Below, one piece after another: positions 1-64,000 of a stretch of DNA of 64,000 bases. Below the pieces are notes generated by a model. It had not been told where the DNA came from. It searched no databases and worked only from the letters and a program-made list of their open reading frames with translations. Source of the stretch: Candidatus Yanofskybacteria bacterium (GTDB taxonomy: Bacteria > Patescibacteriota > Minisyncoccia > 2-02-FULL-40-12 > IGHO2-01-FULL-4-A). Positions within the stretch are counted from its first letter, which is position 1, and each line of letters begins with the position of its first letter. The stretch lies in contig JACOZV010000002.1 in assembly GCA_016181175.1 (NCBI GenBank), positions 64,115-128,114 of the forward strand. The letters are read 5' to 3'. Both the position numbers and the translations under genes were made by a program.

Positions 1-214
1 CGCCCTTGAAACCCAGCATACCCGCAGAAGAAAAAGCAAAGATGTTACCATTCGGATCTGTCACAGACACGATGGTATTATTGTATGAAGAAGAAATATT
101 GATTGTCCCTTTAAACACCTGTTTTTTAGATGACTTTTTGGCCGTTCCAACATCTGCCGTGTTTTCGGCAGTCGTATTCTGTCCAGAAGTTGTTATGATT
201 CTTTTTTTACCCAT
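1..214 (-). CDS. rpsK: 30S ribosomal protein S11 (N-terminal part; C-terminus lies beyond window start)
   Basis: Hand translation of the minus strand from the ATG at 214-212 gives [57 protein letters not shown]...[10 protein letters not shown], the S11 signature. The ATG overlaps the rpsM stop by 1 nt (TAATG). Confidence 0.85.
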
Positions 215-600
215 TATGTTTTTTGTGCCGTTGGTTTCCTACCAGAACCCATGGTCTTTCTTACATTACCTCTTGTGGTGCGGGAATTGGTTTTTGTTCG
301 GCCATGGATTGGCAGGCGCCTCGCGTGTCTTACTCCGCGCCAGACACTGATTTCTTTCAATCTTTTTATGTTTTCTGAAACTTCGCGTCGTAAATCCCCC
401 TCAACTTTATAGTTGCGATCAATAATGCTTTGAATGCGATTGATTTCCTCCGAAGTTAGTTCTTTGGCGCGTTTATCTTTCGATACGTTTGCTGATTTTA
501 AAATTATTCGACTATTGGTCGGACCAATGCCGTATATATAGCTCAATGAGTACTCTATTTTTTTGTTGTCTGGAATATTAATTCCTGAAATTCTAGCCAT
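214..600 (-). CDS. rpsM: 30S ribosomal protein S13
   Basis: 128-aa [30 protein letters not shown]...[25 protein letters not shown] has the classic S13 motifs. Gene order is rpmJ-rpsM-rpsK. Confidence 0.95.
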
Positions 601-605
601 GATAG

Positions 606-719
606 TTAGCCCTGACGTTGTTTGTGTTTCGGATTACTGCAAATACAATACAACTTGCCTTTGCGGCGTACCAATTTGCAATTATTACATATTTTTTTTA
701 CAGAAACTCTGACTTTCAT
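606..719 (-). CDS. rpmJ: 50S ribosomal protein L36 (37 aa; not in ORF track because <60 aa)
   Basis: Minus-strand translation gives [37 protein letters not shown], a zinc-ribbon L36 (CxxC...CxxH pattern) that closely matches bacterial L36. It sits between infA and rpsM as in the canonical infA-rpmJ-rpsM-rpsK order. Confidence 0.9.
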
Positions 720-831
720 CCCGTTAGAAGTCGCTGCTACGCAGCCTTACGCATAAGTTACAGCTGCACAATAAGACTTTTGATTATTTATTAGTTATGA
801 CTGCAAACCCGTTAGGGCGACTTCTAACGGG
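720..831. mobile_element. MITE-like element, copy 1 (112 bp, perfect 15-bp TIR CCCGTTAGAAGTCGC; TSD TTCAT)
   Basis: Left end cccgttagaagtcgc (720-734) is the exact reverse complement of the right end gcgacttctaacggg (817-831). It is flanked by TTCAT on both sides (715-719 and 833-837). The interior is ~70% identical to copy 5 (54098-54210). It sits between rpmJ and infA. Confidence 0.75.
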
Positions 832-852
832 ATTCATATTTGTGCTTATGGC

Positions 853-1062
853 TTACCTGCGGTAGATGATTCTTCCTTTTGTCCCATCGGGGCTTAGTTC
901 CAGTGTTACTTTATCGCCAATTATCACCTTTATATGGTTCATTCTCATTTTTCCCGCTAAATACGCCAAAACTTCTCTACCATCGTTGAGTTTGACCTTA
1001 AATTTTGTGTCGGGCAAGGCATCTATAACAATGCCTTCTTCTTTTAATTTTTGATCACTCAA
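853..1062 (-). CDS. infA: translation initiation factor IF-1
   Basis: 69-aa ORF MSDQKLKEEGIVIDALPDTKFKVKLNDGREVLAYLAGKMRMNHIKVIIGDKVTLELSPDGTKGRI, an S1-like fold that closely matches bacterial IF-1. Confidence 0.95.
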   Translation of the reverse strand: MSDQKLKEEGIVIDALPDTKFKVKLNDGREVLAYLAGKMRMNHIKVIIGDKVTLELSPDGTKGRIIYRR

Positions 1063-1171
1063 GCTTTTATTTAAATAAAGAAAAAACCAGATTTCACTTG
1101 GAAATCAGGCTATTCTTAACCTTATTCCATTGTTTTTAAGTCTAGCAGAACGCTATTTGCATGTCAATCCC

Positions 1172-2869
1172 CTATTCTTTTTCTATGCTTATTTTAATTC
1201 TTGTCTGATCCTTCGGGATGCTTTTGACCCAAAATGGCGAAAGAGTAATACGGGCTGATTCAACTTCTTTCATGTTTTTAAAGTAATCACGTATGGCATC
1301 TTCTTTCATTCCCTGTATATCTTTGAGTATTTTTTCTTGATCTACTTTAACGGCTGCTTGTCCGGAAACTTGCATGTCAAAAGTCATTGTTGTGTTGTCA
1401 GTATTATTTTGGGGGTTGGTAGAGTTAAGTGTCAGGTTTTTTTCCACTAGTTCCAAATTACCCTTTTGGGAGATATAGTTTTTAATTAATTCTAAAATGT
1501 CAGATTCGCGAAAAGCTAGAGTACTAGCTGTCCCGCCAACTGTTATTTGGAAGTTTTCTACCGCCTCACCAACTTTGGCATTTGATATTGGCGGATCAAA
1601 TTTTATCATGATTGAATCCAGGATTTTTAGTTCGCCTGCCTGATCATTGAGTGATTGTAATATCTTTTCTTTAAGTTTTGCAGTAACAGCTTCCTGTCCC
1701 TTGATAAAATCTTCTTCGGTAACCACTTTTGAGAGTCCGATGACGCCGCCAGTCATTGGTTTTTCAGATTCAGCGTAGAAATCTTCAAACTTCGGTGTTC
1801 CTTCTAGACCGGGCACTGAAAAGGTGGTAGGAGCGATATTATATTCCGGTCCCGGCCTATCGGCATAAACTGCCGATTCAATCACGCCTTCTGTTGCTAC
1901 GGTGCCCGTCTTGGTCGCGGCTGGTACGGTGATAGTCTGGGGGATTCTGAAAATCAAGCCATCTTGTGATTTAAACCTGGTAGTGGCAACAAGACGTTGG
2001 GTCGTGAACCCCTTGTTGTATATAGTGATTTTACCGCTTGCTTTTTGGGCCACATCTTTCTGGCCGGTAGCCTCGAATGTACCGGACTCGCTGTCCTTAT
2101 AGCCAAAGCGCTGGCCGGGTATGCGATTAAAATCAAAATCTACTGATGTTGCCAAACTTGAGGCCGAAATCTTGAGTGGAAAGTTAAGGTCTTGTTTCTG
2201 GGGGCTGATTATTATTCGAGCGCTGCCAAGCGTAGTGTAGAGAACAAGAATTAAAACCAAAACCGCTCCGCTGGCTAGAAAAAATGGAGTTTTCCTGAAA
2301 ATTCCCGAAGCTTTTATTTTTTTTATTCGAGCAGTGTCTTGATTTGTCCGCGCCCAAACGCTTGTTATGTCGCCGGCAATTTTTTCTTCCTTAATTCCTC
2401 TTGTAATCTCCACGTCAAACGGGTTTGTTGTTTCTTCTTTAATTTTTATTGGCCGTTTTGTTTCATACTCTGGTCTTACAATATCTTTTATTACTTTGGG
2501 CATGGTTGTTGTTTTAACGGCTGCCAATTGAATGTCTGGCTCCGATTCAGCGTATTGTTCTACTGTGGTTTGTTCTGATGTACTTATCACTGTTGGACTG
2601 TCGTGTTTTTTGATTTCCGGAGACTTAATCAGCTCTATCTTATTTTGTGAAGCAAATTGTTCAACGATAGGATCGCTGGTCATTATGCTGACATGTTTGC
2701 CGGATGAATCCGCCTCGCGCTTGATGGCGGTGAAATGCTGGGATTGTCTTGCAAGCTTGGAACCCTTGGGAAAAATAAAAATTACCTCTTCAGACTCTGT
2801 ATTTTTGAACAAATCAAAAACCTCGTCAAAATTTTCATTTTTGAGGACATGGATTATTTTGGTTGACAT
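1172..2869 (-). CDS. hypothetical protein with a central transmembrane segment (565 aa)
   Basis: Long ORF. A hydrophobic helix FFLASGAVLVLILVLYTTLG lies mid-protein. No recognisable catalytic motif. It is upstream of infA on the same strand. Confidence 0.6.
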   Translation of the reverse strand: MSTKIIHVLKNENFDEVFDLFKNTESEEVIFIFPKGSKLARQSQHFTAIKREADSSGKHVSIMTSDPIVEQFASQNKIELIKSPEIKKHDSPTVISTSEQTTVEQYAESEPDIQLAAVKTTTMPKVIKDIVRPEYETKRPIKIKEETTNPFDVEITRGIKEEKIAGDITSVWARTNQDTARIKKIKASGIFRKTPFFLASGAVLVLILVLYTTLGSARIIISPQKQDLNFPLKISASSLATSVDFDFNRIPGQRFGYKDSESGTFEATGQKDVAQKASGKITIYNKGFTTQRLVATTRFKSQDGLIFRIPQTITVPAATKTGTVATEGVIESAVYADRPGPEYNIAPTTFSVPGLEGTPKFEDFYAESEKPMTGGVIGLSKVVTEEDFIKGQEAVTAKLKEKILQSLNDQAGELKILDSIMIKFDPPISNAKVGEAVENFQITVGGTASTLAFRESDILELIKNYISQKGNLELVEKNLTLNSTNPQNNTDNTTMTFDMQVSGQAAVKVDQEKILKDIQGMKEDAIRDYFKNMKEVESARITLSPFWVKSIPKDQTRIKISIEKE

Positions 2870-2929
2870 TAGCCAACCTAATTATAACACTTTTAATATA
2901 AACAATAAAAAAAACCGCGTATATGCGGT

Positions 2930-3526
2930 TTAACTTTGTCCAATCAGTTTTTGGTCGGGTTTTTCCATATCGGAAATATCTTGCCTTAAAACTCCAACTG
3001 TTTTTCGGAATTCATAAAACGTTAGAGGCTCGTTGTGAAAAGATGTCCATCTTAAAAAGCATGACTTAATACGAATATAAATGAAAAAACAAACAAGGAA
3101 ACCCATTGTTCCTGCAAAAAATTTAAAACCAAGATACCCAAGAGTATAAGTAGTATCACTTACTAACATCAATGAGCGTATAAATGACCAAAGAGAGATA
3201 GCCGATAACCCCAAGAGATTTAATTTTACAAAGTAGCGTAATGCCATGCTTAAAAGCAAAGATTTAAGAGTCATTTTATACACCTGCAGCTTCGTATTTT
3301 TGTTTTCCACAATGTCTTGGATTCTATAACTGGCTATGCCCAGTTTATTTACCAAAAAAAGTTCTACGGTACGTTTGGCTATTCCTCTGATATGCTCTAA
3401 CTTAGTTTGTCTTTTTTGTTCCAATTCCGATTTTTGTTTTTCTAATTCAAGCCATTTTTTCTCTCGGGCTTCCATTAATGCCAAAGCCAACGGGTCCTGC
3501 TTAAACAAGCTTGTTGAGTTTTTCAT
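2930..3526 (-). CDS. hypothetical coiled-coil/membrane protein (paralogue of 3545-4147)
   Basis: 198 aa. The N-terminus MKNSTSLFKQDPLALALMEAREKKWLELEKQKSELEQKRQ parallels the neighbouring gene's MENQTGLIGQDVLATAIQEAEQEKIKKLELKKQEKKEELEQ. Hydrophobic C-terminal segments. Last gene of the same-strand operon. Confidence 0.55.
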   Translation of the reverse strand: MKNSTSLFKQDPLALALMEAREKKWLELEKQKSELEQKRQTKLEHIRGIAKRTVELFLVNKLGIASYRIQDIVENKNTKLQVYKMTLKSLLLSMALRYFVKLNLLGLSAISLWSFIRSLMLVSDTTYTLGYLGFKFFAGTMGFLVCFFIYIRIKSCFLRWTSFHNEPLTFYEFRKTVGVLRQDISDMEKPDQKLIGQS

Positions 3527-3544
3527 ATGATCCCCCTTTTATCC

Positions 3545-4147
3545 TTATTCAACAAGTTTCTGGCACTTGACTTCCAATTCGGCAATATTTTTTATACAGC
3601 AAGCGATAACTTTAGTCACGAGTTTGCCTAGCGGGGGTATGTTTGGATAAGAGTTCTTGAACAAAGTTTGTAAAACTTTACCTATTGAGTCTGTATTACA
3701 AACCCAATCATAAGCCACGGTAAGCATCGTCATGATTGTAAATGACATAAGCGGAATAACCGGGCTGATTAATCTGGATATTGCCATCCATCCGAGTAAG
3801 AAAGTTAGAGGGAGGGTTAACAAGGTAAATGGTTTTGTCATCCAATATATTCTTCTCCATTTTTTTAGGTCCATGATGACAGAACGCAATACTTTGATTT
3901 TTGAGTGAGTATCGTTCAGTACCCTATCAATATGTTGTGGTGTCATGTCTGCAAGTTCTTTTAAGTATTGCCTGCACAACTGATCAGGCAGGCTATTTAA
4001 ATGGATAATATAATTTTTTTCTTGTTGTTCAAGCTCCTCTTTTTTTTCTTGCTTTTTTAACTCTAATTTTTTGATTTTTTCTTGTTCGGCTTCTTGTATG
4101 GCAGTGGCCAATACGTCTTGACCGATTAATCCAGTTTGATTTTCCAT
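3545..4147 (-). CDS. hypothetical coiled-coil/membrane protein (paralogue of 2930-3526)
   Basis: 200 aa. Charged coiled-coil N-terminus, then hydrophobic helices (FTLLTLPLTFLLGWMAISRLISPVIPLMSFTIMTMLTVAY). Tandem paralogue. Confidence 0.55.
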   Translation of the reverse strand: MENQTGLIGQDVLATAIQEAEQEKIKKLELKKQEKKEELEQQEKNYIIHLNSLPDQLCRQYLKELADMTPQHIDRVLNDTHSKIKVLRSVIMDLKKWRRIYWMTKPFTLLTLPLTFLLGWMAISRLISPVIPLMSFTIMTMLTVAYDWVCNTDSIGKVLQTLFKNSYPNIPPLGKLVTKVIACCIKNIAELEVKCQKLVE

Positions 4148-4161
4148 TTTCCCCTCCTTTT

Positions 4162-4947
4162 CTATGCAATTTGTAATGAGTTAAGCATGCTCTGGAATTT
4201 TTCCAGATTGAAAAGTTCTGCTTTTTCTGTTTTGACTTCCTTGGTTTCCAGCTCGCCATCCTTGACCCGCAAAAGCCACTCTCGGCTTAAAATAATCATC
4301 AGACCGTCAATGACTTTGCTTGGCCGTCTGAAGTCAAAATAATCCCGCAGTTCTTGATGGCTGATATCGTTTGACTCAACCCCGATCAACTGCCGGAAAC
4401 TTAGCCAGCCGTCCTCGGTTTTCAAAATGTGATTCAGTTTTATGTCCATCCTGACGGTTGTCAATTTGGACATTGACCCGCAACAGCGAATACTAGTTTC
4501 TTGAACCAGGTGTTCCCAATGAGCAAATGAGCGCAGTACCGTCATCAATGTTGCATCGCGCGGTTTGAAAATTTCCGCGTATTTCTGCAAGTCGGCAATC
4601 AATGTGGGATGTGAAGGAAAACAAGTCGTTTCATCCCAGGCAGTCGGACAACTTATGAGTTCGTCATTGAGATGGCTAATTAATTTATGTTGAGCTTCAA
4701 GAGCAATGGCTACAACATTAAGAAAATCAGAATTTTTGGTCAAAAGTTTCGAGTTGCCGATGGCAATTTTTGCGCGTATGGAATTGATTAGTAGTTGTAA
4801 CTTCTGCAGGCAGTCCGCATAGTCAATAAATATTGTGTTACCATGTTTCGTAAGCGCAAGTTCCTGGTTCACTACTGTCATTCTTGCTCCCAAATTTTCA
4901 AGGATCTTAGGTTGGTTTAACATAGCACAGATAATTGTTTCCGTCAA
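4162..4947 (-). CDS. hypothetical protein (261 aa)
   Basis: ORF in the tightly spaced same-strand operon (15-nt gap to the downstream gene). No motif recognised. Confidence 0.5.
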   Translation of the reverse strand: MTETIICAMLNQPKILENLGARMTVVNQELALTKHGNTIFIDYADCLQKLQLLINSIRAKIAIGNSKLLTKNSDFLNVVAIALEAQHKLISHLNDELISCPTAWDETTCFPSHPTLIADLQKYAEIFKPRDATLMTVLRSFAHWEHLVQETSIRCCGSMSKLTTVRMDIKLNHILKTEDGWLSFRQLIGVESNDISHQELRDYFDFRRPSKVIDGLMIILSREWLLRVKDGELETKEVKTEKAELFNLEKFQSMLNSLQIA

Positions 4948-4991
4948 ATTAAAAACTCTGGATTTCCAGAGTTTAAGTAAAAGAACAAAAA

Positions 4992-5975
4992 TTAAATGGA
5001 TTCTGCCGTTTGTGTCGGTTTTAGAGCAAGTTTTTCGGTGGTAGCTTGCAGGGTCTTGAGTTTGCCCATAATTCGGCTTTGGCCGGTTTGGAGCAGTTTC
5101 TTTAGGTCTGATGAAGCGATTCTGTAATTGTTAACCAAAGTTGCCGCATCTACCGCCGTTTCAATGGCGTTGAGCGAGGCCTGGAATGTCGCCACTACCG
5201 CATCCTTTGACGCGTACATTGACTGGTTCATGTCAACCATCGTCTGCGCCGAATCACGGATTACCGCAACCGGCCGGTAAATATTAACATAGTCAAAGTA
5301 TTGGCCTACGCCGCGGTGGAAAATTTCCAGTCCGGCGGAACAAACCTTGCTTAAAGTATGTATCAGCTCTTCGCCGATGATAATGTTAGATAGTAATTGT
5401 TCCAACAACTGAATCTTGCGTTTCTCCCGCTCTTCAGGATCTAAGATGCTAAATTCTTTGTCCAGAAGGCGCGCTACTTCTTCATAGATTGGCACGCCGG
5501 CCCGTTCGGCCATATAATGCTGTAACTGTTGGGCATCCCAGTTTTCTTTTTGCGCCGTTGCGATATCAGCCGCCAGATTATCCAGATCTTCAGCTTTGGC
5601 TTGGGCACAGGCAGCAATGTTACGCAATGCGTCCTGCGTATTGTTGACGTTGGTGCGCATTAGTCGTTCAATTAGCTCAAGAACGTCGTATTCCTCGGCT
5701 ATGAATTTCACCATGCCATCGGGCAGTGAGTCGTAGAATTTTCTGGGAATTATGAAATGCAATACCTGTGCCATTAAACTCCTTGTTCTGTCAGTCGGCA
5801 GGTCAAGAGCTTTCTTGACCAGTTTGTTGTTATTCGCCAGTTCTTCTTTGCTAGCGTTCAATGCCTTCATATTTTCTTTCAAAGACCTGTCGTTGGGTGA
5901 TTGGAAGTTTCTCTTATAACTTGAAACGGAAAACTTAGAAGATTGTCTGTTGCTTGGTACAATCATGTTTGTCAT
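4992..5975 (-). CDS. alpha-helical hypothetical protein (327 aa), possibly TelA-like toxic-anion-resistance family
   Basis: Predicted all-helical with coiled-coil character (…DALRNIAACAQAKAEDLDNLAADIATAQKENWDAQQLQHYMAER…). The TelA assignment is a weak recollection of family architecture, not a motif match. Confidence 0.5.
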   Translation of the reverse strand: MTNMIVPSNRQSSKFSVSSYKRNFQSPNDRSLKENMKALNASKEELANNNKLVKKALDLPTDRTRSLMAQVLHFIIPRKFYDSLPDGMVKFIAEEYDVLELIERLMRTNVNNTQDALRNIAACAQAKAEDLDNLAADIATAQKENWDAQQLQHYMAERAGVPIYEEVARLLDKEFSILDPEEREKRKIQLLEQLLSNIIIGEELIHTLSKVCSAGLEIFHRGVGQYFDYVNIYRPVAVIRDSAQTMVDMNQSMYASKDAVVATFQASLNAIETAVDAATLVNNYRIASSDLKKLLQTGQSRIMGKLKTLQATTEKLALKPTQTAESI

Positions 5976-5989
5976 GGTTTCCTCCTTTT

Positions 5990-6442
5990 TTAGTTCGGAA
6001 AATAATAATTATCTTTGCCGTATATTGATTTTAATTTCTTTGTATGAATACGATACCAGAAACTGTAAAGCAAAAATTCATCGTAGCTGTTGTTTCTAGT
6101 ATGTAGGTTAACAAGGTCTATAGCCATCGTTATTAATCCTACCGGGTTGCTGATCACAAAAATAATTTGTATAATTGACCAAAACTTAGAGCGGTCGTAA
6201 ATCTTTTCAGCCAATAATTCTTTTTCTCTTTTTTCCAGACTGTCTACTTGATTTTTAGACAAGCCCTCAAACTTGTAAGCGAGTACGTAAAAAATATTTA
6301 AAAATTCACTTTTTCTATTTTGTATTTGAGTAGCTTGTTTAGCAGTCCGATGTTTTTCTTGCAATTCCCCTAACTTTTTCAAGAATCTTTCTTTTTCAGT
6401 ATTTGCAATTAATTTATTATCCATTGTGGCCCCATTATCCAT
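5990..6442 (-). CDS. hypothetical membrane protein (150 aa)
   Basis: N-terminal charged or coiled segment plus hydrophobic helix FWSIIQIIFVISNPVGLITMAIDLV. 15-nt gap to the next gene. Confidence 0.5.
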   Translation of the reverse strand: MDNGATMDNKLIANTEKERFLKKLGELQEKHRTAKQATQIQNRKSEFLNIFYVLAYKFEGLSKNQVDSLEKREKELLAEKIYDRSKFWSIIQIIFVISNPVGLITMAIDLVNLHTRNNSYDEFLLYSFWYRIHTKKLKSIYGKDNYYFPN

Positions 6443-6444
6443 GG

Positions 6445-6666
6445 CTATCTCCTAAAATATTTCTTGGCTATCAAATATACAGTTCCCACAACTACAGTCG
6501 GCAAGATAAGCCACGACGCGACTATCCACGCAATCCCGATCAGTCCGAAGGTGACTTTTAACGCCACATATCCGCCGATTGCCAATGCGCCAACCTTAGC
6601 CAATCCAGTCCATCGGTTTCTCGGAAAAGATATTGTCCAAGTTTCTCTTTTCGCCAGGTTATTCAT
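6445..6666 (-). CDS. small two-TM membrane protein (73 aa)
   Basis: Two hydrophobic helices, LAKVGALAIGGYVALKVTFGLIGIAWIVASWLILPTVVVGTVYLIA. Overlaps the upstream gene by 8 nt. Confidence 0.45.
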   Translation of the reverse strand: MNNLAKRETWTISFPRNRWTGLAKVGALAIGGYVALKVTFGLIGIAWIVASWLILPTVVVGTVYLIAKKYFRR

Positions 6667-6955
6667 CGTTTTTTCCTAGTTGATTCTTGTTTTTTACGTT
6701 TGCTAATATATTTTCTACTAACAGTTTTATGTTTGAAGTTGCTTGTTCGTGCGTGAAACCCATACTTATCAATTTGTCATATTGATCAAGCAGTTGTTCT
6801 TCAAAAACTTGATAATTAATTTGGGCATTGATTTTGGTTTGGATAAATTTACCCACAGCAAACATTCCAGCCGCAATTTTGATCAGGGGTTTAGCTTTTC
6901 TAAACAGCTGTTCCATATCAACGTCAGTTTTTGAAGTCGTGTTTTTTGGTGTCAT
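6659..6955 (-). CDS. hypothetical small protein (98 aa)
   Basis: ORF in the operon. Helical with one hydrophobic stretch. Confidence 0.4.
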   Translation of the reverse strand: MTPKNTTSKTDVDMEQLFRKAKPLIKIAAGMFAVGKFIQTKINAQINYQVFEEQLLDQYDKLISMGFTHEQATSNIKLLVENILANVKNKNQLGKNDE

Positions 6956-6970
6956 GGTTCCCTCCTTTAA

Positions 6971-7459
6971 TTAGTAACCGTCGTAGTCATATTCCCCATT
7001 TATGGCCTTATTTAATATTTCGTGGCAAATAAAATCCTCGCCGCACATTTTTTGTAGTTTTTTATAGATGCGGCAGTAATTAAAATTGGTAAACCGGGTT
7101 GCCAAATAAATCCACCCCAAGATAGGGACAAAACCAAATAGAATTTCCAATTTTGCCCGTGGTTTAGCTTTCGTAAGAATCAATTTGCTTAAAATTTTTA
7201 GTTTTTCAGGGGTATAGGTTTCTAACTGCTTACGGTCAAGACCATAAAAAGCATAAGCAAACCTGACAAAGCATATTGAAAAATTGATTCTTAAATGGCA
7301 TAATTTTTCGGCTTTTTTAGCGGTTGGGTTTTGTCTCTGCATGTTCATTATTTCTGCCAGAAGTTGTTCTTCAGGTTTATTTGCAATCATTTGTTCTCGT
7401 TGGTTGGTCATCGTTTGTTCTTGGACAGTAGTATTAGCATCTGTCATAATTGCCTCCAA
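6971..7459 (-). CDS. hypothetical protein with C-proximal TM helix (162 aa); first gene of operon
   Basis: TM helix ILFGFVPILGWIYLATRF. Cys/His-containing tail CGEDFICHEILNKAINGEYDYDGY. Confidence 0.45.
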   Translation of the reverse strand: MEAIMTDANTTVQEQTMTNQREQMIANKPEEQLLAEIMNMQRQNPTAKKAEKLCHLRINFSICFVRFAYAFYGLDRKQLETYTPEKLKILSKLILTKAKPRAKLEILFGFVPILGWIYLATRFTNFNYCRIYKKLQKMCGEDFICHEILNKAINGEYDYDGY

Positions 7460-7555
7460 AGTAGAGATTTTTTGAGTATTTTAAAGGTTCAAAACTCACG
7501 GTTGAAAGTATAACTAAAACAATACAAGATGTCAAGTTAAATGGGGTATGGTAAC

Positions 7556-7583
7556 AAAAAAACGGGTTTACCCGTTTTTTTTG
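7556..7583. terminator. bidirectional intrinsic terminator
   Basis: aaaaaaacgggtttacccgtttttttt is a GC stem (cgggt/acccg) flanked by A-run and T-run. It lies between the alaS stop and the operon start. Confidence 0.75.
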
Positions 7584-7593
7584 ATGAAAATTG

Positions 7594-9309
7594 TTAACTA
7601 ATGTCTGCCCTTATCCGCCGAGTACCAGCGGAGATTGATTCTTCTTTTTTTATTTTAAATTTGCCGATTTCGCCGGTGTGAGCAACATGAGGCCCTCCGC
7701 AGAGTTCACGGCTGAATGGCTTATCATCGGAGCCAATTGTGTATACCTTCACAATCGGCGGATATTTGAGTTTGAAGAAAGCCAAAGCGCCTTTTTTGAG
7801 CGCTTCTTCGTATGGCATTTCCCGCGTAGTTACCGGGAGGTCTTGATCAATGGCTTTATTCACGATTTCTTCAACTTGTTTGATGTCTTCGCTAGTCATT
7901 TTGCGTGGGAATGTAAAGTCAAATCTTAAGCGTTCTGGGGTAATGTCAGACCCGGCTTGATGCACTTCTTCGCCCAGTACTTTGCGCAATGAAGCATGCA
8001 GAAGATGTGTTGCGGTATGCAGACGTGTAACCTTGGCCAATTCTTCCTCGCTGCCGGCTTTTAATTCCCCGGTGTCCAATATTAACCCATGTCCGCCAAA
8101 TTTTTTTTCTGCGCCGGCACGTGATTTGGCCTGGTGTTTTTTAAATTCCTCATCAAACGCTTCACGAGTTAGATTTTTGGCTTTTCCTGAATCTTTAATG
8201 CTTTCGTAAGGTAAACCGTAACTCTCATAAAGTTTAAAAGCGGCTAACAAATCAACAATTTCTAATTTATTTAATTCTGCCAAACCACGCGACATCGTTT
8301 TCCAAAATTTTTCGGCTTCTTCTTTGAATACCTCCCGTATTTTATTCTCGTCCAAATTGGCATAGAAATATTTATATTCGTGAATGACAGAGTTCAATAT
8401 CTCATAAAGATTGGCGGTATCATTTCTTTTTACTATGATTCGACGTATCAAACGTCTCAAAACATAGCCCTGATCTTTATTTGAAGGTAAAACTCCGTCA
8501 GAAATAAGAAAAACAACTGCCCTAGCGTGGTCAGCAATGATTCTCGGTAGCCCATTTCCAAAAGCAAAGAGGTCTGTTTCAAAAATATTTTTTTTGTTTT
8601 GGACTGCCATTGCCAGCCGCTCTAGCCCCATACCGGTATCCACGCCCCGCTTCTTTAGGGGTTCAAATTTAAAATCTTTTGTACAATTATATTCATTAAA
8701 AACAATATTCCAAATTTCAACACCTTTAACATATATTTCTGTTGTCGGTCCGCAGGGACCCTCGTCTCCGGTGGGACCCCAAAAATTATCACGCAATCCA
8801 TTTATTCCTTTTCTCGCCTCTATTTTTATGTTTGGGTCAATTTTCTTCCAAATTTGTTCCGAATCTTTATCTGTTGGCACGGGGTCGGCTTTAATTTTTT
8901 TTAATTCAAATATCTCATGCGTGTCTGCTCCGCCAAATACCGAGATATAATCAATCTCTAACCCCATTTCCTTGGTGATAAATTCATGGGCGTATTCAAT
9001 CGCTTCTTTTTTCCAGTAACCGCCGAAACTGAAATTCCCGAGCATTTCAAAGAAAGTAAGGTGCGATTCGTCCCCCACCTCGTCTATATCAGAGGTACGG
9101 ATGCATTTTTGGATGGATGCGGCGTTGAGAGAACCAAAATCTTTCATCGGATCGGCTTCGCCGGTATAGTATGGTTTGAACTGCTGCATGCCGGCGGTAG
9201 TAAAAAGCACCGATGGATCATTCGGCAAAAGCGAGCTTGATGGAACAATCTTGTGTCCCCTATCTTCAAAAAACTTTAGGAATTTTTTGCGTATCTCAAG
9301 GTGTGTCAC
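7594..9309 (-). CDS. alaS: alanine--tRNA ligase, short form (571 aa: catalytic, tRNA-recognition and editing domains; no C-Ala domain)
   Basis: N-terminus IRKKFLKFFEDRGHKIVPSSSLLPNDPSVLFTTAGMQQFKPYY is the AlaRS class II signature. The C-terminus has editing-domain motifs HTATHLLHASL and CGGPHV. GTG start at 9309. Confidence 0.85.
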   Translation of the reverse strand: MTHLEIRKKFLKFFEDRGHKIVPSSSLLPNDPSVLFTTAGMQQFKPYYTGEADPMKDFGSLNAASIQKCIRTSDIDEVGDESHLTFFEMLGNFSFGGYWKKEAIEYAHEFITKEMGLEIDYISVFGGADTHEIFELKKIKADPVPTDKDSEQIWKKIDPNIKIEARKGINGLRDNFWGPTGDEGPCGPTTEIYVKGVEIWNIVFNEYNCTKDFKFEPLKKRGVDTGMGLERLAMAVQNKKNIFETDLFAFGNGLPRIIADHARAVVFLISDGVLPSNKDQGYVLRRLIRRIIVKRNDTANLYEILNSVIHEYKYFYANLDENKIREVFKEEAEKFWKTMSRGLAELNKLEIVDLLAAFKLYESYGLPYESIKDSGKAKNLTREAFDEEFKKHQAKSRAGAEKKFGGHGLILDTGELKAGSEEELAKVTRLHTATHLLHASLRKVLGEEVHQAGSDITPERLRFDFTFPRKMTSEDIKQVEEIVNKAIDQDLPVTTREMPYEEALKKGALAFFKLKYPPIVKVYTIGSDDKPFSRELCGGPHVAHTGEIGKFKIKKEESISAGTRRIRADIS

Positions 9310-17508: not shown

Positions 17509-18577
17509 TTATTCCTCCGCCTAGAGCTTCTTGACCACGATAAAATACGGCTGATTGGCCTGGCGTTACAGCTTTGGCGGGATTTTTGAAACTCACAGTC
17601 AATCCTTTACCATCGGCAGTAATTGTTGCCGGAAGTGATTTACTGCGGTACCTGATTTTAACAAATACTTTTGCGGGTAATTTGGGTTTGTCGGTGACCC
17701 AACTTAGTTTTGTAACTCGCGTATTTTTAGATAGGAGTTCTTTATCACCTGTTTGTTTGGCCACATAAATAATATTTTTTTTGATGTTTTTACTGACTAC
17801 AAAATAAGGTCCTTGCCCGTCCTTTATGTCTAGACCGTGACGTTGGCCAATAGTGTAATAAAAAACGCTGTCATGCTGGCCAAGAATTTTACCTGTTTCA
17901 GACAATATAATATTTCCCGGTTTAGGCTTTATGTAATTTTTCAAAAACTCTTTCATATCCAACTGGCCCACAAAGCAAACGCCCTGACTATCTTTTTTAT
18001 TGTGATTGGGCAATCCGAATTTTTTAGCTAATTTTCTGACTTCCGGCTTTGTATAATCTCCAATTGGGAAAAGGCAATATTTTAATCGTTTTTGTGTTAG
18101 CGTCCATAAAAAGTAAGACTGGTCTTTGTTTTGGTCTTTGGCAGTACGTAGCACGTAGTCCGCAGTATGTGACTTACTACGTTCTGTCTTTCTGATATAG
18201 TGTCCTGTCGCAATATAATCCGCTCCTTCGGCCAATGCTTTTTTGAGGAATAAGCCAAATTTGATTTCCTTATTGCACATTACATCGGGATTGGGGGTTG
18301 TGCCTGTGCGGTAAGAGTTAATCATGTAACTAACGACTTCTTTTTCATATTCTTTTGAAAAATCCCAAGTTTTAAACTCGATGCCGATTTTTGAAGCCAC
18401 CCTCATGGCGTCTCTCCTGTCCTGTTCCCAGTTGCAGTAATTGGAAGCTGGCGGAGCCCATGGTTTAAAAAAGACCCCAGTCACATTATGGCCTTGTTTT
18501 TTTAAGAGTGCAGCCGCGACAGAAGAGTCTACGCCTCCCGACATTGCCACATAAACTTTGATTTTAGCTACTTTCAT
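17501..18577 (-). CDS. mnmA: tRNA-specific 2-thiouridylase MnmA
   Basis: PP-loop SGGVDSSVAAALL, plus conserved Cys and a C-terminal beta-barrel region. Confidence 0.9.
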   Translation of the reverse strand: MKVAKIKVYVAMSGGVDSSVAAALLKKQGHNVTGVFFKPWAPPASNYCNWEQDRRDAMRVASKIGIEFKTWDFSKEYEKEVVSYMINSYRTGTTPNPDVMCNKEIKFGLFLKKALAEGADYIATGHYIRKTERSKSHTADYVLRTAKDQNKDQSYFLWTLTQKRLKYCLFPIGDYTKPEVRKLAKKFGLPNHNKKDSQGVCFVGQLDMKEFLKNYIKPKPGNIILSETGKILGQHDSVFYYTIGQRHGLDIKDGQGPYFVVSKNIKKNIIYVAKQTGDKELLSKNTRVTKLSWVTDKPKLPAKVFVKIRYRSKSLPATITADGKGLTVSFKNPAKAVTPGQSAVFYRGQEALGGGIIK

Positions 18578-18651
18578 AATTAAATTATTTTACAACTTTT
18601 AATTAATTTTGTCACTTTATGCAAAATAAAACGGCTGTTTGCCGCTTTTTG

Positions 18652-18840
18652 TTACTCTTTCTGGTTGTGGCAGTTTTTTAAATGATCGTCTGTAGAGCCA
18701 TGCCTTATATCCCTTCCACAAAGTCCGCACCTAGAACAGCAGGCCATCACGTGTTTAATCATATTACTACTCCTATGGCAACCGCACCAGCATTGGTGCG
18801 GACATGATCCAGTAGCACAAACTAATGATTCTTCAGACAT
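18652..18840 (-). CDS. Cys-rich small protein (62 aa, 12 Cys)
   Basis: MSEESLVCATGSCPHQCWCGCHRSSNMIKHVMACCSRCGLCGRDIRHG. An AGGGG SD lies 9 nt upstream. Same strand as mnmA, 75 nt upstream of it. Confidence 0.45.
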   Translation of the reverse strand: MSEESLVCATGSCPHQCWCGCHRSSNMIKHVMACCSRCGLCGRDIRHGSTDDHLKNCHNQKE

Positions 18841-18913
18841 TCATACCCCTGTTTTTTTAAACATCTTTAACTCCAGTTAAATTATAGTAATTTTTGGAAA
18901 CAACAACAAGACC

Positions 18914-18942
18914 TTGCATTTCTTTTGGGTTTATGTTATAAT
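18914..18942 (+). promoter_or_regulatory. sigma-70-type promoter (TTGCAT-17-TATAAT)
   Basis: The -35 is TTGCAT (18914-19), spacer 17 nt, -10 is TATAAT (18937-42). It points through MITE copy 2 into the DUF1059 gene. Confidence 0.6.
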
Positions 18943-19004
18943 GATTTTGGTCGAATTAAAACAGATTATATATAGTCTATTTGAACAAAATACAAATTAT
19001 GAAT

Positions 19005-19114
19005 CCCGTTAGAAACAGCCCTAGCGGGTTCATAAAGATAAAGTATATTTTTAACAAGCCAGTACGGTAAAATATAAGCCAAACTTATGTTTTACTGTTA
19101 CTGTCTCTAACGGG
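19005..19114. mobile_element. MITE-like element, copy 2 (110 bp; TSD ATGAA)
   Basis: Ends cccgttagaaacag / ctgtctctaacggg. The interior is related to copy 4 (shared agccctaNcgggttcat and aaaacttatgt blocks). Flanks are ATGAA(t) and ATGAA. The right end abuts the ATG of the DUF1059 ORF. Confidence 0.7.
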
Positions 19115-19312
19115 ATGAAAACTTTAACATGCAAGGATTTAGATCCTACTTTGGCTTGTGATTATAAAGCCACGGGTATGGATGAAACAGAGGTCATGCA
19201 AAACATGATGACTCATGCCAGAGAAGCTCACGCCGACAAAGTCGGCGGCCTGACAGATGAGCAAATGACTGATATGATGACGCCGCACATCAAAGATGAA
19301 GCTGCGATGTAA
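19115..19312 (+). CDS. DUF1059-family small protein
   Basis: MKTLTCKDLDPTLACDYKATGMDETEVMQNMMTHAREAHA matches the MKxFxCxD...C DUF1059 pattern. Confidence 0.65.
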   Translation: MKTLTCKDLDPTLACDYKATGMDETEVMQNMMTHAREAHADKVGGLTDEQMTDMMTPHIKDEAAM

Positions 19313-19360
19313 TCTCAAATCAAAACCCGCCGATGAGGCGGGTTTTGATTTGAGATTACA
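19307..19360. terminator. bidirectional terminator within a 23-bp perfect inverted repeat
   Basis: gtaatctcaaatcaaaacccgcc gatgag ggcgggttttgatttgagattac. A GC core stem with A and T flanks. It serves the convergent genes on either side. Confidence 0.75.
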
Positions 19361-20636
19361 AACTATTACCAATATCTGCAAAAAGATTTAAATTTTTGAT
19401 TGCCTGGAATTTTTTTAAATAATTTAAGGTTTCCAGCCTGAATATTTTCGTGGTTTGCGGAAAATCTAATTGTCTGCTTAACCATGCCAGGCCATATTTA
19501 TTAACCGATTTAATTACTCTGCCTGGCCCGCCATTGTAAGTAGCGGCTAACATTTCTTCGGTAATGCCAAAGGATTTTATAACATCCTGTCTTGTTGTTT
19601 TATCTGCTATTTCTTTCCTGTGGCTGTCAAAAAAAAGTACCATTGCTTTGATTGCGTTAATATGATTCGCCATACCCGAATTATAGTTTTTGATTAATTT
19701 TGCTTTTGGATATCTACTTACCATGTTGTCATATGTTGATTTAATAAACTGGGCCAATCCGGATGCTCCGGCCGGAGAGCCGGTATAACGGTAAGCAAGC
19801 TCTTGGTTGGCTCCGATTACTGCAAGTACGCGCTCGCTTAATTCCTGCCCGCCGTCTGTAGCACTTGAAAAAGAATCGGGGTCAACATGCTCAACAACGA
19901 TGATGTTTCTTACTAAGTCTTTACTTATGTTTTTCGTTACTAATGTTCCGGGTAGGAATCGAGACGTAACTTTATCTGTTTCTAATTCTGCGAAAGCTTG
20001 GTCAATATTTTTCTCGAGGTATATTTTACCAGTCTCAATAGTTTCAACTATATGAAGCCGTTTGGAATAAGGGGCGTAAACTATATCCGTGTACTGACTT
20101 TTTGATTTTTCCGGCAAACTAGCGAGATATTTGCTAGGAAAAAGGTATTTATTGGCTACCACAATTAATTTTGGATGATCCGGTATCTCATAAAAAGTGT
20201 TAAAACTGTTCCACCATTTTACGTTGATGTTGATTTTTTTATCGTTATTAATCGGCGCAATGTAGCACGTCACGCAGGGTTCAAGCGTGATAACTCCGGT
20301 TTTTTTATAATTTTTAATATCTTGCTCCCTGACCCATACTCTTTGTTCAAAAATATCGCCGCTTTCGGTGTCTAATAGCGCAAACGCTATTTGTTTTCGT
20401 ACCAGTTCGCTGGTTGGTTTTTTATTTTTGGTTTCAAAAATAAGAGGCGGCGACTTCCTCAATAAATCCATTCCTTCTTGGATTTTTTGTAAAATAGAAA
20501 AACGGGGCGCATGACCAGCAGGAAGTATTACGGCCGGTTTGTTTATAACCGTTATTTCTCCGGCATAATCAAAATTTATCCAGCCAAAAAAACCTGAAAG
20601 CATTACTGCCGCTACTAAAAAATAAAAATACCTCAT
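19356..20636 (-). CDS. secreted protein with lytic-transglycosylase-like (SLT) motif
   Basis: N-terminal signal/TM. The C-terminal region GSPAGASGLAQFIKSTY resembles the SLT catalytic-site region (ES...GAxGLMQ). Confidence 0.5.
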   Translation of the reverse strand: MRYFYFLVAAVMLSGFFGWINFDYAGEITVINKPAVILPAGHAPRFSILQKIQEGMDLLRKSPPLIFETKNKKPTSELVRKQIAFALLDTESGDIFEQRVWVREQDIKNYKKTGVITLEPCVTCYIAPINNDKKININVKWWNSFNTFYEIPDHPKLIVVANKYLFPSKYLASLPEKSKSQYTDIVYAPYSKRLHIVETIETGKIYLEKNIDQAFAELETDKVTSRFLPGTLVTKNISKDLVRNIIVVEHVDPDSFSSATDGGQELSERVLAVIGANQELAYRYTGSPAGASGLAQFIKSTYDNMVSRYPKAKLIKNYNSGMANHINAIKAMVLFFDSHRKEIADKTTRQDVIKSFGITEEMLAATYNGGPGRVIKSVNKYGLAWLSRQLDFPQTTKIFRLETLNYLKKFQAIKNLNLFADIGNSL

Positions 20637-21946
20637 AAATTTTGTTCAATAATTGCAGCTTTTCTTTGGACGCTATTAGCATAATTGACACAACCTGATT
20701 TTGTGCTTGCACTATTTCCGCAGTAATATCTTTTTGATGCGGCTATTTCACCGGCCCGAGTTTTACTGTCAGCTCCGTCGCGAGCAAGCTTGGCTGCCGC
20801 CGCAACAAATGCGTCTTCTATGCTCCAGGGATTCGCAGGATTATGACCGGTCAGTCTGGATACTTCTTCCCTATATCCCATCCAGGTAGACGGAATAAAC
20901 TGGGCCGGACCCATGGCGCCTCCCCAACTAGAGCCGCATGAAATAGGGGTTTGAAAAGGATCTTTACCTAGTTCCGTGGTAATATTTAGAAATAAAGCAA
21001 GGTCTCTTGTTGGATGTATGCCCTTAGTGTAGATTTGGCCATTTGTAATCCTGCGCGTAGAACCGCTTGTCTTGTCGATTATATAACATTTCCCGACATT
21101 GCCTCCTAGCACGCTTTCCTGTTCAAGTTCAGCAAGTAAAAAAGCTGGACGGATGCCTGCTCCTATGGCGGCAAGATTACCATATTTGATTGCTTCTTCT
21201 ACTGAAATGCCATTTTGTATCAAGTATCCAATCTGGTCTTTTATTGCTTGAATATCTTTTTGGGATTTTTTCACTAATTCCTGGTATTTTGACTCCTGAC
21301 CCTTGGTATCTTTTAAGAGCTTGTTTTTTTGATTTTTTGTTTGATCTAGAGTATTCTTTTCCGCCTGTTCAAGATTTTTTAATTTTTCAAGATCATTTTT
21401 TTTACTGAGCAAAGCTTCCTCTTTTTGTTCCAGGTCAGCTTTGAGGTCTTTGGTGCCGACGATTGTTGTCCGTAAATTATTTTGAGTGTCCTGTAGATTT
21501 TTTAAATTATCAAAAAAATTGGAGAGCGTCGCGTGCTTGAGAAGCACCTCGGTGAGATTTTCCTGGTCAGCCTGATAAAGTATTCTGATATATTTAGCCA
21601 GAGCAATTTTGTGAGTATTAAGTTTGCCTTGAGCAATTTCAATTTGTTCCTGTGTGTTGGCGGTTTCTATGCCGGTCTGCACAATGGCTATTCCAAGGCT
21701 TTTGATTTCAAGTTGGACCTTGTTTATTTGGGCGTTAAGACTGCTTATCTCACCGGACAAAGTTCTTGCCTTCTGACTGTTTGCGTCAATCTGTCGCTGG
21801 TATTCGTCAATCTGGCGCTGTATTTCTTCAATTTGTCGATTTCGCGCGTCAATTTCTTCCTGTAAGTCGGCGCTGGTATCTGAAAATGGCCAAAAAATGG
21901 CCAATAGCAACATGATAACTGACAAAATAATAACCCTTTGGGTCAT
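20633..21946 (-). CDS. coiled-coil protein with C-terminal lytic murein transglycosylase domain
   Basis: Signal peptide, ~230-aa heptad-rich coiled coil, then LAELEQESVLGG...GPAQFIPSTW, the MltB/SLT_2 family signature. Confidence 0.65.
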   Translation of the reverse strand: MTQRVIILSVIMLLLAIFWPFSDTSADLQEEIDARNRQIEEIQRQIDEYQRQIDANSQKARTLSGEISSLNAQINKVQLEIKSLGIAIVQTGIETANTQEQIEIAQGKLNTHKIALAKYIRILYQADQENLTEVLLKHATLSNFFDNLKNLQDTQNNLRTTIVGTKDLKADLEQKEEALLSKKNDLEKLKNLEQAEKNTLDQTKNQKNKLLKDTKGQESKYQELVKKSQKDIQAIKDQIGYLIQNGISVEEAIKYGNLAAIGAGIRPAFLLAELEQESVLGGNVGKCYIIDKTSGSTRRITNGQIYTKGIHPTRDLALFLNITTELGKDPFQTPISCGSSWGGAMGPAQFIPSTWMGYREEVSRLTGHNPANPWSIEDAFVAAAAKLARDGADSKTRAGEIAASKRYYCGNSASTKSGCVNYANSVQRKAAIIEQNL

Positions 21947-21988
21947 AGGGTTATTATAACAAATTCAGGATAAGTTTTTAAGTGTAAA

Positions 21989-22414
21989 TTAAGGATTGAT
22001 CACAATCTGACCGTTAACGGATGGTTTGAGGTGATCGTGCCAAGGACAAGTTTTGGCTTCGTTGAAAGTAAAAGAATACGACTCGCCGTTGTTTATGCCG
22101 TGAAGCGCGTCAAAGCCGGGGCAAATTTGGTGTGTCGGGTGCATGCCCGATGCTGGCCAGTGCGGAATACTATTGTCATTGATAAATTTAATCGTGTCAC
22201 CAACTTTTATATTAATCGTGTTTGGAGTAGCCGTCCCGTTAGTAAAAGTGATAATGACGGTTTGACTTGATGGCATTATACTAACCGTCGGGGTGGTATT
22301 TGCGCTGGTCATAGGCATTTCGGTCGTATCCGGCGCGATTGTAGGTTTTTGCTTTAAAATTAAAACAGCCAATACTAGACCAATTCCTATCACAATTATT
22401 AGTGCAGTTTTCAT
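21989..22414 (-). CDS. secreted cupredoxin-like protein
   Basis: Signal or TM segment plus HWPASGMHPTHQICPGF...CPWHDH, possible Cu ligands. Tentative. Confidence 0.4.
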   Translation of the reverse strand: MKTALIIVIGIGLVLAVLILKQKPTIAPDTTEMPMTSANTTPTVSIMPSSQTVIITFTNGTATPNTINIKVGDTIKFINDNSIPHWPASGMHPTHQICPGFDALHGINNGESYSFTFNEAKTCPWHDHLKPSVNGQIVINP

Positions 22415-22462
22415 TATTATAGATTAGCATGAAACAATACAAAATGCTAATCTGATTATACT

Positions 22463-23842
22463 GTGATTATAAAAATAAAAAAATATCTTTTTGGATCAAT
22501 TTTCCGACGCGGCGCAACACTTTTGACGTTCTTAACCTTGGGCAGTTACGTCCTCGGATTGTTGCGGGACATATTGTTTGCAAGAGTTTTTGGCGCTTCG
22601 CGCTTACTGGACGTTTATAACGCGGCTTTTATTATTCCCGACCTTCTTCTAAATATATTTGTTGCCGGTGCCTTGACGGCGGCATTTGTTCCCATATTCA
22701 CCCACCTTTATGCCCACAATGAGGATGCTGAAGCTGAAAAAGTCGCGACCACAATGCTGGTTGCCGCGCCGTTCATTCTCTTGATTTTAGCCATTCCGGT
22801 TTTTATTTTTATGCCGCGTTTGGCAGACATCATTACTCCCGGATTCGCTTTTGAGGATAAAGAATTGTTAGTGTTAATGGCACGTCTTTTATTGCTGTCA
22901 CCTATAATTTTTGCCGTTTCCAATACGTTGGGCAATATTCTCATTTCTTTTGAAAGATTTTGGGGTTATGGGCTAGCGCCAATTTTTTATAACCTGGGTA
23001 TTATTATCGGCATTCCGCTTGCCAAAATGTTCGGGCCACTAGGTTTAATTGAAGGCGTAATTATAGGAGCATTATTACATCTTGCTGTTCGTTGGACCGA
23101 CATCGCGAAGAGCCGTTTTCAGTGGAGATTTACGACTCGCCCCGCACCACAATCTTCATGGATTTCAAGATTGTGGTGCGGGGTACAATGGCGCCATCCT
23201 GAATTCCGTAAAATTCTCAAGCTTATGATTCCACGCATGGCCGGTCAGCCGATTGAGCAAGTTACTTTTTTCATTTTTACAAATATAGCTTCAACATTGG
23301 CCGTAGGTTCAATTGTGGTGTTGAGTTTTGCCCGTAATTTTCAAAGCGTTCCAGTTAGCTTGTTTGGCATAGCATTTTCTACTGCTGTTTTTTCTTCTCT
23401 TGCCAAAAAAGCCGCCCTTGGAGATCGGGTCGGCTTTTTATACCATTTACGCGAAACTGCTAAAGTTTTGGGGATCATGACTGGCTTATCCGTTTTATTT
23501 TTCTTTTTCTTTGGGGAATGGGTAGTGCGCCTACTTCTTGGCGGCGGTCGTTTCCTTGAATCAGATGTGTTACGCACCGGCCAGCTCCTTGCCATCTTTG
23601 CTTTCGCAATCCCAGCCGAGAGCTTCATGCACCTCATCGCCCGCTCATTTTACGCGCTTAAGGATACCTGGACTCCGCTTTTTGTTACCCTGCCGGGCTT
23701 GGCCATAATTGCTATCTTGGCTAAATTACTGCTTCCCGTTATGTCACTTAATGCATTGCCGTTTAGCTATTTTATAGTGCTTACTGTTGAGGTGGGGCTA
23801 TTAACTTTGATACTCTTACAGAAACTGCGCAGATTAAACTGA
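22463..23842 (+). CDS. murJ: lipid II flippase MurJ
   Basis: GATLLTFLTLGSYVLGLLRDILFARVFGASRLLDVYNAAFIIPDLLLNIFVAGALTAAFVP is the MurJ/MviN N-terminal signature. Multi-TM. Confidence 0.85.
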   Translation: MIIKIKKYLFGSIFRRGATLLTFLTLGSYVLGLLRDILFARVFGASRLLDVYNAAFIIPDLLLNIFVAGALTAAFVPIFTHLYAHNEDAEAEKVATTMLVAAPFILLILAIPVFIFMPRLADIITPGFAFEDKELLVLMARLLLLSPIIFAVSNTLGNILISFERFWGYGLAPIFYNLGIIIGIPLAKMFGPLGLIEGVIIGALLHLAVRWTDIAKSRFQWRFTTRPAPQSSWISRLWCGVQWRHPEFRKILKLMIPRMAGQPIEQVTFFIFTNIASTLAVGSIVVLSFARNFQSVPVSLFGIAFSTAVFSSLAKKAALGDRVGFLYHLRETAKVLGIMTGLSVLFFFFFGEWVVRLLLGGGRFLESDVLRTGQLLAIFAFAIPAESFMHLIARSFYALKDTWTPLFVTLPGLAIIAILAKLLLPVMSLNALPFSYFIVLTVEVGLLTLILLQKLRRLN

Positions 23843-23846
23843 AATT

Positions 23847-24629
23847 TTAATTGGGATAAACAACGACAATGGTTTTTCTGCCAGTTTTAACGTATTCTTC
23901 CGGGTTTGCAACATCCCAGCCGTCACCTCCGGTAGGAGCATCGTGAATTGCATTAAATAAAACCTCGTCATCGTAAACATAATTCTGCCCTCGTTTTGTT
24001 CCTACGTCATTAGTAATAAAATCGCCGTCTTTGGTGACGCCTTTGATTACAAGCATATGATAAACAGGTCCAGGCTGGCGATAATAAGGATTTCCAGCCA
24101 TTTGCCCGGCAAGTGGCACTATAACAGGCCTGCCGGCCAGAATATGCGATTTAATGGTTTCTATAGATATATCATTCAAGACATCTACCTTTTTATAACC
24201 AAAATATTCACGCAACATTATTGATGTTTCTTTTGCGGTGGTATGAAAGTAATAACCGAATCTCTTTTTCTGCCATTCAACCAGTTTGAGTATCTCTTTG
24301 TCTGCAATTTCGGGCGTAATCGTTTCATTTTTATAAAATTTGTCCACCAAAATCGCCGAAGTTTCTTCGCACGACTCTTGATAGGGCAAACTCCAGTCGG
24401 CATATGGTGCCTGTGGTGAAAACGGCACGGCAAGATTTATGCCAGCAAAATCAATAATGGTTCCTGAAGGTGAGACCAAAGGAGTTTGGGTTATAACAAT
24501 TCTTGTTTCTTCTGGCAAACTTTGTTTTTTAACAAAATCACTAAAAGTCGGCCAAAATAGATGTTTAAAGGAAATAAACGCAAAAACCGCTAAGATAAAA
24601 ATTGTGGCAAACAAGATGTATTTTTTCAT
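23847..24629 (-). CDS. secreted C39-like (papain-fold) peptidase domain protein
   Basis: Signal peptide. Candidate Cys in LPYQESCEETSAILV and His in PVYHMLVIKG in the order expected for Peptidase_C39_2. Tentative. Confidence 0.45.
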   Translation of the reverse strand: MKKYILFATIFILAVFAFISFKHLFWPTFSDFVKKQSLPEETRIVITQTPLVSPSGTIIDFAGINLAVPFSPQAPYADWSLPYQESCEETSAILVDKFYKNETITPEIADKEILKLVEWQKKRFGYYFHTTAKETSIMLREYFGYKKVDVLNDISIETIKSHILAGRPVIVPLAGQMAGNPYYRQPGPVYHMLVIKGVTKDGDFITNDVGTKRGQNYVYDDEVLFNAIHDAPTGGDGWDVANPEEYVKTGRKTIVVVYPN

Positions 24630-25585
24630 TTTATTGGGTTTGTTTTTTTAAAATTTTCAATCATAGAAATATCACTGGGGTCTGTGCCGTAGTCTTTGGC
24701 AAGAAAGTACGAGGTCCACATGGCGGTCAGTACGCTAGCGAATGATTTGTGCCACAAAGACGGGCCGGTAACACTGGCCGCCAGAATAGTGAATCCCCTA
24801 TCCTCAAAAATTTTCTTTGTTGCCGTTATTCTTTTTTGAATTTGGGGTGCATCGTCGGGGTCATCAAGAAAAATAAAAGCAAAATCTTGGTTTAATTTGC
24901 CGCTGAATCCTACCATTTCGTTATGATTTAGCTCCGGCACAAAATTATAAAATGCCGGAATTTTAGCCGTTTCATTAAAACTGATTTTCCAATACCTTGC
25001 CAATCCGGCATTTGTCCCTGAAGAATAAATGAGAGGCATTTTATCTTGTAATTTTTCTGCCAATTTTTTACCTATTGTTTCATAATCTTCAGTAATAAGA
25101 GATTCGACCAGTTCGCTCATATCATTCAGTATAGATTCTTCACCCATAGCTTTAAGTGTTGCTCTAATACTATAGCCAATCGCAAAACGCGGATTATTAT
25201 TAATTGAAGGAAAATTAATGTATGGGACATTGTTTTTTTGCGCTAGTTCCAATAATTTGCCGCCCGTTGCAATCACAATTAAAGGCAATTTTCTCGCCAG
25301 AGCTTCTTCAAAACCAGATATCGTTTCTTCCGTGTTGCCTGAATAAGAACTCGCTATAACCAGATAATCTTTTAATTCAGTTTCTTTAATATCTGGTAAT
25401 CCGTAATCCCTATGAATAATAATATCCAGCTTGGGCTTCCAGCTTTTGATAATTCCCGTCGCCAAATTAGACCCGCCCATCCCGCAGATAATGTATTTAT
25501 CATGTTTCTGAAAACTGCCGGCGTTTTCAATAAGCGGTTCGTAATCTAGTTGTTGCGGCAAGTTTTTGATTATTTCTTTTAACAT
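24626..25585 (-). CDS. bifunctional phosphoglucose/phosphomannose isomerase (SIS domain, archaeal-type)
   Basis: Size ~320 aa. The GMGGS motif and SIS-domain layout are typical of the PGI/PMI family. Confidence 0.7.
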   Translation of the reverse strand: MLKEIIKNLPQQLDYEPLIENAGSFQKHDKYIICGMGGSNLATGIIKSWKPKLDIIIHRDYGLPDIKETELKDYLVIASSYSGNTEETISGFEEALARKLPLIVIATGGKLLELAQKNNVPYINFPSINNNPRFAIGYSIRATLKAMGEESILNDMSELVESLITEDYETIGKKLAEKLQDKMPLIYSSGTNAGLARYWKISFNETAKIPAFYNFVPELNHNEMVGFSGKLNQDFAFIFLDDPDDAPQIQKRITATKKIFEDRGFTILAASVTGPSLWHKSFASVLTAMWTSYFLAKDYGTDPSDISMIENFKKTNPIK

Positions 25586-25611
25586 AATTTAATTTTATCA
25601 AAATTATTGAA

Positions 25612-25644
25612 AAGTAAAAGGGGCAACCAGTTGTCGGTTGCCCC
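25612..25644 (-). terminator. intrinsic terminator of groESL
   Basis: ggggcaacc agttgtc ggttgcccc is a 9-bp stem followed, on the minus strand, by TTTTACTTTT. Confidence 0.7.
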
Positions 25645-25663
25645 TTAAGGGAAAATGCAGAAA

Positions 25664-27298
<1,635 letters not shown>

Positions 27299-27371
27299 TT
27301 AATTTCCAATTTTTAATTTTTAAACATTAGAAATTATTTATAAAATTATAAAATTAAAAATTATAAAAAAA

Positions 27372-27659
27372 TTATTCTATAATCGCTAATATGTTTTCTT
27401 CTTTTGCTATCAAGTATTCCTTGCTGTCAATTTTAATCTCGTCGGGTCCGTATTTGGTAAATAAAACTTTGTCGCCTTTTTTGACGTTCATTTGAATTTT
27501 TTTGCCACTCTCATCCATGCGTCCCGATCCGACTGCAATTATTCGGCCTTTTTCCGGTCGTTCCTTGTCTACGGTTTCAGGTAAAATAATCCCGCCCTTC
27601 TTTTTTTCTTCATAAAGCGGTTCTATTAGAACGCGGTCTCCCAATGGTTTAATTTTCAT
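27372..27659 (-). CDS. groS: co-chaperonin GroES
   Basis: MKIKPLGDRVLIEP...GGIILPETV. 95 aa. Confidence 0.95.
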   Translation of the reverse strand: MKIKPLGDRVLIEPLYEEKKKGGIILPETVDKERPEKGRIIAVGSGRMDESGKKIQMNVKKGDKVLFTKYGPDEIKIDSKEYLIAKEENILAIIE

Positions 27660-27771
27660 GCAAATTTGTCAAAGCGCGGTGGAGCGTAGCGGAACGAGCA
27701 TCGGCTAACAAATTAATATCATCTGTTACCATGCTCGGCTTCGCTATGCTTGTCTGCGCGTGGACAGCTAT

Positions 27772-27798
27772 TTAGCACTTAAGGCTCTAAAGTGCCAA
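27772..27798. promoter_or_regulatory. CIRCE operator (HrcA site) upstream of groES
   Basis: TTAGCACTT-aaggctcta-AAGTGCCAA, compared with the consensus TTAGCACTC-N9-GAGTGCTAA. Confidence 0.65.
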
Positions 27799-27858
27799 TA
27801 CACTATAATTGCAAAAAACAAAAACCCCGTCAAGGGGTCTTATTTATTTGCTGCAGTT

Positions 27859-29571
27859 TCAAAAAATCCAGAATTTTTTCTTATTTTTTATTTTTTGTTC
27901 TGCAACTTTTGGAGTAAATTCTACTTCTCCTTTTATGAGATGTGCATTGTCCGGCAGTTCAATTTTTGCCAATATTTCAATTTCGTATTTTATCGGCTTG
28001 CTTGTCCAGACATTCCTCTTTTCGTCAGATTCTACCGGCAGTTCGTCCAGAGATAGATTACTGGCGGTAGCCGGTATTTTGGCGTCTATGTTTGGGGGTT
28101 TTGTGACGCTTGAGCCAAATATTAGCTGGATATTTAAGACAGGCGACTCGTTAGGCTTAACTTTTTCGGGGTCGGCATAGTATACATAAAGCGCGTTTCT
28201 GTCAGAAATTTTATTTAGCAATTCAACGCTTTCTGGTTTCGGTTTTAAATAAGGCAAGATTTTGGCTGCCAATTCATCGCCACTAGTGATATGTAATTCT
28301 TTGTCCAAATATTTCTGATCTAAAACCAGTAAATTCTTAGAAGTCCACTCTTCGTCGCCCACGGCAACTATAGAAAACTCCAGCGCTATCTTGTCATTTG
28401 CCCTTTCTGTTTTTACCAGTGTTGCTTTCTGAAGTTCAAGAGTTTTGTATTTTGGTCTTGTTTTTAATGTTATGCGTATATTTTCAACAACAGGATTCAA
28501 ATCTTCTTCCGTAAGCATTTTGACGACAGAGCCTACGGTAGTTCCTGTTCCGGTGGCACCCGTATAGTAGATTTGTGCTAGGCCGGTAGTATCTATGCGA
28601 ACTTCGGCGTCAACATCCAACAGCCTGTCTATCAACTGCACATCGCGCATTATTACCGACGCGATGTTTCCATTTGTGCGCGGTGTGTATGCAAAAAAAT
28701 ATTGGCTTACCATTTTTCTTGAAAAATAATTTTCTAAAACCACATCCATTTCAAAAAATTTTGGCATAATACCCAGTTTGGCAGCTTGACCATATGGGCT
28801 TTCAAGAAATACCGTTCCTAGCATCGGTCCGATCGGCTCAATAATTTTTGAAGATATGCTTTGTTGCGGAATTGATGCGAGGACCCTGGCTTTCCAGAAC
28901 GGGAGTGCGGTAACACCCGCTGGATTGGCACGATGCCCCAAGGTAAATAAAAAGTTTTTATTTTGAGGAAAGGCCAGTGTTACTGTTCCGCCACCGCACG
29001 ATGCACTACTACCCCAGTAATCACAAAAAGCGTACATTTCGCCGGCGTTAATTTCGTTTATGGCCGGCTCTAGAGTTAAAAAGCGCGTGGATGGCGGTTC
29101 TTGGATAAGTTTGTTCGGTAGTCTGACAACTTCCGGTCTAAACCCGACCATCAGTTCAATCGGCGTAACCAGAGCATAAGATTTTTTTTGAAACGTTGGC
29201 GCCGCGGCTATGGCGCCGATAACCCTGCCCTTAATGTATAAAGGGCTTCCGGACATGCCCTGCAAAACAGCGGCTTCTTTTATAATTTCATTGCCGTCAC
29301 TGTCCTTAGGACCGCCTGAAAGTAAAACTAAAATATAATAATGGTCGTCCCAAGTGCTGTGTATGTCTACGACGTCAAAATCAAATTTTTCAGCTTCTAT
29401 ACCGCGAAATACGGTTAAACCGTAACCCTTGTCACCCGGTTTGATCTGGTTTAAGGGCAAGATTTCTTGTGCTTGAATAAAAGGTGAAAATGACAAAAAT
29501 AGAATTAAGATAAAAGCTAAAAATAATAGCAAGAATCTGTAGAAACTTGCTCTCAAAGACATTGTTGGCAT
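27859..29571 (-). CDS. secreted serine-peptidase-like protein (GMSGSP motif; S55/SpoIVB-like)
   Basis: N-terminal TM or signal. GMSGSPLYIKGRVIGAIA resembles the SpoIVB-type catalytic serine motif. Tentative family call. Confidence 0.45.
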   Translation of the reverse strand: MPTMSLRASFYRFLLLFLAFILILFLSFSPFIQAQEILPLNQIKPGDKGYGLTVFRGIEAEKFDFDVVDIHSTWDDHYYILVLLSGGPKDSDGNEIIKEAAVLQGMSGSPLYIKGRVIGAIAAAPTFQKKSYALVTPIELMVGFRPEVVRLPNKLIQEPPSTRFLTLEPAINEINAGEMYAFCDYWGSSASCGGGTVTLAFPQNKNFLFTLGHRANPAGVTALPFWKARVLASIPQQSISSKIIEPIGPMLGTVFLESPYGQAAKLGIMPKFFEMDVVLENYFSRKMVSQYFFAYTPRTNGNIASVIMRDVQLIDRLLDVDAEVRIDTTGLAQIYYTGATGTGTTVGSVVKMLTEEDLNPVVENIRITLKTRPKYKTLELQKATLVKTERANDKIALEFSIVAVGDEEWTSKNLLVLDQKYLDKELHITSGDELAAKILPYLKPKPESVELLNKISDRNALYVYYADPEKVKPNESPVLNIQLIFGSSVTKPPNIDAKIPATASNLSLDELPVESDEKRNVWTSKPIKYEIEILAKIELPDNAHLIKGEVEFTPKVAEQKIKNKKKFWIF

Positions 29572-29650
29572 TTCATATCCTTGTTTGTGAATGAACCAAT
29601 ATGGTATAAAATTACTCCCAAGATTCAGTCTTGTCCAGCCGGCATGTTTG

Positions 29651-30667
29651 TTACCGAGTTAGCCCTGAGTCTTTCTCGATTGCAAATTCCGACAGACCCA
29701 GAGAATTTAAACGTTCATTGTAGGCAAGGACTGTTCTTGCCTCTATTGAGTGCGGATGAAACTCCAGTTGCAGGTTGTTAAATACTACTCGTCCTCCGGC
29801 TTGATGTGTGGCCGGGTTGTTCGCGATACGTTTTGATTGATATTTTTGCGCCGAATATTCAAGCCAATCGCCAAATTTTGTATTTAAAATTATTTCACAG
29901 GTTCCGCTTAAATTTGAGGTCAATCTCCGTTTTGTTTCGATGCAGTTTTTTATGTTCCAATAATAAGAATAATCCAATACCCATCCGTTTTCTTTCATAA
30001 ATTCACTTACTATCTCGGCATTCTTTAAATATATGGGTATCAAGTTGGCGTATGTCTGCGCATTGTAGATGCTTTTAAAAGGTATGTTCAAGGACCGTTC
30101 AGTTACGAAATGATTAGTGCAAATTTTGTCAGGGGCTATGCGATCGGTTCCTCGGCGGCGCATTCCCAACAAAAACAGTGTTCCCAAAATTAAAAATCTG
30201 TTTAACCAAATCCGGTCGTATTTTGTCACAACCAAAACATCAAGATCGCTAAGCTCGTCGGTATTGTTCATGGCTAGCGAACCGGATGCGAAAATGGCCC
30301 GTACGTATGGAATCAGACGCAACCATCGGACGGTACGCCTGGCCATATGCCATTTGCGCGCGGCAATCTTTTCGCGTTTCAGACGTAATGGCAGCAGATA
30401 TTCGCGATCAAATAAAAAATAGTAGCCGTCCACGCAACTGACGATCTGCTCAATAAACAATTGGTCGAGTTCTTTCTTTATTTCAACATAGCTACAAGGC
30501 TTTGAAACTTCTGAACTGTTGAGATGCTTGAAGACTATTAAACGAGCAAAAATCTCCTCTGCCTTCAGAGGAAAATCAAAAATATCGTAATAGGCCAATG
30601 TTGCAAGGATATTTTTTTTAAGTTCTGGCACCATCAAAACACTATCAAATAAACGGGTCAGTTTCAA
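29651..30667 (-). CDS. nucleotidyltransferase-domain protein
   Basis: GSLAMNNTDELSDLDVLVV matches the minimal polymerase-beta-like NTase motif (GS...D.D). Confidence 0.55.
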   Translation of the reverse strand: MKLTRLFDSVLMVPELKKNILATLAYYDIFDFPLKAEEIFARLIVFKHLNSSEVSKPCSYVEIKKELDQLFIEQIVSCVDGYYFLFDREYLLPLRLKREKIAARKWHMARRTVRWLRLIPYVRAIFASGSLAMNNTDELSDLDVLVVTKYDRIWLNRFLILGTLFLLGMRRRGTDRIAPDKICTNHFVTERSLNIPFKSIYNAQTYANLIPIYLKNAEIVSEFMKENGWVLDYSYYWNIKNCIETKRRLTSNLSGTCEIILNTKFGDWLEYSAQKYQSKRIANNPATHQAGGRVVFNNLQLEFHPHSIEARTVLAYNERLNSLGLSEFAIEKDSGLTR

Positions 30668-30703
30668 AATTGTAAAAATAAAACCGCGTATCGGGCGGTT
30701 GTG

Positions 30704-31219
30704 CTATTTGGTTTTTTTGATTTTGAAAACCACTTTGGCTTTTTGCGGGTCATATTTTATTTTTTTTGAACGTTTGGTCCAAAAACGGGAAGTGGCCGGT
30801 TCAATATTGTATGACTGGTTACCGTCTAAATTAACCGGCTTTGGCGCTTTGCTTTTTAAAAATATAGTCCCCAAAAATGGTTTAAAGCGATTCGGAATTT
30901 TTAAAGGAATAAATTTGTAATCTATTTTTTCAACCGTTTCCACTTGAGGTATCCCATTGTTACTAAATACGTCAAACATCTCATAACGGCCTTCCGGAAC
31001 TAGCCATACCCAGTTCTTGGGTTCCAATACAATATAATATTTGTCCAAATAAATATAATGCGTGTGCTCCGGATAAGGAGTATGCCTGACGACCAATAAC
31101 CACTTAAACTTTCCGTGCGGTTTTGGCGGATTAACAATTTCCTGTTTTTTTGCAAAACCACTTCCAACGCTAAACAAAACAATCCAAGTCCAAAAAAACA
31201 AAAAAGGCATTTTTTTCAT
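30704..31219 (-). CDS. secreted hypothetical protein (171 aa)
   Basis: Signal peptide MKKMPFLFFWTWIVLFSVGSGFA. No motif. Confidence 0.5.
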   Translation of the reverse strand: MKKMPFLFFWTWIVLFSVGSGFAKKQEIVNPPKPHGKFKWLLVVRHTPYPEHTHYIYLDKYYIVLEPKNWVWLVPEGRYEMFDVFSNNGIPQVETVEKIDYKFIPLKIPNRFKPFLGTIFLKSKAPKPVNLDGNQSYNIEPATSRFWTKRSKKIKYDPQKAKVVFKIKKTK

Positions 31220-31304
31220 TTTTCACCGCGTTTTTTAAAAATAACTTTGTAAGATCATTCTTGCACGATTAGGATTACCACGCAAATTATTGTCGGAAAC
31301 CTAA

Positions 31305-31328
31305 ATAAAAAGCCCGTTTTTACGGGCC
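31305..31328 (-). terminator. intrinsic terminator after Cys-rich gene
   Basis: gcccgtttttacgggc hairpin with a T-run on the minus strand. Confidence 0.6.
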
Positions 31329-31360
31329 TGTCTAACAACTGTCGTCTGGCACCAGATTTT

Positions 31361-31663
31361 TCAGCTCTGGCACTTTGGCTTACACTTGCAAAGTTCTTTC
31401 TTGCAGTGGTTGGTACACCGTGGATCTTCGCCTGCCGGTGGCTTGCATTCCGAATTTGGCGGGTTGCTGGGATTATTTTGTCCCCAGCATACACAATTGG
31501 CTTTTTTGCCGTTTCTTTGAAAATTGTGGCATTCAGCCACACCGTCTGGCTGCGCTTGAGCGACTTCTTTTGATTGAGGCGATTGTCCCTGTAAAATCAT
31601 TGAACCGACAATCGTGCCGGCAAGAAACAATATCATAACAGACACATTTATTCGTTGTCTCAT
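31361..31663 (-). CDS. secreted Cys-rich small protein (100 aa)
   Basis: Signal peptide, then 13 Cys (ECHNFQRNGKKANCVCWGQN...CKPPAGEDPRCTNHCKKELCKCKPKCQS). Strong SD GGAGGGGA upstream. Confidence 0.55.
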   Translation of the reverse strand: MRQRINVSVMILFLAGTIVGSMILQGQSPQSKEVAQAQPDGVAECHNFQRNGKKANCVCWGQNNPSNPPNSECKPPAGEDPRCTNHCKKELCKCKPKCQS

Positions 31664-31723
31664 GCTCCCCTCCCTTTGTTATAAAGAACTGCGTGAATTA
31701 AACATAACAAATCTATTTCAAGT

Positions 31724-32800
31724 TTACAAGATTTTTATTATCAGCAATAGCAATACGACTCCGGGTAAGGCCAAAATTTCCCACCAGACATTCTTACTTT
31801 CGCTGAAAGCAACCAGGCGCGGTGTAAAGGTGCGGTTTGTATTAACCGCATTTTTGAGAAAACCTTGAACACCGCTGACTGTGGCGGTGGAATCAATGGC
31901 GTAAAGCTCGCCGCCTGTTTTTACCGCTATTTCGTTCAGGCGCTGTGTTTTAAGACCGGTTTGAATGGTTGTTTTTACGGTTTTGTTGTAATCGTTTGGG
32001 TCGTAAGCCTCGATAACCGTCTTTTTGCCGTTTTTTGTGCCTACACCAATTGAATAAATTTTTATTTTTCTTTTATTCAACTCTCTAATTCCTGGATTCA
32101 GATTTCCCCCGTCGTTATCATCCCCATCGCTGAACAAAAACATGATCCTGTTATTTTTAAACCATGAACCGCCGGTAGAACCGGCGCTCTTTTTAAAAAA
32201 ACCGTCCTGTTTATCCATGGATTTAGACACGTGTTCAATCGCGTTTGCCATATTGGTATTAAGCTGCGAATCTTCCTGATAAACTGACGGGTGTGAAATT
32301 TCCGCCAGTTGCGACCTGAAAACATTAAAATCATCGGAAAGCGGCATCCGCCAGACGGAATGTGTTCCAAAGATAAATAATGTTACCCTATCTCCCTGTT
32401 TAAGCGTGCCGCCGTCAACAAATTCGGCAATTGATGCTTTCATAATATACAGCCGTGTTTTTTCCCCAATATCATCTGTTTTTGTAGAAAACGAGTGATC
32501 TACGATAAACCCAACATCAATGTTACCGCCTGGAGTTAATTTTACGCCCTTGTTTATCCTTGGGCCTGCCAAGGCGATTACAGATAGGCCGCAAACGGCC
32601 AATACCACAATCAGGGACAAATCTTTGCCAAAAAGTTTATATTTTGAATACTTTGACTTTTTGGGTCGATAAATAACCTTGAGAATTAAAGTGGCGATAA
32701 TTATCGCCACCAGCAGCCTCAAAAGATTAAAAAAAGAAAAATAGATTGGTTCTGAAAAATACAAATTTTCAAGCCAGTATTGAATGTAGCTCATATTCAA
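31724..32800 (-). CDS. vWA-domain membrane protein (BatA-like)
   Basis: N-terminal TM helices plus a von Willebrand A MIDAS-type region (VDHSFSTKTDD...FLFSDGDDNDG). Confidence 0.7.
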   Translation of the reverse strand: MNMSYIQYWLENLYFSEPIYFSFFNLLRLLVAIIIATLILKVIYRPKKSKYSKYKLFGKDLSLIVVLAVCGLSVIALAGPRINKGVKLTPGGNIDVGFIVDHSFSTKTDDIGEKTRLYIMKASIAEFVDGGTLKQGDRVTLFIFGTHSVWRMPLSDDFNVFRSQLAEISHPSVYQEDSQLNTNMANAIEHVSKSMDKQDGFFKKSAGSTGGSWFKNNRIMFLFSDGDDNDGGNLNPGIRELNKRKIKIYSIGVGTKNGKKTVIEAYDPNDYNKTVKTTIQTGLKTQRLNEIAVKTGGELYAIDSTATVSGVQGFLKNAVNTNRTFTPRLVAFSESKNVWWEILALPGVVLLLLIIKIL

Positions 32801-33564
32801 CCCTCTCTTCTTGTTCCGGGCTTATTGTTCGGGTTGGGCTTATCTCCGCTTTTTCTATCCAAATCCAATGTGCCCTTACCGGGAGCCTCGCCTTCAAGAT
32901 CACCGGGGTTTTTGCCTTTTTTGCCGCCCTCGCCAAGCATTATCCTAATCTTAATTGGTTTTGGTTCCAGCGCGCGTGCCGCTGCTGACGGGTCAGTAGT
33001 CAAGTCGTAATTCCACTTGGGCGGTAATGTTGAGAACGGATCTTTTTTCACGGCCTGTTCGTAATCATCTTTAGTGGAAGCAGACATTTTAATCGCTTGT
33101 TCTTGCATTGTTTGGCGTGTTTTTCCGCCCATTCTTAAGGATTGTTCGTAAAGTCCCTGCGCAAGACGCCACTTTGAATTGGATCTCATGTAATAAGACC
33201 TATAATCGTCGTTGTTGCTAAGTTCTTGTATAACTCTTTCGTAGTTTCCCGTTAAGTAATCGTAAGCCGATTTGAAATATTGGGCATCTTTGAAAAAACG
33301 TTTATTGATCTGGCCGTCCAATCGCAGTGGATGCAATTTTTTATTTAACTCGTAAAAATTTTGAAGATTTTGCAAATTTTCCCTTGCGGCTAATTGATCG
33401 CCGCGCGAAACTGCCCCACTGAAAGCATCGGCAGTTCTATAAAATTCTTTGCCGTTAAAAAGAAAAGCCTCCACAAAACAAAAAATAAACAATATTATGG
33501 TTGCCAAAACAATCCGGCCGAATGTAAATCTTCTGATTTTTTCCATTTTGACCTGCCTCTTCAA
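32797..33564 (-). CDS. TPR-like helical membrane-anchored protein (BatC-like)
   Basis: N-terminal TM. Helical repeats. Gly/Lys/Pro-rich C-terminal tail. Operon context. Confidence 0.5.
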   Translation of the reverse strand: MKRQVKMEKIRRFTFGRIVLATIILFIFCFVEAFLFNGKEFYRTADAFSGAVSRGDQLAARENLQNLQNFYELNKKLHPLRLDGQINKRFFKDAQYFKSAYDYLTGNYERVIQELSNNDDYRSYYMRSNSKWRLAQGLYEQSLRMGGKTRQTMQEQAIKMSASTKDDYEQAVKKDPFSTLPPKWNYDLTTDPSAAARALEPKPIKIRIMLGEGGKKGKNPGDLEGEAPGKGTLDLDRKSGDKPNPNNKPGTRREG

Positions 33565-33626
33565 TTGGAAAAGAACGTTTATGTCAGATTATAACTAAAT
33601 TAAAAAGCTGTCTAGTGACAGCTTTT

Positions 33627-34808
33627 TTACACCACCCTCTGGAATTTCCAGAATATCAATCTGGTCAATATCGCAAGGGCGTAAAATACAAGCGAAACAA
33701 CCAGCGGCAAACGATAGATATGCTGTTCAACGGTAAGACTTTTTACCGCGATTACTGCGGGGTTGAGCCGGTCGAGACGCTGACGGATCTGGCCAAGAGA
33801 CGGTCGGTTTGCGGCTATAAAATACTCGCCGCCGTATTGTCTTATCTGCCTTAACAGTTGTTCCGGTAGTTTTACCTGCGGTGCGTCATCGCTTCCGTGG
33901 ATTTTTCTTTCCGCGTCTTTGTCGGGGTCTATATAAACAAGAAACGGAACAATGCCTCTCTTTGCCAGCTCTTTAAGCTGTGGCTCCGGGTCTCGGCTGG
34001 AGGCGCCATCCGTAGCTATTATAATTGATCTTCTTTTGATTGAAGGATTTTTCTTAATTTCCTGGGTAATTTTAGGGTCGCCCTTTTCGTCAAAAAGTTT
34101 ACTTCCGGCTTCAAGACCCAGAAAAAGATCAGACTCGCCGCCGAATGGTTCTGCCATGAAATCTTTTACGATGAACATCCCTTTGTAGAAATCGATTCTT
34201 GGCGTATCCGGATCGGCAATAACCAAAGGACCGTTTTCAACGCTGAAAAGAAGACTGTCGGTATCTGTTGTAAAGTCCGCTATTCTGTAAGGATTGGAGG
34301 CGTAAACGATAAAGGCTGCCCTGTCATTTTTGTCCCCGCGTTCGGCAATTAATTTCAAAATGAAGTCGCGCACGATTTCAGCCCTGCTTATCTGCTGATT
34401 TTTAAACTTGAAACCCATTGAAACAGAACTATCCTCAAGATAAATTATTTCCCTAGATTGAGTAGATTTTACCTCTCTGCTCAAAAGAACATAAGGATCC
34501 GCAATGGCCAGCAGGAGACAACTCGATGCCAGTAGAATAAATGTTGTCGGGCTAAGGTCCAATACTCGGTGCCAAAATCCAGGTTTGTCACGCGACTCAA
34601 AACGATATCCAGAATGTTCGTAATAACTTTTTTCCCGCCTTTGACGAAAGTAGGGCCACGATATTTTTAACAAAAGAGCCGCTCCCAGTAATATCGCGGC
34701 CCAAACTGTAAAATTCGCCTGCTTGAACTGAACAACAGTCCAGTCGGTATGTAAAAAATCGTAAAAATTAACCCCAATCAATTCACGGAGTTCGTAATAA
34801 AAATTCAT
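33627..34808 (-). CDS. vWA-domain membrane protein (BatB-like)
   Basis: TM segments at both ends. IYLEDSSVSMGF and IIATDGASSRD are MIDAS-type motifs. ATG at 34808 overlaps the upstream TGA (ATGA). The ORF-track start at 34838 is an alternative. Confidence 0.65.
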   Translation of the reverse strand: MNFYYELRELIGVNFYDFLHTDWTVVQFKQANFTVWAAILLGAALLLKISWPYFRQRREKSYYEHSGYRFESRDKPGFWHRVLDLSPTTFILLASSCLLLAIADPYVLLSREVKSTQSREIIYLEDSSVSMGFKFKNQQISRAEIVRDFILKLIAERGDKNDRAAFIVYASNPYRIADFTTDTDSLLFSVENGPLVIADPDTPRIDFYKGMFIVKDFMAEPFGGESDLFLGLEAGSKLFDEKGDPKITQEIKKNPSIKRRSIIIATDGASSRDPEPQLKELAKRGIVPFLVYIDPDKDAERKIHGSDDAPQVKLPEQLLRQIRQYGGEYFIAANRPSLGQIRQRLDRLNPAVIAVKSLTVEQHIYRLPLVVSLVFYALAILTRLIFWKFQRVV

Positions 34809-35911
34809 TTGCCCCTCCGGAATAATTTTGTAAGCCATTCAGCCAATTCCCGCTTTCTTTCGTGTAACTTATACCTGAAAATCCTGACTGGCCTCAATTC
34901 ATTGGCCCCATATTTCAATAATTTTATTTCTTGTTCTAAAAATTTTACATTAGTTTTTTTATGGGTGAACAACATGTCATCGTAAATTTGAAGGTTTAAG
35001 CTCAATAAACGCAGCAACTCATTTACCCTGCTTGAGGGTTCCATTTTAAAAATTTTGGCAATTACTTCTTTGGTCGTGTCGGCTTCTGATAGGTCTGGGA
35101 TGGATGACAACAATAATCGTCGCAGTTCGTTATACAGATGTCCTATTGCTTCTTCTGTTTTATCAGAACTTGAATCTGTTTTTACATAAACCAGTAACCT
35201 GTCAAGGATATTGCAAAATTGTTTTAATGCTTCTTTGGGAACAAGCCGTTCTTCATGTGCGGCGATTTCTACGCCAAGATGCGCAGTTTTGGATATGCCG
35301 GTTTTCCTGGCGGCGTAAACAATCGGTTTTCTGAACAATAAGAATAAAACCGTGCTGAACATAAAAGCTAACCCGCCCATTAAACCTTTAAATATATTCT
35401 CCTGTCTTTTAAAAGATCCGAAATCAATTTGGTCCATAATGTCATTGGCGTCCTTAATCAGAACGCTGTCGTAGCGCAGTTTAACGCCGGGTGTTTTAAA
35501 TTCTTTTGTTTCCAAATTTTCCAGTGTTTTGCCGGCCTCTTCCTTTACATAAAAAAATGTTTGTTCCGGAATGATCATCTCGCCTTTTTTTTCACCAATG
35601 TGTCTAAGATAATAAATTAAATCCACGTAATTTTCTTTTTTGTATTTGCGCTGATTGCGCAATTCGAGGTTGTAACCCTTTGCCGGATCAAGCTCAAAGG
35701 GACTGAAAGACATATTTTCAGGTTTGGCTAGATCGAATAAAGGCCGATAACCGTCCAGCCAACGGACTGTGTAGATTAACTGTATTTCTTGCCAGTTTGT
35801 AAAAGCCGTCATTGAAACCCGCGGAGGGTCAATAATGACCGGCATTTCTTCTTGGGCCAATAATGCTCTGGCGAATAACATGAATGATAAAATCATTACT
35901 TTTCTGAACAT
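34805..35911 (-). CDS. signal-peptide/TM hypothetical protein (BatD-like position)
   Basis: Real start chosen at MFRKVMILSFMLFARALLAQ, a signal peptide. The longer ORF-track N-terminus would translate through MITE copy 3. Internal TM LMGGLAFMFSTVLFLLF. Confidence 0.55.
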   Translation of the reverse strand: MFRKVMILSFMLFARALLAQEEMPVIIDPPRVSMTAFTNWQEIQLIYTVRWLDGYRPLFDLAKPENMSFSPFELDPAKGYNLELRNQRKYKKENYVDLIYYLRHIGEKKGEMIIPEQTFFYVKEEAGKTLENLETKEFKTPGVKLRYDSVLIKDANDIMDQIDFGSFKRQENIFKGLMGGLAFMFSTVLFLLFRKPIVYAARKTGISKTAHLGVEIAAHEERLVPKEALKQFCNILDRLLVYVKTDSSSDKTEEAIGHLYNELRRLLLSSIPDLSEADTTKEVIAKIFKMEPSSRVNELLRLLSLNLQIYDDMLFTHKKTNVKFLEQEIKLLKYGANELRPVRIFRYKLHERKRELAEWLTKLFRRGK

Positions 35912-35977
35912 CCTAATCCCCAATTTGTCAAAGTTCTTTGTTGCAACAAGGATAAATAAAATATGTTTAACCGTCAA

Positions 35978-36048
35978 CCCCGTTAGAAGTCTCACTCGTG
36001 CCGAAAGCACGAGTCTGTTTGACCTCGGCGAGGCTACTTCTAACGGGG
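35978..36048. mobile_element. MITE-like element, copy 3 (short, 71 bp; TSD TCAA)
   Basis: Perfect 13-bp TIR ccccgttagaagt / acttctaacgggg. Internal hairpin ctcactcgtgc-cgaaa-gcacgagtc. Flanked by TCAA on both sides. Lies inside the Bat-like operon between the DUF58 gene and the next gene. Confidence 0.7.
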
Positions 36049-36087
36049 TCAATCCTTCTCAAATTAAAAAGTCGAGGTAAACCTCGA

Positions 36088-37026
36088 CTATTTATATATC
36101 TGTTTTCTTTGTAACAAAAATTGCGCCAATTCATTAAAATGATTACCAAAATTTAAAATCGTTGAATCAACACCAGATTTTTTAAGTTTCCTTCTGAACT
36201 CTTCCCTTTTCTCAACAAATCCTCGCCTGATATTGACCGCGTTTTTACTTTTAATTTTTTCAAAAGCACCTGTTTCAGCGTCTTTTACCAAAACTGTACC
36301 GGAGCTGTTTTGCCAAGAAAATTCATTCGGCTCGTCAAGAAAAATGGCAATCACGTTCCAGTTGTGTTTGGCAGACAAAGCTTCCAAGAGTTTAAAATCA
36401 ATTTCAAACCTTCCGCCAACTTCGTCCGTAAAATCGGACAGTATTATTATGGAACATTGGCGTTTAAATCTGGCTACTAGCCAGGTCAGGATCGGATTGA
36501 TGCCAGATTGGTAAGTTGAGGGTCCATTCTTACTCTTGGCATCAGCAAATTCACTTTCTTTTTCCAGCAACATTTTCATGGCAAGAAATATTTCTCCCTG
36601 ACCGAGTTTGGGCCGCAGATAAAATTCTATTTTGCTTGAAAATGCCACAATGCCCGCCGGATCATGAAAATAATTTGCCGCCAATCCCAGGGCGCCAACC
36701 AAGTGGAGCATGAGCTTGAACTTGGAATTTTCTTCATTGAAGCCAACAAACACCGATGGCGAAAGATCAGCCAAAATTATAGCCGGGGCGTTCTTGGTTT
36801 CTATCCTATCAACCTTATAAACTATCTTCGGCCATGTACGCATGCTTAATGACCAGTCAATGTTTAGCATTGGTTCACCTGGACGCCATGCGTTTATGCT
36901 GTGCATTTCATAACCCGCACCCTTAAAAGGACTAGCATGCTCCGCCATCAGGAGATTTTTAACCTTTCTTCTGAAAATCTCTTGTTTAATCTTCATTAAT
37001 TCGCTGAATAGTTTTTCTATCTCCAT
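36088..37026 (-). CDS. DUF58 domain protein
   Basis: FKGAGYEMHSINAWRPGEPMLNIDW matches the DUF58 signature (GxG.EF...Y..GD....IDW). It follows the MoxR gene. Confidence 0.8.
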   Translation of the reverse strand: MEIEKLFSELMKIKQEIFRRKVKNLLMAEHASPFKGAGYEMHSINAWRPGEPMLNIDWSLSMRTWPKIVYKVDRIETKNAPAIILADLSPSVFVGFNEENSKFKLMLHLVGALGLAANYFHDPAGIVAFSSKIEFYLRPKLGQGEIFLAMKMLLEKESEFADAKSKNGPSTYQSGINPILTWLVARFKRQCSIIILSDFTDEVGGRFEIDFKLLEALSAKHNWNVIAIFLDEPNEFSWQNSSGTVLVKDAETGAFEKIKSKNAVNIRRGFVEKREEFRRKLKKSGVDSTILNFGNHFNELAQFLLQRKQIYK

Positions 37027-38162
37027 TTTGGCTGTTCCGTCATTGCCAAAATTTCTTCAAAAACAATTTCTTTGGTGGTGGTGTATTCTTTGCCCGGCGC
37101 TAAAACTAATCTGTGGACTATCACATTCCCAGCAACTTCTTTAACGTGTTCGGGTCTTACCTCCATACTGCCATCAAAAAATGATCTAACTCTTGCAGCA
37201 GCTTCAAGATGAAAATTAACTCTCGGACTGGCGCCGACTGCAACGTTTTCTTTAAGGAATTTGCCAAGCAGAGTGTTTGGGTCAGTAACTTTTGGATTGG
37301 GGTCGGTATTACGCAATAAACGTGTCAGATAATCGCTGGCCATGGAGGAAGTCTCAACGTGCATATTGATCCAGTGAGCACAAGCCAAGACTTCTTGCAA
37401 ATCGGTGACCTGTTCAATTTTCTTACCGATTACAGTGGCAGCCCTGATTTTTTTTTCCTCTTCCAGCGTGGGCCTATCTATAGGAATAGTTAAAGTAATC
37501 CTATCTAATTCGGCCATAGGGTTAGGATATGATCCCTCTTCTTCTCCAAAAATGTTTTCTGTAAGTAAAACCATGAAGAAGCGTGGCGATTTAATGTCAT
37601 TGTAATCTCCTGATAGCGGAAACAGGGGAAGTGTCGGCATAACCTGTTCACTATCGTCTATGTAATCACTTTTCGGACTTATTGCCCTTTCTTCCATTGC
37701 TTGTATTAGAGCGGACTTTGTCCTTGGCGGCATGCGGTTGCCTTCGTCTATTAATATAATGTGGTTAAAAATCGGGCCGGGTTTGAATTGCACCCTTCTT
37801 TCGCCTTTTGCATTTTCTATCATGACTTGGCCGCCTAAAATATCATAAGGAAGAAGATCTGGAGTGCCTTGGATGACTTTGAAATTTGCCTTGATAGATT
37901 TAGCCAAAGATTTTGAACCGTCAGTTTTTCCGATTCCGGTGCCACCCCTGAACATTATGTGTGGCTGGCCAACAGATTTGATGCTTCCTATCTCATCTGA
38001 ATAAGGCACAAGTATAAAAAGGTCTTCGGTCAGTAGTCCCAATGGCTTTTCAAGGCCGATAAGCCATCGGATTGTCTGTTCATAAATTTTGTTTCTTACG
38101 TTCCTGATGTAGTCTGCTGTAATTTGACTCAAATCAATACCTTGCGGCAAGTTATAATTCAT
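37017..38162 (-). CDS. MoxR-family AAA+ ATPase
   Basis: Walker A GGTGIGKT. Walker B and sensor region ILIDEGNRMPPRTKSALIQAMEERAI. It carries an insertion of about 60 aa relative to typical MoxR proteins. Confidence 0.75.
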   Translation of the reverse strand: MNYNLPQGIDLSQITADYIRNVRNKIYEQTIRWLIGLEKPLGLLTEDLFILVPYSDEIGSIKSVGQPHIMFRGGTGIGKTDGSKSLAKSIKANFKVIQGTPDLLPYDILGGQVMIENAKGERRVQFKPGPIFNHIILIDEGNRMPPRTKSALIQAMEERAISPKSDYIDDSEQVMPTLPLFPLSGDYNDIKSPRFFMVLLTENIFGEEEGSYPNPMAELDRITLTIPIDRPTLEEEKKIRAATVIGKKIEQVTDLQEVLACAHWINMHVETSSMASDYLTRLLRNTDPNPKVTDPNTLLGKFLKENVAVGASPRVNFHLEAAARVRSFFDGSMEVRPEHVKEVAGNVIVHRLVLAPGKEYTTTKEIVFEEILAMTEQPKWR

Positions 38163-38267
38163 AAATCCTCACTTCTTTTTAAAGTTCTTAGTTGATTGGA
38201 TAATAGTTGAGACCCATAATTCAGTCAATGGTTCAGGGTTAAATAAAAAGCCCTCTTTTGTGAGGAC

Positions 38268-39128
38268 TTATTGTGTGTTTGCAAGTTGTGCCATTAGCTT
38301 TTTAAGTTCTGACGCGGGCACAAGAAAAAGTGTATTCCACGGCTTCTGGATTATTTTACCTTTTCTAAACTCCAGTCCGCCGGGCAACTCGTTTGAGTTG
38401 ATGCCCACTATTTCATTTCTATTATTGACCGTGGGGCCGCCGCTTAGGCCGCTAAAACCCCTATCTACGGCAAGCCTATGCTCTTCCGTTGTATTTATTT
38501 GAGTAAATATGTTCGTGGCTTCGGCTAATATTTTTGACGAACCGCGTATGGTTTTATTTTGCATCAAAACGTTTAGATTAGTTATTTTTCCTTCCAGACT
38601 GTCATATACGAATTCCCCGTTGTTTCCTAATATATCATAATAATTACGGTATATCGGCAAAATTTCTTTGCCTTTTTGATGCATTGTTGGATGCGGGTGT
38701 ATACCCCTTACAAAAATTTGGTCGCCAACATTTACTTGCTCGGCTATTTTATACGGTTCCGGAAAAGTTGTCGGGTCAAAATTTCCGCTTATTTGAATAA
38801 CCACCAAATCGGTAATTGGCGGGAGTTTCAAAAGAAAACCGTCGTATACTCTACTGTTGAAAAATATTTTGCACTGGCCGTCGCTTTCACTGCCGACAAA
38901 ATGTTTTGCTGAAGCAAAGCGTCCCTTTTGCTTGTCAACCAAAAAAGCGGATGCTGAAATAAATGGCGCGCCGTTCCTCTCCCTTATAACCAGCGCCTCT
39001 CTAACGGTAGAATTTTGCTGATATCGTCTTGCTTCCTGATAAATATTCAATTCATTTGCGGAGGGTCCGCAACCATAAATACTTAGGAAAATAAGCATAA
39101 ATAAAAAAAATGCAATTCGTGTTTTCAC
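38268..39128 (-). CDS. trypsin-like serine protease lipoprotein
   Basis: Lipobox LSIYGCG. Catalytic-serine motif GFSGLSGGPTV (GDSGGP variant) near the C-terminus. Confidence 0.65.
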   Translation of the reverse strand: MKTRIAFFLFMLIFLSIYGCGPSANELNIYQEARRYQQNSTVREALVIRERNGAPFISASAFLVDKQKGRFASAKHFVGSESDGQCKIFFNSRVYDGFLLKLPPITDLVVIQISGNFDPTTFPEPYKIAEQVNVGDQIFVRGIHPHPTMHQKGKEILPIYRNYYDILGNNGEFVYDSLEGKITNLNVLMQNKTIRGSSKILAEATNIFTQINTTEEHRLAVDRGFSGLSGGPTVNNRNEIVGINSNELPGGLEFRKGKIIQKPWNTLFLVPASELKKLMAQLANTQ

Positions 39129-39140
39129 TTTGCCAGCCTC

Positions 39141-40376
39141 CTATTCATTTAAGACCGACTCAATTTTTGGCAACGCCCAATCTATTTCTTCTTTGGTAAC
39201 TATCAATGGCGGGCTGAATCTCAACGTATGTTCGTGGGCGATACCGCACAAAATTCTTTTCTCTAGTAGTCTGCCGCGATAATAATCAGTTTTAAGTAAC
39301 GGATGCAGTTCCACTCCTATCAAAAGGCCTGATCCCCTGACTTCTTTTATAGTGTGACTTTTAAGTTTTTCAAGTTTTCTTAGAAAATATTCTCCTACTT
39401 CCCATGCTTTTCTGACAAAAAAGGGGTTCTCTTTTAGTATATCAAGGACTTCACAAGCTACGGCACAAGCCAGAGGGTTGCCGCCAAAAGTACTTCCATG
39501 ACTGCCGGGGTCAAGAACACTCATCACATCTTTGCGTCCAACCACTGCAGAAATAGGCAAAAGGCCGCCACCAAGCGCTTTGCCGAGAATTAACAGGTCT
39601 GGCTTTGCTTCAAAAGCCTGATGGGCAAACATCATTCCTGTTCTGCCAAACCCGGTTTGAATTTCATCCAATACAAAAAGTGTGTTGTTTTTTTTGCATA
39701 CACGTTCCGCTTGCGTTAAATAATCGTCAGGCGGAATATTGATGCCGCCCTCGCCCTGAATCGGTTCCACTATAAAGGCGGCTGTGTTTTTGTTTATGAC
39801 ACTTTCCAAAGCATTAATATTTCCAAAAGGAATGCTTAAGCATCCTGGCAATAATGGCCCGAAATCCTTGCGATAAGCTTCTTCTGTTGACAGAGATAAA
39901 ACACCCTGGGTCCGGCCGTGAAAATTATTATAGCAGGAGATGATTCCAGCAGAATTGCGGGGTACGCCTTTGGTTCTATATGCCCACCTCTTGGCAATTT
40001 TCATCGCAGTTTCTACCGCTTCAGCGCCGGTATTCATTGCTAAAACTTTATCCATTGAACAAAATTCTGCCAGCTTGCTGCAAAACTTAGTGTATGGTTC
40101 AGTATAATAACTGCCGGTAACTAATGCTAGTTTTTGAGCTTGATTGATGAGGACGGACACAACGCGATCATAATATTCTCCGCTTCTGCCGAAGATAACG
40201 GCGGAATAACCAGCGATCATGTCAAGAAAATCAGTTTGATTTTCGTCGTTTCCCAGCCGACAACCCTTTCCTCTGTCCAAAACCAAAGGATAGCGTGTGT
40301 AATGATGTGCGCTGAATCTTTCCGTTAATTCAATGGTCTCCTCATTTGTCAAAGAACGTTCCATTTTTATCCTCAC
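39141..40376 (-). CDS. class-III PLP-dependent aminotransferase (ornithine/acetylornithine aminotransferase-like)
   Basis: DEIQTGFGRTG and LGKALGGG (PLP lysine). VLDRGKG start typical of ornithine aminotransferases. Confidence 0.8.
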   Translation of the reverse strand: MRIKMERSLTNEETIELTERFSAHHYTRYPLVLDRGKGCRLGNDENQTDFLDMIAGYSAVIFGRSGEYYDRVVSVLINQAQKLALVTGSYYTEPYTKFCSKLAEFCSMDKVLAMNTGAEAVETAMKIAKRWAYRTKGVPRNSAGIISCYNNFHGRTQGVLSLSTEEAYRKDFGPLLPGCLSIPFGNINALESVINKNTAAFIVEPIQGEGGINIPPDDYLTQAERVCKKNNTLFVLDEIQTGFGRTGMMFAHQAFEAKPDLLILGKALGGGLLPISAVVGRKDVMSVLDPGSHGSTFGGNPLACAVACEVLDILKENPFFVRKAWEVGEYFLRKLEKLKSHTIKEVRGSGLLIGVELHPLLKTDYYRGRLLEKRILCGIAHEHTLRFSPPLIVTKEEIDWALPKIESVLNE

Positions 40377-40441
40377 ATCCCCATAAATAACTATCTAAAA
40401 ATACGTTTGAAAAATACCAAGAAATATAGTAATGTGTCAAT

Positions 40442-40550
40442 CCCGTTAGAAGTAGCCCTAACGGGTTCATGAACCAAAGTTGATGCTTAATAATACTAGT
40501 GCAGTGACCATAAGTAAAACTTATGTGTTGCCGTTACTACTTCTAACGGG
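40442..40550. mobile_element. MITE-like element, copy 4 (109 bp; TSD TCAA(T/G))
   Basis: Ends cccgttagaagtagcc / ctacttctaacggg. Interior related to copy 2. Flanks TCAAT and TCAAG. Divergent intergenic region. Confidence 0.7.
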
Positions 40551-40656
40551 ATCAAGGTGGATCCCGAACGAAACAGCCTTTGCTGACAATAAAATAGGGT
40601 TACAGTGGCTATCTAAACGGGGATTAATAAACCCGACTTGTTAATAAGGCACGGAA

Positions 40657-42033
40657 ATGATTTACTCGTGTAAATCATTTCCTGTCTCGTACGGGATGGA
40701 AATTAACCTAAAAACAATTCCCAAGACCGCTGGCGTGTATTTTTTCCGTGATAAACATGGCAATTTGTATATTGGCAAAGCGGTCAACTTAAAAAATAGG
40801 ATTAGTTCATATTTCAATAAGCAGCCAAAAGACCCGCGTATCTCCAAAATGTTAGAAATGGCGGAGAAAGCCACGTTTAAAAAAACTGATTCCGAAATTG
40901 AAGCTTTGATACTTGAATCGCAGCTTATTAAAAAATATAAGCCGCCATTCAATGTAATGCTTCGTGATGACAAACAGTATTTTTACGTCGGATTTACCAA
41001 AGAAAAATTTCCCAAAATTTTTTTATCCCATCAAATACAAAACATCGGTCCGTTCACTGACGGCAACGCTTTAAAAGTAGCAATGCGTTTGTTACGCCGC
41101 TTATTTCCTTATTGTACCTGCGGGCAGGCGCACAATAACTTTTGCTTGAATTATCACATCGGTAATTGCATAGGGTTTTGCTGTCTGAAAAGTCAGAACC
41201 CGGAATCCAAAAAACAGAATCTAGAATTATATAATAAAAATATAAAAGCCATAAAAGAAATTTTAACCGGCAAACGAGATGTTTTGATTAAAAAATTAAA
41301 AAAAGAAATGTTGGGATTGGGCAAAAAACATGATTTTGAAAAGGCCATTGAATTCCGCAACAAAATCCAAAAACTGGAAAAGGTTTTTGAAAACGCCCAA
41401 GTTCTGCTTAATTCTAAATACACGATACTAAATACAAAAAAAGGGTGGAAACTGAATAATCCATTCGCTGAGCTTCAGAACGTTCTAAATTTACCACATC
41501 AGCCCAAAAGGATTGAGGGTTATGATGTTTCTAACATTCAGGGTAAGTTTGCCACTGGTGCAATGGTTGTTTTTATCAATGGCCATCCGGATAAAAGTCA
41601 GTATCGCAAGTTTAAAGTTGGGTCTGAAAGCGTGCCTAATGACATTGCCATGCTCAAAGAGATATTAACGCGGCGGTTTAATCACTCAAAGTGGCCGTAT
41701 CCTGATTTGATAATCGTAGATGGCGGTAAAGCGCAACTTAATATTGCGGCTAAAATCATCTATGGTCATCGCAAGACCATAGATCTTGCGATGACGCAAA
41801 ATCAGATTCCAATTATCGCTCTGACTAAAAATGTCAAACATCGCGGAGATCATATTTACACAACCAATCCAATAAAATTGTCTGCCAATAATTACGGGAC
41901 AAGTAAAAAAACGGCTATGCCGCTTGAAAAATTACCCAAGTCTGTTAAAAATTTAATTTTGCAAATTGATTCTGAAGCCCATAGGTTTGCAGTCAGTTAT
42001 TATAGAAAATTACATCTAGAGTCGGCAAAATAA
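40657..42033 (+). CDS. uvrC: UvrC homologue, short form (GIY-YIG + RNase H-like endonuclease domain; no C-terminal HhH)
   Basis: GVYFFRDKHGNLYIGKAVNLKNRISSYF and EALILESQLIKKYKPPFNVMLRDDKQY are the UvrC N-terminal block. IEGYDVSNIQG...IIVDGGKAQL is the UvrC endonuclease domain. 458 aa, versus about 600 aa for canonical UvrC. The start may be M14 at 40696. Confidence 0.75.
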   Translation: MIYSCKSFPVSYGMEINLKTIPKTAGVYFFRDKHGNLYIGKAVNLKNRISSYFNKQPKDPRISKMLEMAEKATFKKTDSEIEALILESQLIKKYKPPFNVMLRDDKQYFYVGFTKEKFPKIFLSHQIQNIGPFTDGNALKVAMRLLRRLFPYCTCGQAHNNFCLNYHIGNCIGFCCLKSQNPESKKQNLELYNKNIKAIKEILTGKRDVLIKKLKKEMLGLGKKHDFEKAIEFRNKIQKLEKVFENAQVLLNSKYTILNTKKGWKLNNPFAELQNVLNLPHQPKRIEGYDVSNIQGKFATGAMVVFINGHPDKSQYRKFKVGSESVPNDIAMLKEILTRRFNHSKWPYPDLIIVDGGKAQLNIAAKIIYGHRKTIDLAMTQNQIPIIALTKNVKHRGDHIYTTNPIKLSANNYGTSKKTAMPLEKLPKSVKNLILQIDSEAHRFAVSYYRKLHLESAK

Positions 42034-42316
42034 AAACGGCCCAGTTTTGACACAAAGTCTCTGCTGAACCGCTGCGTGTTGTATTATGTTGCCGGGACGC
42101 ACTTACACGCCGTAGCGCCCTCCGCTTCGGGGTTTTTCTCCCCAGGGTTTCCGCCTCCCCTTCATCATAAACCTGGCATGGCCAACAACCTTTCTTTGTC
42201 TCGTTATGGTCACGGCGTGACCATAACGGCCTCCTAATTAAGAACAATGTTTCGCTAGGCCGGAAACTTTCAGCCTATACGTATATTATACTCCTAAACA
42301 AATAAAAAGTCAAGGT

Positions 42317-42344
42317 TTGCATATGAATGGTACGATGCTATACT
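42317..42344 (+). promoter_or_regulatory. sigma-70-type promoter (TTGCAT-16-TATACT)
   Basis: Upstream of the holin-like gene. Short or leaderless 5' UTR. Confidence 0.45.
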
Positions 42345-42359
42345 GGTAATTGCCTTAAT

Positions 42360-42695
42360 ATGGCTATTTTTATAAGGCTTTTTGCTAATATACTGGGTCT
42401 GTATTTAGCCAATCTCTGGGTAAGCGGTTTTGGTGTAATTGACGGCTGGCAAGCATATTTAATAGCCGGAATTACGCTTGGCATTCTTAATTTAATTGTT
42501 AGACCGATATTAAAAGTAATAACTTTCCCTTTGATTGTTATTTCACTGGGACTATTCTTGATTGTAATAAATGCCATAATACTTTGGCTGACAGCACAAC
42601 TCACAGGCTATATAATTATAGAAAGTTACGTTTCCCTATTGTGGGCCACGATAGTCGTAGCGGCAGTAAATTTCATAGCTCATTGGCTAAAGTAG
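42360..42695 (+). CDS. phage-holin-4-like small membrane protein
   Basis: Four hydrophobic helices. MAIFIRLFANILGLYLANLWVSGFGVIDGWQAYLIAGITLGILNLIVRPILKVITFPL resembles pfam04020-type proteins. Start taken at MAIF; the ORF-track start at 42327 is unlikely. Confidence 0.55.
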   Translation: MAIFIRLFANILGLYLANLWVSGFGVIDGWQAYLIAGITLGILNLIVRPILKVITFPLIVISLGLFLIVINAIILWLTAQLTGYIIIESYVSLLWATIVVAAVNFIAHWLK

Positions 42696-42706
42696 TAAAT
42701 TCATAA

Positions 42707-42916
42707 ATGCTAATTACCATTATTCAACTGATTCTCGCCGTTCTCTTAATTGCGGCAATATTATTACAACAGCGCGGTACCGGTCTCTCCGGCGCTTTTG
42801 GCGGTGAGGGAAGCGTTTATTCCACGCGCAGAGGTATAGAAAAAACACTTTTTGCTTCAACAATTATTGTCGCTATTTTATTTTTTGGTGTTTCAATAGC
42901 TAGGCTATTGCTCTAA
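42707..42916 (+). CDS. secG: preprotein translocase subunit SecG
   Basis: LLQQRGTGLSGAFGGEGS is the SecG signature. Two TM helices. Confidence 0.8.
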   Translation: MLITIIQLILAVLLIAAILLQQRGTGLSGAFGGEGSVYSTRRGIEKTLFASTIIVAILFFGVSIARLLL

Positions 42917-43023
42917 ATCGAGTTTTTGTGCTGAGTTGCGGGAACTATTTTTTTATTTAACCCAGACCTTGTCACAAAACCGTTAACCCAATTAACGACT
43001 ATAACCAATTAGATAATTTTTTC

Positions 43024-44835
43024 GTGTCTCCAAAGAAGGAAAAAGACAAAAAACTATCGAACAGAATGAGTTGGCCAAAAGAGTGGTTATACTCCATTTT
43101 GCCTTCTAGAAAACAGCTCAGGCATTTACCCAAAGTACTTTCTCCAAAAGAAAGAAAAATTATTCTTGTTTTGTTTGTAATTACAATAGGGTCTCTAGTG
43201 GCTATGCCCCTAGCTGCATTTTATCATTTTACAAAACCAGTTCCGTCTTTTGGCGGTAGTCTGACCGAGGGTATTATAGGTGTGCTCAAGTATCTTAATC
43301 CGCTTCTTGCCCAAAACAATGACGCAGATAGAGACTTGGTCAGTTTGGTTTTTGACGGCTTAATGCGTTATGACGGCCAAGGAAAAATTGAGAATGGACT
43401 CGCACAATCTTATGAAATATCTACAGACGGACTGACTTATACTTTTAAATTACGTGACAACCTCAAGTGGCATGATGGCAAACCTCTTACATCTGATGAT
43501 GTAGTATTCACAATCCTCACCGCGCAAAACGCTGATTACGGCAGTTCACAAAGAATCATCTGGCAAGGGATTGAAGTAAGCAAGGTGGACGATCAAACGG
43601 TAGTTTTCAAATTAAAAAATAAATATGCCCAATTTTTAAACAACACCACACTGGGAATTTTGCCAAAACATATCTGGGAAAATGTAAAACCAGTCAATTT
43701 TAGTTTGTCGGATTTTAATATAAAACCCATTGGTTCAGGACCGTACAAATTTTATAAGATTAGGCGAGACAGTTCTGGTAATATTATATATTTTGAATTA
43801 GCTCCATTCGAAAAATATTATGTCGGCAGACCGTATATATCCAGAATTACTTTTAAATTTTATCAATCTGATGAACAACTTTTAGTCGCATACGGCAATG
43901 GAGAGGTTGAGGGTTTGGGCTTTCTTTCGCCGCAAAAATTAAATTCAATCAGATTTCTAGGTCAGTTAAAAATTAGAAAACTTCAATTGCCAAGATATTT
44001 TGCGATATTTTTTAATCAGAATCGAAGTAAATTGCTAACTGATAAAAATTTGCGGCTTGCTTTAAGCTACATGACCGACAAGGAAAAACTTCTAGAAAAC
44101 ATACTGGAAAATAACGGCATGGCCATCAATTCACCAGTGCTTCCCGGCATTGTTAACATACCCGATAGCATAACAAAATATGATTTTAATCTAGAGACGG
44201 CTAATAAAATTTTAGAAGATGCGGGGTGGAAATATCCCGCCAGTTCTTCAGCTGATATTAATATTCGGGAAAAATCCCCTCCCCCGCCAAAAAACAAAAA
44301 AGAAAGTCCGGGGGAACCGACAAAATTGGAAATTAAACTGACCACATCTGATTGGCCAGAGCTTATTGCTGTTGGAAATGAAATTAAAAAACAATGGGAA
44401 GTCGCTGGCGTGCAGGTTTTATTGGAAATTTTGCCGTTGCCAGAGCTTCAGCAAGCAATAAAGAGCCGTGAATACGACGCATTGCTTTTTGGGGAAGTTT
44501 TGTCACTGGATCCTGACCCTTTTAGCTTTTGGCATTCTTCGCAAAAACGAGATCCAGGGCTTAACTTAGCGTTATATGACAATAAGGATGCCGATAAGTT
44601 GCTGGAAGAAGCCAGACAAATTCTTGATGATTCCGAGCGCTTGTCAAAATATGATGATTTTCAAAAAATTGTGGTCAATGATGTCCCTGTAATATTCCTT
44701 TACAGCCCGGATTATCTATACGCGCAACCTACCAAGATAAAAGGAAATGAAACAAAATTAATTTCTGTACCCTCTGATCGTTTTGATACGATTAATAAAT
44801 GGTATATAGAAACAAAAAGAATCTTAAGGAAGTAA
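43024..44835 (+). CDS. ABC transporter substrate-binding protein, family 5 (peptide/nickel type), membrane-anchored
   Basis: N-terminal TM. LTYTFKLRDNLKWHDGKPLTSDDVVFT is the SBP_bac_5 signature. Confidence 0.75.
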   Translation: MSPKKEKDKKLSNRMSWPKEWLYSILPSRKQLRHLPKVLSPKERKIILVLFVITIGSLVAMPLAAFYHFTKPVPSFGGSLTEGIIGVLKYLNPLLAQNNDADRDLVSLVFDGLMRYDGQGKIENGLAQSYEISTDGLTYTFKLRDNLKWHDGKPLTSDDVVFTILTAQNADYGSSQRIIWQGIEVSKVDDQTVVFKLKNKYAQFLNNTTLGILPKHIWENVKPVNFSLSDFNIKPIGSGPYKFYKIRRDSSGNIIYFELAPFEKYYVGRPYISRITFKFYQSDEQLLVAYGNGEVEGLGFLSPQKLNSIRFLGQLKIRKLQLPRYFAIFFNQNRSKLLTDKNLRLALSYMTDKEKLLENILENNGMAINSPVLPGIVNIPDSITKYDFNLETANKILEDAGWKYPASSSADINIREKSPPPPKNKKESPGEPTKLEIKLTTSDWPELIAVGNEIKKQWEVAGVQVLLEILPLPELQQAIKSREYDALLFGEVLSLDPDPFSFWHSSQKRDPGLNLALYDNKDADKLLEEARQILDDSERLSKYDDFQKIVVNDVPVIFLYSPDYLYAQPTKIKGNETKLISVPSDRFDTINKWYIETKRILRK

Positions 44836-44864
44836 CTAGCAACTAGCAATAAACTACGAAACTA

Positions 44865-44893
44865 TTGACTACGGTTGCTAGTTTTGCTATAAT
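44865..44893 (+). promoter_or_regulatory. sigma-70-type promoter (TTGACT-17-TATAAT) for tRNA-Leu
   Basis: The -35 is at 44865-70, the -10 at 44888-93, about 85 nt upstream of tRNA-Leu. Confidence 0.6.
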
Positions 44894-44976
44894 GAAATTT
44901 CATATTTAGAAACTCGTCATTTTGGCTCAATGTGCTAAATTACATGGTTTTTAATCTTTTTAATTTAACCACTCAA

Positions 44977-45060
44977 GCTCGGGTGGTGGAATTGGCAGAC
45001 ACGTTAGCTTCAGGAGCTAATGGACGCAAGTCCGTGGGAGTTCAAATCTCCCTCCGAGCA
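44977..45060 (+). tRNA. tRNA-Leu (CAG), long variable arm
   Basis: GCTCGGG-TG-GTGGAATTGGCAGACAC-G-TTAGC-TTCAGGA-GCTAA-TGGACGCAAGTCCGT-GGGAG-TTCAAAT-CTCCC-TCCGAGC-A. Confidence 0.85.
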
Positions 45061-45070
45061 CAATAACTTT

Positions 45071-45550
45071 TTGAAAAAACAAGAAAAACCCAAAATAGTT
45101 TTATTTGATTCTTACATCAAAACTGTCAAAAACAGTATCGGTTCAAATTTATTTCGTAATTTTTATTGTAAAATTGGCAGTAAAACAGTAGACGTTCTTG
45201 AAGACGGTAATCTGTCATGCGCAAAATTTGTTTCCTCAATTCTTTATCTTTTTAAATTAATTTCCGATATGCATACCACTGTTTCTGGAACTGTGGCCGA
45301 TCTTCAAAAATCAGGCTGGATTCAAACTGCAAAGCCGAGAGTGGGCACGGTAATTGTTTGGGAGGCCAAAAAAGTCAAGAACGGAAATTTTCACAAGCAC
45401 ATCGGATTTTATATAGGTAATAAACGGGTCATAAGCAGTAGTTACGAAAAACACCAACCGATAGTGCATCATTGGACTTACGGGACTAAAAATAGCAAGC
45501 CGGTGCGTAAAGTGGAACAAATATTTTGGAATAAAAGTTTAATTAAATAG
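45071..45550 (+). CDS. NlpC/P60-like (papain-fold) domain protein
   Basis: DGNLSCAKFVSSILY (catalytic-Cys context G.DCSxFV) and HKHIGFYIGNKRVI (His motif HxGIYxG). The ORF-track start at 45020 overlaps tRNA-Leu; the start is likely TTG/ATG downstream and is uncertain. Confidence 0.5.
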   Translation: MKKQEKPKIVLFDSYIKTVKNSIGSNLFRNFYCKIGSKTVDVLEDGNLSCAKFVSSILYLFKLISDMHTTVSGTVADLQKSGWIQTAKPRVGTVIVWEAKKVKNGNFHKHIGFYIGNKRVISSSYEKHQPIVHHWTYGTKNSKPVRKVEQIFWNKSLIK

Positions 45551-45563
45551 AAGTCTTTAAAAA

Positions 45564-47456
45564 ATGAGTGAAGAAAATATAACACAATTAACATCAGTAA
45601 AAACTCAAACCGATAAGCAAACGGGTACACAAAGGTCAGAATCTCAACGAGTGAGGCCTAGGCGCAGCAGAGCTCCACGATACAAGGATCGGAGGGACTT
45701 GCCGCGTTCCAGACGCCTTGCGCCTATTGAACGTCCACAACGTCAGGAAAGCGCTGGTTCACCGGATGAAACTGTCAAGATAATTCCCTTGGGCGGCCTT
45801 GGCGAGGTTGGCCGCAATATGTGCGTACTGGAATATAAAAATGACATCATGATAATAGATGTTGGTTTTGGTTTTCCGGAAGAAGATATGCCGGGTATTG
45901 ATTATACCTTACCGAATATTGCCTACTTGGACGGTAAGCAAGACAGGATAAAAGGAATAGTATTAACACACGGCCACATGGACCACATTGGCGGCTTGCC
46001 ATACCTGATTACACGGCTTGGTAATCCCACAATCTATGCGGCAAATCTTACGCGCGGACTAGCTATTAAGCGCCATCAGGAATTCCCTCACCTTCCAGAA
46101 CTGGACATAAACCTTGTCCACCCAGGAGAAATAATTCATTTGGGTGAATTTGAGGTTGAATTTTTTCATGTCAATCATAACATTCCCGACGATACGGCGC
46201 TCATCATCACTACACCAGCAGGTCGGATTGTCCACACTGCTGATTTTAAATTTGACCCCCAGCCACTCAATGAAGAACCGGCCGATTTGAATTTTATTAA
46301 AAGTATCGGTGACCGTGGGGTTTCAACTTTGATGATTGATTCAACCGGCGCTGAAAAAGACGGCAAATCAATTTCTGAAAGCATAATTCAGGAAAATTTA
46401 GAGAAAATTTTCATTGAATCAAGCGGCGGTGGTATGATTGTCGCCGCTACCTTTTCTTCAATCATTAATCGAATCCAGCAGTTGGTAACGTTATCGGAAA
46501 AATACGGCCGCAAAGTTATATTTGATGGTTTTAGTTTGAAAAGTAATGTTGAAATAGCCAAGGAATTTAATCAGATTAAGATTAAGAAAGAAACCCAGAT
46601 ACATATTTCGGAAATAGACAGATATCCGCGTTCCAAAATCACACTTGTTGGCACCGGCGCGCAAGGAGAAGACCGCGCTGTTTTGATGCGTATTGCTTCC
46701 GGCGAACATCGCTATGTTAGGTTGCAAAAAAAAGATGCGATTATATTTTCGTCATCTGTGATCCCTGGAAATGAAAGGACTGTGCAGCGGCTAAAGGACT
46801 TGCTTTATCGCATGGGCGCCAGGGTCTATGACTATAACATGATGGATATCCATGCCAGCGGACATGCTTACCGCGACGATTTGAGGCAGATGATGAGTCT
46901 AATAAGGCCCAAGACCCTGATGCCGATTCATGGTCAATATTCAATGATGGTTAATAACGGTTTTTTGGGACAAAAAGAAGGAATAAAAGAAGAAAACACA
47001 ATAATAGCTGACAACGGTTCCATAATTCATATTCTGGACCCCAAGTTTATTGATCGCAAGATACCAATTAACTGGTGGTTTGATAAAAAAACAGTTCCTT
47101 CAGACAGTATTATGGTAGACGGTCTTGGTATCGGGGACATCGGCAATGTCGTTTTGCGCGACAGACAGGTATTAGCAGAGGACGGAATGTTTGTGATCGT
47201 GGCCCTTATTGATTCTAAAACTGGCCGCGTCAGGGGCAGTCCCGACATTATTTCACGCGGATTTGTTTATCTAAAAGAAAACAAGGAACTTTTGATGCAG
47301 GTCCGCAAAAAGGTAAGATTTATCGTAGAACGTAAAACCATGCGCCCAATTAATTGGGTAGATCTTAAAGATTTAATAAGAGACGAGGTTGGGCTTTTCT
47401 TGTTCCAAAAAACCGAGAGACGGCCAATGGTTTTACCGGTGGTAATTGAAATTTAA
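45564..47456 (+). CDS. rnj: ribonuclease J with ~75-aa basic N-terminal extension
   Basis: KIIPLGGLGEVGRNMCVLEY...GIVLTHGHMDHIGGLPYL is the metallo-beta-lactamase/beta-CASP RNase J signature. The N-terminus is Arg/Pro/Ser/Gln-rich low complexity. Confidence 0.85.
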   Translation: MSEENITQLTSVKTQTDKQTGTQRSESQRVRPRRSRAPRYKDRRDLPRSRRLAPIERPQRQESAGSPDETVKIIPLGGLGEVGRNMCVLEYKNDIMIIDVGFGFPEEDMPGIDYTLPNIAYLDGKQDRIKGIVLTHGHMDHIGGLPYLITRLGNPTIYAANLTRGLAIKRHQEFPHLPELDINLVHPGEIIHLGEFEVEFFHVNHNIPDDTALIITTPAGRIVHTADFKFDPQPLNEEPADLNFIKSIGDRGVSTLMIDSTGAEKDGKSISESIIQENLEKIFIESSGGGMIVAATFSSIINRIQQLVTLSEKYGRKVIFDGFSLKSNVEIAKEFNQIKIKKETQIHISEIDRYPRSKITLVGTGAQGEDRAVLMRIASGEHRYVRLQKKDAIIFSSSVIPGNERTVQRLKDLLYRMGARVYDYNMMDIHASGHAYRDDLRQMMSLIRPKTLMPIHGQYSMMVNNGFLGQKEGIKEENTIIADNGSIIHILDPKFIDRKIPINWWFDKKTVPSDSIMVDGLGIGDIGNVVLRDRQVLAEDGMFVIVALIDSKTGRVRGSPDIISRGFVYLKENKELLMQVRKKVRFIVERKTMRPINWVDLKDLIRDEVGLFLFQKTERRPMVLPVVIEI

Positions 47457-47522
47457 AAAAACCGCTTGAAAAAGCGGTGTTTTTGGGACAGATATTCTCA
47501 AAATATGAAATAAAAGTTATAA

Positions 47523-47789
47523 TCAGTTTGATTGCGCTGAATCAGACTGTTCATTTAATTTACAACAATTATTTGAATCGGCATGTTCACCCCAGCCCTT
47601 ATGTATATCATGGAAACGTAAGCCATGTCTCATTCTCCAATGGAATTTATGTCCGTCCTCACATATTGAACACCTTCTGGGACACATGCAAGTTACAATA
47701 ATCGGCGAGTCGCAACCAGGAATTTCGCATTTAAAATACGGGTATTGAAATTGCTGGAATTGATCTGGTTGGCCAGTCTGTTGATCCAT
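47523..47789 (-). CDS. Cys/His-rich small protein (88 aa)
   Basis: CEIPGCDSPIIVTCMCPRRCSICEDGHKFHWRMRHGLRFHDIHKGWGEH. AGGA SD 9 nt upstream. It occupies an otherwise empty 390-bp intergenic gap. Confidence 0.35.
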   Translation of the reverse strand: MDQQTGQPDQFQQFQYPYFKCEIPGCDSPIIVTCMCPRRCSICEDGHKFHWRMRHGLRFHDIHKGWGEHADSNNCCKLNEQSDSAQSN

Positions 47790-47850
47790 CTAAATATCCT
47801 AAAATAACCTGAAAAAGATCCGACTCATAAACTACTACTAACTATATAAT

Positions 47851-48834
47851 ATGTCAAATAGAATCTTCTCCGGAATCCGTCCCTTAGGCAAACTACATCT
47901 GGGCAATTATCTTGGGGCAATAAAAAATTGGCTGGAACTACAAAATTCACCTGAAACCGAGCGAGCAATTTTTGCAGTAGTAGACTACCATGGCATTACT
48001 ACCCCGTTTGACCCGAAAACTTATCATCAACAAACAATGGATGCTGTTTTGGATTTTCTTGCCGCGGGTCTAGACCCCGATAAATCACTACTCGTCCTTC
48101 AGTCGCACATTCCGCAGCATACTGAACTTGCTTGGATTTTTAATACAATTACTCCCATCGGCTGGCTGGAACGTTTGCCGACATACAAAGAAAAACTGGC
48201 AGAAACTGATAGTAAATATAATCATTTGGGACTTCTTGCATATCCGGTACTGATGGCCGCGGATATTTTAGTTTATAAATCAAATCTTGTGCCGATTGGA
48301 GATGATCAAAAAGCCCACATAGACATAACAAATGAAATAGCAAAAAAGTTTAATCATATGTTTGGTGAAACTTTTGAACCGGTTAAATCACACAAAGCTG
48401 AGGGCGAGCGTATTAAATCGCTTCAAGACCCAACCAAAAAGATGTCTAAATCAGGTGACGAAGGCATTGCTCTAAATGATTCAGCAGACACAATTCATGA
48501 AAAAATAAAAAAAGCCGTAACCGATTCCGGCCACGAGGTTATTTTTGACCCGAGTAAAAAACCGGCAATTTCTAATTTAATTACTGTTTACCATTTGCTA
48601 TCTCAAAACAGTATTAGTGAGATTGAGAAAAAGTACGGAGACAAAACCTATGCCGAATTTAAAAATGACCTTGCCGAAGTTGTAGTAAATTTCCTTAAGC
48701 CGTTTCAACAGAAACGCAAAGAGCTAGAAAATAATTCGGCTTATGTTGAGAGGATCTTGCAAGAATCTGAAGAACGTGCTAAAATAATAGCATCTAGCAC
48801 TTTGGCAGAAGTCAAAGAAAGGATGGGACTCTAA
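47851..48834 (+). CDS. trpS: tryptophan--tRNA ligase
   Basis: SGIRPLGKLHLGNYLG (HIGH-type) and KMSKS motifs. 327 aa. Confidence 0.9.
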   Translation: MSNRIFSGIRPLGKLHLGNYLGAIKNWLELQNSPETERAIFAVVDYHGITTPFDPKTYHQQTMDAVLDFLAAGLDPDKSLLVLQSHIPQHTELAWIFNTITPIGWLERLPTYKEKLAETDSKYNHLGLLAYPVLMAADILVYKSNLVPIGDDQKAHIDITNEIAKKFNHMFGETFEPVKSHKAEGERIKSLQDPTKKMSKSGDEGIALNDSADTIHEKIKKAVTDSGHEVIFDPSKKPAISNLITVYHLLSQNSISEIEKKYGDKTYAEFKNDLAEVVVNFLKPFQQKRKELENNSAYVERILQESEERAKIIASSTLAEVKERMGL

Positions 48835-48836
48835 AC

Positions 48837-48950
48837 ATGGAAACGGTGTTGTTGGTTTTATTTATTTGGTTTTTCTTATCAATTCCAACCGCTTTAATTT
48901 GCGGCAAATTATTAGCCAAAACCCACAAACATTATCCGTTGGCGGACTAG
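48837..48950 (+). CDS. hydrophobic micropeptide (37 aa) immediately after trpS
   Basis: Hand translation METVLLVLFIWFFLSIPTALICGKLLAKTHKHYPLAD*. The ATG lies 2 nt after the trpS stop. Confidence 0.25.
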   Translation: METVLLVLFIWFFLSIPTALICGKLLAKTHKHYPLAD

Positions 48951-49753
48951 AACATTTTGAGAAGGTTTTTAATTAAAGTTTTTGTATCTTGTGGTCCCTT
49001 AACCTTGAAACAATCAACGCCAGTACGGGAAGCGGCATAATCATTCCCGCCAGGGAAAAGAGCATCGCCCACAAACAACATCTCGCCAAATTCAATTCCG
49101 AGATGTTTTTTTATTTGCTTAATACCGTATTCCTTGTCAATTCCCTTGCGTGTTACGTCAATTGAGGTATATCCCGCCGCCCTTACTTCAAAATCCGGCA
49201 GATAACTCTGTAGCATTTCGGCTATTTTAAGTTTTAGTTCGCCCTGTTCCTCTTTCCACTCTTTTTTAATGTCTAATGGGGCATTTTGACCAAGAGCTGA
49301 AAAAGTTATTTCGGATCCTCTGTCTTCCACAACTTTCTGGTACACATCTTCGGGGTGGTAGTTAAGTTCAGCAAATACTTTATCAAAAGCGTCAAATATT
49401 TTTTTCTTTTCTTCTTCGGAAAAACTCAACACATAAACTTGTCGCCAATCACCGGTATCATATTTATAAAAAGAGGTAGCGGTAGTAGGGAATAAAAAAA
49501 GATTTATCAATTTATCGCCTGTGATATTTAGTTTTGACAGAAGCTGTTTTTGAAACATCTCGTACTTGCCTCCTCCAATTATTGCCACCAATTTTTTATC
49601 AAGCAATTTTTCAAGCAATTCCGCCATTTCTGAATCCATGTCCGACTTACTTTCCGTAAGGGTTCCGTCCAAATCAAAAATAACCAGTTTCACTTTTTTG
49701 TACTTTTCGTTTATTCTTTGGAGGGACATGCTATTTAGAAAATTCAAACACAT
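48947..49753 (-). CDS. HAD-superfamily hydrolase (phosphomannomutase-like HAD-IIB)
   Basis: VKLVIFDLDGTLTE (DxDGT motif I) and FVGDALFPGGNDYAA (motif IV). The start may be M9 (49729). Confidence 0.65.
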   Translation of the reverse strand: MCLNFLNSMSLQRINEKYKKVKLVIFDLDGTLTESKSDMDSEMAELLEKLLDKKLVAIIGGGKYEMFQKQLLSKLNITGDKLINLFLFPTTATSFYKYDTGDWRQVYVLSFSEEEKKKIFDAFDKVFAELNYHPEDVYQKVVEDRGSEITFSALGQNAPLDIKKEWKEEQGELKLKIAEMLQSYLPDFEVRAAGYTSIDVTRKGIDKEYGIKQIKKHLGIEFGEMLFVGDALFPGGNDYAASRTGVDCFKVKGPQDTKTLIKNLLKMF

Positions 49754-51080
49754 CTATATGATTGGCATAAAGGGCACGGGAATGTCTGCCTTGGCTGTAA
49801 ACTTCAAGCATATGGGTATCGAGGTTATCGGCTCTGATTGTGCCGAATCTTTTTTTACGGATAAATTGCTAAAACGCCAAAAAATAAAATTTTTATCACC
49901 TTTTTCTGCAAACAATATCCCAGACAATACTGATTTGGTCGTCGTCTCTACGGCATATAATAACAAAAATGTTGAAGTTAAAGAAGCGGAAAAGCGCAAG
50001 TTACCCATACTTATCTACCCTCAAGCAATCGGTCTTTTAACAAAACAATTGCCGTCGGTTGCCGTTTGTGGAAGCCACGGCAAAACAACGACTTCCGGAA
50101 CTTTGGGCTTCCTACTTAGCAAAACAGCCTATAGGCCAATTATAAATGTGGGTTCAATTGTGCCCCAATTGCTTAAATATAAAGCGTGCAGACCGAAGCT
50201 CCTGATTTTTGAAGCCGATGAGTATCAAAATAAGTTTGAATATTTTTATCCTCAAACCGTAATTCTTACAAATATTGATTACGACCATCCAGATTATTTC
50301 AAAACCCCGGCACATTACAAGTTGGCATTTAAAAATTTTATCAAAAGAATCCCCCGCACTGGCCTACTGATTTACTGCGCGGATGACAAAAATTGTCGTG
50401 ATGTCGCCCGCCTTGCCAAATGCAAAAAAATAAGCTACGGCTTCTCAGATCAGGCAGATTTTAAAATAAAAGTACTGGAAATATTATCCAACAGAATGGG
50501 GTTTGCGGTTAATGGCATCGGCCGGTTTGATTCTCAATTGATCGGCAACCACAACAGTTTGAATCTGACAGCGGCAATTGTCTGTGCCACTCATTTGGGT
50601 ATTAATAATAAAACAATAAAAAATGCCATTACAAATTTCACTGGCACAAAAAGACGGCTTGAGATTGTTAAAAAAATTAACATTAACGGGAATGCCTGCG
50701 TCGTGATTGATGATTACGGCCACCATCCAACTGAAATTAAAGCCACAATCGCCACGATTAAAACCGCCTACCCCGATAAAACTCTTTGGACTGTCTTTCA
50801 GCCACACACATTTTCAAGAACCGAAGCCTTGTTTGATAACTTTTCCAAGTGTTTTACCAAGTCCGACAAAACCGTCATACTTGATATATATGCATCCAAA
50901 CGTGAAACTGAAGGCAAAGTTAATTCACGAGACTTAGTTAAAAAAATAAATTCGTTGAATGTTGTTTATAAGCCAGATATTGTCACGGCTGTAAAATTCC
51001 TTAAAACCAAAATAAAAAACCCAAGCATTATCCTTACTCTCGGAGCAAGCAATGTTTGGGAATTAAGCAGTCTTTTATAA
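49728..51080 (+). CDS. murC: UDP-N-acetylmuramate--L-alanine ligase
   Basis: HIYMIGIKGTGMSALA (MurC N-terminal GxGxxG) and VAVCGSHGKTTTSGTLG (P-loop). Start chosen at MLFRKFKH. The longer ORF-track N-terminus overlaps the divergent HAD gene and is unlikely to be real. Confidence 0.85.
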   Translation: MLFRKFKHIYMIGIKGTGMSALAVNFKHMGIEVIGSDCAESFFTDKLLKRQKIKFLSPFSANNIPDNTDLVVVSTAYNNKNVEVKEAEKRKLPILIYPQAIGLLTKQLPSVAVCGSHGKTTTSGTLGFLLSKTAYRPIINVGSIVPQLLKYKACRPKLLIFEADEYQNKFEYFYPQTVILTNIDYDHPDYFKTPAHYKLAFKNFIKRIPRTGLLIYCADDKNCRDVARLAKCKKISYGFSDQADFKIKVLEILSNRMGFAVNGIGRFDSQLIGNHNSLNLTAAIVCATHLGINNKTIKNAITNFTGTKRRLEIVKKININGNACVVIDDYGHHPTEIKATIATIKTAYPDKTLWTVFQPHTFSRTEALFDNFSKCFTKSDKTVILDIYASKRETEGKVNSRDLVKKINSLNVVYKPDIVTAVKFLKTKIKNPSIILTLGASNVWELSSLL

Positions 51081-51082
51081 AT

Positions 51083-52180
51083 ATGCTATCTATTGGAATA
51101 GTCGGCCTTCCAAACGTGGGCAAAAGCACACTCTTTAAGGCGCTGACTAAAAAACAGGTTGACATACATAACTACCCTTTTACCACAATTGATCCAAACG
51201 TGGGTGTGGTTGGCGTACCCGATGAACGACTTGAATTATTGGCTAAAATGTCCCATTCAGCAAAAATCGTGCCGACAGCAATTGAGTTCATAGATATCGC
51301 CGGACTTGTAAAAGGCGCAGCTGCCGGAGAAGGCTTAGGCAACAAGTTCCTTGCCAATATACGCGAAGTAGACGCCATTGCCGAAGTGGTAAGGGTTTTT
51401 GAAGATGAAAAAATAACCCATGTTCACAAAAAAATAGATCCGACTAACGATATAGAAATTATAAATACCGAACTAATGCTTGCCGACTTGGAAACGGTCA
51501 ATAAGCGTCTGGACAAAACAAAAACAAACGCCCCTGAAACGGTTATTGAAACATCGGCTTTGCGAAAATTAAAATTAGGCCTGGAATCGGGAATATTGGC
51601 AGTAAATATCACGCTTGAAGATAAAGAAAAAGAAACAGCCCGCGAGCTAACTCTGCTGACAAACAAAAAATTTATTTATGTGCTTAATGCTTCTGAAAAA
51701 CAACTGAAGAACGGGTGGCAACCATCCTTCGTTAAAACTTCGGAGGGCAAGCCCGACGAAAAACTCAAAAAAGTAATAGGCGATAACGATTACGTGGTAT
51801 TGACCAGCACTTTTGAGTTATTGCTTTCAGAATCCGCACCTGAAGAACAAAAAATATTTTTAGAAGAAGTTGGGCTAAAAGAAAGCCGCCTGGATGAGTT
51901 GATTAAAAATGCCTACCACACTCTTGGATTAATTACTTTTTTAACAACCGGCGAAGATGAGACACGTGCCTGGACTTGCCAAGCCGGCACCGCGATACCA
52001 CAGGCGGCACGGGCAATCCATACCGACTTTGAGCAATTATTTATCCGAGCCGATGTAATAAACTGGCAAAATTTGCTTGCCGCAGGTTCATGGAGTAACG
52101 CACGCCAAACCGGTAAAATTCATACTGTCGGCAGGGATTACATTATTCAAGATGGCGATGTCGTAGAGATAAAAATCTGA
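51083..52180 (+). CDS. ychF: ribosome-binding ATPase YchF
   Basis: [19 protein letters not shown]...[13 protein letters not shown] and a C-terminal TGS region. Start taken at MLSIG, after the murC stop. Confidence 0.9.
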
Positions 52181-52211
52181 AACAATACCAAACTTTACGA
52201 ACCCCTCATCA

Positions 52212-52270
52212 AAATCATCCCCCGCTAGGGGGATTTTAATTAATAAAAAAGCCGATTATTTCGGCTAGAT
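52212..52270. terminator. two back-to-back terminator hairpins (convergent genes)
   Basis: atcccccgctagggggatttt follows ychF. aaaaagccgattatttcggct, read on the other strand, follows the DUF218 gene. Confidence 0.65.
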
Positions 52271-52843
52271 ACTATTGGAACGATGGATGCGGTAACGATG
52301 TTCGCGCTCTGCCAGACCAAGAAATGGAAATTTGAGAGCTAGTTTATTATAAATTAAATTACGTGCTTGTTTAAATGTATCAGCACGTTCCCAGTTGGCC
52401 GTTTCTACAGTTATATCATCAATGCTATCTACAAAACTCATCAAGAAATATCGAGCCAGCATTATGACATTCGCTGCTCGAGTTGCCTCACAAAAAATCG
52501 TAATCCTAATAGTGTCTGGGAAGCCATGAAAATCCATATGCTCTGATGCTTTTTGAATATTTTTAAAAGTAGTGTAGGAATTTGTTTCGAGCATTACTAC
52601 TTCTAAACCGATTTTACTTTTAACATAATCGTGCATTAAATCAGCTTCAGAAACATTAGGAGAAGTTTTCTTTTGAGTATAACCACCACAGAAAACTATG
52701 GCATAAGGTTTATTTTTTTGAATAAATCTTACAATACGATCAAGATATGATCTTAATGGAGTATCTAAATGACAACCATAACCACAAATGACAACAACAT
52801 GCTTCTTTCCGGTCATTCTGGGCCTCCAATTGTGAAAAAACAC
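52265..52843 (-). CDS. DUF218 (YdcF/SanA-like) domain protein
   Basis: KHVVVICGYGCHLD...YAIVFCGGYT has the DUF218 layout. The start is likely M10 (52816). Confidence 0.6.
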   Translation of the reverse strand: MFFHNWRPRMTGKKHVVVICGYGCHLDTPLRSYLDRIVRFIQKNKPYAIVFCGGYTQKKTSPNVSEADLMHDYVKSKIGLEVVMLETNSYTTFKNIQKASEHMDFHGFPDTIRITIFCEATRAANVIMLARYFLMSFVDSIDDITVETANWERADTFKQARNLIYNKLALKFPFLGLAEREHRYRIHRSNSI

Positions 52844-53183
52844 TAACTAAATCATTATACGGTAATCTCCTAGATTTGTAAATAGCCATGCCATCAAATT
52901 TTTTATTTTTTGTTCCTGGAAATATAAGCGAGCTATAGTGCCTTTTGTAAATCAGCCAAGCGAAACCCCTGTCTAAGAAATCATTCATGGCAGGCTTTGG
53001 TAACAAATAAGGCGAGCGAGCAGCGGAAAGCCGAGACCGCAAACCCGTAAGCCCGGCCCTAAAGCGGGGTTAGTTTGCGCTTGCGCAAACTAAGGTTGAG
53101 GAAAGCTCGGAAGGATTCCGCGTTGCGAGCGAGTTATATTTGTCAAAGCCGAATGTTGATTTCGTGATAGGGGTTGAGCGGGA

Positions 53184-54044
53184 TTAGATTTTTCCCACGG
53201 ACCCGAAGAGTTCCAGATATTTTTTAATCATTCTCTTCATCTCTTCATAAGATGGCTTGAGGTATTTATAGGGCGTGGTTTGGGTGGGTTCTTTTTCAAG
53301 TTCTTCATGCAGGGTGTCACGATAAGCTACGCGAAGTTCAGTGTTAATATGAACATTGGCGATGCCATTTTGTATCGCCATTTTTATTTCTTCAACAGGT
53401 AAACCAGAGGCGCCATGCAATACCAGCGGTACTTCTGGAACGACTTGAGTAATTTTTTTAAGATGTTCTATGTCCAAATGCTCTTCCTGCTCTGTAACAA
53501 TGCCGTGAATATTGCCAAAAACTACGGCTAGACGATCAACTCCAGTAAGTGTAACAAAATCCTGCGCTTGTTCGGGTTGTGTATAATCGAAAGGACTTAT
53601 TTCAATCGCGGTTTGTACTTCAGAGCTTCCCCGCAGATAGCCAAGCTCGCCCTCCACCGCAATTTCGGAATTGATTGATTTGGCGTATTCTTTAACTTTT
53701 TTAGTAAGCTCTATGTTTTCTTCAAGTTTCAGCTTGGATGCATCTATTAATACCGTATCGTAACCACTGTCAATGGCGGCTTTGGCAGTTTCCCAGCTTT
53801 TATGATGGTCAGAGTTCAAAAAAACCGCGTGGCCTTCTTTCTGATACGATTCCACTAAAGCCACAGCCTGTTCTCGTCCAATAAAATCAGCTTCGCCCTC
53901 TGAAGTTCCGACCATAATCGGTGATTTCATTTCCGTCGCTGCCTCAACAAACGCCTTAAGCTGATCCGCCGTGGAAAAATTAAAATGCCCCAGCGCCCAC
54001 TGGTCTGCCATTGCTTCTTGAAAATATTGTTTTAGAGTCTTCAT
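53184..54044 (-). CDS. fba: class II fructose-bisphosphate aldolase
   Basis: ALGHFNF...DHHKSWE...GELGYLRGSSE is the class II aldolase signature. 286 aa. Confidence 0.85.
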   Translation of the reverse strand: MKTLKQYFQEAMADQWALGHFNFSTADQLKAFVEAATEMKSPIMVGTSEGEADFIGREQAVALVESYQKEGHAVFLNSDHHKSWETAKAAIDSGYDTVLIDASKLKLEENIELTKKVKEYAKSINSEIAVEGELGYLRGSSEVQTAIEISPFDYTQPEQAQDFVTLTGVDRLAVVFGNIHGIVTEQEEHLDIEHLKKITQVVPEVPLVLHGASGLPVEEIKMAIQNGIANVHINTELRVAYRDTLHEELEKEPTQTTPYKYLKPSYEEMKRMIKKYLELFGSVGKI

Positions 54045-54097
54045 GTATTTTATATTGCTTACTCCTCAGGGCAAGTCCTTTGTTTTTCGTCATTCAT

Positions 54098-54210
54098 CCC
54101 GTTAGAAGTCGCTGCTATGCAGCTTTGCACACAAATTACAATTTACACAACAAAACTTTAAATTATTTGCTAGCTACGACCGCGAACCCGTCAGGGCGAC
54201 TTCTAACGGG
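54098..54210. mobile_element. MITE-like element, copy 5 (113 bp; same subfamily as copy 1)
   Basis: Perfect 15-bp TIR cccgttagaagtcgc (54098-54112) / gcgacttctaacggg (54196-54210). Interior ~70% identical to copy 1. TTCAT immediately to the left. It encodes the last 12 codons of the upstream 428-aa ORF. Confidence 0.75.
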
Positions 54211-55460
54211 ATAAATCCTTCTATTATATTTTTTTCTACCAACTCCTCAATCTTATCACGTCCTAGATATTCAATGAAAATTTTATTCCATAAAGCCTCC
54301 TGCTGGTGATAAAGATATTTTATCTCGCCTTTTTTGACCAATGACATCACCAAATCTATCAAGTCAAAACTTATCAATTCCTCATCTGTTTTACCACTAA
54401 TACCATCAGAAAAAAAGTCACCAACAAAATCTAATCCCTGCCAATAGCCAAATGCTTTGCCCCCAGCACCAAGAAATGTGCCAATTTTACCCAAATCTCC
54501 TTCGGCTTTATACCAATGTTCCGCTTCAGGGTTAAAATGCGGCTCCAAAAGACGAAAGTCATTTGGGTCATCTTTTGCCAGATATCTTTGCACTATTCGC
54601 AAACTATTTTCGTTCGGTAATGGCGCCTCACTTACATCACCGCGCAAAAGCGATTTTAATTTAATGGTAAAATCGGCCTCGCTGGAAAATTTCCTGAATA
54701 ATTTAGAATAAAATGGCACTTCGTTTAAATAGTGAAGAATAAGAGTGAAAAGTCTTAAGGTTTCACCGGGAGTATCAATTTTGAGTGGTATTACAAAAAT
54801 AATCCCCAATTCTTTGAGATGGCTAACGTTGTGATATTTTTTCTCCAGAAATTTTTCGGCAACATCTAACCATTGCGGCTCAAGGACCCTCAATTCCACT
54901 TCACGTTCTTCAAAATCACCGGCAGTTAATTCATTATATGCTTCATCAAAAAACTTATGCATCCAAGCCTCATCTTGAGCAAAACGGAGCGCGCTAAAAA
55001 CCTGCTCAAAACCCTGTTTCTTAACTAATTCAGCAACAGTCCCATAACCAAAATGGTTAAGAAGATTTTGCGGCGTAAACTTTTCGAGCATCTGGATTGC
55101 TTTTTCTTTTTTAATGAAGAACCCGGGTTTCGGCTTGTTGAGAGCAAAAGCTGTTTCGCAAATTTTTGCACAAACCAACGCGGTTTTTGAAAGATCTGGT
55201 TTACCCAAAAAATTATACAAGTGTTCATCCATGTGGGTTAGCCGTTTGATAAGAATATTATAAACATCCCCAGTACTGCATGAACCCAACGATAATCCCA
55301 ATTCTTCCAATGTTCTCCTGGTTAAAATCGTATTTTCCTCGGCTATTCGTTCCATAACACCACTTTTACCAGTCAGTTTATTCATCTTTTGCTCCAAATC
55401 TAAAAGCACCTCCGGTGGGGTACGTAATATGCGAGCAAGTTTTGTATGGACTTCTGACAT
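54174..55460 (-). CDS. hypothetical protein (428 aa)
   Basis: Long ORF with no recognisable motif. The C-terminal ...PLEVALTGSRS* is translated from MITE copy 5. Confidence 0.55.
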   Translation of the reverse strand: MSEVHTKLARILRTPPEVLLDLEQKMNKLTGKSGVMERIAEENTILTRRTLEELGLSLGSCSTGDVYNILIKRLTHMDEHLYNFLGKPDLSKTALVCAKICETAFALNKPKPGFFIKKEKAIQMLEKFTPQNLLNHFGYGTVAELVKKQGFEQVFSALRFAQDEAWMHKFFDEAYNELTAGDFEEREVELRVLEPQWLDVAEKFLEKKYHNVSHLKELGIIFVIPLKIDTPGETLRLFTLILHYLNEVPFYSKLFRKFSSEADFTIKLKSLLRGDVSEAPLPNENSLRIVQRYLAKDDPNDFRLLEPHFNPEAEHWYKAEGDLGKIGTFLGAGGKAFGYWQGLDFVGDFFSDGISGKTDEELISFDLIDLVMSLVKKGEIKYLYHQQEALWNKIFIEYLGRDKIEELVEKNIIEGFIPLEVALTGSRS

Positions 55461-55513
55461 GTGTTAATAATTCTTATTTTTCAACGTTTTTTTAGCATTT
55501 TTACTTTTAAAAC

Positions 55514-55543
55514 TTGACAAACACAAGGCAACTTTGCTATACT
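55514..55543 (+). promoter_or_regulatory. near-consensus sigma-70 promoter (TTGACA-18-TATACT)
   Basis: The -35 TTGACA is at 55514-19 and the -10 TATACT at 55538-43. The promoter points away from the 54174-55460 gene start into a non-coding GC-enriched segment. Confidence 0.6.
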
Positions 55544-55549
55544 TAAGGT

Positions 55550-56035
55550 AAGGCTTAGAGATGAAGAGGTGAGGTTGTGGGATAACCCTCAACCGACACC
55601 ATACTTTCGGTGTCACGTTAATTTCCCTCTGTCTATCTTTACACGTGTCTCCGGGCAGTAGGGATTTGAAACCGATCTCCATTTCTAAGCCCGGCTCTTT
55701 TACCAAATCTGCGAACACCGCCCCTACATTCCCGCCTTTGTTGCGGTGATCCAAGTAAGTCATTCGGGGAGGTTCGCATCAAGCTGGCAGTAGCTCATTT
55801 GGAAGTTTAAGTGTTGGGTGCACCCGATACTGCAGTTACTTTCAAGTAAAGTGCTGCCTGCAAGTTTCGGAGACCGATCCGGCGGGTTCTCGATTGTAAG
55901 GGCAACAGCTACCGGACGATCTTTGGGAAGCCCCGTTCCAGAGAAACCGACATAGAGGGGTGTTAAAACGGTCCTTGTCAGTTCCGCCTAGAGAACTGGC
56001 CGTAGCCTGGGGTAACGCACCCCAGGCTTTTTTAT
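55550..56035 (+). ncRNA. candidate ~480-nt structured non-coding RNA (identity unresolved)
   Basis: Promoter upstream and an intrinsic terminator (cctggggtaacgcaccccagg + TTTTTTATTTT) at the 3' end. Visibly higher GC than the flanks. Multiple internal hairpins (for example gacacc-atactttc-ggtgtc). The only ORF >=60 aa on either strand is a 99-aa minus-strand frame (55464-55763), judged non-coding (see rejected list). Flanked by minus-strand genes. Confidence 0.45.
56007..56035 (+). terminator. intrinsic terminator
   Basis: cctggggtaacgcaccccagg is an 8-bp GC stem plus TTTTTTATTTT. Confidence 0.8.
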
Positions 56036-56287
56036 TTTAAAAAATTCTCTTCCAATTATTATTCCCAAGGCCCAAGGCCGTTTCTTTTAAATATCATAAA
56101 CTTGTTTCAAATTACTAGAAGCCGATACCAATCAGCAATTTTTATCACTTTTATAATTGCTAAGGAGAGGATGTTATTTACCGGCGTAGGCGGACACTTT
56201 TTGTGAAAAATCCCAGCAGGGTGGATTGAACAAAAAGAGTCCGCGTAGCCGGTAGGTAAAGTGTCTTACTACATCCTTGAAACGAAT

Positions 56288-57271
56288 TTATGATATTTTT
56301 ATTTCAACCAACGGCCATGGGCCCCAATCATCTTTTTTAAGAATCCCCTCTTTGCTCCCCACTTTCGTAACAACCGATGACGAATTGGCCGTAGCAAACT
56401 GCATCGCCTTTTTGATGTCCCCGCTTCGCATATATTCTGCCACAAACCCAGAATTAAAAGCATCCCCCGCCCCCGTGCGTTCAACAACCGGCGAATCAGG
56501 CACTCCCGCACTATATGTAACACTACTTTTAAATACTTTGGAACCGTTATGTCCATCAGTCAGTATAATCATGCCGCAACAGGTCTTGGCCAACCTATTA
56601 AATGTTTCCGTTATATCATCGGGATTTGTGCCAACCAGTTGTGCGCCTTCTTCTTTATTGACTGCAAAAATATCAATATGTTTCAAAAACGGTTCTAATT
56701 TTTCAAAACCATGTTCTAGTTCTTTACCGCCAGGATTACAAGCAATTTTAATTTTATTTTTGACAGCATGATTAACTAAAGCACCAAAGAGGTCATAATG
56801 CCCGCCCAAAGAATCAATATAAAACCAGTCTGCCCTGAGCCTACTAAAGGGTATTTCCTTAACATTAAAATGCTGGCCCTCGCCTTTGTAACTTAGTATG
56901 GTGCGTTCTGCGTCAGGGTGGACAAGTATTGTTGAATAAGCGGTAAAACCATCGGCATGTTTTTGAAAAATTGGCCCAACTTTTTCTTTTTTTAATTCAG
57001 TCAAAATTTCCTCTCCTGCCATGTCGTTGCCTACAACGCCAACACAGGCAGTTTTTAATCCCTGTCTTCCAAAGGTAACCGCGGCATTAGTCCCGCCACC
57101 GCCAGTAGTAAAAATAATTTCTTTTACTTCGAGTTTGGAACCAAGCGAAAAACATTGTTCAACGCCAGTTGGAGAATCGGCATGTTTCCTCACCTCAACA
57201 TTTTCCATTTTCAGGAAAACATCGCGTGTGGCCGAACCTACCACTACAACATTATATTTAGAATTAAACAT
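56288..57271 (-). CDS. PfkB-family carbohydrate kinase (ribokinase-like)
   Basis: N-terminal GG dipeptide region TTGGGGTNAAV. C-terminal TGAGDAFNSGF anion hole. Confidence 0.8.
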   Translation of the reverse strand: MFNSKYNVVVVGSATRDVFLKMENVEVRKHADSPTGVEQCFSLGSKLEVKEIIFTTGGGGTNAAVTFGRQGLKTACVGVVGNDMAGEEILTELKKEKVGPIFQKHADGFTAYSTILVHPDAERTILSYKGEGQHFNVKEIPFSRLRADWFYIDSLGGHYDLFGALVNHAVKNKIKIACNPGGKELEHGFEKLEPFLKHIDIFAVNKEEGAQLVGTNPDDITETFNRLAKTCCGMIILTDGHNGSKVFKSSVTYSAGVPDSPVVERTGAGDAFNSGFVAEYMRSGDIKKAMQFATANSSSVVTKVGSKEGILKKDDWGPWPLVEIKIS

Positions 57272-57275
57272 TTTA

Positions 57276-57911
57276 TTATTTTGTTATTTCTTTTAGTTTT
57301 TTTATAGCTTCGGCTTGATCTTTGCCTTCCCAAATATAACTTCCCACCACAAACATATTCACACCCGCTTCAATCAATTTGGGTGCTGTTTCAGGCGTTA
57401 TTCCCCCGTCTACTTCAACTGTCTTGTCGGGATAATAAAAGTGAAAATCTTTAATTTTGTCTATCACAGTATCTACGAACTTGCCGCCATAGAATCCCGG
57501 CTCAACAGTCATAAAATGTACAAAATCAATTTGATCAATAAAAGGTTCGATTTTAGCAATTGGGGTTTGCGGATTTAGGGCAATGCCAATAGTTTTGTCT
57601 GCTTCCTTTACGGCATCAATGACTTCTTGAGACTTGTTTGTCGCTTCAATATGAAAAATGAACTTGTCAGCCGGAGTTTCAAGCCAACGCACTATGTGGT
57701 TTTCCGGTTTAGAGACCATAAGATGCACCTCAAATTTTAAATTAGTATCAAGCGACTCCATTTCTTCAAAACCTAGTATGGTCATGTTTGGAACAAAAAT
57801 GCCATCGGCAATATCAAGATGAACCCTTTCGGCATGTGCCTCCATCGCTGCAATTTTTTCCAGCAGTTCCTCCCTGTTTTTTACAAGAATTGCCGGTATG
57901 ATTTCAATCAT
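57276..57911 (-). CDS. rpe: ribulose-phosphate 3-epimerase
   Basis: HLDIADGIFVPNMT...VEVDGGI. 211 aa. Confidence 0.9.
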   Translation of the reverse strand: MIEIIPAILVKNREELLEKIAAMEAHAERVHLDIADGIFVPNMTILGFEEMESLDTNLKFEVHLMVSKPENHIVRWLETPADKFIFHIEATNKSQEVIDAVKEADKTIGIALNPQTPIAKIEPFIDQIDFVHFMTVEPGFYGGKFVDTVIDKIKDFHFYYPDKTVEVDGGITPETAPKLIEAGVNMFVVGSYIWEGKDQAEAIKKLKEITK

Positions 57912-58900
57912 TTAACTAAATTAGGCGGCGTCCTGCCTTCCAACGCCTCTATTATATTGTCTGCTGCAAGTTTTGACATCTTATCGCGAGTTTCTTTGGT
58001 TGCTGAGGCAATGTGCGGCGTTAATATTACATTATCAAGTTCTTTAAGTTCAGACGTAATTTCAGGCTCATGTTCAAAAACGTCAATTGCGGCCCCGCGA
58101 ATCAAACCTTTCGACAAGCTTAGGGCAAGCGCTTTTTCATCAATTATTGGCCCGCGTGAAGTATTGATCAAATAAGCAGATTGTTTAATTTTTTTTAACC
58201 GCTCTTCGTTTATGAGGTGATGTGTTGAATCTAAAAGAGGTACGTGAATTGATACAAAATCGCATTGAGGCAAGAGGTCATCAACGCTAGCAACATAAAC
58301 CGCACCGTATTCTTTTTCAAAATCGGAATTCTGGTTAGGGTCATAGTATAAAACTTTCATGTCAAATCCCTTAACAGCATGGTGGGCAACGCGAGAACCG
58401 ATGCGGCCCAAACCAAGCACTCCAAGAGTTTTACCGGAAACATCTGTGCCAAGTAACAATTCCGGCCCCCAAGCACTATATTTACCGTCACGCGAAAACC
58501 TATCAGCTTCGGCAATACGGTGGGCAATTGCAAGCATTAATGCAAAAGTGTGTTCGGCGACAGTATCAGTCAATACACCGGGTGTGTTTGTTACCATAAT
58601 CCCTCGCTGTTTTGCGGCTTCAAGATCAATATTATCAAAACCGACCGCATAGTTGGCGATTATTTTTAGCGTGGGCAAGCCGACATCCATTACTTCGGCA
58701 GTAACCTGGTCGGTTAAAATTGAAAGTAAGGCATCAAAGGGTTTCCCTTCGCTCTGAGCTTGCCGAAAGGCGGCAACCATCTCTTCTTTGGTCGCCGCTC
58801 TTTCTCTTGCCGCTTCATTAACGACGATATCGTAACCCTTGTCACGTAGTGTTTTAAGGCCGACTTCCGGAATTGGTCTTGTTACAAAAATTTTTGCCAT
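57908..58900 (-). CDS. D-isomer-specific 2-hydroxyacid dehydrogenase (glycerate dehydrogenase/hydroxypyruvate reductase-like)
   Basis: NAD-binding GVLGLGRIGSRVA. Catalytic R/E/H positions in the usual order. Confidence 0.8.
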   Translation of the reverse strand: MAKIFVTRPIPEVGLKTLRDKGYDIVVNEAARERAATKEEMVAAFRQAQSEGKPFDALLSILTDQVTAEVMDVGLPTLKIIANYAVGFDNIDLEAAKQRGIMVTNTPGVLTDTVAEHTFALMLAIAHRIAEADRFSRDGKYSAWGPELLLGTDVSGKTLGVLGLGRIGSRVAHHAVKGFDMKVLYYDPNQNSDFEKEYGAVYVASVDDLLPQCDFVSIHVPLLDSTHHLINEERLKKIKQSAYLINTSRGPIIDEKALALSLSKGLIRGAAIDVFEHEPEITSELKELDNVILTPHIASATKETRDKMSKLAADNIIEALEGRTPPNLVK

Positions 58901-59352
58901 TATTTTTCTAAGTCTTTTATTTTATTTACCCTTCTGATATGTCTCTCCTCGCCAGAAAATTTAGTTTCTAAAAATGTTTTCACTATTTCTTTGGTCAATT
59001 CTTCATTGATATAATCTGCCGATACCGCTAACACATTGAGGTCCTCATCCTTTACCGAAGCTTTTACTTGCTCGGCGCTTGAAGCCGTACCGGCACGCAC
59101 GCCTTTGATTTTATTAGCCGCAATCGCGACCCCAATTCCGGACCCGCAAATCAAGATGCCTTTAGCGTCTTGACCCTGAGCTAGTCGAAGGGTTACCTTT
59201 TCTCCGACTGATTTTGAAAAATCCGGATAATCGTCATCTTTGTCATATTTAAAAGATCCTGCATCTTCAAACTCATATCCCCAATCCGAAAGGCAAGACT
59301 TAATCTTTTCTTTTAACTCATATCCACGATGATCGGCACCGAGATATACCAA
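58900..59352 (-). CDS. rpiB: ribose-5-phosphate isomerase B
   Basis: MVYLGADHRGYELKE...GILICGSGIGVAIAANK is the RpiB/LacAB signature. TTG start. Confidence 0.85.
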   Translation of the reverse strand: MVYLGADHRGYELKEKIKSCLSDWGYEFEDAGSFKYDKDDDYPDFSKSVGEKVTLRLAQGQDAKGILICGSGIGVAIAANKIKGVRAGTASSAEQVKASVKDEDLNVLAVSADYINEELTKEIVKTFLETKFSGEERHIRRVNKIKDLEK

Positions 59353-59378
59353 GTAGAAAGTAGAAAGTAGAAAGTAGA
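59351..59378. repeat. tandem heptamer repeat (AAGTAGA x4)
   Basis: aagtagaaagtagaaagtagaaagtaga lies directly upstream of the rpiB TTG start. It is followed by tctagattctattttctagatt, an inverted motif. Confidence 0.7.
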
Positions 59379-59405
59379 ATTTGATTCTAGATTCTATTTT
59401 CTAGA

Positions 59406-60380
59406 TTATGTTTGTCTGTTTAAATACTGCACCGCGCTTAGTAGCGCTACGCAACCTTGCCCGGCGGCAATAACTATCTGTTTGAACGGAACATCAGTAA
59501 CATCTCCGGCGGCGTAAAGACCGGGGATATTTGTTTCGCAGTTTTTATTAACAACTATCTCGTAGAATTTGTTTTTTTCTACTTCCGGCGGGACTAAACC
59601 GGAATTAGGTATCATGCCGATATGTATAAAAATACCTTCAGATTTTATTTCCTGCGCGGCACCATTTTTGTCAGTATATTTTAGCCCTGTCACAAATTCT
59701 TGGCCCAAAATTTCTGAAGTATTGGCATCATAAATTATCTCAACATTTTGCTTAGTTTTCAAATTGTCAATTAGGACTTGATCACCCTTAAATTCCGGGT
59801 TCTTGTTAATCACATAAACCTTGCTGGCAATATCAGCCAGCATCAAAGCTGATTCAAGCGCGGAATTACCGCCACCGATTGTAGCTACTATTTTACCCTT
59901 AAATAACGGCCCATCACAAGTTGTGCAGTAACTCACACCCTTGTTGCGGAATTCTTTTTCGCCAGGCACATTTAATTCGCGTGGATGAACGCCCGTCGTT
60001 ACAAGGACGGCCCTTGTAGTATAGTCGTACTTGACCTTCGGGGCTTCTTGACTATCGGTTAATTTTTCTGCCGCCATTTTGAGTCCTGCCCCAGTTTTTG
60101 TGGTTATGCAAAATGTCCCATCGGGCATTTTGGTTATTCTCTCCACCTCCACGCCCTCTTCAATCTCAACCTTATACGAGTCAAGATGCGCGCGGAACTG
60201 TTGAGCAAGGGCTATACCGTCTGTTTTAATAATCCCCGGCCAATTAGCTATTTCGCCTGATGTAGCCACTTCACCGCCAAAATCCTTGGTGATTATCTTA
60301 AAATTCAAATTCCGTCTCGCAGCGTAGATTCCGGCAGTTGTAGCGGCGGCAGACCCACCGATTATAATCAGATCAAACAT
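59406..60380 (-). CDS. trxB: thioredoxin-disulfide reductase
   Basis: FAD motif DLIIIGGSAAATTAGIYAAR. Redox-active CTTCDG. NAD(P) motif GGGNSALE. Confidence 0.9.
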   Translation of the reverse strand: MFDLIIIGGSAAATTAGIYAARRNLNFKIITKDFGGEVATSGEIANWPGIIKTDGIALAQQFRAHLDSYKVEIEEGVEVERITKMPDGTFCITTKTGAGLKMAAEKLTDSQEAPKVKYDYTTRAVLVTTGVHPRELNVPGEKEFRNKGVSYCTTCDGPLFKGKIVATIGGGNSALESALMLADIASKVYVINKNPEFKGDQVLIDNLKTKQNVEIIYDANTSEILGQEFVTGLKYTDKNGAAQEIKSEGIFIHIGMIPNSGLVPPEVEKNKFYEIVVNKNCETNIPGLYAAGDVTDVPFKQIVIAAGQGCVALLSAVQYLNRQT

Positions 60381-60422
60381 AAGAAAATTATAACATGTGT
60401 TTGAAAAAAATAAAAAAACAGG

Positions 60423-60824
60423 CTATGGGCCTGTGGGTTGGTGTGTATTAAAATCTTGCCAAAGTTCTTCCTCTTCTTTAGAACACCCTTGGAAACTGAA
60501 GGACATTGAAGCACCGGCAAATGCGTACAAAAGAATAAAAACCAACCATAAGTCGTTAGAAATGGGAAGCGTTGACACAGACAGTGGGGACACACTGAGT
60601 CCAAGAAGTAGAGCCAAAACCATAAGAAATAAGATGCCAATTGTTGCCCCGATAAAAGCCCGCTTGATTTTGGTTCTCTTTCTAATAGACACGAGCTGTT
60701 GACCATATTTTTCTTCGAAAAGTTTATTTTTCTTTTCTTCTCTTCTACATTCAACTAAATTCAATCCGCACTCTGGACAAAAATCTTCAGGATTCCCGCT
60801 TTCAATATCTTCCATGCTTCCCAT
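60423..60824 (-). CDS. zinc-ribbon/TM small protein (133 aa)
   Basis: CPECGLNLVEC zinc-ribbon-like N-terminus. Two hydrophobic helices. Chosen over the overlapping frame 60368-60754. Confidence 0.4.
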   Translation of the reverse strand: MGSMEDIESGNPEDFCPECGLNLVECRREEKKNKLFEEKYGQQLVSIRKRTKIKRAFIGATIGILFLMVLALLLGLSVSPLSVSTLPISNDLWLVFILLYAFAGASMSFSFQGCSKEEEELWQDFNTHQPTGP

Positions 60825-60853
60825 CTCCCATATTTTTAAGCTACTATTGATGT

Positions 60854-62260
60854 ATGGCTGAATACAAGAAAGTTTATCTTATAATTTTAATAATTACAAG
60901 CCTGGCCACTCATTTTTTGTTTTTCGGCCAGCCGCGGGAAACGGTGTTTGACGAGGTGCATTTCGGCAAATTTATCTCGGGATATTTCACCCATGAATAT
61001 TTTTTTGACATTCACCCTCCGCTAGGCAAGCTTCTGATTTCCGGGGTGGGCTATGTGTCTGGTTTTGAGCCGGGTTTCAGTTTCGCCCAAATCGGCCAGC
61101 AATTCCCCGATAACACTTATCTCTGGCTACGTCTCTTGCCTACTATTGCCGGCATGCTCCTGCCAATTGTAGTCTATTTTCTGATTCTGCAACTAGGAAT
61201 GTCGCGACTGGCGGCATTTGTAGGCGGAATGCTTGTTGTTCTAGAAAACGCCACGTTAGTCCAGTCGAGGTTCATCTTGCTTGATTCTTTACTGCTTTTA
61301 TTCGGTTTCTCGGCTCTGTTATTTTACTTTTTCTACCACCCACCCGCACAACATCGCATGTCGTACAAGTGGGGGTATTTGCTTTTAAGCGGCATTTTGA
61401 GCTCATTGGCGATTTCGGTTAAATGGACCGGCGCCTCTTTCTTGGCAATAATCGGCATGCTCTATCTAATTGATTGGCTTAATTCAGAAAAAAAACTAAT
61501 ACATTTAATAAGGGGGGTGGCATTTTTGTTTTTTGTGCCAGTCGTTATTTATTTTTCAATTTTTGCTTTACATTTTTCACTTCTAACCAAATCCGGCCCC
61601 GGCGACGCCTTCATGACTCCAACATTCCGCAAAACTCTTACCGGAAGCACAGACAGTAAAAACCCGGATCTTAAGCCACTCAATATTTTTGAAAAATTCA
61701 AAGAACTTAATTTTCAAATGTATAGGTCCAATGCCGGTCTGGCTGCAGGCCACCCCTATTCCAGCAAGTGGTACACCTGGCCGTTTATGATTAGGCCCAT
61801 ATACTACTGGAACCAAAGTCCAAATGACAAAGTCCAAATGACAAACGGCGGCCAACAATCTAAAATATATTTTCTGGGTAATCCTGTCATCTGGTGGACA
61901 TCTACAATAGCCATGTTTTTCTTAATCATCAGCCTAATCGCGCAAATATTTAGACGAGCACTATCAAAAATCATCAAAATGCGGATTCCGGTTTTGCTTG
62001 CTGGCGCATATTTTTTAAACATATTGCCCTTTGTCGGTATAAGGCGGGCAATGTTTTTGTATCACTACTTAATCGGTTTAATTTTTGCCATAATCGCTTT
62101 AGTTTATCTATTAGATCGGTTGCCAAATAAAAAAAGAGCTTTTATCGCTCTTTTGATCGTTAGTATCGCGGCTTTTGTTTTTTTTATGCCGCTAACTTAT
62201 GGCCTACCGCTCACTGAAAAATTATACAATCTACGGGTTTGGTTACAAACTTGGCTATAA
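60854..62260 (+). CDS. PMT-family (GT39-like) dolichyl/polyprenyl-phosphate-mannose-dependent glycosyltransferase
   Basis: DEVHFGKF and HPPLGKLL are the hallmark motifs of the protein O-mannosyltransferase family, in loop 1. Multi-TM. Confidence 0.75.
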   Translation: MAEYKKVYLIILIITSLATHFLFFGQPRETVFDEVHFGKFISGYFTHEYFFDIHPPLGKLLISGVGYVSGFEPGFSFAQIGQQFPDNTYLWLRLLPTIAGMLLPIVVYFLILQLGMSRLAAFVGGMLVVLENATLVQSRFILLDSLLLLFGFSALLFYFFYHPPAQHRMSYKWGYLLLSGILSSLAISVKWTGASFLAIIGMLYLIDWLNSEKKLIHLIRGVAFLFFVPVVIYFSIFALHFSLLTKSGPGDAFMTPTFRKTLTGSTDSKNPDLKPLNIFEKFKELNFQMYRSNAGLAAGHPYSSKWYTWPFMIRPIYYWNQSPNDKVQMTNGGQQSKIYFLGNPVIWWTSTIAMFFLIISLIAQIFRRALSKIIKMRIPVLLAGAYFLNILPFVGIRRAMFLYHYLIGLIFAIIALVYLLDRLPNKKRAFIALLIVSIAAFVFFMPLTYGLPLTEKLYNLRVWLQTWL

Positions 62261-62263
62261 AAT

Positions 62264-62884
62264 TCAAAAACTCACAGCCCTGGCTTTTTTATAAGCCTCT
62301 TCGGTAATTTCCCAATTCAAGTTTTTCCAAAATGCGGCAATATAAGCCTTGCGGTCTGAACCATGATCTATGAAATAAGCGTGCTCGTATACGTCTAAAG
62401 CAATGATAGGAATACAACCCCAGACGGCATGGTCGTGCGTGTCACCGTTGTATTGTTTGAGGTTTTTCTCATGTAAATCCCAAACTAGCACTGCCCAGCC
62501 GCGCGCAGCCATGGCACATTCGTTGAAGTATTTCTGAAAATTTTCAACCGAGCCCCACTTATCCGATATTGCCGCCGATAATTCCGGCGCTTTTTTGTGG
62601 TCCCCATCACCGCCAAGCGCGCCAAAAAACCACTCATGCAGATAAATACCATTGACGGCAAAACTCTCACCAAGCTTCAGCGCTCTTAATTTGCTGTAAG
62701 ACGTATTCCCACCAGGAGCCGTACCCCCTATAATCTCGCCTCTTAGCTTAACTAGTTCCTCACCAACCTCATTGGCTTTGTCGACGTAACCCTTATAAAG
62801 TTTGCCGTGGTGGATTTCGTTGGTTTTTTGGGAAATGCCTTCTAAATCCTTATCAAATGGCAGAGGTTTTAATTCATATGACAT
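62264..62884 (-). CDS. sodA: Fe/Mn superoxide dismutase
   Basis: HHGKLYKGYV...WEHAYFIDHG...AAFWKNLNW carries the metal ligands H, H, D, H. Fe versus Mn specificity cannot be assigned. Confidence 0.85.
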   Translation of the reverse strand: MSYELKPLPFDKDLEGISQKTNEIHHGKLYKGYVDKANEVGEELVKLRGEIIGGTAPGGNTSYSKLRALKLGESFAVNGIYLHEWFFGALGGDGDHKKAPELSAAISDKWGSVENFQKYFNECAMAARGWAVLVWDLHEKNLKQYNGDTHDHAVWGCIPIIALDVYEHAYFIDHGSDRKAYIAAFWKNLNWEITEEAYKKARAVSF

Positions 62885-62889
62885 GGTTT

Positions 62890-63126
62890 TTATTTTAACT
62901 TGAGTGATTCACTAATTTTTTCACGGTCAAAACCGATTATAATTTGTCCGTTTATAATTATGACGGGTACGCCCATCTGGTGGGTCTTGTCTAACATCTC
63001 CTGGCGTTTGGCCATATCGTTAGCCACATCGTGTTCAGTATACTCTACATTATTTTTCTTGAAAAATTCCTTGGCCATTTTACAATACGCGCACCATGGG
63101 GTTGTATAAATTTCTACCGTGTTCAT
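62890..63126 (-). CDS. glutaredoxin/NrdH-like redoxin
   Basis: VEIYTTPWCAYCKMAKEFF (CxxC). 78 aa. Confidence 0.8.
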   Translation of the reverse strand: MNTVEIYTTPWCAYCKMAKEFFKKNNVEYTEHDVANDMAKRQEMLDKTHQMGVPVIIINGQIIIGFDREKISESLKLK

Positions 63127-63189
63127 ATTTTAATTATACCAAAATTTTAATCAACAGCAAGGATTTTTTAGGATAAATAAAAAGCCCGC

Positions 63190-64000
63190 TTATTTATGCG
63201 AGCCCGATTGTTGACTTTTTAAGTGTAATCTCACCAAAAAAAGATTATCGCGAATTTCTTTATTATCAGGAAACCTTCGATTAAGCTCTTCCAATACGGG
63301 CAAAACTTCATTATCCATACGTCCGGCCTGTTTAACCAGAATATCCTGAAAAACAAATTTTTTATCCATTTCAACGTCCTTGGCCCACCAGTAGCCAGAA
63401 TTGCAAGCCATTGCCTGCCTTAGCCAGCGGAAAACATCTTCTTGTTTAAAGTCATCTCCCAAGATCTCATAAGTCTTTGATTTCCAGGCAATCGCCCATC
63501 TTTTATAAAACCCCTCGTAAGCAGCCTTATTAAGAAGGTGCTTGCTTAAAGCAAAGACGTATTTGGCAGAGCACAATGATCCATCAAGTTCCATTGTCCT
63601 TTTGAGGATTATCAAACTTTCCGCAGTCTCACGGTCAGATTCCGCGTAGGATTTCAGGCCAGACTCAAATTTCGCTATAAAACCGGCGTAACGGATTTTT
63701 ATCATTGCCCTAAGGAAAAGATTTTTAACGTCATTCGGATTGCCGGCAAGATTTTCTTGAGTTAATGCCAATCCCGCAAATACTTCTTCTTTAAACTTTT
63801 CCACCAAATATTGGGCATGCGTGTTTTTACGAACTGTGTCTATGTCCGCACTTTCAGTTCGTAATTGTGAGGGTAGGACTTTAGACAATTCTTGCCATAA
63901 AATTTCAGCTAACAATTGGCAAAAAAATGGTTCTTTAGGAAAAGCGGCTCGAAGTTCTTCCGCTTCTTTTCTGGCTTCCACGGTTTTGCCTGAATAGTAG
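63190..64000 (-). CDS. hypothetical protein (partial; reading frame continues past window end)
   Basis: The frame stays open upstream of the M at 63981. Helical. No motif recognised. Confidence 0.45.
   Translation of the reverse strand, partial: YYSGKTVEARKEAEELRAAFPKEPFFCQLLAEILWQELSKVLPSQLRTESADIDTVRKNTHAQYLVEKFKEEVFAGLALTQENLAGNPNDVKNLFLRAMIKIRYAGFIAKFESGLKSYAESDRETAESLIILKRTMELDGSLCSAKYVFALSKHLLNKAAYEGFYKRWAIAWKSKTYEILGDDFKQEDVFRWLRQAMACNSGYWWAKDVEMDKKFVFQDILVKQAGRMDNEVLPVLEELNRRFPDNKEIRDNLFLVRLHLKSQQSGSHK

Follow-up and report, generated by a model that had tools for sequence, protein, structure and literature searches.

The DNA of Candidatus Yanofskybacteria analysed here, a stretch of 64,000 nucleotides referred to as the window, carries short repeats with inverted termini, some of which end exactly where a gene begins. 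This raises the question of what these repeats are and why they should stand at start codons.

Copies in the window

The first-pass annotation had recognised five repeats with the termini CCCGTTAGA…TCTAACGGG, at 720-831, 19005-19114, 35979-36047, 40442-40550 and 54098-54210. These five are real and have the described termini, but the window contains seven copies, and a degenerate one (13259-13335) and one at uvrC (40563-40695) had been missed. With at most one mismatch, CCCGTTAGA occurs 19 times against 9.3 expected, a number reached in none of 100 shuffles. The copies and associated features are given below, where ATG(1) is the old start codon retained upstream of an element and ATG(2) the one rebuilt downstream of it.

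606-719, minus strand: rpmJ (ribosomal protein L36, 37 aa), its ATG (719-717) rebuilt by the insertion
719-832, minus strand: copy 1, 112-nt core plus a terminal T…A pair, the 3' A (719) being the A of the rpmJ ATG; TGAA duplicates at 833-836 (upstream) and 715-718 (gene-proximal)
10262-10276, plus strand: empty target site, the 3' end of tRNA-Arg, then 'cat', then ATGAAAATTTGG
13258-13336, no strand assigned: degenerate 77-nt copy (CCCATTAGAGAG…CTCTCTAACGGG) between the HU gene and the ECF sigma factor gene, without matching duplication
18917-18945, plus strand: promoter-like TTGCAT-17-TATAAT, 53 nt upstream of ATG(1)
19004-19115, plus strand: copy 2, 110-nt core plus a T…A pair, the 3' A (19115) being the A of the DUF1059 gene ATG; ATG(1) at 18999-19001, TGAA duplicates at 19000-19003 and 19116-19119
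35978-36048, plus strand: 69-nt subfamily copy with a C…G terminal pair; TCAA duplicates at 35974-35977 and 36049-36052
40441-40551, plus strand: 109-nt copy; TCAA duplicates at 40437-40440 and 40552-40555
40562-40696, plus strand: variant-terminus copy (CCCGAACGAAACAG…CTGTCTCGTACGGG), 133-nt core; TGGA duplicates at 40558-40561 and 40697-40700
54097-54211, minus strand: 113-nt copy, inserted at A|TTTA in the last codons of a 428-aa conserved hypothetical gene

Three of these copies adjoin true start codons. Two had been noted before, namely those of rpmJ, where 15 nt separate the end of infA from the duplicated ATG(1) (835-837), and of the DUF1059 gene; the third is that of uvrC, in which the 3' A of the element (40696) is the A of the true ATG (MEINLKTIPKTAGVYFF…). 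The promoter proposed for the DUF1059 gene is present with a good TGn-extended -10, but its -35 hexamer matches at only three of six positions and it was not listed by the promoter scan. If it is active, copy 2 lies within the 5' leader of that gene. There is no start codon at the 69-nt copy, which, as annotated, lies in the Bat-like operon just downstream of the DUF58 gene and before the next gene, nor at the 109-nt copy in the divergent spacer between an aminotransferase gene and uvrC. The remaining full copy altered a protein: the 428-aa ORF (54174-55460) runs 12 codons into the element, which supplies its final residues (…GFI-PLEVALTGSRS), and since the homologues end …GFI[KR]L, the tail is element-coded, as the annotation had proposed. 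The 12-codon ATGAATGAC ORF on the fba side of this copy is also present. The ATGAATGAC flank is, however, not a duplication partner, and the insertion site was read from the orthologous locus L167 (TTTA/TTTA).

The duplication itself had been described as 5 bp (ATGAA) following three copies. In fact, only two copies in the window have ATGAA on both sides, and a pair of empty and occupied sites shows directly that the duplication is 4 bp (TGAA), the fifth position belonging to an extra base pair at the element tip.

The element family and its mobility

The wider sample was drawn from about 20 Patescibacteria genomes (82 loci) and from the window, and it contained 91 copies; genes in these loci were called by ORF heuristics. 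We consider it likely that the repeats form a superfamily of miniature, non-autonomous, MITE-like DNA transposons distributed across the Patescibacteria. It is defined by the inverted termini YCCCGTTAGA…TCTAACGGGR or a close variant. The copies measure 48-133 bp and have a 4-bp target-site duplication, mostly TGAA or TGGA, whose two duplicates are identical in 65 of 88 copies. The terminal base pair is never mixed: 75 copies have T…A and 13 have C…G. The terminal purine together with the TG of the downstream duplicate rebuilds an ATG (T…A copies) or a GTG (C…G copies) flush with the element end. More than 100 dispersed copies were found in about 20 genomes; the subfamilies share termini, and nested and composite copies are present. 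The suggestion of MITE-like behaviour therefore holds, on the grounds of small size, inverted termini, target duplication with empty sites, dispersal and mobility. The coding capacity is limited to incidental ORFs of 11-53 codons, with no transposase gene inside, and no transposase or full-length partner with the same termini was found in the window, the 82 genome loci or the viral contigs.

Mobility is demonstrated by orthologous empty and occupied sites at two places. The first is a 70-aa ORF flanked by tRNA-Arg, which is empty in the window (10262-10276) and in the orthologue L025 reads ATGAA-T[112-nt element]A-TGAA-AATTTGG. The second is rpmJ. Seven relatives lack an insertion there, and their infA-rpmJ spacers measure -4 to 16 nt; the spacer is occupied in the window and in L026, L030, L086, L087, L088 and L031. 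The elements in this spacer belong to the 112-, 114-, 109-like and 69-nt subfamilies; the rpmJ start was struck independently by several of them. Moreover, one genome assembly holds five nearly identical composite copies at different loci, which indicates recent activity.

Across 84 copies, the termini are complementary along 15 bp, Watson-Crick pairing is at least 95%, and six positions of the stem covary. Since G·U mismatches are no commoner there than A·C mismatches, the stem gives no clear sign of selection at the RNA level after insertion. The interior is poorly conserved, with some compensatory pairs in its hairpins. The elements gave folding z-scores of -4.5 to -7.1, and among Rfam 15 families only tRNAs were matched in the window; the best sub-threshold matches to the elements (E at least 0.2) were far under the gathering scores.

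One point against the reading as an ordinary MITE with a transposase in trans is that the tips and positions 11-15 covary perfectly, which a transposase binding each double-stranded end separately does not need. This covariation hints at a hairpin requirement, in single-stranded DNA or in RNA.

Target choice and the start codon

Almost all insertions of the family are at the start codons of genes; they share a single orientation, and the codon is rebuilt in the process. A tally of insertions against start codons, which the first-pass annotation had called for, gave 76 of 91 copies (84%) adjoining an RTG that opens a real gene, and occupied ATGRA sites were associated with start codons far more often than unoccupied ones (odds ratio 32, p = 3e-31). 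The predicted bias to starts followed by Lys/Asn (TGAA) is thereby borne out, and it extends to Asp/Glu (TGGA). In all 10 sampled downstream proteins, among them SSB, GroES, L4, L19, SecG, YidD, TyrRS, CysRS and the PolA 5'-exonuclease domain, the Pfam domains begin at residues 1-16. At 34 of 58 sites the preceding gene either overlaps ATG(1) or stops no more than 20 nt from it; 13 of these are ATGA overlaps, in which the upstream duplicate retains the TGA stop of that gene. In elements that carry an asymmetric 5' hairpin module, this module lies upstream in every gene-start copy, and the sole candidate for a reversed copy, L050, does not sit at a gene; in the variant-terminus family, 4 of 4 copies share one orientation. 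A protein is altered only where an element strikes the last codons of a gene (window 54098-54210, L167, L072 and L080). No description of this start-codon habit was found in the literature on bacterial mini-transposons, and the terms 'start codon' and 'initiation codon' are absent from a 2024 review of prokaryotic MITEs.

The preferred target, used in one orientation, is A|TGRA: over 71 unique sites the logo shows A in 61, T in 71, G in 64, R in 69 and A in 64, with zero information outside these five positions. The annotation had explained the start-codon bias simply by an ATGAA target motif, which proved insufficient. Per site, about 28% of start ATGRA are occupied, against at most 2-5% of non-coding ATGRA and 0.1-0.2% of other TNNA. 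Non-coding ATGRA is thus struck about 20 times more often than other TNNA, and the motif alone leaves a 5-12-fold excess of start codons over non-coding ATGRA unexplained. The intrinsic specificity may be looser than the logo implies, because the non-start insertions are mostly at looser T-N-N-A sites and 8 of 15 are non-TG (TCAA, TTGA, TAAA, TAAG, TTAA and CGCA). On the other hand, a sister family with different termini (CCCCGCCCTTGAA) targets TTGA/TCAA, an argument for the transposition system as the determinant of the target.

We hypothesize that a DDE-type transposase acting in trans would make a staggered 4-bp cut, that this machinery would intrinsically prefer (A)TGRA over other T-N-N-A sites, and that a survival filter or a targeting bias would then enrich start codons further. 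The insertions may be tolerated because the RNA would fold on itself, a 15-bp terminal stem closing a branched hairpin, and therefore leave the start codon and the early coding region single-stranded. The first-pass annotation had suggested portable modules, 5' UTRs or hairpins, with an influence on translation initiation, and the elements may have such a role. In the folding model, the element is predicted to be a self-contained hairpin whose presence does not change the accessibility of the start codon relative to the empty site: the unpaired probability from ATG(2) to +14 is 0.53 in occupied and 0.52 in empty sites (n=50, p = 0.81), while in the 15 nt upstream of ATG(2) it falls to 0.05 on occupation. 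Initiation at ATG(2) might be direct, without a Shine-Dalgarno sequence. Alternatively, ribosomes might initiate at the retained ATG(1) and translate a short element ORF (M-N/D-P-V-R-S-…), which would melt the terminal stem and allow re-initiation at ATG(2). Such a relay cannot be obligatory: about one copy in five has lost ATG(1), and the ORFs that begin there range in length from 11 to 53 codons. As a tentative proposal, insertion may be physically steered to translation starts, or the element may be kept there as a mobile translational module in these SD-poor Patescibacteria; the module could take the form of a relay ORF and hairpin handing initiation from the old to the rebuilt start. Either would make the initiation codon the niche of a transposon.

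A rather doubtful alternative is that the target is a loose T-N-N-A, entered in either orientation, and that sense copies at start codons accumulate because they are useful or specially protected there. The element might then be a mobile cis-acting RNA module: it could relay or couple translation, stabilise the 5' end with its stem, offer RNase III a processing site or bind a regulator that wires genes into a regulon. The prevalence of non-TG sites among non-start insertions accords with this, as do TCAA and TTGA in a 2:2 ratio relative to element orientation, GTG and TTG start codons that were also struck (L024, L001, L026) and, given A at position 5, a position-4 A/G choice close to normal second-codon usage (chi-square p about 0.04). 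The strict covariation of both arms resembles that of structured RNA, some interior hairpins have compensatory pairs, and the orientations at gene starts number 0 and about 76. However, a loose target demands more than 100-fold enrichment over the 3,500-8,000 non-coding TNNA sites that this DNA contains, and it leaves the roughly 20-fold preference for non-coding ATGRA unaccounted for. A nested copy lying inside another element, at an ATGAA that is no start codon, the separate target of the sister family, the poor conservation of the interior and the lack of preference for G·U over A·C in the terminal stem also speak against it.

It is improbable that a host or element factor directs insertion to start sites, for example at the open promoter complex of leaderless genes. 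The 5-12-fold excess over the identical motif elsewhere would fit, and so would the genomes themselves, in which few ORFs have a Shine-Dalgarno core motif (11%) and a leaderless-type -10 box peaks 6 nt upstream of the ATG (14% of ORFs). Yet a -10 box at leaderless spacing was found in only about 22% of occupied sites, which equals the background, the majority of occupied sites are operon-internal junctions, and no candidate factor was found.

Least probable by far is an HUH/Y1 single-strand transposase moving hairpins, as in IS200/IS605-type palindrome-associated elements or REPIN-like doublets. Such elements enter in a single orientation on the 3' side of a fixed pentanucleotide, and what reads as the downstream 'duplicate' would be part of the element. 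The strictly oriented, sequence-specific insertion and the compensatory changes in the hairpin arms suit this reading, and so does the downstream flank, which is TGAA in 13 of the 15 copies whose flanks differ. But the flanking 4-mers co-vary with the site in all subfamilies (TGGA/TGGA 13, TGAG/TGAG 3, TGCG/TGCG 2, with matched TCAA, TTGA, TAAA and TTAA pairs also present) and are therefore true target duplications. Selection on the start and second codon of the gene itself accounts for the TGAA asymmetry, GTAG and CGTC tags are lacking, and the elements have long terminal inverted repeats, which are absent from IS200/IS605 ends.

Comparison with known systems

Membership in the IS200/IS605-type elements or REPINs is largely refuted by the matched, site-variable duplications and the long inverted termini. 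Integron attC sites are imperfect palindromes as well (57-141 bp), variable inside but conserved at the ends, and they too immediately precede the next gene; they were rejected because the core order is reversed here (GTTAGA 5', TCTAAC 3', against RYYYAAC 5' and GTTRRRY 3') and because of the 4-bp duplications and of copies that are dispersed, not in arrays.

A possible lead is the IS1380 family or the piggyBac-type transposons. Their ends begin with CC(C)…, an example from piggyBac being CCCTAGAAAG, a duplication of the T…A type (TTAA) spans 4-5 bp, and asymmetric subterminal repeats occur at the two ends. The present elements would resemble them in these respects, and their non-start duplications (TTAA, TCAA, TTGA, TAAA, TTTA) are one step from the piggyBac-type TTAA, whereas the preferred site is TGRA preceded by A. 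No IS1380/piggyBac-type transposase was found near any copy.

With bacterial MITEs such as RUP, ERIC and MITEAba12, the elements have in common that they are short, non-coding, dispersed and non-autonomous, with inverted repeats, a duplication and hairpins when transcribed; they differ in that the target is a start codon, entered in one orientation and rebuilt, and in their Patescibacteria hosts. The Correia elements (CREE) of Neisseria are likewise hairpin MITEs of 100-150 bp beside genes. A functional sequence, a -10 box, arises where they join the duplicated target, and in mRNA RNase III cleaves their stems. However, they duplicate TA and insert in both orientations, and membership was rejected on the 4-bp TGRA duplication; to our knowledge, the 26-bp Correia repeats are unrelated in sequence and show no start-codon placement. 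Rickettsia palindromic elements also survive as palindromic mini-elements in very compact genomes without destroying the gene product, and some contribute coding sequence, but they insert in-frame inside genes and not flush with the start codon. Finally, in split ribosome-binding sites and in translational coupling mediated by structure, as in phage T4 gene 38 and at the MS2 coat-replicase junction, a stable hairpin between the upstream initiation signals and the start is tolerated, or a structure is opened by upstream translation. The likeness would be one of working principle only; those structures are fixed and gene-specific, whereas here the hairpin is mobile DNA.

Element copies, anatomy and mobility

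Seven copies of one family of MITE-like mini-elements were found in the window (40% G+C), first through matches to CCCGTTAGA or its inverse and then through any inverted termini that start with CCCG, whereas the first-pass annotation had counted five.

Element copies in the window
720-831, ends exactly at the rpmJ ATG
13259-13335, degenerate copy
19005-19114, ends exactly at the DUF1059 gene ATG
35979-36047, copy of the 69-nt subfamily
40442-40550, element copy
40563-40695, variant termini CCCGAACGA…TCGTACGGG, ends exactly at the true uvrC start (40696)
54098-54210, in the last codons of a 428-aa ORF

Folding predicted for all window copies a branched hairpin closed by a long terminal stem (z = -4.5 to -7.1 vs. 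shuffles), and no Rfam family matched the elements at gathering or permissive thresholds. The claimed junctions of two copies with the start codons of rpmJ, which encodes a full-length L36, and of the DUF1059 gene are exact. The variant copy at uvrC had gone unmentioned; the true start of this gene begins MEINLKTIPKTAGVYFF…, and its longest-ORF call (40657) begins within the element. For the gene after the 35979-36047 copy, the TTG of the duplicate was rejected as a start codon, the likely start being the downstream ATG (MFRKVMILSF…). The promoter TTGCAT-17-TATAAT proposed ahead of the DUF1059 gene is present at 18917-18945 with a TGn-extended -10 box, but its -35 box matches just three of six positions, which is why the promoter scan did not list it. 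A good promoter-like sequence, TTGACA-17-TAGACT with TG, lies upstream of infA at 1139-1167 (minus strand) and would put infA, the element and rpmJ on one RNA. A very A+T-rich inverted repeat (arms of 41 nt, 73% complementary, 1 nt apart) was also seen at 27294-27376.

A scan of one genome per species for the 5' module CCCGTTAGANNNNGCCCTNNCGGGTT, with flanking sequence unconstrained, gave 102 matches in 82 loci of about 20 assemblies, labeled Saccharibacteria (7), Yanofskybacteria (7), 'Patescibacteria group' (5) and Parcubacteria (1); handles beginning with L denote loci from Patescibacteria genomes and metagenomes. The first base of the element always pairs with the last (75 T…A copies, 13 C…G copies and no mixed ones), and the 4-mers just outside these bases match each other in 65 of 88 copies (TGAA 40, TGGA 13, TGAG 3, TGCG 2, TCAA 2, TTGA 2, and others). 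The target duplication is therefore 4 bp. It had been given as 5 bp (ATGAA), but C…G elements read ATGAA-C…G-TGAA, so that their downstream start is GTG while the upstream copy is still ATG. This anatomy is confirmed by the empty site at 10262-10276 of the window (tRNA-Arg-cat-ATGAAAATTTGG) and its occupied orthologue in L025 (tRNA-Arg-cat-ATGAA-T[112 nt]A-TGAA-AATTTGG). At this locus, a 70-aa ORF (MKIWKWLLYITNNEE…, 10189-10475) begins 3 nt past the tRNA-Arg 3' end, and tRNA processing would give it a near-leaderless mRNA. Between the HU gene and tRNA-Gly, the window (10777-13335) is about 2.3 kb longer than L025 (4891-5125); the extra DNA holds an HTH protein gene, a 108-aa ORF and an ECF sigma factor gene, and one of its boundaries is the degenerate copy 13259-13335.

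The terminal stem comprises 15 bp with six covarying positions and at least 95% Watson-Crick pairs. Termini are the sole part shared by the subfamilies of 48, 63-80 and 108-122 nt. Nested and composite copies exist among the loci, and five near-identical composites at different loci of one assembly argue for recent activity.

Relatives of the window's infA were taken from metagenomes for comparison of the infA-rpmJ spacer. Seven of the closest relatives have a spacer of -4 to 16 nt with no insertion; other sequences carry elements of differing subfamilies at the rpmJ ATG.

Elements at the rpmJ start codon
112 nt, window and L030
114 nt, L026
109-like variant, L086
69 nt, L087, L088 and L031

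Mutation has turned the upstream ATG into ATT in L087 and L031, where the ATG next to the gene remains intact. Two different subfamilies occupy the start codon of a yraN-like (UPF0102) gene in two assemblies, and two assemblies have 111-nt copies, perhaps of common ancestry, at the start of the L19 gene. The infA-rpmJ junction seems to be a general hot spot for insertions. Unrelated hairpin-forming insertions occur in the spacers of L085 (1275-1350; an (AGCGGTT)n…(AACGCTN)n palindrome), L091/L093 (1711-1782) and L098 (1702-1817), and rpmJ of L091 starts with TTG. The short-read contig L170 ends about 90 nt or less from the rpmJ-side copy, which fits an assembly break at a repeat.

As the first-pass annotation had held, an element codes the end of the 428-aa ORF, which enters the 54098-54210 copy by 12 codons. 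Homologues end …NII[DE]GFI[KR]L, and therefore the tail …GFI-PLEVALTGSRS is element-coded. The L167/L168 orthologue has a decayed element at the same place with TTTA on either side, so the window copy was inserted at A|TTTA, and the 'mini-ORF' flank ATGAATGAC cannot stand as the duplication of this fba-side copy. In the original sequence, shown by L167/L168 (GGATTTATTAAATTATGAAAACT), the TGA of the 428-aa gene overlapped the fba ATG. A 403-aa NCBI protein of Ca. Yanofskybacteria is 100% identical to the 428-aa ORF (54174-55460), for which the N-terminus of database protein P0001 is annotated 25 residues shorter than in the ORF and its homologues. Other palindromic elements are present in the same spacer of the orthologues L165 (2461-2857) and L169 (1383-1539). 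That of L169 is TAGTACCTTCTAGGGA…TCCCCAGAAGGTACTA; that of L165, about 200 nt, includes TTTTCGTCATTCAT, the reverse complement of the window flank ATGAATGACGAAAA (54084-54097).

An intron or bypass reading was rejected because the element is translated as a C-terminal tail (54098-54210, L167), is missing from gene interiors and has no ribozyme match; the empty sites contradict a leader motif handed down by vertical descent. In all testable respects the element is a MITE, apart from having a known autonomous partner.

Target site and start-codon preference

The target logo of 71 unique sites was A (61), T (71), G (64), R (69), A (64), with no information outside these five positions. With composites resolved, the downstream ATG or GTG opens a real gene in 76 of 91 copies, and the start-codon bias proposed earlier is thus borne out by the tally. 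The downstream products begin like canonical N-termini, and a Pfam domain starts at residues 1-16 in 10/10 of those sampled, which include SSB, GroES, L4, L19, SecG, YidD, TyrRS, CysRS and the PolA 5'-exonuclease domain. Start-like ATGRA sites stood at 45:11 among occupied and 305:2359 among unoccupied sites (odds ratio 32, p = 3e-31). Taking non-coding DNA as the alternative (601 kb; 91-215 ATGRA and 3,554-8,040 TNNA sites), roughly 28% of start ATGRA sites are occupied, compared with at most 2-5% of ATGRA sites that are not starts and 0.1-0.2% of other TNNA sites. Therefore, two effects are present, namely a preference of about 20-fold for (A)TGRA over other T-N-N-A and a further 5-12-fold excess at real start codons. 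RA occupies positions 4-5 in more than 85% of start-site copies vs. 30% of background genes. Among elements with the asymmetric 5' hairpin module, it lies upstream in every gene-start copy; at the sole reversed candidate (L050) there is no gene. The variant-terminus family likewise has the same end upstream in 4/4 start-site copies.

These data could also arise if the target were loosely T-N-N-A and selection then favored sense-oriented copies at start codons. Non-start insertions are indeed mostly non-TG, and TCAA and TTGA are found in both orientations, but the enrichment needed exceeds 100-fold, and we consider this explanation rather unlikely. A sister family of hairpin mini-elements (termini CCCCGCCCTTGAA…TTCAAGGGCGGGG) occurs in the same loci and has the outermost YCCCG…CGGGR and the 4-bp duplication in common with the start-codon family.

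Copies of the sister family
L007 1324-1391
L019 7372-7493
L029 2750-2827
L056 4328-4446
L079 3361-3440
L091 1301-1363

Its duplication is TTGA/TCAA, and no copies lie at gene starts. Target choice therefore tracks the termini, which favors intrinsic specificity. Insertion directed to initiation sites would account for the residual start-codon excess and is a distinctly improbable alternative. A single-strand (HUH) mechanism is hardly credible, given duplications that are variable yet site-matched and long inverted termini.

Gene context and predicted effect on translation

The co-directional ORF ahead of the element overlaps the old start codon, or ends no more than 20 nt from it, at 34 of 58 start sites, of which 13 are ATGA overlaps. 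With TGAA duplicated, the upstream gene retains its TGA stop, and the TGAA duplicate together with the terminal purine of the element gives an ATG for the downstream gene. Across the 82 loci and the window, a Shine-Dalgarno core motif lies upstream of 11% of ORFs, and a TANNNT -10 box peaks exactly 6 nt upstream of the ATG in 14%, an indication that many mRNAs of these Patescibacteria are leaderless. Occupied sites have the box as often as background sites do, and leaderless genes are thus not a preferred target. No Shine-Dalgarno sequence was found in the 3' arm of the element, and such sequences are rare genome-wide too. An outward promoter giving leaderless mRNA at the rebuilt, gene-proximal codon, ATG(2), was also discarded, the 3' arm having no acceptable -10 box on inspection.

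Partition-function folding (50 sites) predicted an unpaired probability of 0.53 with the element vs. 0.52 without it (p = 0.81) for the start codon together with the first 15 coding nt, and of 0.05 vs. 0.51 for the 15 nt directly upstream of ATG(2). The element is therefore predicted to be a self-contained side branch. The old codon retained upstream, ATG(1), opens an ORF of 11-53 codons (M-N/D/S-P-V-R-S-R/S-P-N/S-G-L/F…) fixed by the conserved 5' arm, and in 11 copies of the 73/76-nt subfamilies this ORF stops at the TAA of TCTAACGGG, 4 nt before ATG(2). In a possible relay, a ribosome that initiates at ATG(1) would open the terminal stem and halt near the new start codon. The relay could not be obligatory, because ATG(1) is lost in about one fifth of copies and the ORF stop position is variable. 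We infer that downstream genes may stay expressed via the self-contained hairpin and/or the relay.

Mobilization and comparison with known elements

Judging by the inverted termini and the staggered duplication of 4 bp, the expected enzyme is a DDE-type transposase, which would mobilize the elements in trans. No transposase was found near any copy (Pfam, for genes next to window copies), among the 922 locus ORFs or in viral contigs, where the 5'-module pattern gave 0 matches. The 922 ORFs also held no multi-copy ORF as an autonomous partner, and unpaired termini considered as ends of an autonomous element all belong to nested or composite copies. Three features of the elements resemble the IS1380/piggyBac group, namely CCC-initial ends, a T…A duplication of 4 bp and subterminal repeats that are asymmetric, which makes this group a candidate lead.

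The element ends are made such that insertion restores the downstream start codon and, where genes overlap at ATGA, the upstream stop codon as well, which illustrates how selfish DNA can expand in a genome with about 90% coding sequence. In essential genes (ribosomal proteins, GroES, SSB, tRNA synthetases, PolA), a hairpin of 70-130 nt separates native upstream signals from the start codon, and through such genes initiation in the Shine-Dalgarno-poor, partly leaderless Patescibacteria becomes testable. For annotation, the elements mislead start-codon calls (uvrC) and change protein C-termini. A full-text literature search and a 2024 review of prokaryotic MITEs gave no description of start-codon-targeting MITEs or of these elements, and the terms 'start codon' and 'initiation codon' are absent from that review. 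Oriented, start-codon-rebuilding insertion is a new form of MITE, and this would be, to our knowledge, the first mini-transposon family with the start codon as its preferred site.

Follow-up and report, generated by a model that had tools for sequence, protein, structure and literature searches.

Six repeats and their gene context

The window analysed here is a 64,000 nt stretch from a MAG labelled Candidatus Yanofskybacteria, and it carries six copies of a palindromic repeat. The copies, together with the two genes whose start codons they regenerate, are as follows.

copy 1, 719–832, minus strand: long form, outer pair T..A; TTCA duplication at 715–718 and 833–836
rpmJ (ribosomal protein L36), 606–719, minus strand: start codon regenerated by the end of copy 1
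copy 2, 13258–13336, no strand assigned: 79 nt, degenerate termini CCCATTAGAGAG...CTCTCTAACGGG, without a duplication
copy 3, 19004–19115, plus strand: long form, outer pair T..A, imperfect termini; TGAA duplication at 19000–19003 and 19116–19119
DUF1059 gene, 19115–19312, plus strand: start codon regenerated by the end of copy 3; Pfam match from residue 1
copy 4, 35978–36048, no strand assigned: outer pair C..G; TCAA duplication at 35974–35977 and 36049–36052
copy 5, 40441–40551, plus strand: long form, outer pair T..A; TCAA duplication at 40437–40440 and 40552–40555
copy 6, 54097–54211, minus strand: long form, outer pair T..A, without a duplication (TTCA versus TAAA)

Copy 1 is located between infA and rpmJ, and on the minus strand it ends with the A of the rpmJ initiation codon; the L36 product matches positions 1–38 of the Pfam profile from residue 1. 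The last base of copy 3 is the A of the ATG of the DUF1059 gene. Copy 4 is inserted at bases 1–4 of the −35 hexamer TTGACG (35972–35977, minus strand) of the gene at 34805–35911, and copy 5 is at the −35 hexamer TTGACA (40435–40440, minus strand) of an aminotransferase gene (39141–40376). Between its termini, copy 4 has a core of 69 nt (a multiple of three) without stops, and other members of this 69-nt subfamily are found inside SecA and also at start codons. A false ORF in the window, 34805–36052, is attributable to the element. Copy 2 lies 15 nt past the stop of an HU-type gene (13351–13632, minus strand), before a terminator hairpin (13205–13240). The left end of copy 6 is ~22 nt 5′ of the promoter of an aldolase gene (53184–54044). 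An earlier note on this sequence had placed no copy inside a CDS, which is nearly correct: copies 1 and 3 only touch start codons, but the right end of copy 6 encodes the final 12 codons and the stop of the ORF at 54174–55460.

All six elements of that note are present at the positions it gave, and a looser scan for paired termini returned exactly these six loci. The copies are far above chance expectation. The terminal sequence CCCGTTAGAAG, with at most one mismatch, occurs nine times in the window against 0.84 expected (0 of 100 shuffles reached nine), and exact paired termini of long copies occur three times against 0 expected. Inverted repeats were measured in copy 1 (17 nt, 100%), copy 2 (17 nt, 88%), copy 3 (25 nt, 80%), copy 4 (14 nt, 100%), copy 5 (16 nt, 100%) and copy 6 (21 nt, 95%), and all six copies gave a strong hairpin fold (z −3.6 to −7.5). 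A candidate seventh copy at 40562–40624 was rejected, having no fold (z −0.1). The terminal inverted repeats, previously put at 11–15 bp, are real but 12 bp long when the variable outer pair (T..A or C..G) is included. Flanking repeats of 4–5 bp had also been described; they are 4-bp duplications of the form TNNA, present at copies 1, 3, 4 and 5 and missing at copies 2 and 6, and some had been given to the wrong copy numbers. The proposed subfamilies (copies 1 and 5, copies 2 and 4) were not recovered, since the interiors group copy 1 with 6 (77% identity) and copy 3 with 5 (72%), and copies 2 and 4 share just 60%.

A repeat family of the CPR

About 250 copies from public genomes and metagenomes share a 12-bp terminal inverted repeat, Y-CCCGTTAGAAG...CTTCTAACGGG-R, although they were gathered by exact 11-nt termini, so that terminal conservation is inflated and diverged relatives are missed. 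Across these copies the duplicated target is a 4-bp (sometimes 5-bp) TNNA rather than the TCA(A/T) preference suggested earlier. Copies are 57–170 nt long with a variable interior of ~35–150 nt, and they contain only small ORFs of 11–41 codons, without capacity for a transposase. The outer pair is complementary in 128/130 copies. An exact 4-nt duplication flanks 77 of the 130, and 75 of 119 copies of an independent metagenome set. The outer pair also matches the base beside the duplication (T..A copies, A|TNNA|T; C..G copies, G|TNNA|C), and one interior subfamily was found with both outer pairs.

The family comprises at least 120 loci in genomes and at least 120 in metagenomes, with many CPR phyla among the matches listed; phyla sharing the termini range in GC content from 34% to 58%. 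The element is widespread in the CPR/Patescibacteria and not local to this genome, and it is nearly absent from viral contigs. No published description of it was found in the literature searched.

Insertion sites and small ORFs

The insertion sites are strikingly non-random, with copies at start codons, at −35 boxes and in frame in genes. A start codon directly adjoins 96 of 118 T..A copies and 10 of 117 C..G copies; for background, 16 of the 67 non-coding ATGNA sites in the window are start codons. At such sites the terminal A of the copy and a TGNA duplication rebuild the ATG, as seen for copies 1 and 3. Orientation relative to the downstream gene is constant (30:0 and 7:0 for two subfamilies). 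Among C..G copies, a promoter-like pattern begins exactly at the duplication in 11/52, compared with 0.9% of all TNNA sites, and where a copy occupies bases 1–4 of a −35 hexamer the duplication rebuilds the hexamer (copies 4 and 5 in the window). Other spacers are also occupied, as by copies 2 and 6. No outward promoter was evident in the element. The bias towards start codons may come from targeting or from selection.

Start-codon copies often carry a small ORF that terminates close to the gene. It ends at −7 or +1 in 38/70 copies in the sense direction and 14/70 in antisense (p = 5e-5, with copies of a subfamily being non-independent), either at a TAA that lies in the repeat nearer the gene, 4 nt ahead of the ATG, or in an ATGA overlap. 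Only about half of the start-codon copies have it. Ribosomes translating such an ORF would probably open the hairpin and then restart on the downstream gene.

Short forms are found within genes as well. Their length is a multiple of three in 62 of 76 cases (p = 7e-18), and 37 of the 40 copies within long ORFs have such a length. Pfam confirmed SecA, GyrA, CTP synthase and a radical-SAM enzyme among the host proteins. Two frames of the repeat translate as PVRS...TSNG or PLEV...LLTG, and stop codons occur only in the third. In-frame copies add a conserved peptide to unrelated proteins; the six copies of the window include no such insertion.

Mobility and alternative explanations

The repeats are short, lack transposase coding, have terminal inverted repeats and target duplications with empty sites, and occur in multiple copies with signs of recent spread, all of which supports their earlier reading as MITEs. 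The comparison of empty sites proposed in the note was informative, as relatives show a single TTGA at the positions of copies 4 and 5. The copy 4 position is empty in relative L121, and that of copy 5 in both L121 and L122, where a single TTGACA is followed by a 17-nt spacer and TAATTT. Conversely, a copy at secG in the related MAG L037 is absent from the window. Within single genomes or MAGs, copies can be 89–100% identical; the window holds six in 64 kb, and one family member has inserted into the transposase gene of an IS110-family element, duplicating TTTA. The window has no transposase, as noted before (Pfam, ~55 ORFs), and an autonomous partner, that is, a full-length element with the same ends encoding a transposase, was found neither there nor in the ~0.9 Mb flanking 120 genome loci among the matches listed. 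Likewise, no transposase was present in 16 kb of MAG L032/L039, whose copies are 89–95% identical, and in MAG L089, which has identical copies, only a disrupted IS110-family gene and no partner transposase was found around them.

A different view of these data, which overlaps with that of a mobile MITE rather than excluding it, is that the copies are of mobile origin but are now retained as working parts of the cell, their conserved 12-bp ends serving either as sites bound by a conserved protein (for instance a domesticated transposase or global regulator) or as substrates of RNase III, and thereby controlling the adjacent promoter or 5′ leader. It would fit the exact positions relative to −35 boxes and start codons, the constant orientation, the same termini over many phyla of such different GC content, the retention of copies between the same two genes in different species (L024/L035 and L036/L107) and the lack of a transposase near any copy in the regions searched. 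However, the closest relatives are without copies 4 and 5 yet keep the same promoters, and these two copies are therefore dispensable; a promoter role makes no sense for copies in coding regions and 3′ spacers, and the method of collection exaggerates how conserved the termini look. We know of no protein that binds the element ends, and we consider general retention of this kind improbable.

The note's own alternative, a structured RNA at syntenic positions, was checked and the outcome favoured mobility. Strong hairpins, the many copies in 5′ leaders and, in a GC-rich subfamily, inner hairpins with compensatory changes in 3/27 pairs are what a cis-regulatory leader or small RNA gene would show. 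Against this, Rfam has no family for the element at gathering or relaxed thresholds (only tRNAs and rRNA were matched in the window and eight loci), sense and antisense folding energies do not differ (p = 0.28), duplications and empty sites are present, and copies are found in spacers in either orientation, in coding regions and within the gene of another transposon. A conserved RNA that is not mobile is disfavoured and very unlikely. We give equally little credence to REPIN-like REP doublets, spread by a single-copy RAYT (HUH/Y1) acting on single-stranded hairpins. Their architecture is similar, with two inverted ends ~60–110 nt apart in one long hairpin, some of the ends are themselves small palindromes, and no ordinary transposase was found; but target duplications, which are not expected from HUH/Y1 transposition (IS200/IS605, REP/RAYT), are confirmed here by empty sites, the ends do not have the conserved 5′ GTAG of REPs, and the window contains no Y1 transposase domain.

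Integron attC sites, with a RYYYAAC...GTTRRRY order, same-orientation arrays flanking cassettes and an integrase as hallmarks, were also considered and rejected. The core-like motifs are in reversed order (GTTAGAA...TTCTAAC), the copies are 5–18 kb apart among housekeeping genes, and there is no integrase in the window.

Interpretation and significance

Taken as a whole, the six repeats are likely to be copies of a non-autonomous, hairpin-forming MITE found CPR-wide, mobilised in trans and persisting at rebuilt start codons, −35 boxes, spacers and in-frame sites, with coupling through a small ORF. The copies would be moved by a cut-and-paste transposase supplied in trans. Because the ends begin with CCC (CCCG) and the 4-bp duplication has the form T..A (TNNA), a piggyBac/IS1380-type enzyme is a possible lead, but this class assignment is only a guess, as no transposase or autonomous partner was found in the searched regions. 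A simple cut-and-paste model does not explain the match between outer pair and flank combined with interiors shared by both types.

A broader interpretation, offered tentatively and in our judgement rather unlikely, is that the element is superphylum-wide and built to be harmless in compact genomes, acting both as a mobile 5′-leader or translational-coupling cassette and as a generator of protein insertions, at targets that match its own end base. Target choice would then be piggyBac-like, overhang-templated or by an otherwise new mechanism. The ends are open in two frames, and short forms can therefore reside in essential proteins; the third frame would supply stops, the end base and duplication would restore start codons and −35 boxes, and the small ORF of long forms would pass ribosomes to the gene.

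Much of bacterial diversity belongs to the CPR/Patescibacteria, whose tiny, tightly packed genomes are thought to be poor in mobile elements. A palindromic element common across them would mark gene flow among lineages. It also causes assembly breaks and gene-calling errors (false N-terminal extensions and false ORFs). After Rickettsia, so far the best-known example of selfish DNA within protein-coding sequence, the family would add a second and independent one. Start-codon docking, fixed orientation and the coupled small ORF provide a testable handle on leaderless and coupled translation in hosts that are only now becoming genetically tractable.

Comparison with known elements

Elements of the piggyBac/IS1380 type have ends that begin CC(C), and the IS1380 family generates duplications of 4–5 bp. 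It has been paired, as its prokaryotic counterpart, with piggyBac (PMC5718144), which duplicates a 4-bp TTAA (rarely TCAA or TAAA) and has inverted repeats beginning CCC, such as CCCTT, CCCTC and CCCAT (PMC10813416). In the CPR family the middle two target bases are free and no such transposase is linked to the ends, so that the family resembles that superfamily but is not placed in it. REPINs and the REP-RAYT system are alike in being non-autonomous, spacer-abundant pairs of inverted short repeats in a ~100-nt hairpin, whereas the CPR family has target duplications, lacks GTAG, had no RAYT gene found with it and is also present in coding regions and at start codons.

Correia elements (CREE/NEMIS) duplicate TA and are not known outside Neisseria. 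Like the CPR copies, they are MITEs of ~100–200 bp that are mostly directly 5′ of genes. Correia elements are co-transcribed with these genes, and their hairpin ends can affect expression by way of promoters, IHF sites and cleavage by RNase III (PMC10969869). That review does not describe them as docking at start codons to the exact base, as keeping one orientation or as carrying a coupled small ORF. Rickettsia palindromic elements (RPEs) are short palindromic repeats that occupy spacers and also, with unusual frequency, lie in frame in unrelated housekeeping genes, where they add a conserved peptide (PMC10969869). The CPR family is likewise palindromic, without a known transposase and present both in spacers and in frame in genes. 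It is probably unrelated to RPEs in sequence, and it differs in GC content and in host range, a superphylum rather than one alphaproteobacterial genus. It also differs in its clear 12-bp inverted repeats and TNNA duplication with empty sites, and most of its long forms are outside genes, at start codons or −35 boxes.

The repeat copies in the window

The termini reported in an earlier note for a MITE-like repeat were found at all six places it had named, with the bounds of the copies here set as follows:

719–832, minus strand: copy 1
13258–13336: copy 2
19004–19115, plus strand: copy 3
35978–36048: copy 4
40441–40551, plus strand: copy 5
54097–54211, minus strand: copy 6

With at most one mismatch, CCCGTTAGAAG occurs nine times in the window against 0.84 expected, a count reached by none of 100 shuffles, and the paired-termini pattern gave three exact long copies where none was expected. 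A looser paired-termini scan returned exactly the six loci and nothing more. The arms identified by an inverted-repeat finder are 14–25 nt long with 80–100% complementarity, and the single-strand folds of all six copies are far better than those of shuffled sequences (z −3.6 to −7.5). The degenerate neighbour of copy 5 (40562–40624) does not fold (z −0.1) and was not counted as a seventh copy. Alignment places copies 1 and 6 in one subfamily, with copies 3 and 5 being of the same type in opposite orientation. The short forms, copies 2 and 4, have little in common except their ends, so that the subfamilies proposed previously (1 with 5, 2 with 4) had to be redrawn.

The window has a GC content of about 40% and codes for RNase Y, RNase J and five tRNAs. 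Its MoxR and MnmA match their counterparts in a MAG labelled Candidatus Yanofskybacteria at 100% identity. Many of its proteins have no Pfam family, and seven successive minus-strand ORFs at 1172–7459 (565, 198, 200, 261, 327, 150 and 162 aa) are without any Pfam match. Gene starts are mixed, having either a strong Shine-Dalgarno sequence or a TATAAT box 6–10 nt before the ATG (e.g., 9537–10031, 20633–21946 and 59406–60380), the latter type suggesting that leaderless transcripts are frequent. ORF 9537–10031 lies in a cluster of four tRNA genes (9478–10776), shares 15 nt with the 3′ part of tRNA-His and shows a weak HNH_3 match (E = 9e-5). Other repeats are also present. A perfect 24-nt inverted repeat with a 5-nt loop (19308–19360), with the DUF1059 gene on one side and the stop of gene 19356–20636 on the other, is probably a two-way terminator, and was the source of weak, spurious microRNA matches in a relaxed Rfam scan. 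The MurJ coding region (22463–23842) carries a perfect 17-nt inverted repeat, CCCCGCACCACAATCTT / AAGATTGTGGTGCGGGG, at 23140–23183. An AT-only, near-palindromic low-complexity stretch (27293–27376) is found directly upstream of the chaperonin gene (25664–27289), and a CTACTTT short tandem repeat of three to four units (59353–59400) directly upstream of ORF 58900–59352.

Ends and target duplication

About 250 copies from public genomes and metagenomes were used to define the element, 130 of them counted in one set and 119 in an independent metagenome set; all were gathered by exact termini, so that conservation of the ends is no evidence of selection. In 128 of 130 copies the base that precedes CCCG can pair with the one that follows CGGG, which makes the terminal inverted repeat 12 bp long; its outer pair is T..A in 73 copies and C..G in 53. 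A 4-base direct repeat adjoins the ends in 77/130 copies, with T as first base in 109 and A as last base in 112 (TNNA); the metagenome set gave the same picture (duplication exact in 75/119). A duplication of 5 or 6 bp was rejected, as the full 6-nt repeat is present in only 16/130 copies. The outer pair matches the base beside the duplication, giving A/TNNA/T in T..A copies and G/TNNA/C in C..G copies, and one interior subfamily occurs with both outer pairs. This match is not predicted by a plain cut-and-paste model; either the choice of target may be steered by the end base, or the pattern may arise after insertion. Two further candidates were discarded: a Xer/dif-like 11-6-11 recombination site at tandem junctions, the flanks showing no arm-like conservation, and an integron attC site, since the motifs run in the opposite order and the copies form no arrays.

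Evidence for mobility

Syntenic contigs of two relatives (MoxR identity 81% in L121 and 67% in the other) were compared with the window. At the site of copy 4, L121 has a terminator, a T-run, one GTTGAC and then a flank alignable to that of the window, with neither the element nor a second TTGA. At the site of copy 5 both relatives carry a single TTGACA, a 17-nt spacer, TAATTT and then alignable flank. In a related MAG (L037), secG carries a copy placed precisely at its ATG; the secG of the window has none. Copies inside single MAGs share up to 89–100% identity. In L089, a contig of a MAG labelled Syntrophobacter, a copy at 772–885 breaks an IS110-family (DEDD_Tnp_IS110) transposase gene (ORF 859–1548, minus strand) and is flanked by a TTTA duplication; a second contig of this MAG (L010) carries an identical stretch of 128 nt. 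The MnmA relatives (about 70% identity) were too distant to provide empty sites for copies 2 and 3.

The earlier note had set mobile DNA against a conserved structured RNA or regulatory family, and the empty sites, the secG difference and the near-identical copies favour the former. Its interpretation of the element as a MITE is thus supported. Two pairs of copies occupy the same gene junction in different species (L024:6564–6677 and L035:6918–7030; L036:3399–3500 and L107:3393–3496), with diverged interiors and intact ends. These copies either have been kept for a long time or were inserted more than once at one start codon.

Insertion at start codons and −35 boxes

Sites were counted for 245 unique copies with enough flanking sequence, a start being an ATG or GTG at the head of an open frame of 35 codons or more. 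T..A copies adjoin a start codon in 96/118 cases and C..G copies in 10/117. In the window, the end of copy 1 falls on the ATG of rpmJ and the end of copy 3 on that of the DUF1059 gene, and the Pfam match of each protein begins at residue 1. The start is usually repeated in the left flank, e.g., ATGAAT/element/ATGAAA. Many left flanks of start-codon copies carry a TATAAT box 5–10 nt upstream, which indicates leaderless genes; other such copies lie inside operons, as does copy 1, between infA and rpmJ. Sequence preference combined with loss of insertions in coding regions does not explain the start-codon bias, because only 16 of the 67 non-coding ATGNA sites in the window are start codons.

The C..G copies often show an outward G/TTGACA-17 nt-TATAAT. 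A promoter-like pattern begins exactly at the duplication in 11/52 C..G copies, compared with 0.9% of all TNNA sites, and copies 4 and 5 are of this type, inserted on a promoter −35 box.

Two subfamilies carry an internal asymmetry that marks their orientation, which is invariant relative to the downstream gene in both (30 to 0 and 7 to 0). The gene-proximal repeat reads C TTC TAA CGGG ATG; no consistent outward promoter or Shine-Dalgarno sequence was seen at this end when oriented copies were read by eye. Small ORFs, defined as ATG-started, at least 10 codons long and ending at the TAA of the repeat or in an ATGA overlap with the gene start, are present on the sense strand of 38/70 copies and in 14/70 of the mirrored antisense control (p = 5e-5), i.e., in only about half of the tested copies. 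Copy 1 has no ATG-started ORF in this frame, and the 70 copies did not include copy 3. The small ORF probably represents a termination-restart device, by which ribosomes would open up the hairpin and so arrive at the restored ATG.

Short forms inside genes

Among copies of at most 72 nt, the length is a multiple of three in 62/76 (p = 7e-18). An ORF extends through 40 copies and stays open for 40 codons or more to either side, the encoded peptide being PVRS...TSNG in 26 and PLEV...LLTG in 14; the third reading frame of the repeat contains TAG and TAA. Rickettsia palindromic elements (RPEs) are described as behaving in this way (PMC10969869).

Host proteins of in-frame short copies (Pfam)
SecA, at two different positions on two contigs
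GyrA
CTP synthase
MiaB-like radical-SAM enzyme
Pyridine-nucleotide-disulphide oxidoreductase with iron-sulfur domains
O-antigen-ligase-like protein

The insert of one SecA aligns to a gap in the other. The subfamily of copy 4 (69 nt, stop-free) is found both in SecA and at start codons, and its length and lack of stops account for a spurious ORF (34805–36052) through copy 4. Two tandem 63-nt copies with one common GTCAAC linker (L185:11109–11240) are both in frame inside a 1283-residue ORF without a Pfam family.

Distribution

In 185,579 species-representative genomes, a search for the two termini at a distance of 65–95 nt returned at least 120 loci. The record titles among the loci listed include Paceibacterota, the Kazan division, many MAGs labelled Saccharibacteria, and Nomura-, Kaiser-, Zambryski-, Yanofsky-, Jorgensen-, Lipton-, Moran-, Falkow-, Kerfeld-, Komeili-, Portnoy-, Azam-, Staskawicz-, Gribaldo- and Levybacteria. 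About ten MAGs with copies among these loci carry non-CPR labels, which may be binning errors; the copies in the Syntrophobacter-labelled MAG may mean either that the family extends outside CPR or that contigs were assigned to the wrong bin. A metagenome scan for short forms likewise returned at least 120 loci. Viral contigs gave just 0 and 1 matches, and a phage origin was rejected. By Rfam 15 and a literature search, which returned nothing relevant to the element, the family appears to be undescribed, and a 2024 review of prokaryotic MITEs has no CPR element among those listed (PMC10969869).

The mobilising enzyme, alternative explanations and known systems

No transposase domain occurs in the window, as the earlier note had stated, nor does a recombinase domain, and none linked to copies was found in the loci elsewhere. 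The lone termini in these loci go back to chance or to small copies in decay rather than to an autonomous element. Clustering of 637 neighbouring ORFs revealed no recurrent linked gene, and a Pfam search of the neighbours of the most recent copies returned housekeeping genes and one IS110-family gene, which a copy has interrupted. In its CCC ends and 4-bp T..A duplication the element resembles piggyBac (PMC10813416), for which the prokaryotic IS1380 family is given as the partner (PMC5718144), and by this analogy a piggyBac/IS1380-type enzyme would be a lead.

A structured RNA is disfavoured by the target duplications and empty sites, and no element matched Rfam at gathering or relaxed thresholds in the window and eight loci. 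Folding energies of sense and antisense strands do not differ (p = 0.28), and selection on RNA structure was accordingly rejected. A REPIN/RAYT system is likewise disfavoured, both by the target duplications and by the absence of a Y1 domain from the window. The cell may later have put the elements to use, with proteins binding their ends or RNase III processing them, a reading that would fit the data. Close relatives do without copies 4 and 5.

As a mobile element, the repeat combines known behaviours of MITEs, RPEs and Correia elements. What is unusual is the set: a superphylum-wide reach, base-exact docking in fixed orientation at start codons and −35 boxes, and reading-frame-neutral ends.

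Follow-up and report, generated by a model that had tools for sequence, protein, structure and literature searches.

What do eight consecutive genes, all annotated as "hypothetical" and packed on one strand of a Candidatus Yanofskybacteria MAG, encode, and do their products belong to one system? Patescibacteria (CPR) represent a large share of bacterial diversity; their genomes are tiny, their way of life is parasitic or epibiotic, and the majority of the genes specific to their lineages are unassigned. For these bacteria, 54,343 lineage-specific clusters of unknown function have been catalogued (PMC9132574). The genes studied here lie at 2930-7459 of a 64,000-nucleotide stretch of DNA, referred to below as the window, and had been described in a first-pass annotation as an operon of uncharacterised coiled-coil and membrane proteins.

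Gene content and transcription signals of the locus

According to the ORF list of the window, the segment is filled by co-directional minus-strand ORFs separated by short spacers, as the first-pass annotation had described. The nine genes that it counted are in fact eight, corresponding exactly to HYT61_02225 to HYT61_02260 of the NCBI annotation (Table 1), and no further non-overlapping minus-strand ORF of at least 40 aa is present in the segment. From g1 to g8, the ORF coordinates give spacers of 15, -8, 2, 14, 110, 14 and 18 nt; the range first proposed was -8 to +45 nt. The largest spacer, between g5 and g6, measures 110 nt, or 44 nt with a TTG start of g6. The starts retained are ATG 7447 for g1 (preceded by GGAGG) and ATG 4881 for g6 (preceded by GGGAG), both in agreement with NCBI, the latter yielding a product of 239 aa instead of the 261 aa first proposed.

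The eight-gene cluster is a real operon. On its upstream side, the previously noted terminator is indeed present and belongs to alaS, the upstream gene (Pfam tRNA-synt_2c, E 7e-96, and tRNA_SAD), and a strong terminator-like hairpin stands right behind the last gene, where the operon had been thought to end. The total of promoter-like sites across the region is not above shuffled expectation, and the sites listed in Table 1 are candidates. The hairpin located between g5 and g6 may be an internal attenuator or terminator, as judged from its sequence pattern; as a promoter-like site follows it, the cluster may consist of two transcription units. Housekeeping genes surround the cluster, synteny is conserved in three Yanofskybacteria, and no integrase or transposase was found nearby.

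Table 1 Features of the cluster, in the order of transcription (positions in the window)
Feature	Coordinates	Strand	Product (aa)	Locus tag	Description
alaS terminator	~7556..7583			 	A8-CGGGT-AAA-CCCG-T7; symmetric A-run, stem, T-run; upstream cluster border
Sigma-70-like promoter candidate	7507..7535	-			TTGACA-17-TATACT; 11/12 positions; consensus match only
g1	6971..7447	-	158	HYT61_02260	G1/4 family; paralogue of g4
g2	6659..6955	-	98	HYT61_02255	Small soluble protein
g3	6445..6666	-	73	HYT61_02250	8-nt overlap with g2
g4	5990..6442	-	150	HYT61_02245	G1/4 family; paralogue of g1
g5	4992..5975	-	327	HYT61_02240	G5 family; signature protein of the cluster
Internal hairpin g5/g6	4953..4974	-			AAACTCTGG-AAAT-CCAGAGTTT, then T-rich run; pattern match only
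Promoter-like site upstream of g6	4919..4947	-			TTGACG-17-TATGTT, extended TG; pattern match only
g6	4162..4881	-	239	HYT61_02235	G6 family; constant partner of G5
g7	3545..4147	-	200	HYT61_02230	G7/8 family
g8	2930..3526	-	198	HYT61_02225	G7/8 family; paralogue of g7
Intrinsic terminator-like hairpin	2912..2931	-			AAACCGC-ATATAC-GCGGTTT, then T8; cluster end

Core proteins and their partners

Searches with g1-g8 against Pfam, NCBIfam, PHROGs and PADLOC gave no significant match, the best E-values in PADLOC-DB 2.0 (0.011-0.053) concerning coiled-coil stretches only. No library returned a catalytic family for any of the eight products, in which the first-pass annotation had recognised no enzymatic motif either, and the sensitive searches assigned none of them to an ordinary family. 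The cluster products likewise lack the domains usual in effectors or sensors, such as those of nucleases, NTPases or proteases. The two core proteins, G5 and G6, show no significant resemblance to known protein families or solved structures. When 50,697 phage records were searched with g5 and g6 by tblastn, no match appeared, and the G5 profile found none in IMG/VR.

The g5 product is soluble and highly conserved, and the AF2 model over its 327 aa, of moderate confidence (pLDDT 69.8, pTM 0.47), supports the all-helical structure anticipated for it. The product of g6 is a soluble α/β protein with a confident model (pLDDT 84, pTM 0.83), which shows no significant PDB structure match and no BFVD (viral) fold match at E<=0.001. 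Its conserved motifs are LNDE, WD..tG[FL]PShP[ST]..AD..Y, SF..W, C[CA]CG and VGV.SDD..H, and its invariant polar residues are N72, D73, W82, D97 and H175. The small g2 product is Gly/Ala-rich and amphipathic in its N-terminal part and carries a GF[TS]xE[EQ]A motif; its family (g2/F9/F44; hhalign 86% for g2-F44 and 97% for F9-F44) is kept in related clusters, with relatives at loci L035 (E 6e-15, 47% identity) and L036 (E 4e-6).

Hydrophobic segments occur in four to five of the eight products (g1, g3, g4, g7, g8), and none in g2, g5 and g6. Three small transmembrane proteins had been announced, which holds for g1, g3 and g4 but not for the 98-aa g2, devoid of a clear transmembrane segment. In g1, the N-terminal domain is helical, a single hydrophobic segment bears the motif P-x-x-G-W, and the C-terminal tail is basic and terminates in Y..K+L.K..G.DF. 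The g3 protein, 67% identical to its counterpart in L035, is basic at the N-terminus, and its two hydrophobic segments further on likely make a hairpin. A conserved peptide opens the g7 protein, which also has a helical region that is charged, its hydrophobic segments lying at 109-144; the charged N-termini and hydrophobic C-terminal halves ascribed to g7 and g8 are confirmed. These two proteins are indeed paralogues (26% identity, E 2e-10), but not the only pair, as g1 and g4 form a second one (26% identity, E 6e-13). In the G7/8 and F6 families, the N-termini show pairwise identities of 0.70 and 0.63, and the C-termini of 0.62 and 0.88, far above the middles (0.12-0.36). A signal peptide-like N-terminus is missing from all eight products, and nearly all of their residues are predicted, by hydropathy and charge only, to be on the cytoplasmic side, which makes the "contact system" considered at first unlikely.

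Distribution, divergence and possible function

The G5 family is small: at 50% identity, 1.84 billion representatives contain 121 clusters of it, and all sources that carry a name are Patescibacteria/Parcubacteria. A pattern scan found 3 positive genomes among 185,579 species genomes. In these related, ultra-small bacteria, G5 and G6 always accompany each other: they lie side by side or only a few genes apart in 19 distinct loci, which span from 90% down to ~20% G5 identity and differ in context (alaS/infA, secA, secG/RNase J, rpsP, prfB-ftsEX). Proteins of the ~98-aa g2 type and of the G1/4 type (the latter family present in 13 loci) often accompany them, so that the conserved co-occurrence proposed as a check on the first annotation is found in related genomes. 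On the other hand, g7/g8 are restricted to Yanofskybacteria, and neither they nor g3 have detectable homologues outside close relatives. Many related loci, called type B, contain no membrane protein beside the core, and in many related loci soluble F6/F45 paralogues take the place of g7/g8.

Divergence is uneven. Between the window and locus L007, identity is 90% for g5 and 76% for g6 versus 28% for g4 and 35% for g8, infA and a neighbouring 565-aa gene being 88% and 58% identical; G5 is conserved as much as infA and rpsM. The variable partners are duplicated (g1/g4, g7/g8), truncated (a 73-aa G7/8 copy in L035), lost (gene X), or swapped for soluble F6/F45 paralogues, and F6 is split in L015. 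In locus L035, otherwise syntenic, a version with 27% identity stands in for G5. In L034, a trio of Prok-JAB, ThiF and 72-aa genes adjoins G5.

We tentatively favour the view that the eight genes form one lineage-restricted Parcubacteria module, with a membrane-docked core serving as scaffold or regulator. The constant cytoplasmic core would comprise the elongated all-helical G5, the α/β protein G6 and the ~98-aa g2 protein, and the variable layer would be made of small, duplicated, fast-diverging proteins that differ between lineages, which in the window would be g1 and g4 with their single segment, g3 with its hairpin of two segments, and the G7/8 pair. The membrane proteins would insert with almost all of their mass cytoplasmic, a topology predicted from hydropathy and charge only, and would anchor the core on the inside of the cell membrane by means of their helical N-terminal domains and of their conserved terminal peptides. 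In favour of a membrane link are the hydrophobic segments of g1, g3, g4, g7 and g8 and two G5 homologues (P0130 and P0155, described below) with a predicted membrane hairpin at the N-terminus; in favour of docking peptides is the strong conservation of the ends of the G7/8 and F6 proteins. Such a complex could be a membrane-bound scaffold or regulator of envelope or membrane organisation, rather than an enzyme pathway or a surface structure; its physical association and function are what we infer from the observations above. The membrane-associated multi-component assembly of the first-pass annotation thus survives as a conserved, co-occurring module, but not as one universally linked to the membrane, the G5/G6/g2 core being soluble. 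Indeed, as type B loci have no membrane protein by the core, tethering may not be the essential feature. Furthermore, the invariant polar residues of G6 could constitute a catalytic or ligand site, in which case "scaffold" would be wrong.

A related reading, which we consider possible but doubtful, is that G5, G6 and g2 are the conserved core of an unrecognised, membrane-associated, Parcubacteria-specific machine that recognises short conserved terminal peptides of variable partners, with G6 as a new fold. The G1/4, G7/8 and F6/F45 proteins would in this case be interchangeable, rapidly diversifying partners. A constant engine with variable clients is a logic otherwise seen in secretion or conflict systems, and here it would operate with no known ATPase or secretion component.

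A conflict system would explain the rapid turnover of partner genes and the 27%-identical G5 of L035 no less well than the favoured module does. Such a system, toxin/immunity-like or anti-phage, would have the small membrane or F6-type proteins as effectors or immunity proteins under diversifying selection, and G5/G6 as a conserved sensor or adaptor. We regard it as unlikely. The tandem arrays of paralogues that keep their ends and vary in their middles, the decayed copies (G7/8 in L035, F6 in L015) and the gain or loss of gene X speak for it; against it stands the conservation of G5, level with that of infA and rpsM and unusual for genes in an arms race. Similarly, the narrow and patchy spread of the family speaks for it, but the empty searches of the phage and IMG/VR collections, the housekeeping surroundings with their conserved synteny, and the lack of integrase or transposase nearby speak against it; and the Prok-JAB/ThiF trio beside G5 in L034 has to be set against the lack of any PADLOC match or usual effector or sensor domain in the cluster.

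The G5 fold and comparison with known systems

The relation to TelA-type proteins suggested for the 327-aa product is not supported: g5 matches no Pfam family at E<=1, including TelA (PF05816). When 63 diverse G5-family members were compared with Pfam at E<=0.1, each family that turned up did so in at most 2 of them, and neither TelA nor PspA_IM30 is among the 25 families listed (39 others, each with at most 2 members, are unlisted). It is improbable that G5 is a very divergent member of the TelA or PspA/IM30/ESCRT-III proteins within a Psp/Lia-like stress module, whose small membrane proteins would act as PspB/PspC or LiaI. The layout of the cluster, a soluble long-helix protein with several small membrane proteins, does recall pspABCD, and some G5 homologues are predicted to be membrane-anchored: in P0130 and P0155, the first ~95-130 residues give way to a Gly/Ala-rich N-terminus with two hydrophobic segments, which would form a membrane hairpin. 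However, profile searches of the G5 family against PDB sequences found nothing, toxins included, hhalign of the family profile with E. coli PspA gave a probability of 0.8%, and PspA, Vipp1 and ESCRT-III entries are absent from the 50 Foldseek matches listed.

G5 could also be a component of a ClyA-type α-pore-forming toxin that breaches the host membrane, the other products being partners or chaperones; methanogenic archaea are the reported hosts of parasitic Yanofskybacteria (PMC10936435). We judge this very improbable. The best Foldseek matches in the PDB do belong mostly to the ClyA family (AhlC, XaxB, PaxB, SmhB, ClyA, Hbl-B, YaxB), with probabilities up to 0.95, but the query model has a pLDDT of 69.8 and the ClyA-family matches have E-values of 0.017-0.3, TM-scores of 0.17-0.30 and rmsd of 13-35 Å; over all matches TM-scores are 0.14-0.30, and none reaches E<=0.001. 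Scores are much the same for designed helix bundles and for F-BAR and SNARE proteins, so that long helices in general may be what is matched. In addition, the 19-residue Kyte-Doolittle window reveals no hydrophobic head or β-tongue in G5, its highest value being 1.09 in g5 (family median 1.16) versus 1.93 for residues 185-203 of E. coli ClyA; the G5 family profile A2 aligned with E. coli HlyE/ClyA at an hhalign probability of 0.4%, and there is neither a signal peptide in G5 nor a secretion system in the neighbourhood. Finally, that functionally unrelated genes merely share an operon is hardly credible: compact CPR genomes often co-transcribe unrelated genes, and g3 and g7/g8 lack distant homologues, but G5, G6, g2-type and G1/4-type proteins stay together in many lineages despite changed order and flanks.

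Since the favoured module is kept, duplicated and remodelled by a genome of ~1 Mb, it likely serves something important for the parasitic or epibiotic lifestyle, candidate roles being membrane organisation, division, host interaction and defence. The defined G5/G6 core pair, a model of G6 that is confident and has no relative among known structures, and the variable partners make it a testable system, although such operons of hypothetical proteins are common in Patescibacteria genomes.

Among known systems, TelA shares with g5 a similar length (about 330-400 aa) and an all-helical prediction, a non-specific feature; beyond the missing PF05816, no ter or kla genes lie near the cluster. The ClyA family (ClyA, Hbl/Nhe, AhlABC, SmhABC, XaxAB/YaxAB) is also multi-component and built on elongated long-helix bundles of ~300-350 residues, but differs from G5 by its hydrophobic head or β-tongue and shows no profile similarity to it (TM at most 0.30); in the cluster, moreover, no export route is evident and none of the partners is a paralogue of G5. 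Type VII substrate complexes (LXG with Lap; PE/PPE with EspG) may be likened to the cluster by their long helical protein, ~100-aa helical partners and α/β partner, and they adjoin arrays of fast-evolving paralogues, a likeness that draws in part on PMC10801868. Unlike these complexes, the cluster contains no WXG100, LXG or EspG domain by Pfam or Foldseek, nor do the families listed for the 63 G5 members include any, and the neighbourhoods examined hold no EssC/EccC or FtsK/SpoIIIE-type ATPase or other secretion gene. As for Psp/Lia (PspA with PspB/PspC/PspD; LiaH with LiaI), G5 has no sequence or profile similarity to PspA and is ~100 residues longer, these systems have no counterpart of G6 (α/β, 239 aa) or g2, and the cluster has no regulator such as PspF or LiaRS. 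Nevertheless, both combine a soluble long-helix protein with very small membrane proteins and no enzyme, and in both all parts are predicted on the cytoplasmic side of the membrane.

Gene content and borders of the cluster

The minus-strand genes at window positions 2930-7459 very probably work as one functional module. This module consists of a constant soluble core, made of G5 (the 327-aa all-helical family of gene g5), G6 (the 239-aa alpha/beta family of g6) and the ~98-aa soluble protein g2, together with lineage-variable, duplicated partners that are mostly small membrane proteins in the window.

Eight consecutive ORFs occupy the cluster, from g1, the first transcribed, to g8, with spacers of 15, -8, 2, 14, 110, 14 and 18 nt calculated from the coordinates; a ninth non-overlapping ORF of at least 40 aa was not found on the minus strand of 2930-7459. 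Exact-sequence look-up identified them as NCBI genes HYT61_02225 to HYT61_02260, located on a 142-kb contig of a Candidatus Yanofskybacteria MAG, where all eight are annotated as 'hypothetical protein' and where the starts agree with those chosen here. The ORF survey and this look-up thus reduce the nine genes of the first-pass annotation to eight, and its 261-aa protein becomes g6, with 239 aa counted from an ATG behind GGGAG. The terminator it had placed upstream of the cluster is borne out as an A8-stem-T7 hairpin ending alaS, the upstream neighbour (Pfam tRNA-synt_2c, E 7e-96). The tandem paralogue pair it had described is found in g7/g8 (26% identity, E 2e-10), and is not the only one, a second pair, g1/g4 (26% identity, E 6e-13), having been overlooked.

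Genes and candidate regulatory features of the cluster (window coordinates)
Feature	Position	Strand	Basis or remark
g1	6971-7447	-	ATG 7447 behind GGAGG
g2	6659-6955	-	ORF call
g3	6445-6666	-	ORF call
g4	5990-6442	-	ORF call
g5	4992-5975	-	ORF call
g6	4162-4881	-	ATG 4881 behind GGGAG; 239 aa
g7	3545-4147	-	ORF call
g8	2930-3526	-	ORF call
Hairpin A8-stem-T7 at alaS end	~7556-7583		sequence pattern
Promoter-like TTGACA-17-TATACT ahead of g1	7535-7507	-	pattern match only
Strong hairpin + T8 after g8	2931-2912	-	pattern match only
Hairpin with T-rich tail between g5 and g6	4974-4953	-	pattern match only
Promoter-like TTGACG-17-TATGTT with extended TG, between g5 and g6	within 4919-4974	-	pattern match only

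The genes g6-g8 may have their own promoter, since a second hairpin and a second promoter-like site separate them from g5, and the cluster may therefore comprise two transcription units, g1-g5 and g6-g8; promoter-like sites in the region are not more numerous than expected from shuffled sequence.

According to hydropathy analysis, g1 and g4 contain one hydrophobic segment each, with P-x-x-G in its middle (P-x-x-G-W in g1), g3 contains two, g7 and g8 two to three, and g2, g5 and g6 none. None of the eight products has a signal-peptide-like start. In the family of g1 and g4 (G1/4), a P-x-x-G-W inside the hydrophobic segment is conserved, together with the tail motif Y..[YH]R+.L+K.YG.DYFP.

Downstream of the cluster, a 565-aa membrane protein is encoded at 1172-2869 with its own promoter-like TATAAT. 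Scans of Pfam, NCBIfam, PHROGs and PADLOC gave no match rated significant for this protein, which weakly resembles a family of phage baseplate wedge proteins (E 7e-6 to PHROG 6) and, in Pfam, the GlxA beta-barrel (E 0.0012). Its gene is kept beside infA in three Yanofskybacteria and does not accompany the cluster in other lineages. The alanyl-tRNA synthetase (7594-9309) is short, with 571 aa (596 aa in the related locus L035), and comprises the catalytic and second additional domains without the long C-terminal region. The region 9478-11533 contains four tRNA genes (His, Arg, Pro and Gly) on both strands. Interspersed among them are two ORFs, one for an HNH-type endonuclease (164 aa), which overlaps tRNA-His at its end, and one for an HTH-domain protein of 250 aa.

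Distribution and divergence of the module

G5 is a small, discrete, lineage-restricted family, in view of its relatives, its cluster count and a species-genome scan. A word-indexed search returned 42 proteins related to g5, with identities of 44-100%. None of them has a Pfam domain, and those that are named all belong to Yanofskybacteria, Parcubacteria or Patescibacteria. When 1.84 billion representatives were searched in full with a HMMER profile, 121 clusters at 50% identity were obtained, most of 300-370 aa; the shorter matches seem to be fragments, and G5 was joined by no large known family. Three of 185,579 species genomes were positive in a pattern scan, and further G5 loci were added from metagenome scans and contig look-ups.

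Neighbourhoods were analysed by local iterative searches, ORF clustering over all loci and profile-profile comparisons. The conservation of gene neighbourhood, which the first-pass annotation had named as a check, is indeed observed: a G6 homologue adjoins G5 or lies within a few genes of it in 19 distinct loci, often with the g2 and G1/4 families alongside. G5 loci without G6 are mostly short or cut contigs. Apart from these, G6 was not detected in L034 and L039, the latter having a 330-aa protein beside G5 that is not detectably G6-like, and a 198-aa protein of L030 is marginally G6-like (hhalign 39% probability). The G5-G6 pair is kept down to ~20% G5 identity to the window, as in L032 and in L040, which comes from a complete 923-kb genome (CP066690.1). 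Moreover, the g2 family (g2 and the ORF families F9 and F44; hhalign 86-97%) is located immediately upstream of G5, or else between G5 and G6. Among the partners, the G1/4 family, with F79 among its members (hhalign 98%), is found in 13 loci with one to three copies; for g3 and the g7/g8 family (G7/8), homologues were detected in no loci but L007 and L035, which are close Yanofskybacteria relatives. Another locus group, beside secA, carries instead three tandem paralogues of the soluble family F6 and the related F45 (hhalign 98%). In L040, G5 and G6 are accompanied both by small membrane proteins and by two copies of F6. The association is more than inherited synteny, because gene order and the flanking housekeeping genes (alaS/infA, secA, secG/RNase J, rpsP, sigma factor, prfB-ftsEX) differ between lineages. 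No integrase or transposase was found near the cluster, and no phage match was obtained, either for g5 and g6 by tblastn with phage sequences or for the G5 profile in IMG/VR.

In L036 (2930-10418) and L040 (6001-13038) the cluster adjoins prfB-ftsE-ftsX in differing orders, a proximity that could be due to chance or to a link with cell division or envelope functions. In L034 (238-1921) three genes immediately precede that of the G5 homologue. They encode a Prok-JAB protein (E 4e-5, HxH...S..D motif), an E1-like protein of ThiF type and a protein of 72 aa bearing GG close to its C-terminus, and the trio resembles a ubiquitin-like conjugation system or a sulfur-carrier one.

The arrangement alaS - cluster - 565-aa gene - infA - rpsM is common to three Yanofskybacteria genomes. 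G5 is normally constrained like translation factors, and the membrane partners diverge very fast.

Pairwise identity (%) of proteins of the cluster and its flanks
Protein	Window/L007	Window/L035	L007/L035
g5	90	27	28
g6	76	71	77
g4	28	26	47
g8	35	34	69
565-aa neighbour	58	58	74
infA	88	91	94

The G5 of L035 (5892-6935) is distant from both that of the window (4992-5975) and that of L007 (687-1721), and the remainder of its cluster and flanks is syntenic and closer to L007. Since, of the three, L007 and L035 are most alike at their other genes, this G5 looks like a replacement by a distant version. Gene X, coding for 306-347 aa with a membrane N-terminus and a coiled coil, lies between G5 and G6 in L007 (1759-2802) and L035 (7084-8004), with 63% identity between the two copies. 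It is cleanly absent from the window (4882-4991), where g6 directly follows the LENLG[GA][KR]-M sequence that precedes X in the other two. Decay is also seen, in a 73-aa G7/8 copy of L035 (8744-8965) of which only the conserved N-terminal peptide is left, and in an F6 gene of L015 (2229-2833) split into 103-aa and 73-aa pieces.

The main rival explanation is that of a conflict system, toxin/immunity or defence, and it is favoured by this pattern of turnover, decay and replacement. However, the housekeeping gene context and the strong conservation of G5 argue against it, as does the absence of any defence-type domain.

In G7/8 (window 2930-4147, L007 and L035) and F6 (L018 5611-7510 and others), conservation of the 15-30 residues at either end far exceeds that of the middles, with pairwise identities of 0.70 and 0.63 for the N-termini, 0.62 and 0.88 for the C-termini, and 0.12-0.36 for the middles. 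Tandem paralogues may even start identically, such as both G1/4 copies of L001 (MSNALVLQNKRD). These termini could be docking peptides or result from gene conversion. In our preferred but tentative reading, the helical domains and conserved terminal peptides of the partners would keep the core at the cytoplasmic face of the membrane, and the tethered complex would scaffold or regulate the organisation of the membrane or envelope. In P0130 and P0155, two distant G5 homologues, a Gly/Ala-rich double hydrophobic segment replaces the N-terminal 95-130 residues, a fusion-type hint that G5 may work at the membrane. These hairpins are similar in kind to g3, with undetectable homology.

Structure of the core proteins and comparison with known systems

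No significant match was obtained for g1-g8 in Pfam, NCBIfam, PHROGs and PADLOC, in Pfam for 63 diverse G5 members, the accessory proteins from related loci and the F6/F45 family, or among all PDB chains for G5, G6 and F6 by sequence and profile searches. Literature searches found no published description of these proteins. Profile-profile comparison of G5 with G6, G1/4, G7/8 and g2, of G6 with F6, F45 and F65, and of G1/4 with G7/8 gave at most 2% probability of hidden relationships. An apparent helix-Gly-[ILV]-helix element common to G5, G1/4 and G7/8, and an apparent loose motif, L-[IV]-x-x-[DE], close to many N-termini, are without statistical support.

The AlphaFold2 model of G6 (11 sequences) is a confident alpha/beta structure (pLDDT 84.2, pTM 0.83), with two helices at its N-terminus, long antiparallel strands forming a sheet, and one helix at its C-terminus. 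Foldseek found no match in the PDB, the best hit, CapZ (E 0.04, TM 0.15), being treated as noise, and nothing in the viral structures of BFVD. G6 is probably a new fold. Its invariant residues (N72, D73, W82, P89, D97, W122, G167 and L178) and conserved blocks (WD..tG[FL]PShP[ST]..AD..Y and VGV.SDD..H) are suggestive of a surface for specific binding or catalysis. The CxCG cysteines are not essential, as they are missing in the close relatives P0166 and P0167.

The G5 model (21-sequence alignment) is all-helical and of moderate confidence, with pLDDT 69.8 and pTM 0.47, and is best defined at residues 100-230. A remote Psp or TelA relationship is less likely than the conflict reading: the G5 profile has no similarity to that of E. 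coli PspA (hhalign 0.8% probability), and TelA, suggested by the first-pass annotation for the 327-aa protein, is unsupported by the Pfam scans of g5 and other G5 members. Against the PDB, Foldseek gave nothing at E<=0.001; the best matches (E 0.017-0.3, TM 0.14-0.30) are mostly ClyA-family pore-forming toxins, and also include designed helix bundles, F-BAR domains and one SNARE protein, and therefore look like generic long-helix matches. A ClyA-like toxin role for G5 is likewise less likely, as the hydrophobic head that defines this family is absent (top hydropathy window of 1.09, versus 1.93 in ClyA) and hhalign against E. coli ClyA gives 0.4% probability.

A parasitic life on methanogenic archaea has been reported for Yanofskybacteria (PMC10936435), and in this system the expression and localisation of the cluster could be tested. 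Formally, the module is of a new kind, since sequence, profile and available fold searches placed none of its components in a described family. This novelty is tempered by the abundance of lineage-specific unknown families in Patescibacteria, of which 54,343 clusters have been catalogued (PMC9132574). The module is real and unassigned, with a core-versus-variable architecture and a probable new fold.

Follow-up and report, generated by a model that had tools for sequence, protein, structure and literature searches.

A modular structured non-coding RNA gene and its candidate family in Candidatus Yanofskybacteria

Introduction

What is specified by the plus-strand unit at positions 55,514–56,038 of the window (the whole 64-kb stretch of DNA analysed here), between two minus-strand housekeeping genes of Candidatus Yanofskybacteria (Parcubacteria, CPR)? 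Candidate Phyla Radiation (CPR) bacteria account for a large share of bacterial diversity, and to our knowledge almost nothing is known about their non-coding RNAs. The initial annotation had read the unit as a large structured RNA that was novel or else a divergent form of a housekeeping RNA, and comparison with related genomes supports the structured-RNA reading through a conserved promoter and terminator, covarying helices, strand-specific G-U pairs and the lack of any conserved open reading frame (ORF). In the literature on CPR/Patescibacteria non-coding RNAs and tRNA-like RNAs we found no description of this family.

A stand-alone non-coding RNA gene

The unit and its neighbours comprise the following features:

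55514–55543, plus strand: promoter, with −35 TTGACA at 55514–55519, an 18-nt spacer ending in TGC, TG at 55535–55536 and −10 TATACT at 55538–55543
55550–56038, plus strand: predicted transcript of ~485 nt, its start taken from promoter geometry and its end from the terminator
56004–56038, plus strand: intrinsic terminator, a 10-bp stem (seven G-C pairs) at 56004–56028 with a 5-nt loop, then TTTTTTATTTT
54174–55460, minus strand: flanking gene for a 428-aa conserved hypothetical protein
56288–57271, minus strand: flanking gene for a PfkB kinase

Both transcript ends are predicted, with the start placed ~7 nt past the −10 element and the end within the T-run that follows the terminator. The near-consensus promoter proposed earlier (TTGACA-18-TATACT) holds up as a sigma-70 promoter with an 11/12 match and a TG extended −10, and is the best promoter-like site across 54–58 kb; the intrinsic terminator holds up equally, and all of the sequence features were found where the initial annotation had placed them. 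In generic scans neither signal is enriched on its own (6 promoters found vs 9.0 expected from shuffles, and 4 terminators vs 4.4), and their real support comes from the homologues, every one of which has this promoter and a terminator in corresponding positions. Specifically, a TTGACA-N17/18-TG(C/A)TATA(C/A)T promoter lies 5′ of every homologous RNA unit, and every 3′ end consists of a GC hairpin followed by TTTT(T)ATTTT. The G-U pairs in three helices described below (Pa, Pb and Pc) are compatible only with the plus strand defined by the promoter. The unit is also as GC-enriched as originally described, at 0.495–0.52 compared with 0.36–0.40 in the flanks when measured in 200-nt windows (~50% vs ~38%).

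The RNA gene runs opposite to the pfkB/428-aa-gene junction of a sugar-phosphate gene cluster and is convergent with pfkB. The host lineage is supported by a protein of 100% identity that is annotated as Candidatus Yanofskybacteria. This operon junction is otherwise tight, with gaps of 2–150 nt in most genomes, and is split by the RNA gene. A second terminator-like hairpin (~56065–56089) lies between the unit and pfkB in addition to the strong terminator. Directly 3′ of the unit is a separate MITE-like element with 22-nt terminal inverted repeats (56089–56298), other interspersed repeats occur in the window, and the same junction in Yanofskybacteria hosts several more small RNA genes that lack annotation. 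We found no transposase, integrase or reverse transcriptase near the RNA unit, and rejected the possibility that the unit is itself a MITE or insertion sequence, as 55,514–56,038 is single-copy across the window and the related loci and is not flanked by inverted or direct repeats.

The neighbouring 428-aa protein has no Pfam or NCBIfam match, weak uL30-like sequence matches (best E = 0.05), a confident AlphaFold model (pLDDT 88.7) and no PDB match by Foldseek. It was considered and rejected as a partner of the RNA, as nothing about it points to RNA and it occurs in thousands of genomes that lack the RNA; no partner gene co-varies with the RNA.

The initial annotation had seen no ORF of coding character here, and none is shared among the homologues on either strand. 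It had named one potential exception, a minus-strand 99-aa frame (55464–55763), as the protein whose conservation would speak against an RNA. The ATG of this frame is the reverse complement of a conserved CAT in the RNA core and is kept in 3/7 homologues, being ATA in the other four, while the frame itself terminates after 13–72 codons in the homologues and has no Pfam match. A protein-coding gene was accordingly rejected, as neither start nor open frame is conserved, and the 99-aa ORF is refuted as the function of the unit. A riboswitch or other cis-acting leader was rejected as well, as the adjacent genes on both sides lie on the opposite strand and a strong terminator closes the unit. Positions 55,550–56,038 (plus strand) make up an independent non-coding RNA gene, with a strong sigma-70 promoter of its own and an intrinsic terminator at its end.

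Homologues share a fixed architecture with two variable slots

Seven homologues occupy the same syntenic site in related genomes (L001, L003, L007, L008, L012, L098 and L100). Their architecture is fixed and consists of the promoter, a short leader, a stem that we call P1, a ccgCUCUUUU linker, an 80–115-nt junction core (type A) and the terminator, with the helices Pa, Pb, Pc and Pd of the core presenting the near-invariant CAAGUAAGUCAUU. Two further slots vary: neither the P1-tip insert nor the 3′ domain can be aligned between members, and both differ wholly in sequence and length; family RNAs span ~350–590 nt. We defined type A by a TTGACA-N17/18-TGnTAnAnT promoter, P1, ccgCUCUUUU, a Pa/Pb/Pc(/Pd) core with CAAGUAAGUYAUU and a terminator, in a sample of only 8 sequences. 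The window copy carries all of these except Pd, and its core matches the family model at 61.1 bits (E about 1e-11 to 1e-10).

The RNA was not seen at the syntenic site, or within ±3–10 kb of it, in the sampled loci of the close relatives L005, L017, L097 and L101–L106, and this absence suggests that the gene may be dispensable. The L003 genome carries two paralogous types. We counted one copy in the 64-kb window and none elsewhere across 683 kb of related loci. Distant relatives have two or three tandem promoter-to-terminator units at the pfkB/428-aa-gene junction, and L001, L003, L018 and L100 have extra small units beside the main one. A metagenome scan with a strict core pattern, which the L098 variant CAAAATAAG would escape, returned 7 matches, made up of 2 duplicates (L008 and L012) and 5 chance matches in unrelated GC-rich DNA, which suggests that the type-A core, as captured by this strict pattern, is rare. 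Viral contigs gave 0 matches to either the promoter/P1 or the linker/core pattern, and blastn against phage and plasmid collections gave none. The family is small and fast-changing, and lies within one group of ultra-small groundwater bacteria.

P1 encloses tRNA-shaped inserts in three relatives

The 5′ part of the RNA is laid out as follows:

55552–55563, plus strand: P1 5′ strand GGCTTAGAGATG, with 12/12 pairing to 55680–55691
55564–55679, plus strand: P1 variable insert, 116 nt with three hairpins from single-sequence folding only; not tRNA-like in the window copy
55680–55691, plus strand: P1 3′ strand CATTTCTAAGCC, partner of 55552–55563
55692–55701, plus strand: linker cggCTCTTTT, directly after P1

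Across 14 tabulated units P1 measures 5–16 bp, and its strands differ in sequence yet remain complementary, with many compensatory changes. It is followed by (c)cgCTCTTTT in 9 of the 14 and by U-rich variants in the remainder. This linker resembles the 3′ side of the unit's own terminators, and the P1 3′ strand together with the linker, AAGCCCGGCTCTTTTA, is 75–81% identical to the unit terminator and to the second terminator-like site.

In three relatives (L100, L010 and L008) the P1 insert is tRNA-shaped, and its acceptor stem runs on into P1. ARAGORN calls L100 2599–2688 as a 90-nt tRNA-Gly(tcc) and L010 337–408 as a tRNA-??? with a 6-nt anticodon loop, and the L008 insert matches the Rfam tRNA model at 24.1 bits, under the 29-bit threshold. 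These modules are cloverleaves closed within P1, lacking both a free CCA end and a G3-U70 pair. Neither Rfam nor ARAGORN calls a tRNA in the window at 55,5xx–56,0xx, and nhmmer finds no homology between the window insert and those of other members.

The junction core covaries

Downstream of the linker, the core contains two principal features:

55711–55777, plus strand: junction core, with Pa (55711–55716/55772–55777), Pb (55721–55724/55766–55769) and the Pc hairpin (55732–55735/55743–55746)
55752–55764, plus strand: near-invariant strand CAAGTAAGTCATT, its columns invariant or nearly so in the type-A alignment

The near-invariant strand may form a CAAGUA hexaloop on a short stem of 3–4 bp. 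Aligning homologous intergenic regions to look for covariation, a check suggested in the initial annotation, showed that the helices covary: RNAalifold unaided predicts Pa, Pb and Pd with 7/17 pairs compensatory, all 5/5 pairs of Pd are compensatory, and over the 8 sequences 88.8% of cells are paired vs 78.3 ± 1.9 in shuffles (0/500), the alignment used for these counts having been fitted to the model. The covariation score over the same 8 sequences is 0.304 vs 0.140 in shuffles (0/500), and slid-partner controls pair at 27–45%. The compensatory changes indicate selection on pairing. L100, held out of model building, scores 83.4 bits (E = 1.6e-16). The window copy is the weakest member of the family: it lacks the Pd hairpin found in all others, and the inner ends of its Pa and Pb helices are mismatched (A-G and G-A). 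It could be partly degenerate. By itself the core is thermodynamically ordinary (fold z = −0.85), and Pc looks like a terminator hairpin that lacks the U-run.

With up to 2 mismatches, the complement of the invariant strand, AATGACTTACTTG, has 4 matches in the window vs 2.0 expected, and the sole perfect match is its own site; a trans target of the strand within the window was rejected, as no above-chance complement occurs elsewhere in it. The k-mers CAAG, GTAAG and CAAGT are the most enriched over 13 units (42 vs 25.8 expected, z about 3.5), which is only suggestive of a repeated-motif protein sponge, the excess being largely shared ancestry and GNRA-type loops.

A stable fold and a 3′ domain peculiar to this genome among those sampled

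On the plus strand the whole unit folds with a minimum free energy of −188.6 kcal/mol, beating 100/100 shuffles (z = −4.96), compared with z = −3.35 for the minus strand. Taken alone, the 5′ domain (55552–55696) has z = −4.73 and the 3′ domain (55787–56003) z = −3.13. The latter belongs to the second variable slot:

55778–56003, plus strand: 3′ variable domain, ~225 nt, GC-rich and multi-hairpin by single-sequence folding only

Among the sampled sequences this domain is peculiar to the present genome, with no nhmmer homologue in related loci and no match in the phage or plasmid collections.

The RNA body matches no Rfam family

We searched Rfam 15 (4,227 families) in gathering mode on the whole window and 40 related loci, and in E-value mode on the RNA region, 7 loci and L012 alone. 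Gathering-level matches are limited to tRNAs in the 64-kb window and number zero in the 40 related loci, and even at E<=10 no family matches within the RNA body; in 55350–56300 only GP20-a, SAM-II and BsrG appear, as chance matches outside the body and far below gathering. The Rfam check proposed in the initial annotation thus returned no match to RNaseP_bact_a/b, tmRNA, 6S, SRP, OLE, GOLLD, ROOL, raiA or HEARO.

Discussion

We favour, with a probability of roughly 0.6, the reading that this RNA belongs to a lineage-restricted, modular and novel family of trans-acting structured non-coding RNAs, for which the ornate RNAs of the GOLLD type are the closest analogy. Like GOLLD and ROOL, it is a large, GC-rich, multi-domain structured RNA made from its own transcription unit, with no known protein partner, and joins a conserved part to a poorly conserved one. 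The variable linkers of GOLLD sometimes contain tRNAs (PMC12286853), a feature comparable to the tRNA-shaped P1 inserts of L100, L008 and L010, although the Yanofskybacteria module is clamped by an extended acceptor stem. The RNA differs from both in matching neither the GOLLD nor the ROOL model of Rfam in sequence or structure, in being shorter (~350–590 nt vs about 600–800+), and in residing in a chromosomal housekeeping neighbourhood instead of a prophage or tRNA array, with no occurrence in the scanned viral contigs.

Mimicry of tRNA inside a non-tRNA transcript is established for the bacterial Y RNAs and YrlA, which are Rsr/Ro-associated RNAs with a tRNA-like domain. They too are modular, with a closing stem that bears the tRNA-mimicking module, but the Yanofskybacteria RNA is much larger and matches neither Y_RNA nor YrlA in Rfam, its relatives' modules keep four arms and continue into the closing stem from the acceptor instead of the anticodon side, no rsr gene lies near it, and a tRNA-like module is altogether absent from the window copy.

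The most likely mechanism, which we put forward tentatively, is that the RNA would act in trans as a stable folded particle, with the core and linker forming a surface that binds a putative partner, most likely a protein. P1 would serve as a clamp that displays an exchangeable module, and where that module is tRNA-shaped it might engage or decoy the tRNA-handling machinery, in the manner of a tRNA-carrying GOLLD. A more elaborate and rather doubtful version would make it a 'cassette' RNA, whose conserved chassis has its structured modules, tRNA mimics among them, swapped by recombination between lineages; it might then serve these ultra-small symbiotic bacteria as a display or decoy platform toward tRNA-handling enzymes, ribosomes or phage/host nucleases, and might assemble into higher-order particles like those of ROOL and GOLLD.

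Alternative explanations

The alternative that survives best, a possible though unlikely one, is that the transcript is a precursor in which small RNA units are fused; cleavage or partial termination at P1 and the linker would then release the P1 module as a short 5′ RNA, separate from a core/3′ RNA. The cut could be made by RNase III on a P1 of 10–16 bp or by RNase P/Z at a tRNA-shaped insert, as tRNA-shaped elements are natural substrates of these enzymes, or the break could come from termination at the U-rich linker. The likeness of AAGCCCGGCTCTTTTA to the two terminator sites, the likeness of Pc to a terminator hairpin, the tandem units of distant relatives and the extra small units of L001, L003, L018 and L100 all fit such an origin. 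There is also precedent, in the 3′ETS-leuZ sponge RNA and in MALAT1-mascRNA, for a functional non-tRNA segment transcribed together with a tRNA or a tRNA-like element; those elements, however, are real or cleavable tRNAs with free ends, whereas the present one is enclosed by P1 and, in most members (that of the window among them), unrelated hairpins take its place. As a terminator P1 would be poor, as it stands 2–4 nt from a run of only 4 U, and the core is kept together with P1 in 8/8 type-A members, which suggests a single working unit. Precursor processing and a trans-acting structured RNA can coexist.

It is improbable that the unit is selfish or decaying DNA, a functionless remnant left when a mobile or duplicated element linked to tRNAs landed in an intergenic hot spot where MITEs also gather. 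Its patchiness among close relatives, its splitting of a tight junction, the MITE-like element directly downstream, the other interspersed repeats of the window and the loss of Pd from the window copy would all be expected of such a remnant. Against this, the promoter, P1, linker, core and terminator are kept where the flanking protein is only 70–80% identical, a distance at which unconstrained DNA would not align; the compensatory changes tell of selection on pairing; and the unit is bounded by neither terminal inverted nor flanking direct repeats, occurs once in the 64 kb and nowhere else in the 683 kb from related loci, has no transposase, integrase or reverse transcriptase nearby, and is absent from the scanned viral contigs.

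Of the two possibilities raised by the initial annotation, the novel RNA is the one that stands, and the housekeeping RNA (RNase P RNA, tmRNA, 6S or SRP RNA too diverged for the Rfam models) is largely refuted and very improbable. The size, GC enrichment and strong promoter do fit, and by BLAST against E. coli rnpB two relatives share short identities within the S-domain (14 nt at 187–200 in L012, and 13/14 at 175–188 in L001). The loose RNase P resemblances noted earlier in the window nonetheless find no covariance-model support, as the RNase P models match neither at gathering across the whole window nor at E<=10 in 55350–56300 (951 nt) or L012 470–880 (411 nt), and RNase P RNA was rejected on these blank models and on the lack of P4, CR-I (GAGGAAAGUCC) and CR-V motifs. 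6S RNA and SRP RNA were rejected likewise, with no Rfam match at gathering or E<=10. Some members resemble tmRNA in size, in promoter strength and in pairing a tRNA-like element with a long structured body. That element, however, is a contiguous closed cloverleaf instead of one built from the 5′ and 3′ ends, and the RNA has no CCA end, G3-U70 pair or tag ORF; tmRNA was rejected, as ARAGORN finds none in the window or related loci and Rfam none in the RNA region. A housekeeping RNA would also hardly be missing at its site in close relatives, occur as two types in L003 and have whole domains swapped between members.

It is scarcely credible that the unit is a protein-coding gene (the minus-strand 99-aa ORF or a small plus-strand one), a riboswitch or other leader, or a regulator acting antisense to pfkB, for all that an ATG-started frame is present and the unit converges on pfkB, as that ATG and frame decay among homologues, no other ORF is shared, Pfam is blank, no plus-strand gene lies downstream, and both the strong terminator and the hairpin at ~56065–56089 stand between the RNA and pfkB.

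Implications

As a stand-alone gene in a trans-acting structured RNA family, our preferred reading, the locus offers a concrete, bounded and testable new class of RNA with a defined conserved core. Unusually, its members exchange entire structured domains, some of them tRNA look-alikes enclosed by a stem. Should the variable and tRNA-like modules turn out to have a function, the family would take its place beside GOLLD and ROOL among the large RNAs tied to tRNA biology.

Genomic setting and transcription unit

The window RNA is specified by a plus-strand unit lying between two minus-strand genes, with the following elements read from the sequence.

Transcription unit and flanking genes
54174–55460, minus strand: gene for a 428-aa conserved hypothetical protein
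55514–55519, plus strand: promoter −35 element, TTGACA
55538–55543, plus strand: promoter −10 element, TATACT, after an 18-nt spacer ending in TGC
56004–56028, plus strand: intrinsic terminator stem, 10 bp with 7 G-C pairs, followed by TTTTTTATTTT
56288–57271, minus strand: gene for a PfkB-family kinase

With 11/12 matching positions and an extended −10 TG, the promoter outranks every other promoter-like site in 54–58 kb, and GC content is 0.495–0.52 within the unit versus 0.36–0.40 in its flanks; on recheck of the window, the promoter, terminator and GC enrichment described in the initial annotation were all correct, as were their coordinates. The plus strand folds to −188.6 kcal/mol (z = −4.96, with 0 of 100 shuffles as good), and the minus strand has z = −3.35. 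Folding is strongest in the domain of the closing stem P1 (55552–55696, z = −4.73) and the 3′ domain (55787–56003, z = −3.13), the core (55700–55790) reaching only −0.85. We conclude that the unit is a real feature, a stand-alone RNA gene.

The neighborhood is a housekeeping one (class-II FBP aldolase, ribulose-phosphate epimerase, RpiB, YchF, a Mur ligase, TrpRS/TyrRS, RNase J and SOD). A protein annotated as coming from Candidatus Yanofskybacteria (Parcubacteria, CPR) is 100% identical to the 428-aa protein, whose relatives number more than 2,400. Conservation of the protein across Parcubacteria is very high, with many invariant His, Glu and Asp residues, and its gene is located in a pentose-phosphate/glycolysis cluster; in the deposited annotation the protein begins 25 codons further in and is 403 aa long. 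Searches of Pfam and NCBIfam gave no match, nor did Foldseek against the PDB despite a confident AlphaFold model (pLDDT 88.7, pTM 0.90).

A weaker terminator-like hairpin (56065–56089, plus strand; GGCC-CAA-GGCC then GTTTCTTTTA) lies 30 nt past the main terminator, and three related loci, L007, L010 and L100, have an equivalent hairpin, ACGGCC...GGCCGTTTT, after the RNA. Directly downstream of the RNA terminator, a MITE-like element (56089–56298) has 22-nt terminal inverted repeats, AAATATCATAAACTTGTTTCAA and TTGAAACGAATTTATGATATTT (91% complementary), enclosing a long internal hairpin (56174–56259); its right end overlaps the pfkB stop codon, and L007 and L100 have similar sequence after the RNA. 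An interspersed repeat of ~130 nt with CCCGTTAGAAGT...CCCTAACGGG palindromes has five intergenic copies in both orientations (715–843, 18995–19125, 35959–36059, 40422–40555 and 54093–54222), one of them between fba and the 428-aa gene.

A conserved chassis with exchangeable modules

Homologues were sought in DNA fetched around relatives of the 428-aa protein (loci numbered L001 onward), where the gene order rpe, pfkB, 428-aa gene, fba is kept. The distance from pfkB to the 428-aa gene is 2–150 nt in most genomes and widens to 0.7–1.1 kb in a subset of the closest relatives, and at this widened junction a homologous RNA unit lies on the opposite strand in L001, L003, L007, L008, L012, L098 and L100. 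In equally close relatives (L005, L017, L097, L101–L106) the site leaves no space for the RNA.

All units open with a near-identical promoter, spacer parts included (TTGACAatgcctaggc.att.TGCTATACTTAA), followed by a 7–10 nt leader and then P1, whose base is usually GCUGG/CCAGC and whose upper pairs vary yet stay complementary. Across 14 units P1 spans 5–16 bp and is fully paired in 12, the other two having one mismatch or bulge (8/9 and 9/12 pairs); the window P1, GGCUUAGAGAUG/CAUUUCUAAGCC, is paired at 12/12 positions. The insert enclosed by P1 ranges from 46 to about 250 nt and is unalignable between members. ARAGORN reads the L100 insert as tRNA-Gly(tcc), 90 nt long and with an enlarged anticodon arm, and the L010 insert as a tRNA with a 6-nt anticodon loop, and the L008 insert scores 24.1 bits against Rfam tRNA, under the gathering score of 29. 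Three members, belonging to two types, have a tRNA-shaped module in the P1 slot, and in all three the acceptor stem runs on into P1 (10–12 bp), leaving no free CCA end. The window insert, unrelated to these, consists of three hairpins. After P1 come the linker motif (c)cgCUCUUUU and, toward the end of the unit, a 3′ domain of 110–300 nt that is unalignable between most members; units end in a terminator followed by TTTT(T)ATTTT. Two slots of this architecture have been swapped wholesale between lineages.

Covariation in the junction core

Members of type A contain a junction core of 80–115 nt with the following elements.

Elements of the type-A core
Pa: helix, CGAACC/GGUUCG
Pb: helix, GCCCC/GGGGC
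Pc: hairpin
Near-invariant strand: ACUCAAGUAAGUCAUUC
Pd: second hairpin, followed by AAAA

From a plain MAFFT alignment of seven cores, RNAalifold predicted Pa, Pb and Pd, with compensatory changes in 7 of 17 pairs. When a covariance model of the core (R1) was run over the window and 683 kb of related loci, all its hits were family members; with the same model L100, obtained later and outside the training set, scored 83.4 bits (E = 1.6e-16). Counts from only 8 sequences, in an alignment fitted to the model and with Pc mis-registered in half of the rows, gave core pairing in 88.8% of cells versus 78.3 ± 1.9 when shuffled, 18 double-change cells versus 7.7, and a covariation score of 0.304 versus 0.140 (0/500 shuffles in each case); sliding the 3′ partners by 1–3 columns as a control lowered pairing to 27–45%. 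In this alignment all five Pd pairs are compensatory, Pb in L001 has swapped C-G for U-A, and the outer Pa pair is A-U in some members and G-C in others. Pa, Pb and Pc also contain G-U pairs; read from the opposite strand these would become A-C mismatches, so the functional strand is the one that the promoter and terminator specify. The weakest member is the window copy (61.1 bits), which lacks Pd and whose Pa and Pb have A-G and G-A mismatches at their inner ends. Overall, the elements kept by selection are the promoter, P1 and the linker, together with the core helices, a single 13-nt strand and the terminator.

A strict core pattern run against 241 million metagenome records gave only two true matches, both duplicates of known loci, and searches of viral contigs, phage genomes and plasmids found nothing; on these sequence searches, the type-A core therefore appears restricted to one small subclade of Yanofskybacteria. 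The looser chassis of promoter, P1 and linker is wider.

Other architectures and additional units

Other architectures have the chassis in common with type A, not the core. L010 is of type B, as is a second copy in L003 that lies between ychF and a DUF5671 gene (13262–13580, plus strand); since L003 also carries a type-A copy, one genome can hold two paralogous types at different sites. Type C (L095) has a 3′ domain homologous to that of L001, and L018 represents a further architecture. In more distant relatives (L047, L048, L055, L058, L060, L061 and L057/L059) the same junction harbors between one and three GC-rich units, each running from promoter to terminator, and several of these have a recognizable P1 and a CUCUU(U/A)U linker.

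Smaller elements accompany some of these loci. In L001 (GCA_016185545.1) a second tRNA-like element, whose closed acceptor stem is 11 bp long, lies between the main RNA and the 428-aa gene (9975–9761, minus strand of the locus) and is followed by a small promoter-to-terminator unit whose 5′ end (9820–9805) is a perfect 16-nt complement of the element's anticodon arm (9932–9917). About 4 kb from its RNA locus, L001 also carries a diversity-generating retroelement pair (bAvd and an RVT_1 reverse transcriptase, 13781–15140); no such pair lies near the RNA in the window or the other loci. RNA-like units of ~100–130 nt on minus strands (L003, 9999–9860; L018, about 3000–2830; L100, about 2925–2790; L094, 113–1) have their own TTGACA...TAnACT promoter and terminator, and start at or overlapping the 428-aa start codon, upstream of the main RNA. 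The window has two other non-coding stretches rich in GC, 52940–53180 and 42034–42326, which may be additional unannotated RNAs; they have no Rfam match above threshold, the sole match being whalefall-1 (53049–53103, 24.4 bits versus a gathering score of 37), and neither nhmmer nor R1 picked them up as relatives of the family.

Proposed mechanism and alternatives

We propose, with a probability of roughly 0.35, that the family RNA is a folded particle acting in trans, in which the core and linker would bind a putative partner and the P1 clamp would display an exchangeable module. The Pd loop is CAAGU in three members, repeating the CAAGUA of the invariant strand, and CAAG, GUAAG and CAAGU are the top enriched k-mers in the family, which hints faintly at protein recognition. 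The main rival, which we consider possible if rather unlikely, is that the transcript is a precursor, with cleavage or partial termination occurring at P1 and the linker. Together with the linker, the 3′ strand of P1 resembles the unit's own terminators, and tandem small units are common at the pfkB/428-aa junction; such processing is compatible with trans action. A selfish or decaying element seems improbable, and the wider neighborhood of the window RNA contains no reverse transcriptase, transposase or defense gene.

The initial annotation had offered a divergent housekeeping RNA or a novel large structured RNA; the noncoding reading stands, and we reject the housekeeping option as very improbable. 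Rfam 15 (4,227 families) found only five tRNAs in the whole window and, at E ≤ 10, only three chance matches in 55350–56300, all outside the RNA body, so that the suggested scan yielded no known family there; nothing reached the gathering score in 40 related loci, nothing appeared at E ≤ 10 in L012 alone, and ARAGORN found no tmRNA in the window or related loci. Identities to E. coli rnpB (14 nt in L012, 13/14 in L001) had raised RNase P as a lead, and because these searches found no match we read them as chance or a shared local motif; a 10-nt rnpB match in L008 falls within its tRNA-like D-arm. That the unit is coding or cis-regulatory is scarcely credible: the minus-strand 99-aa frame, which the initial annotation had flagged as a possible conserved protein, starts at the reverse complement of the core's conserved CAT, has ATA in place of ATG in four homologues (L008, L012, L003, L098), stops after 13–72 codons in homologues and has no Pfam match, and no ORF of at least 40 aa is common to the homologues on either strand, in line with the earlier reading that the unit lacks a coding ORF.

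We found no description of this family in the literature, and we rate it as a new family among the large orphan structured bacterial ncRNAs. The closest functional analogy is with the ornate RNAs GOLLD and ROOL, although covariance models exclude membership of either; one half of GOLLD is conserved and the other variable, with a linker that sometimes holds tRNAs (PMC12286853). Unlike them, the window RNA is chromosomal, lies in a housekeeping region and is not phage-associated, and YrlA/Y RNAs and tmRNA have in common with the family only the idea of a tRNA-like module. Within the limits of a narrow distribution, few sequences and a predicted transcript, the family is of interest to RNA biologists, its unusual feature being its cassette-like architecture.
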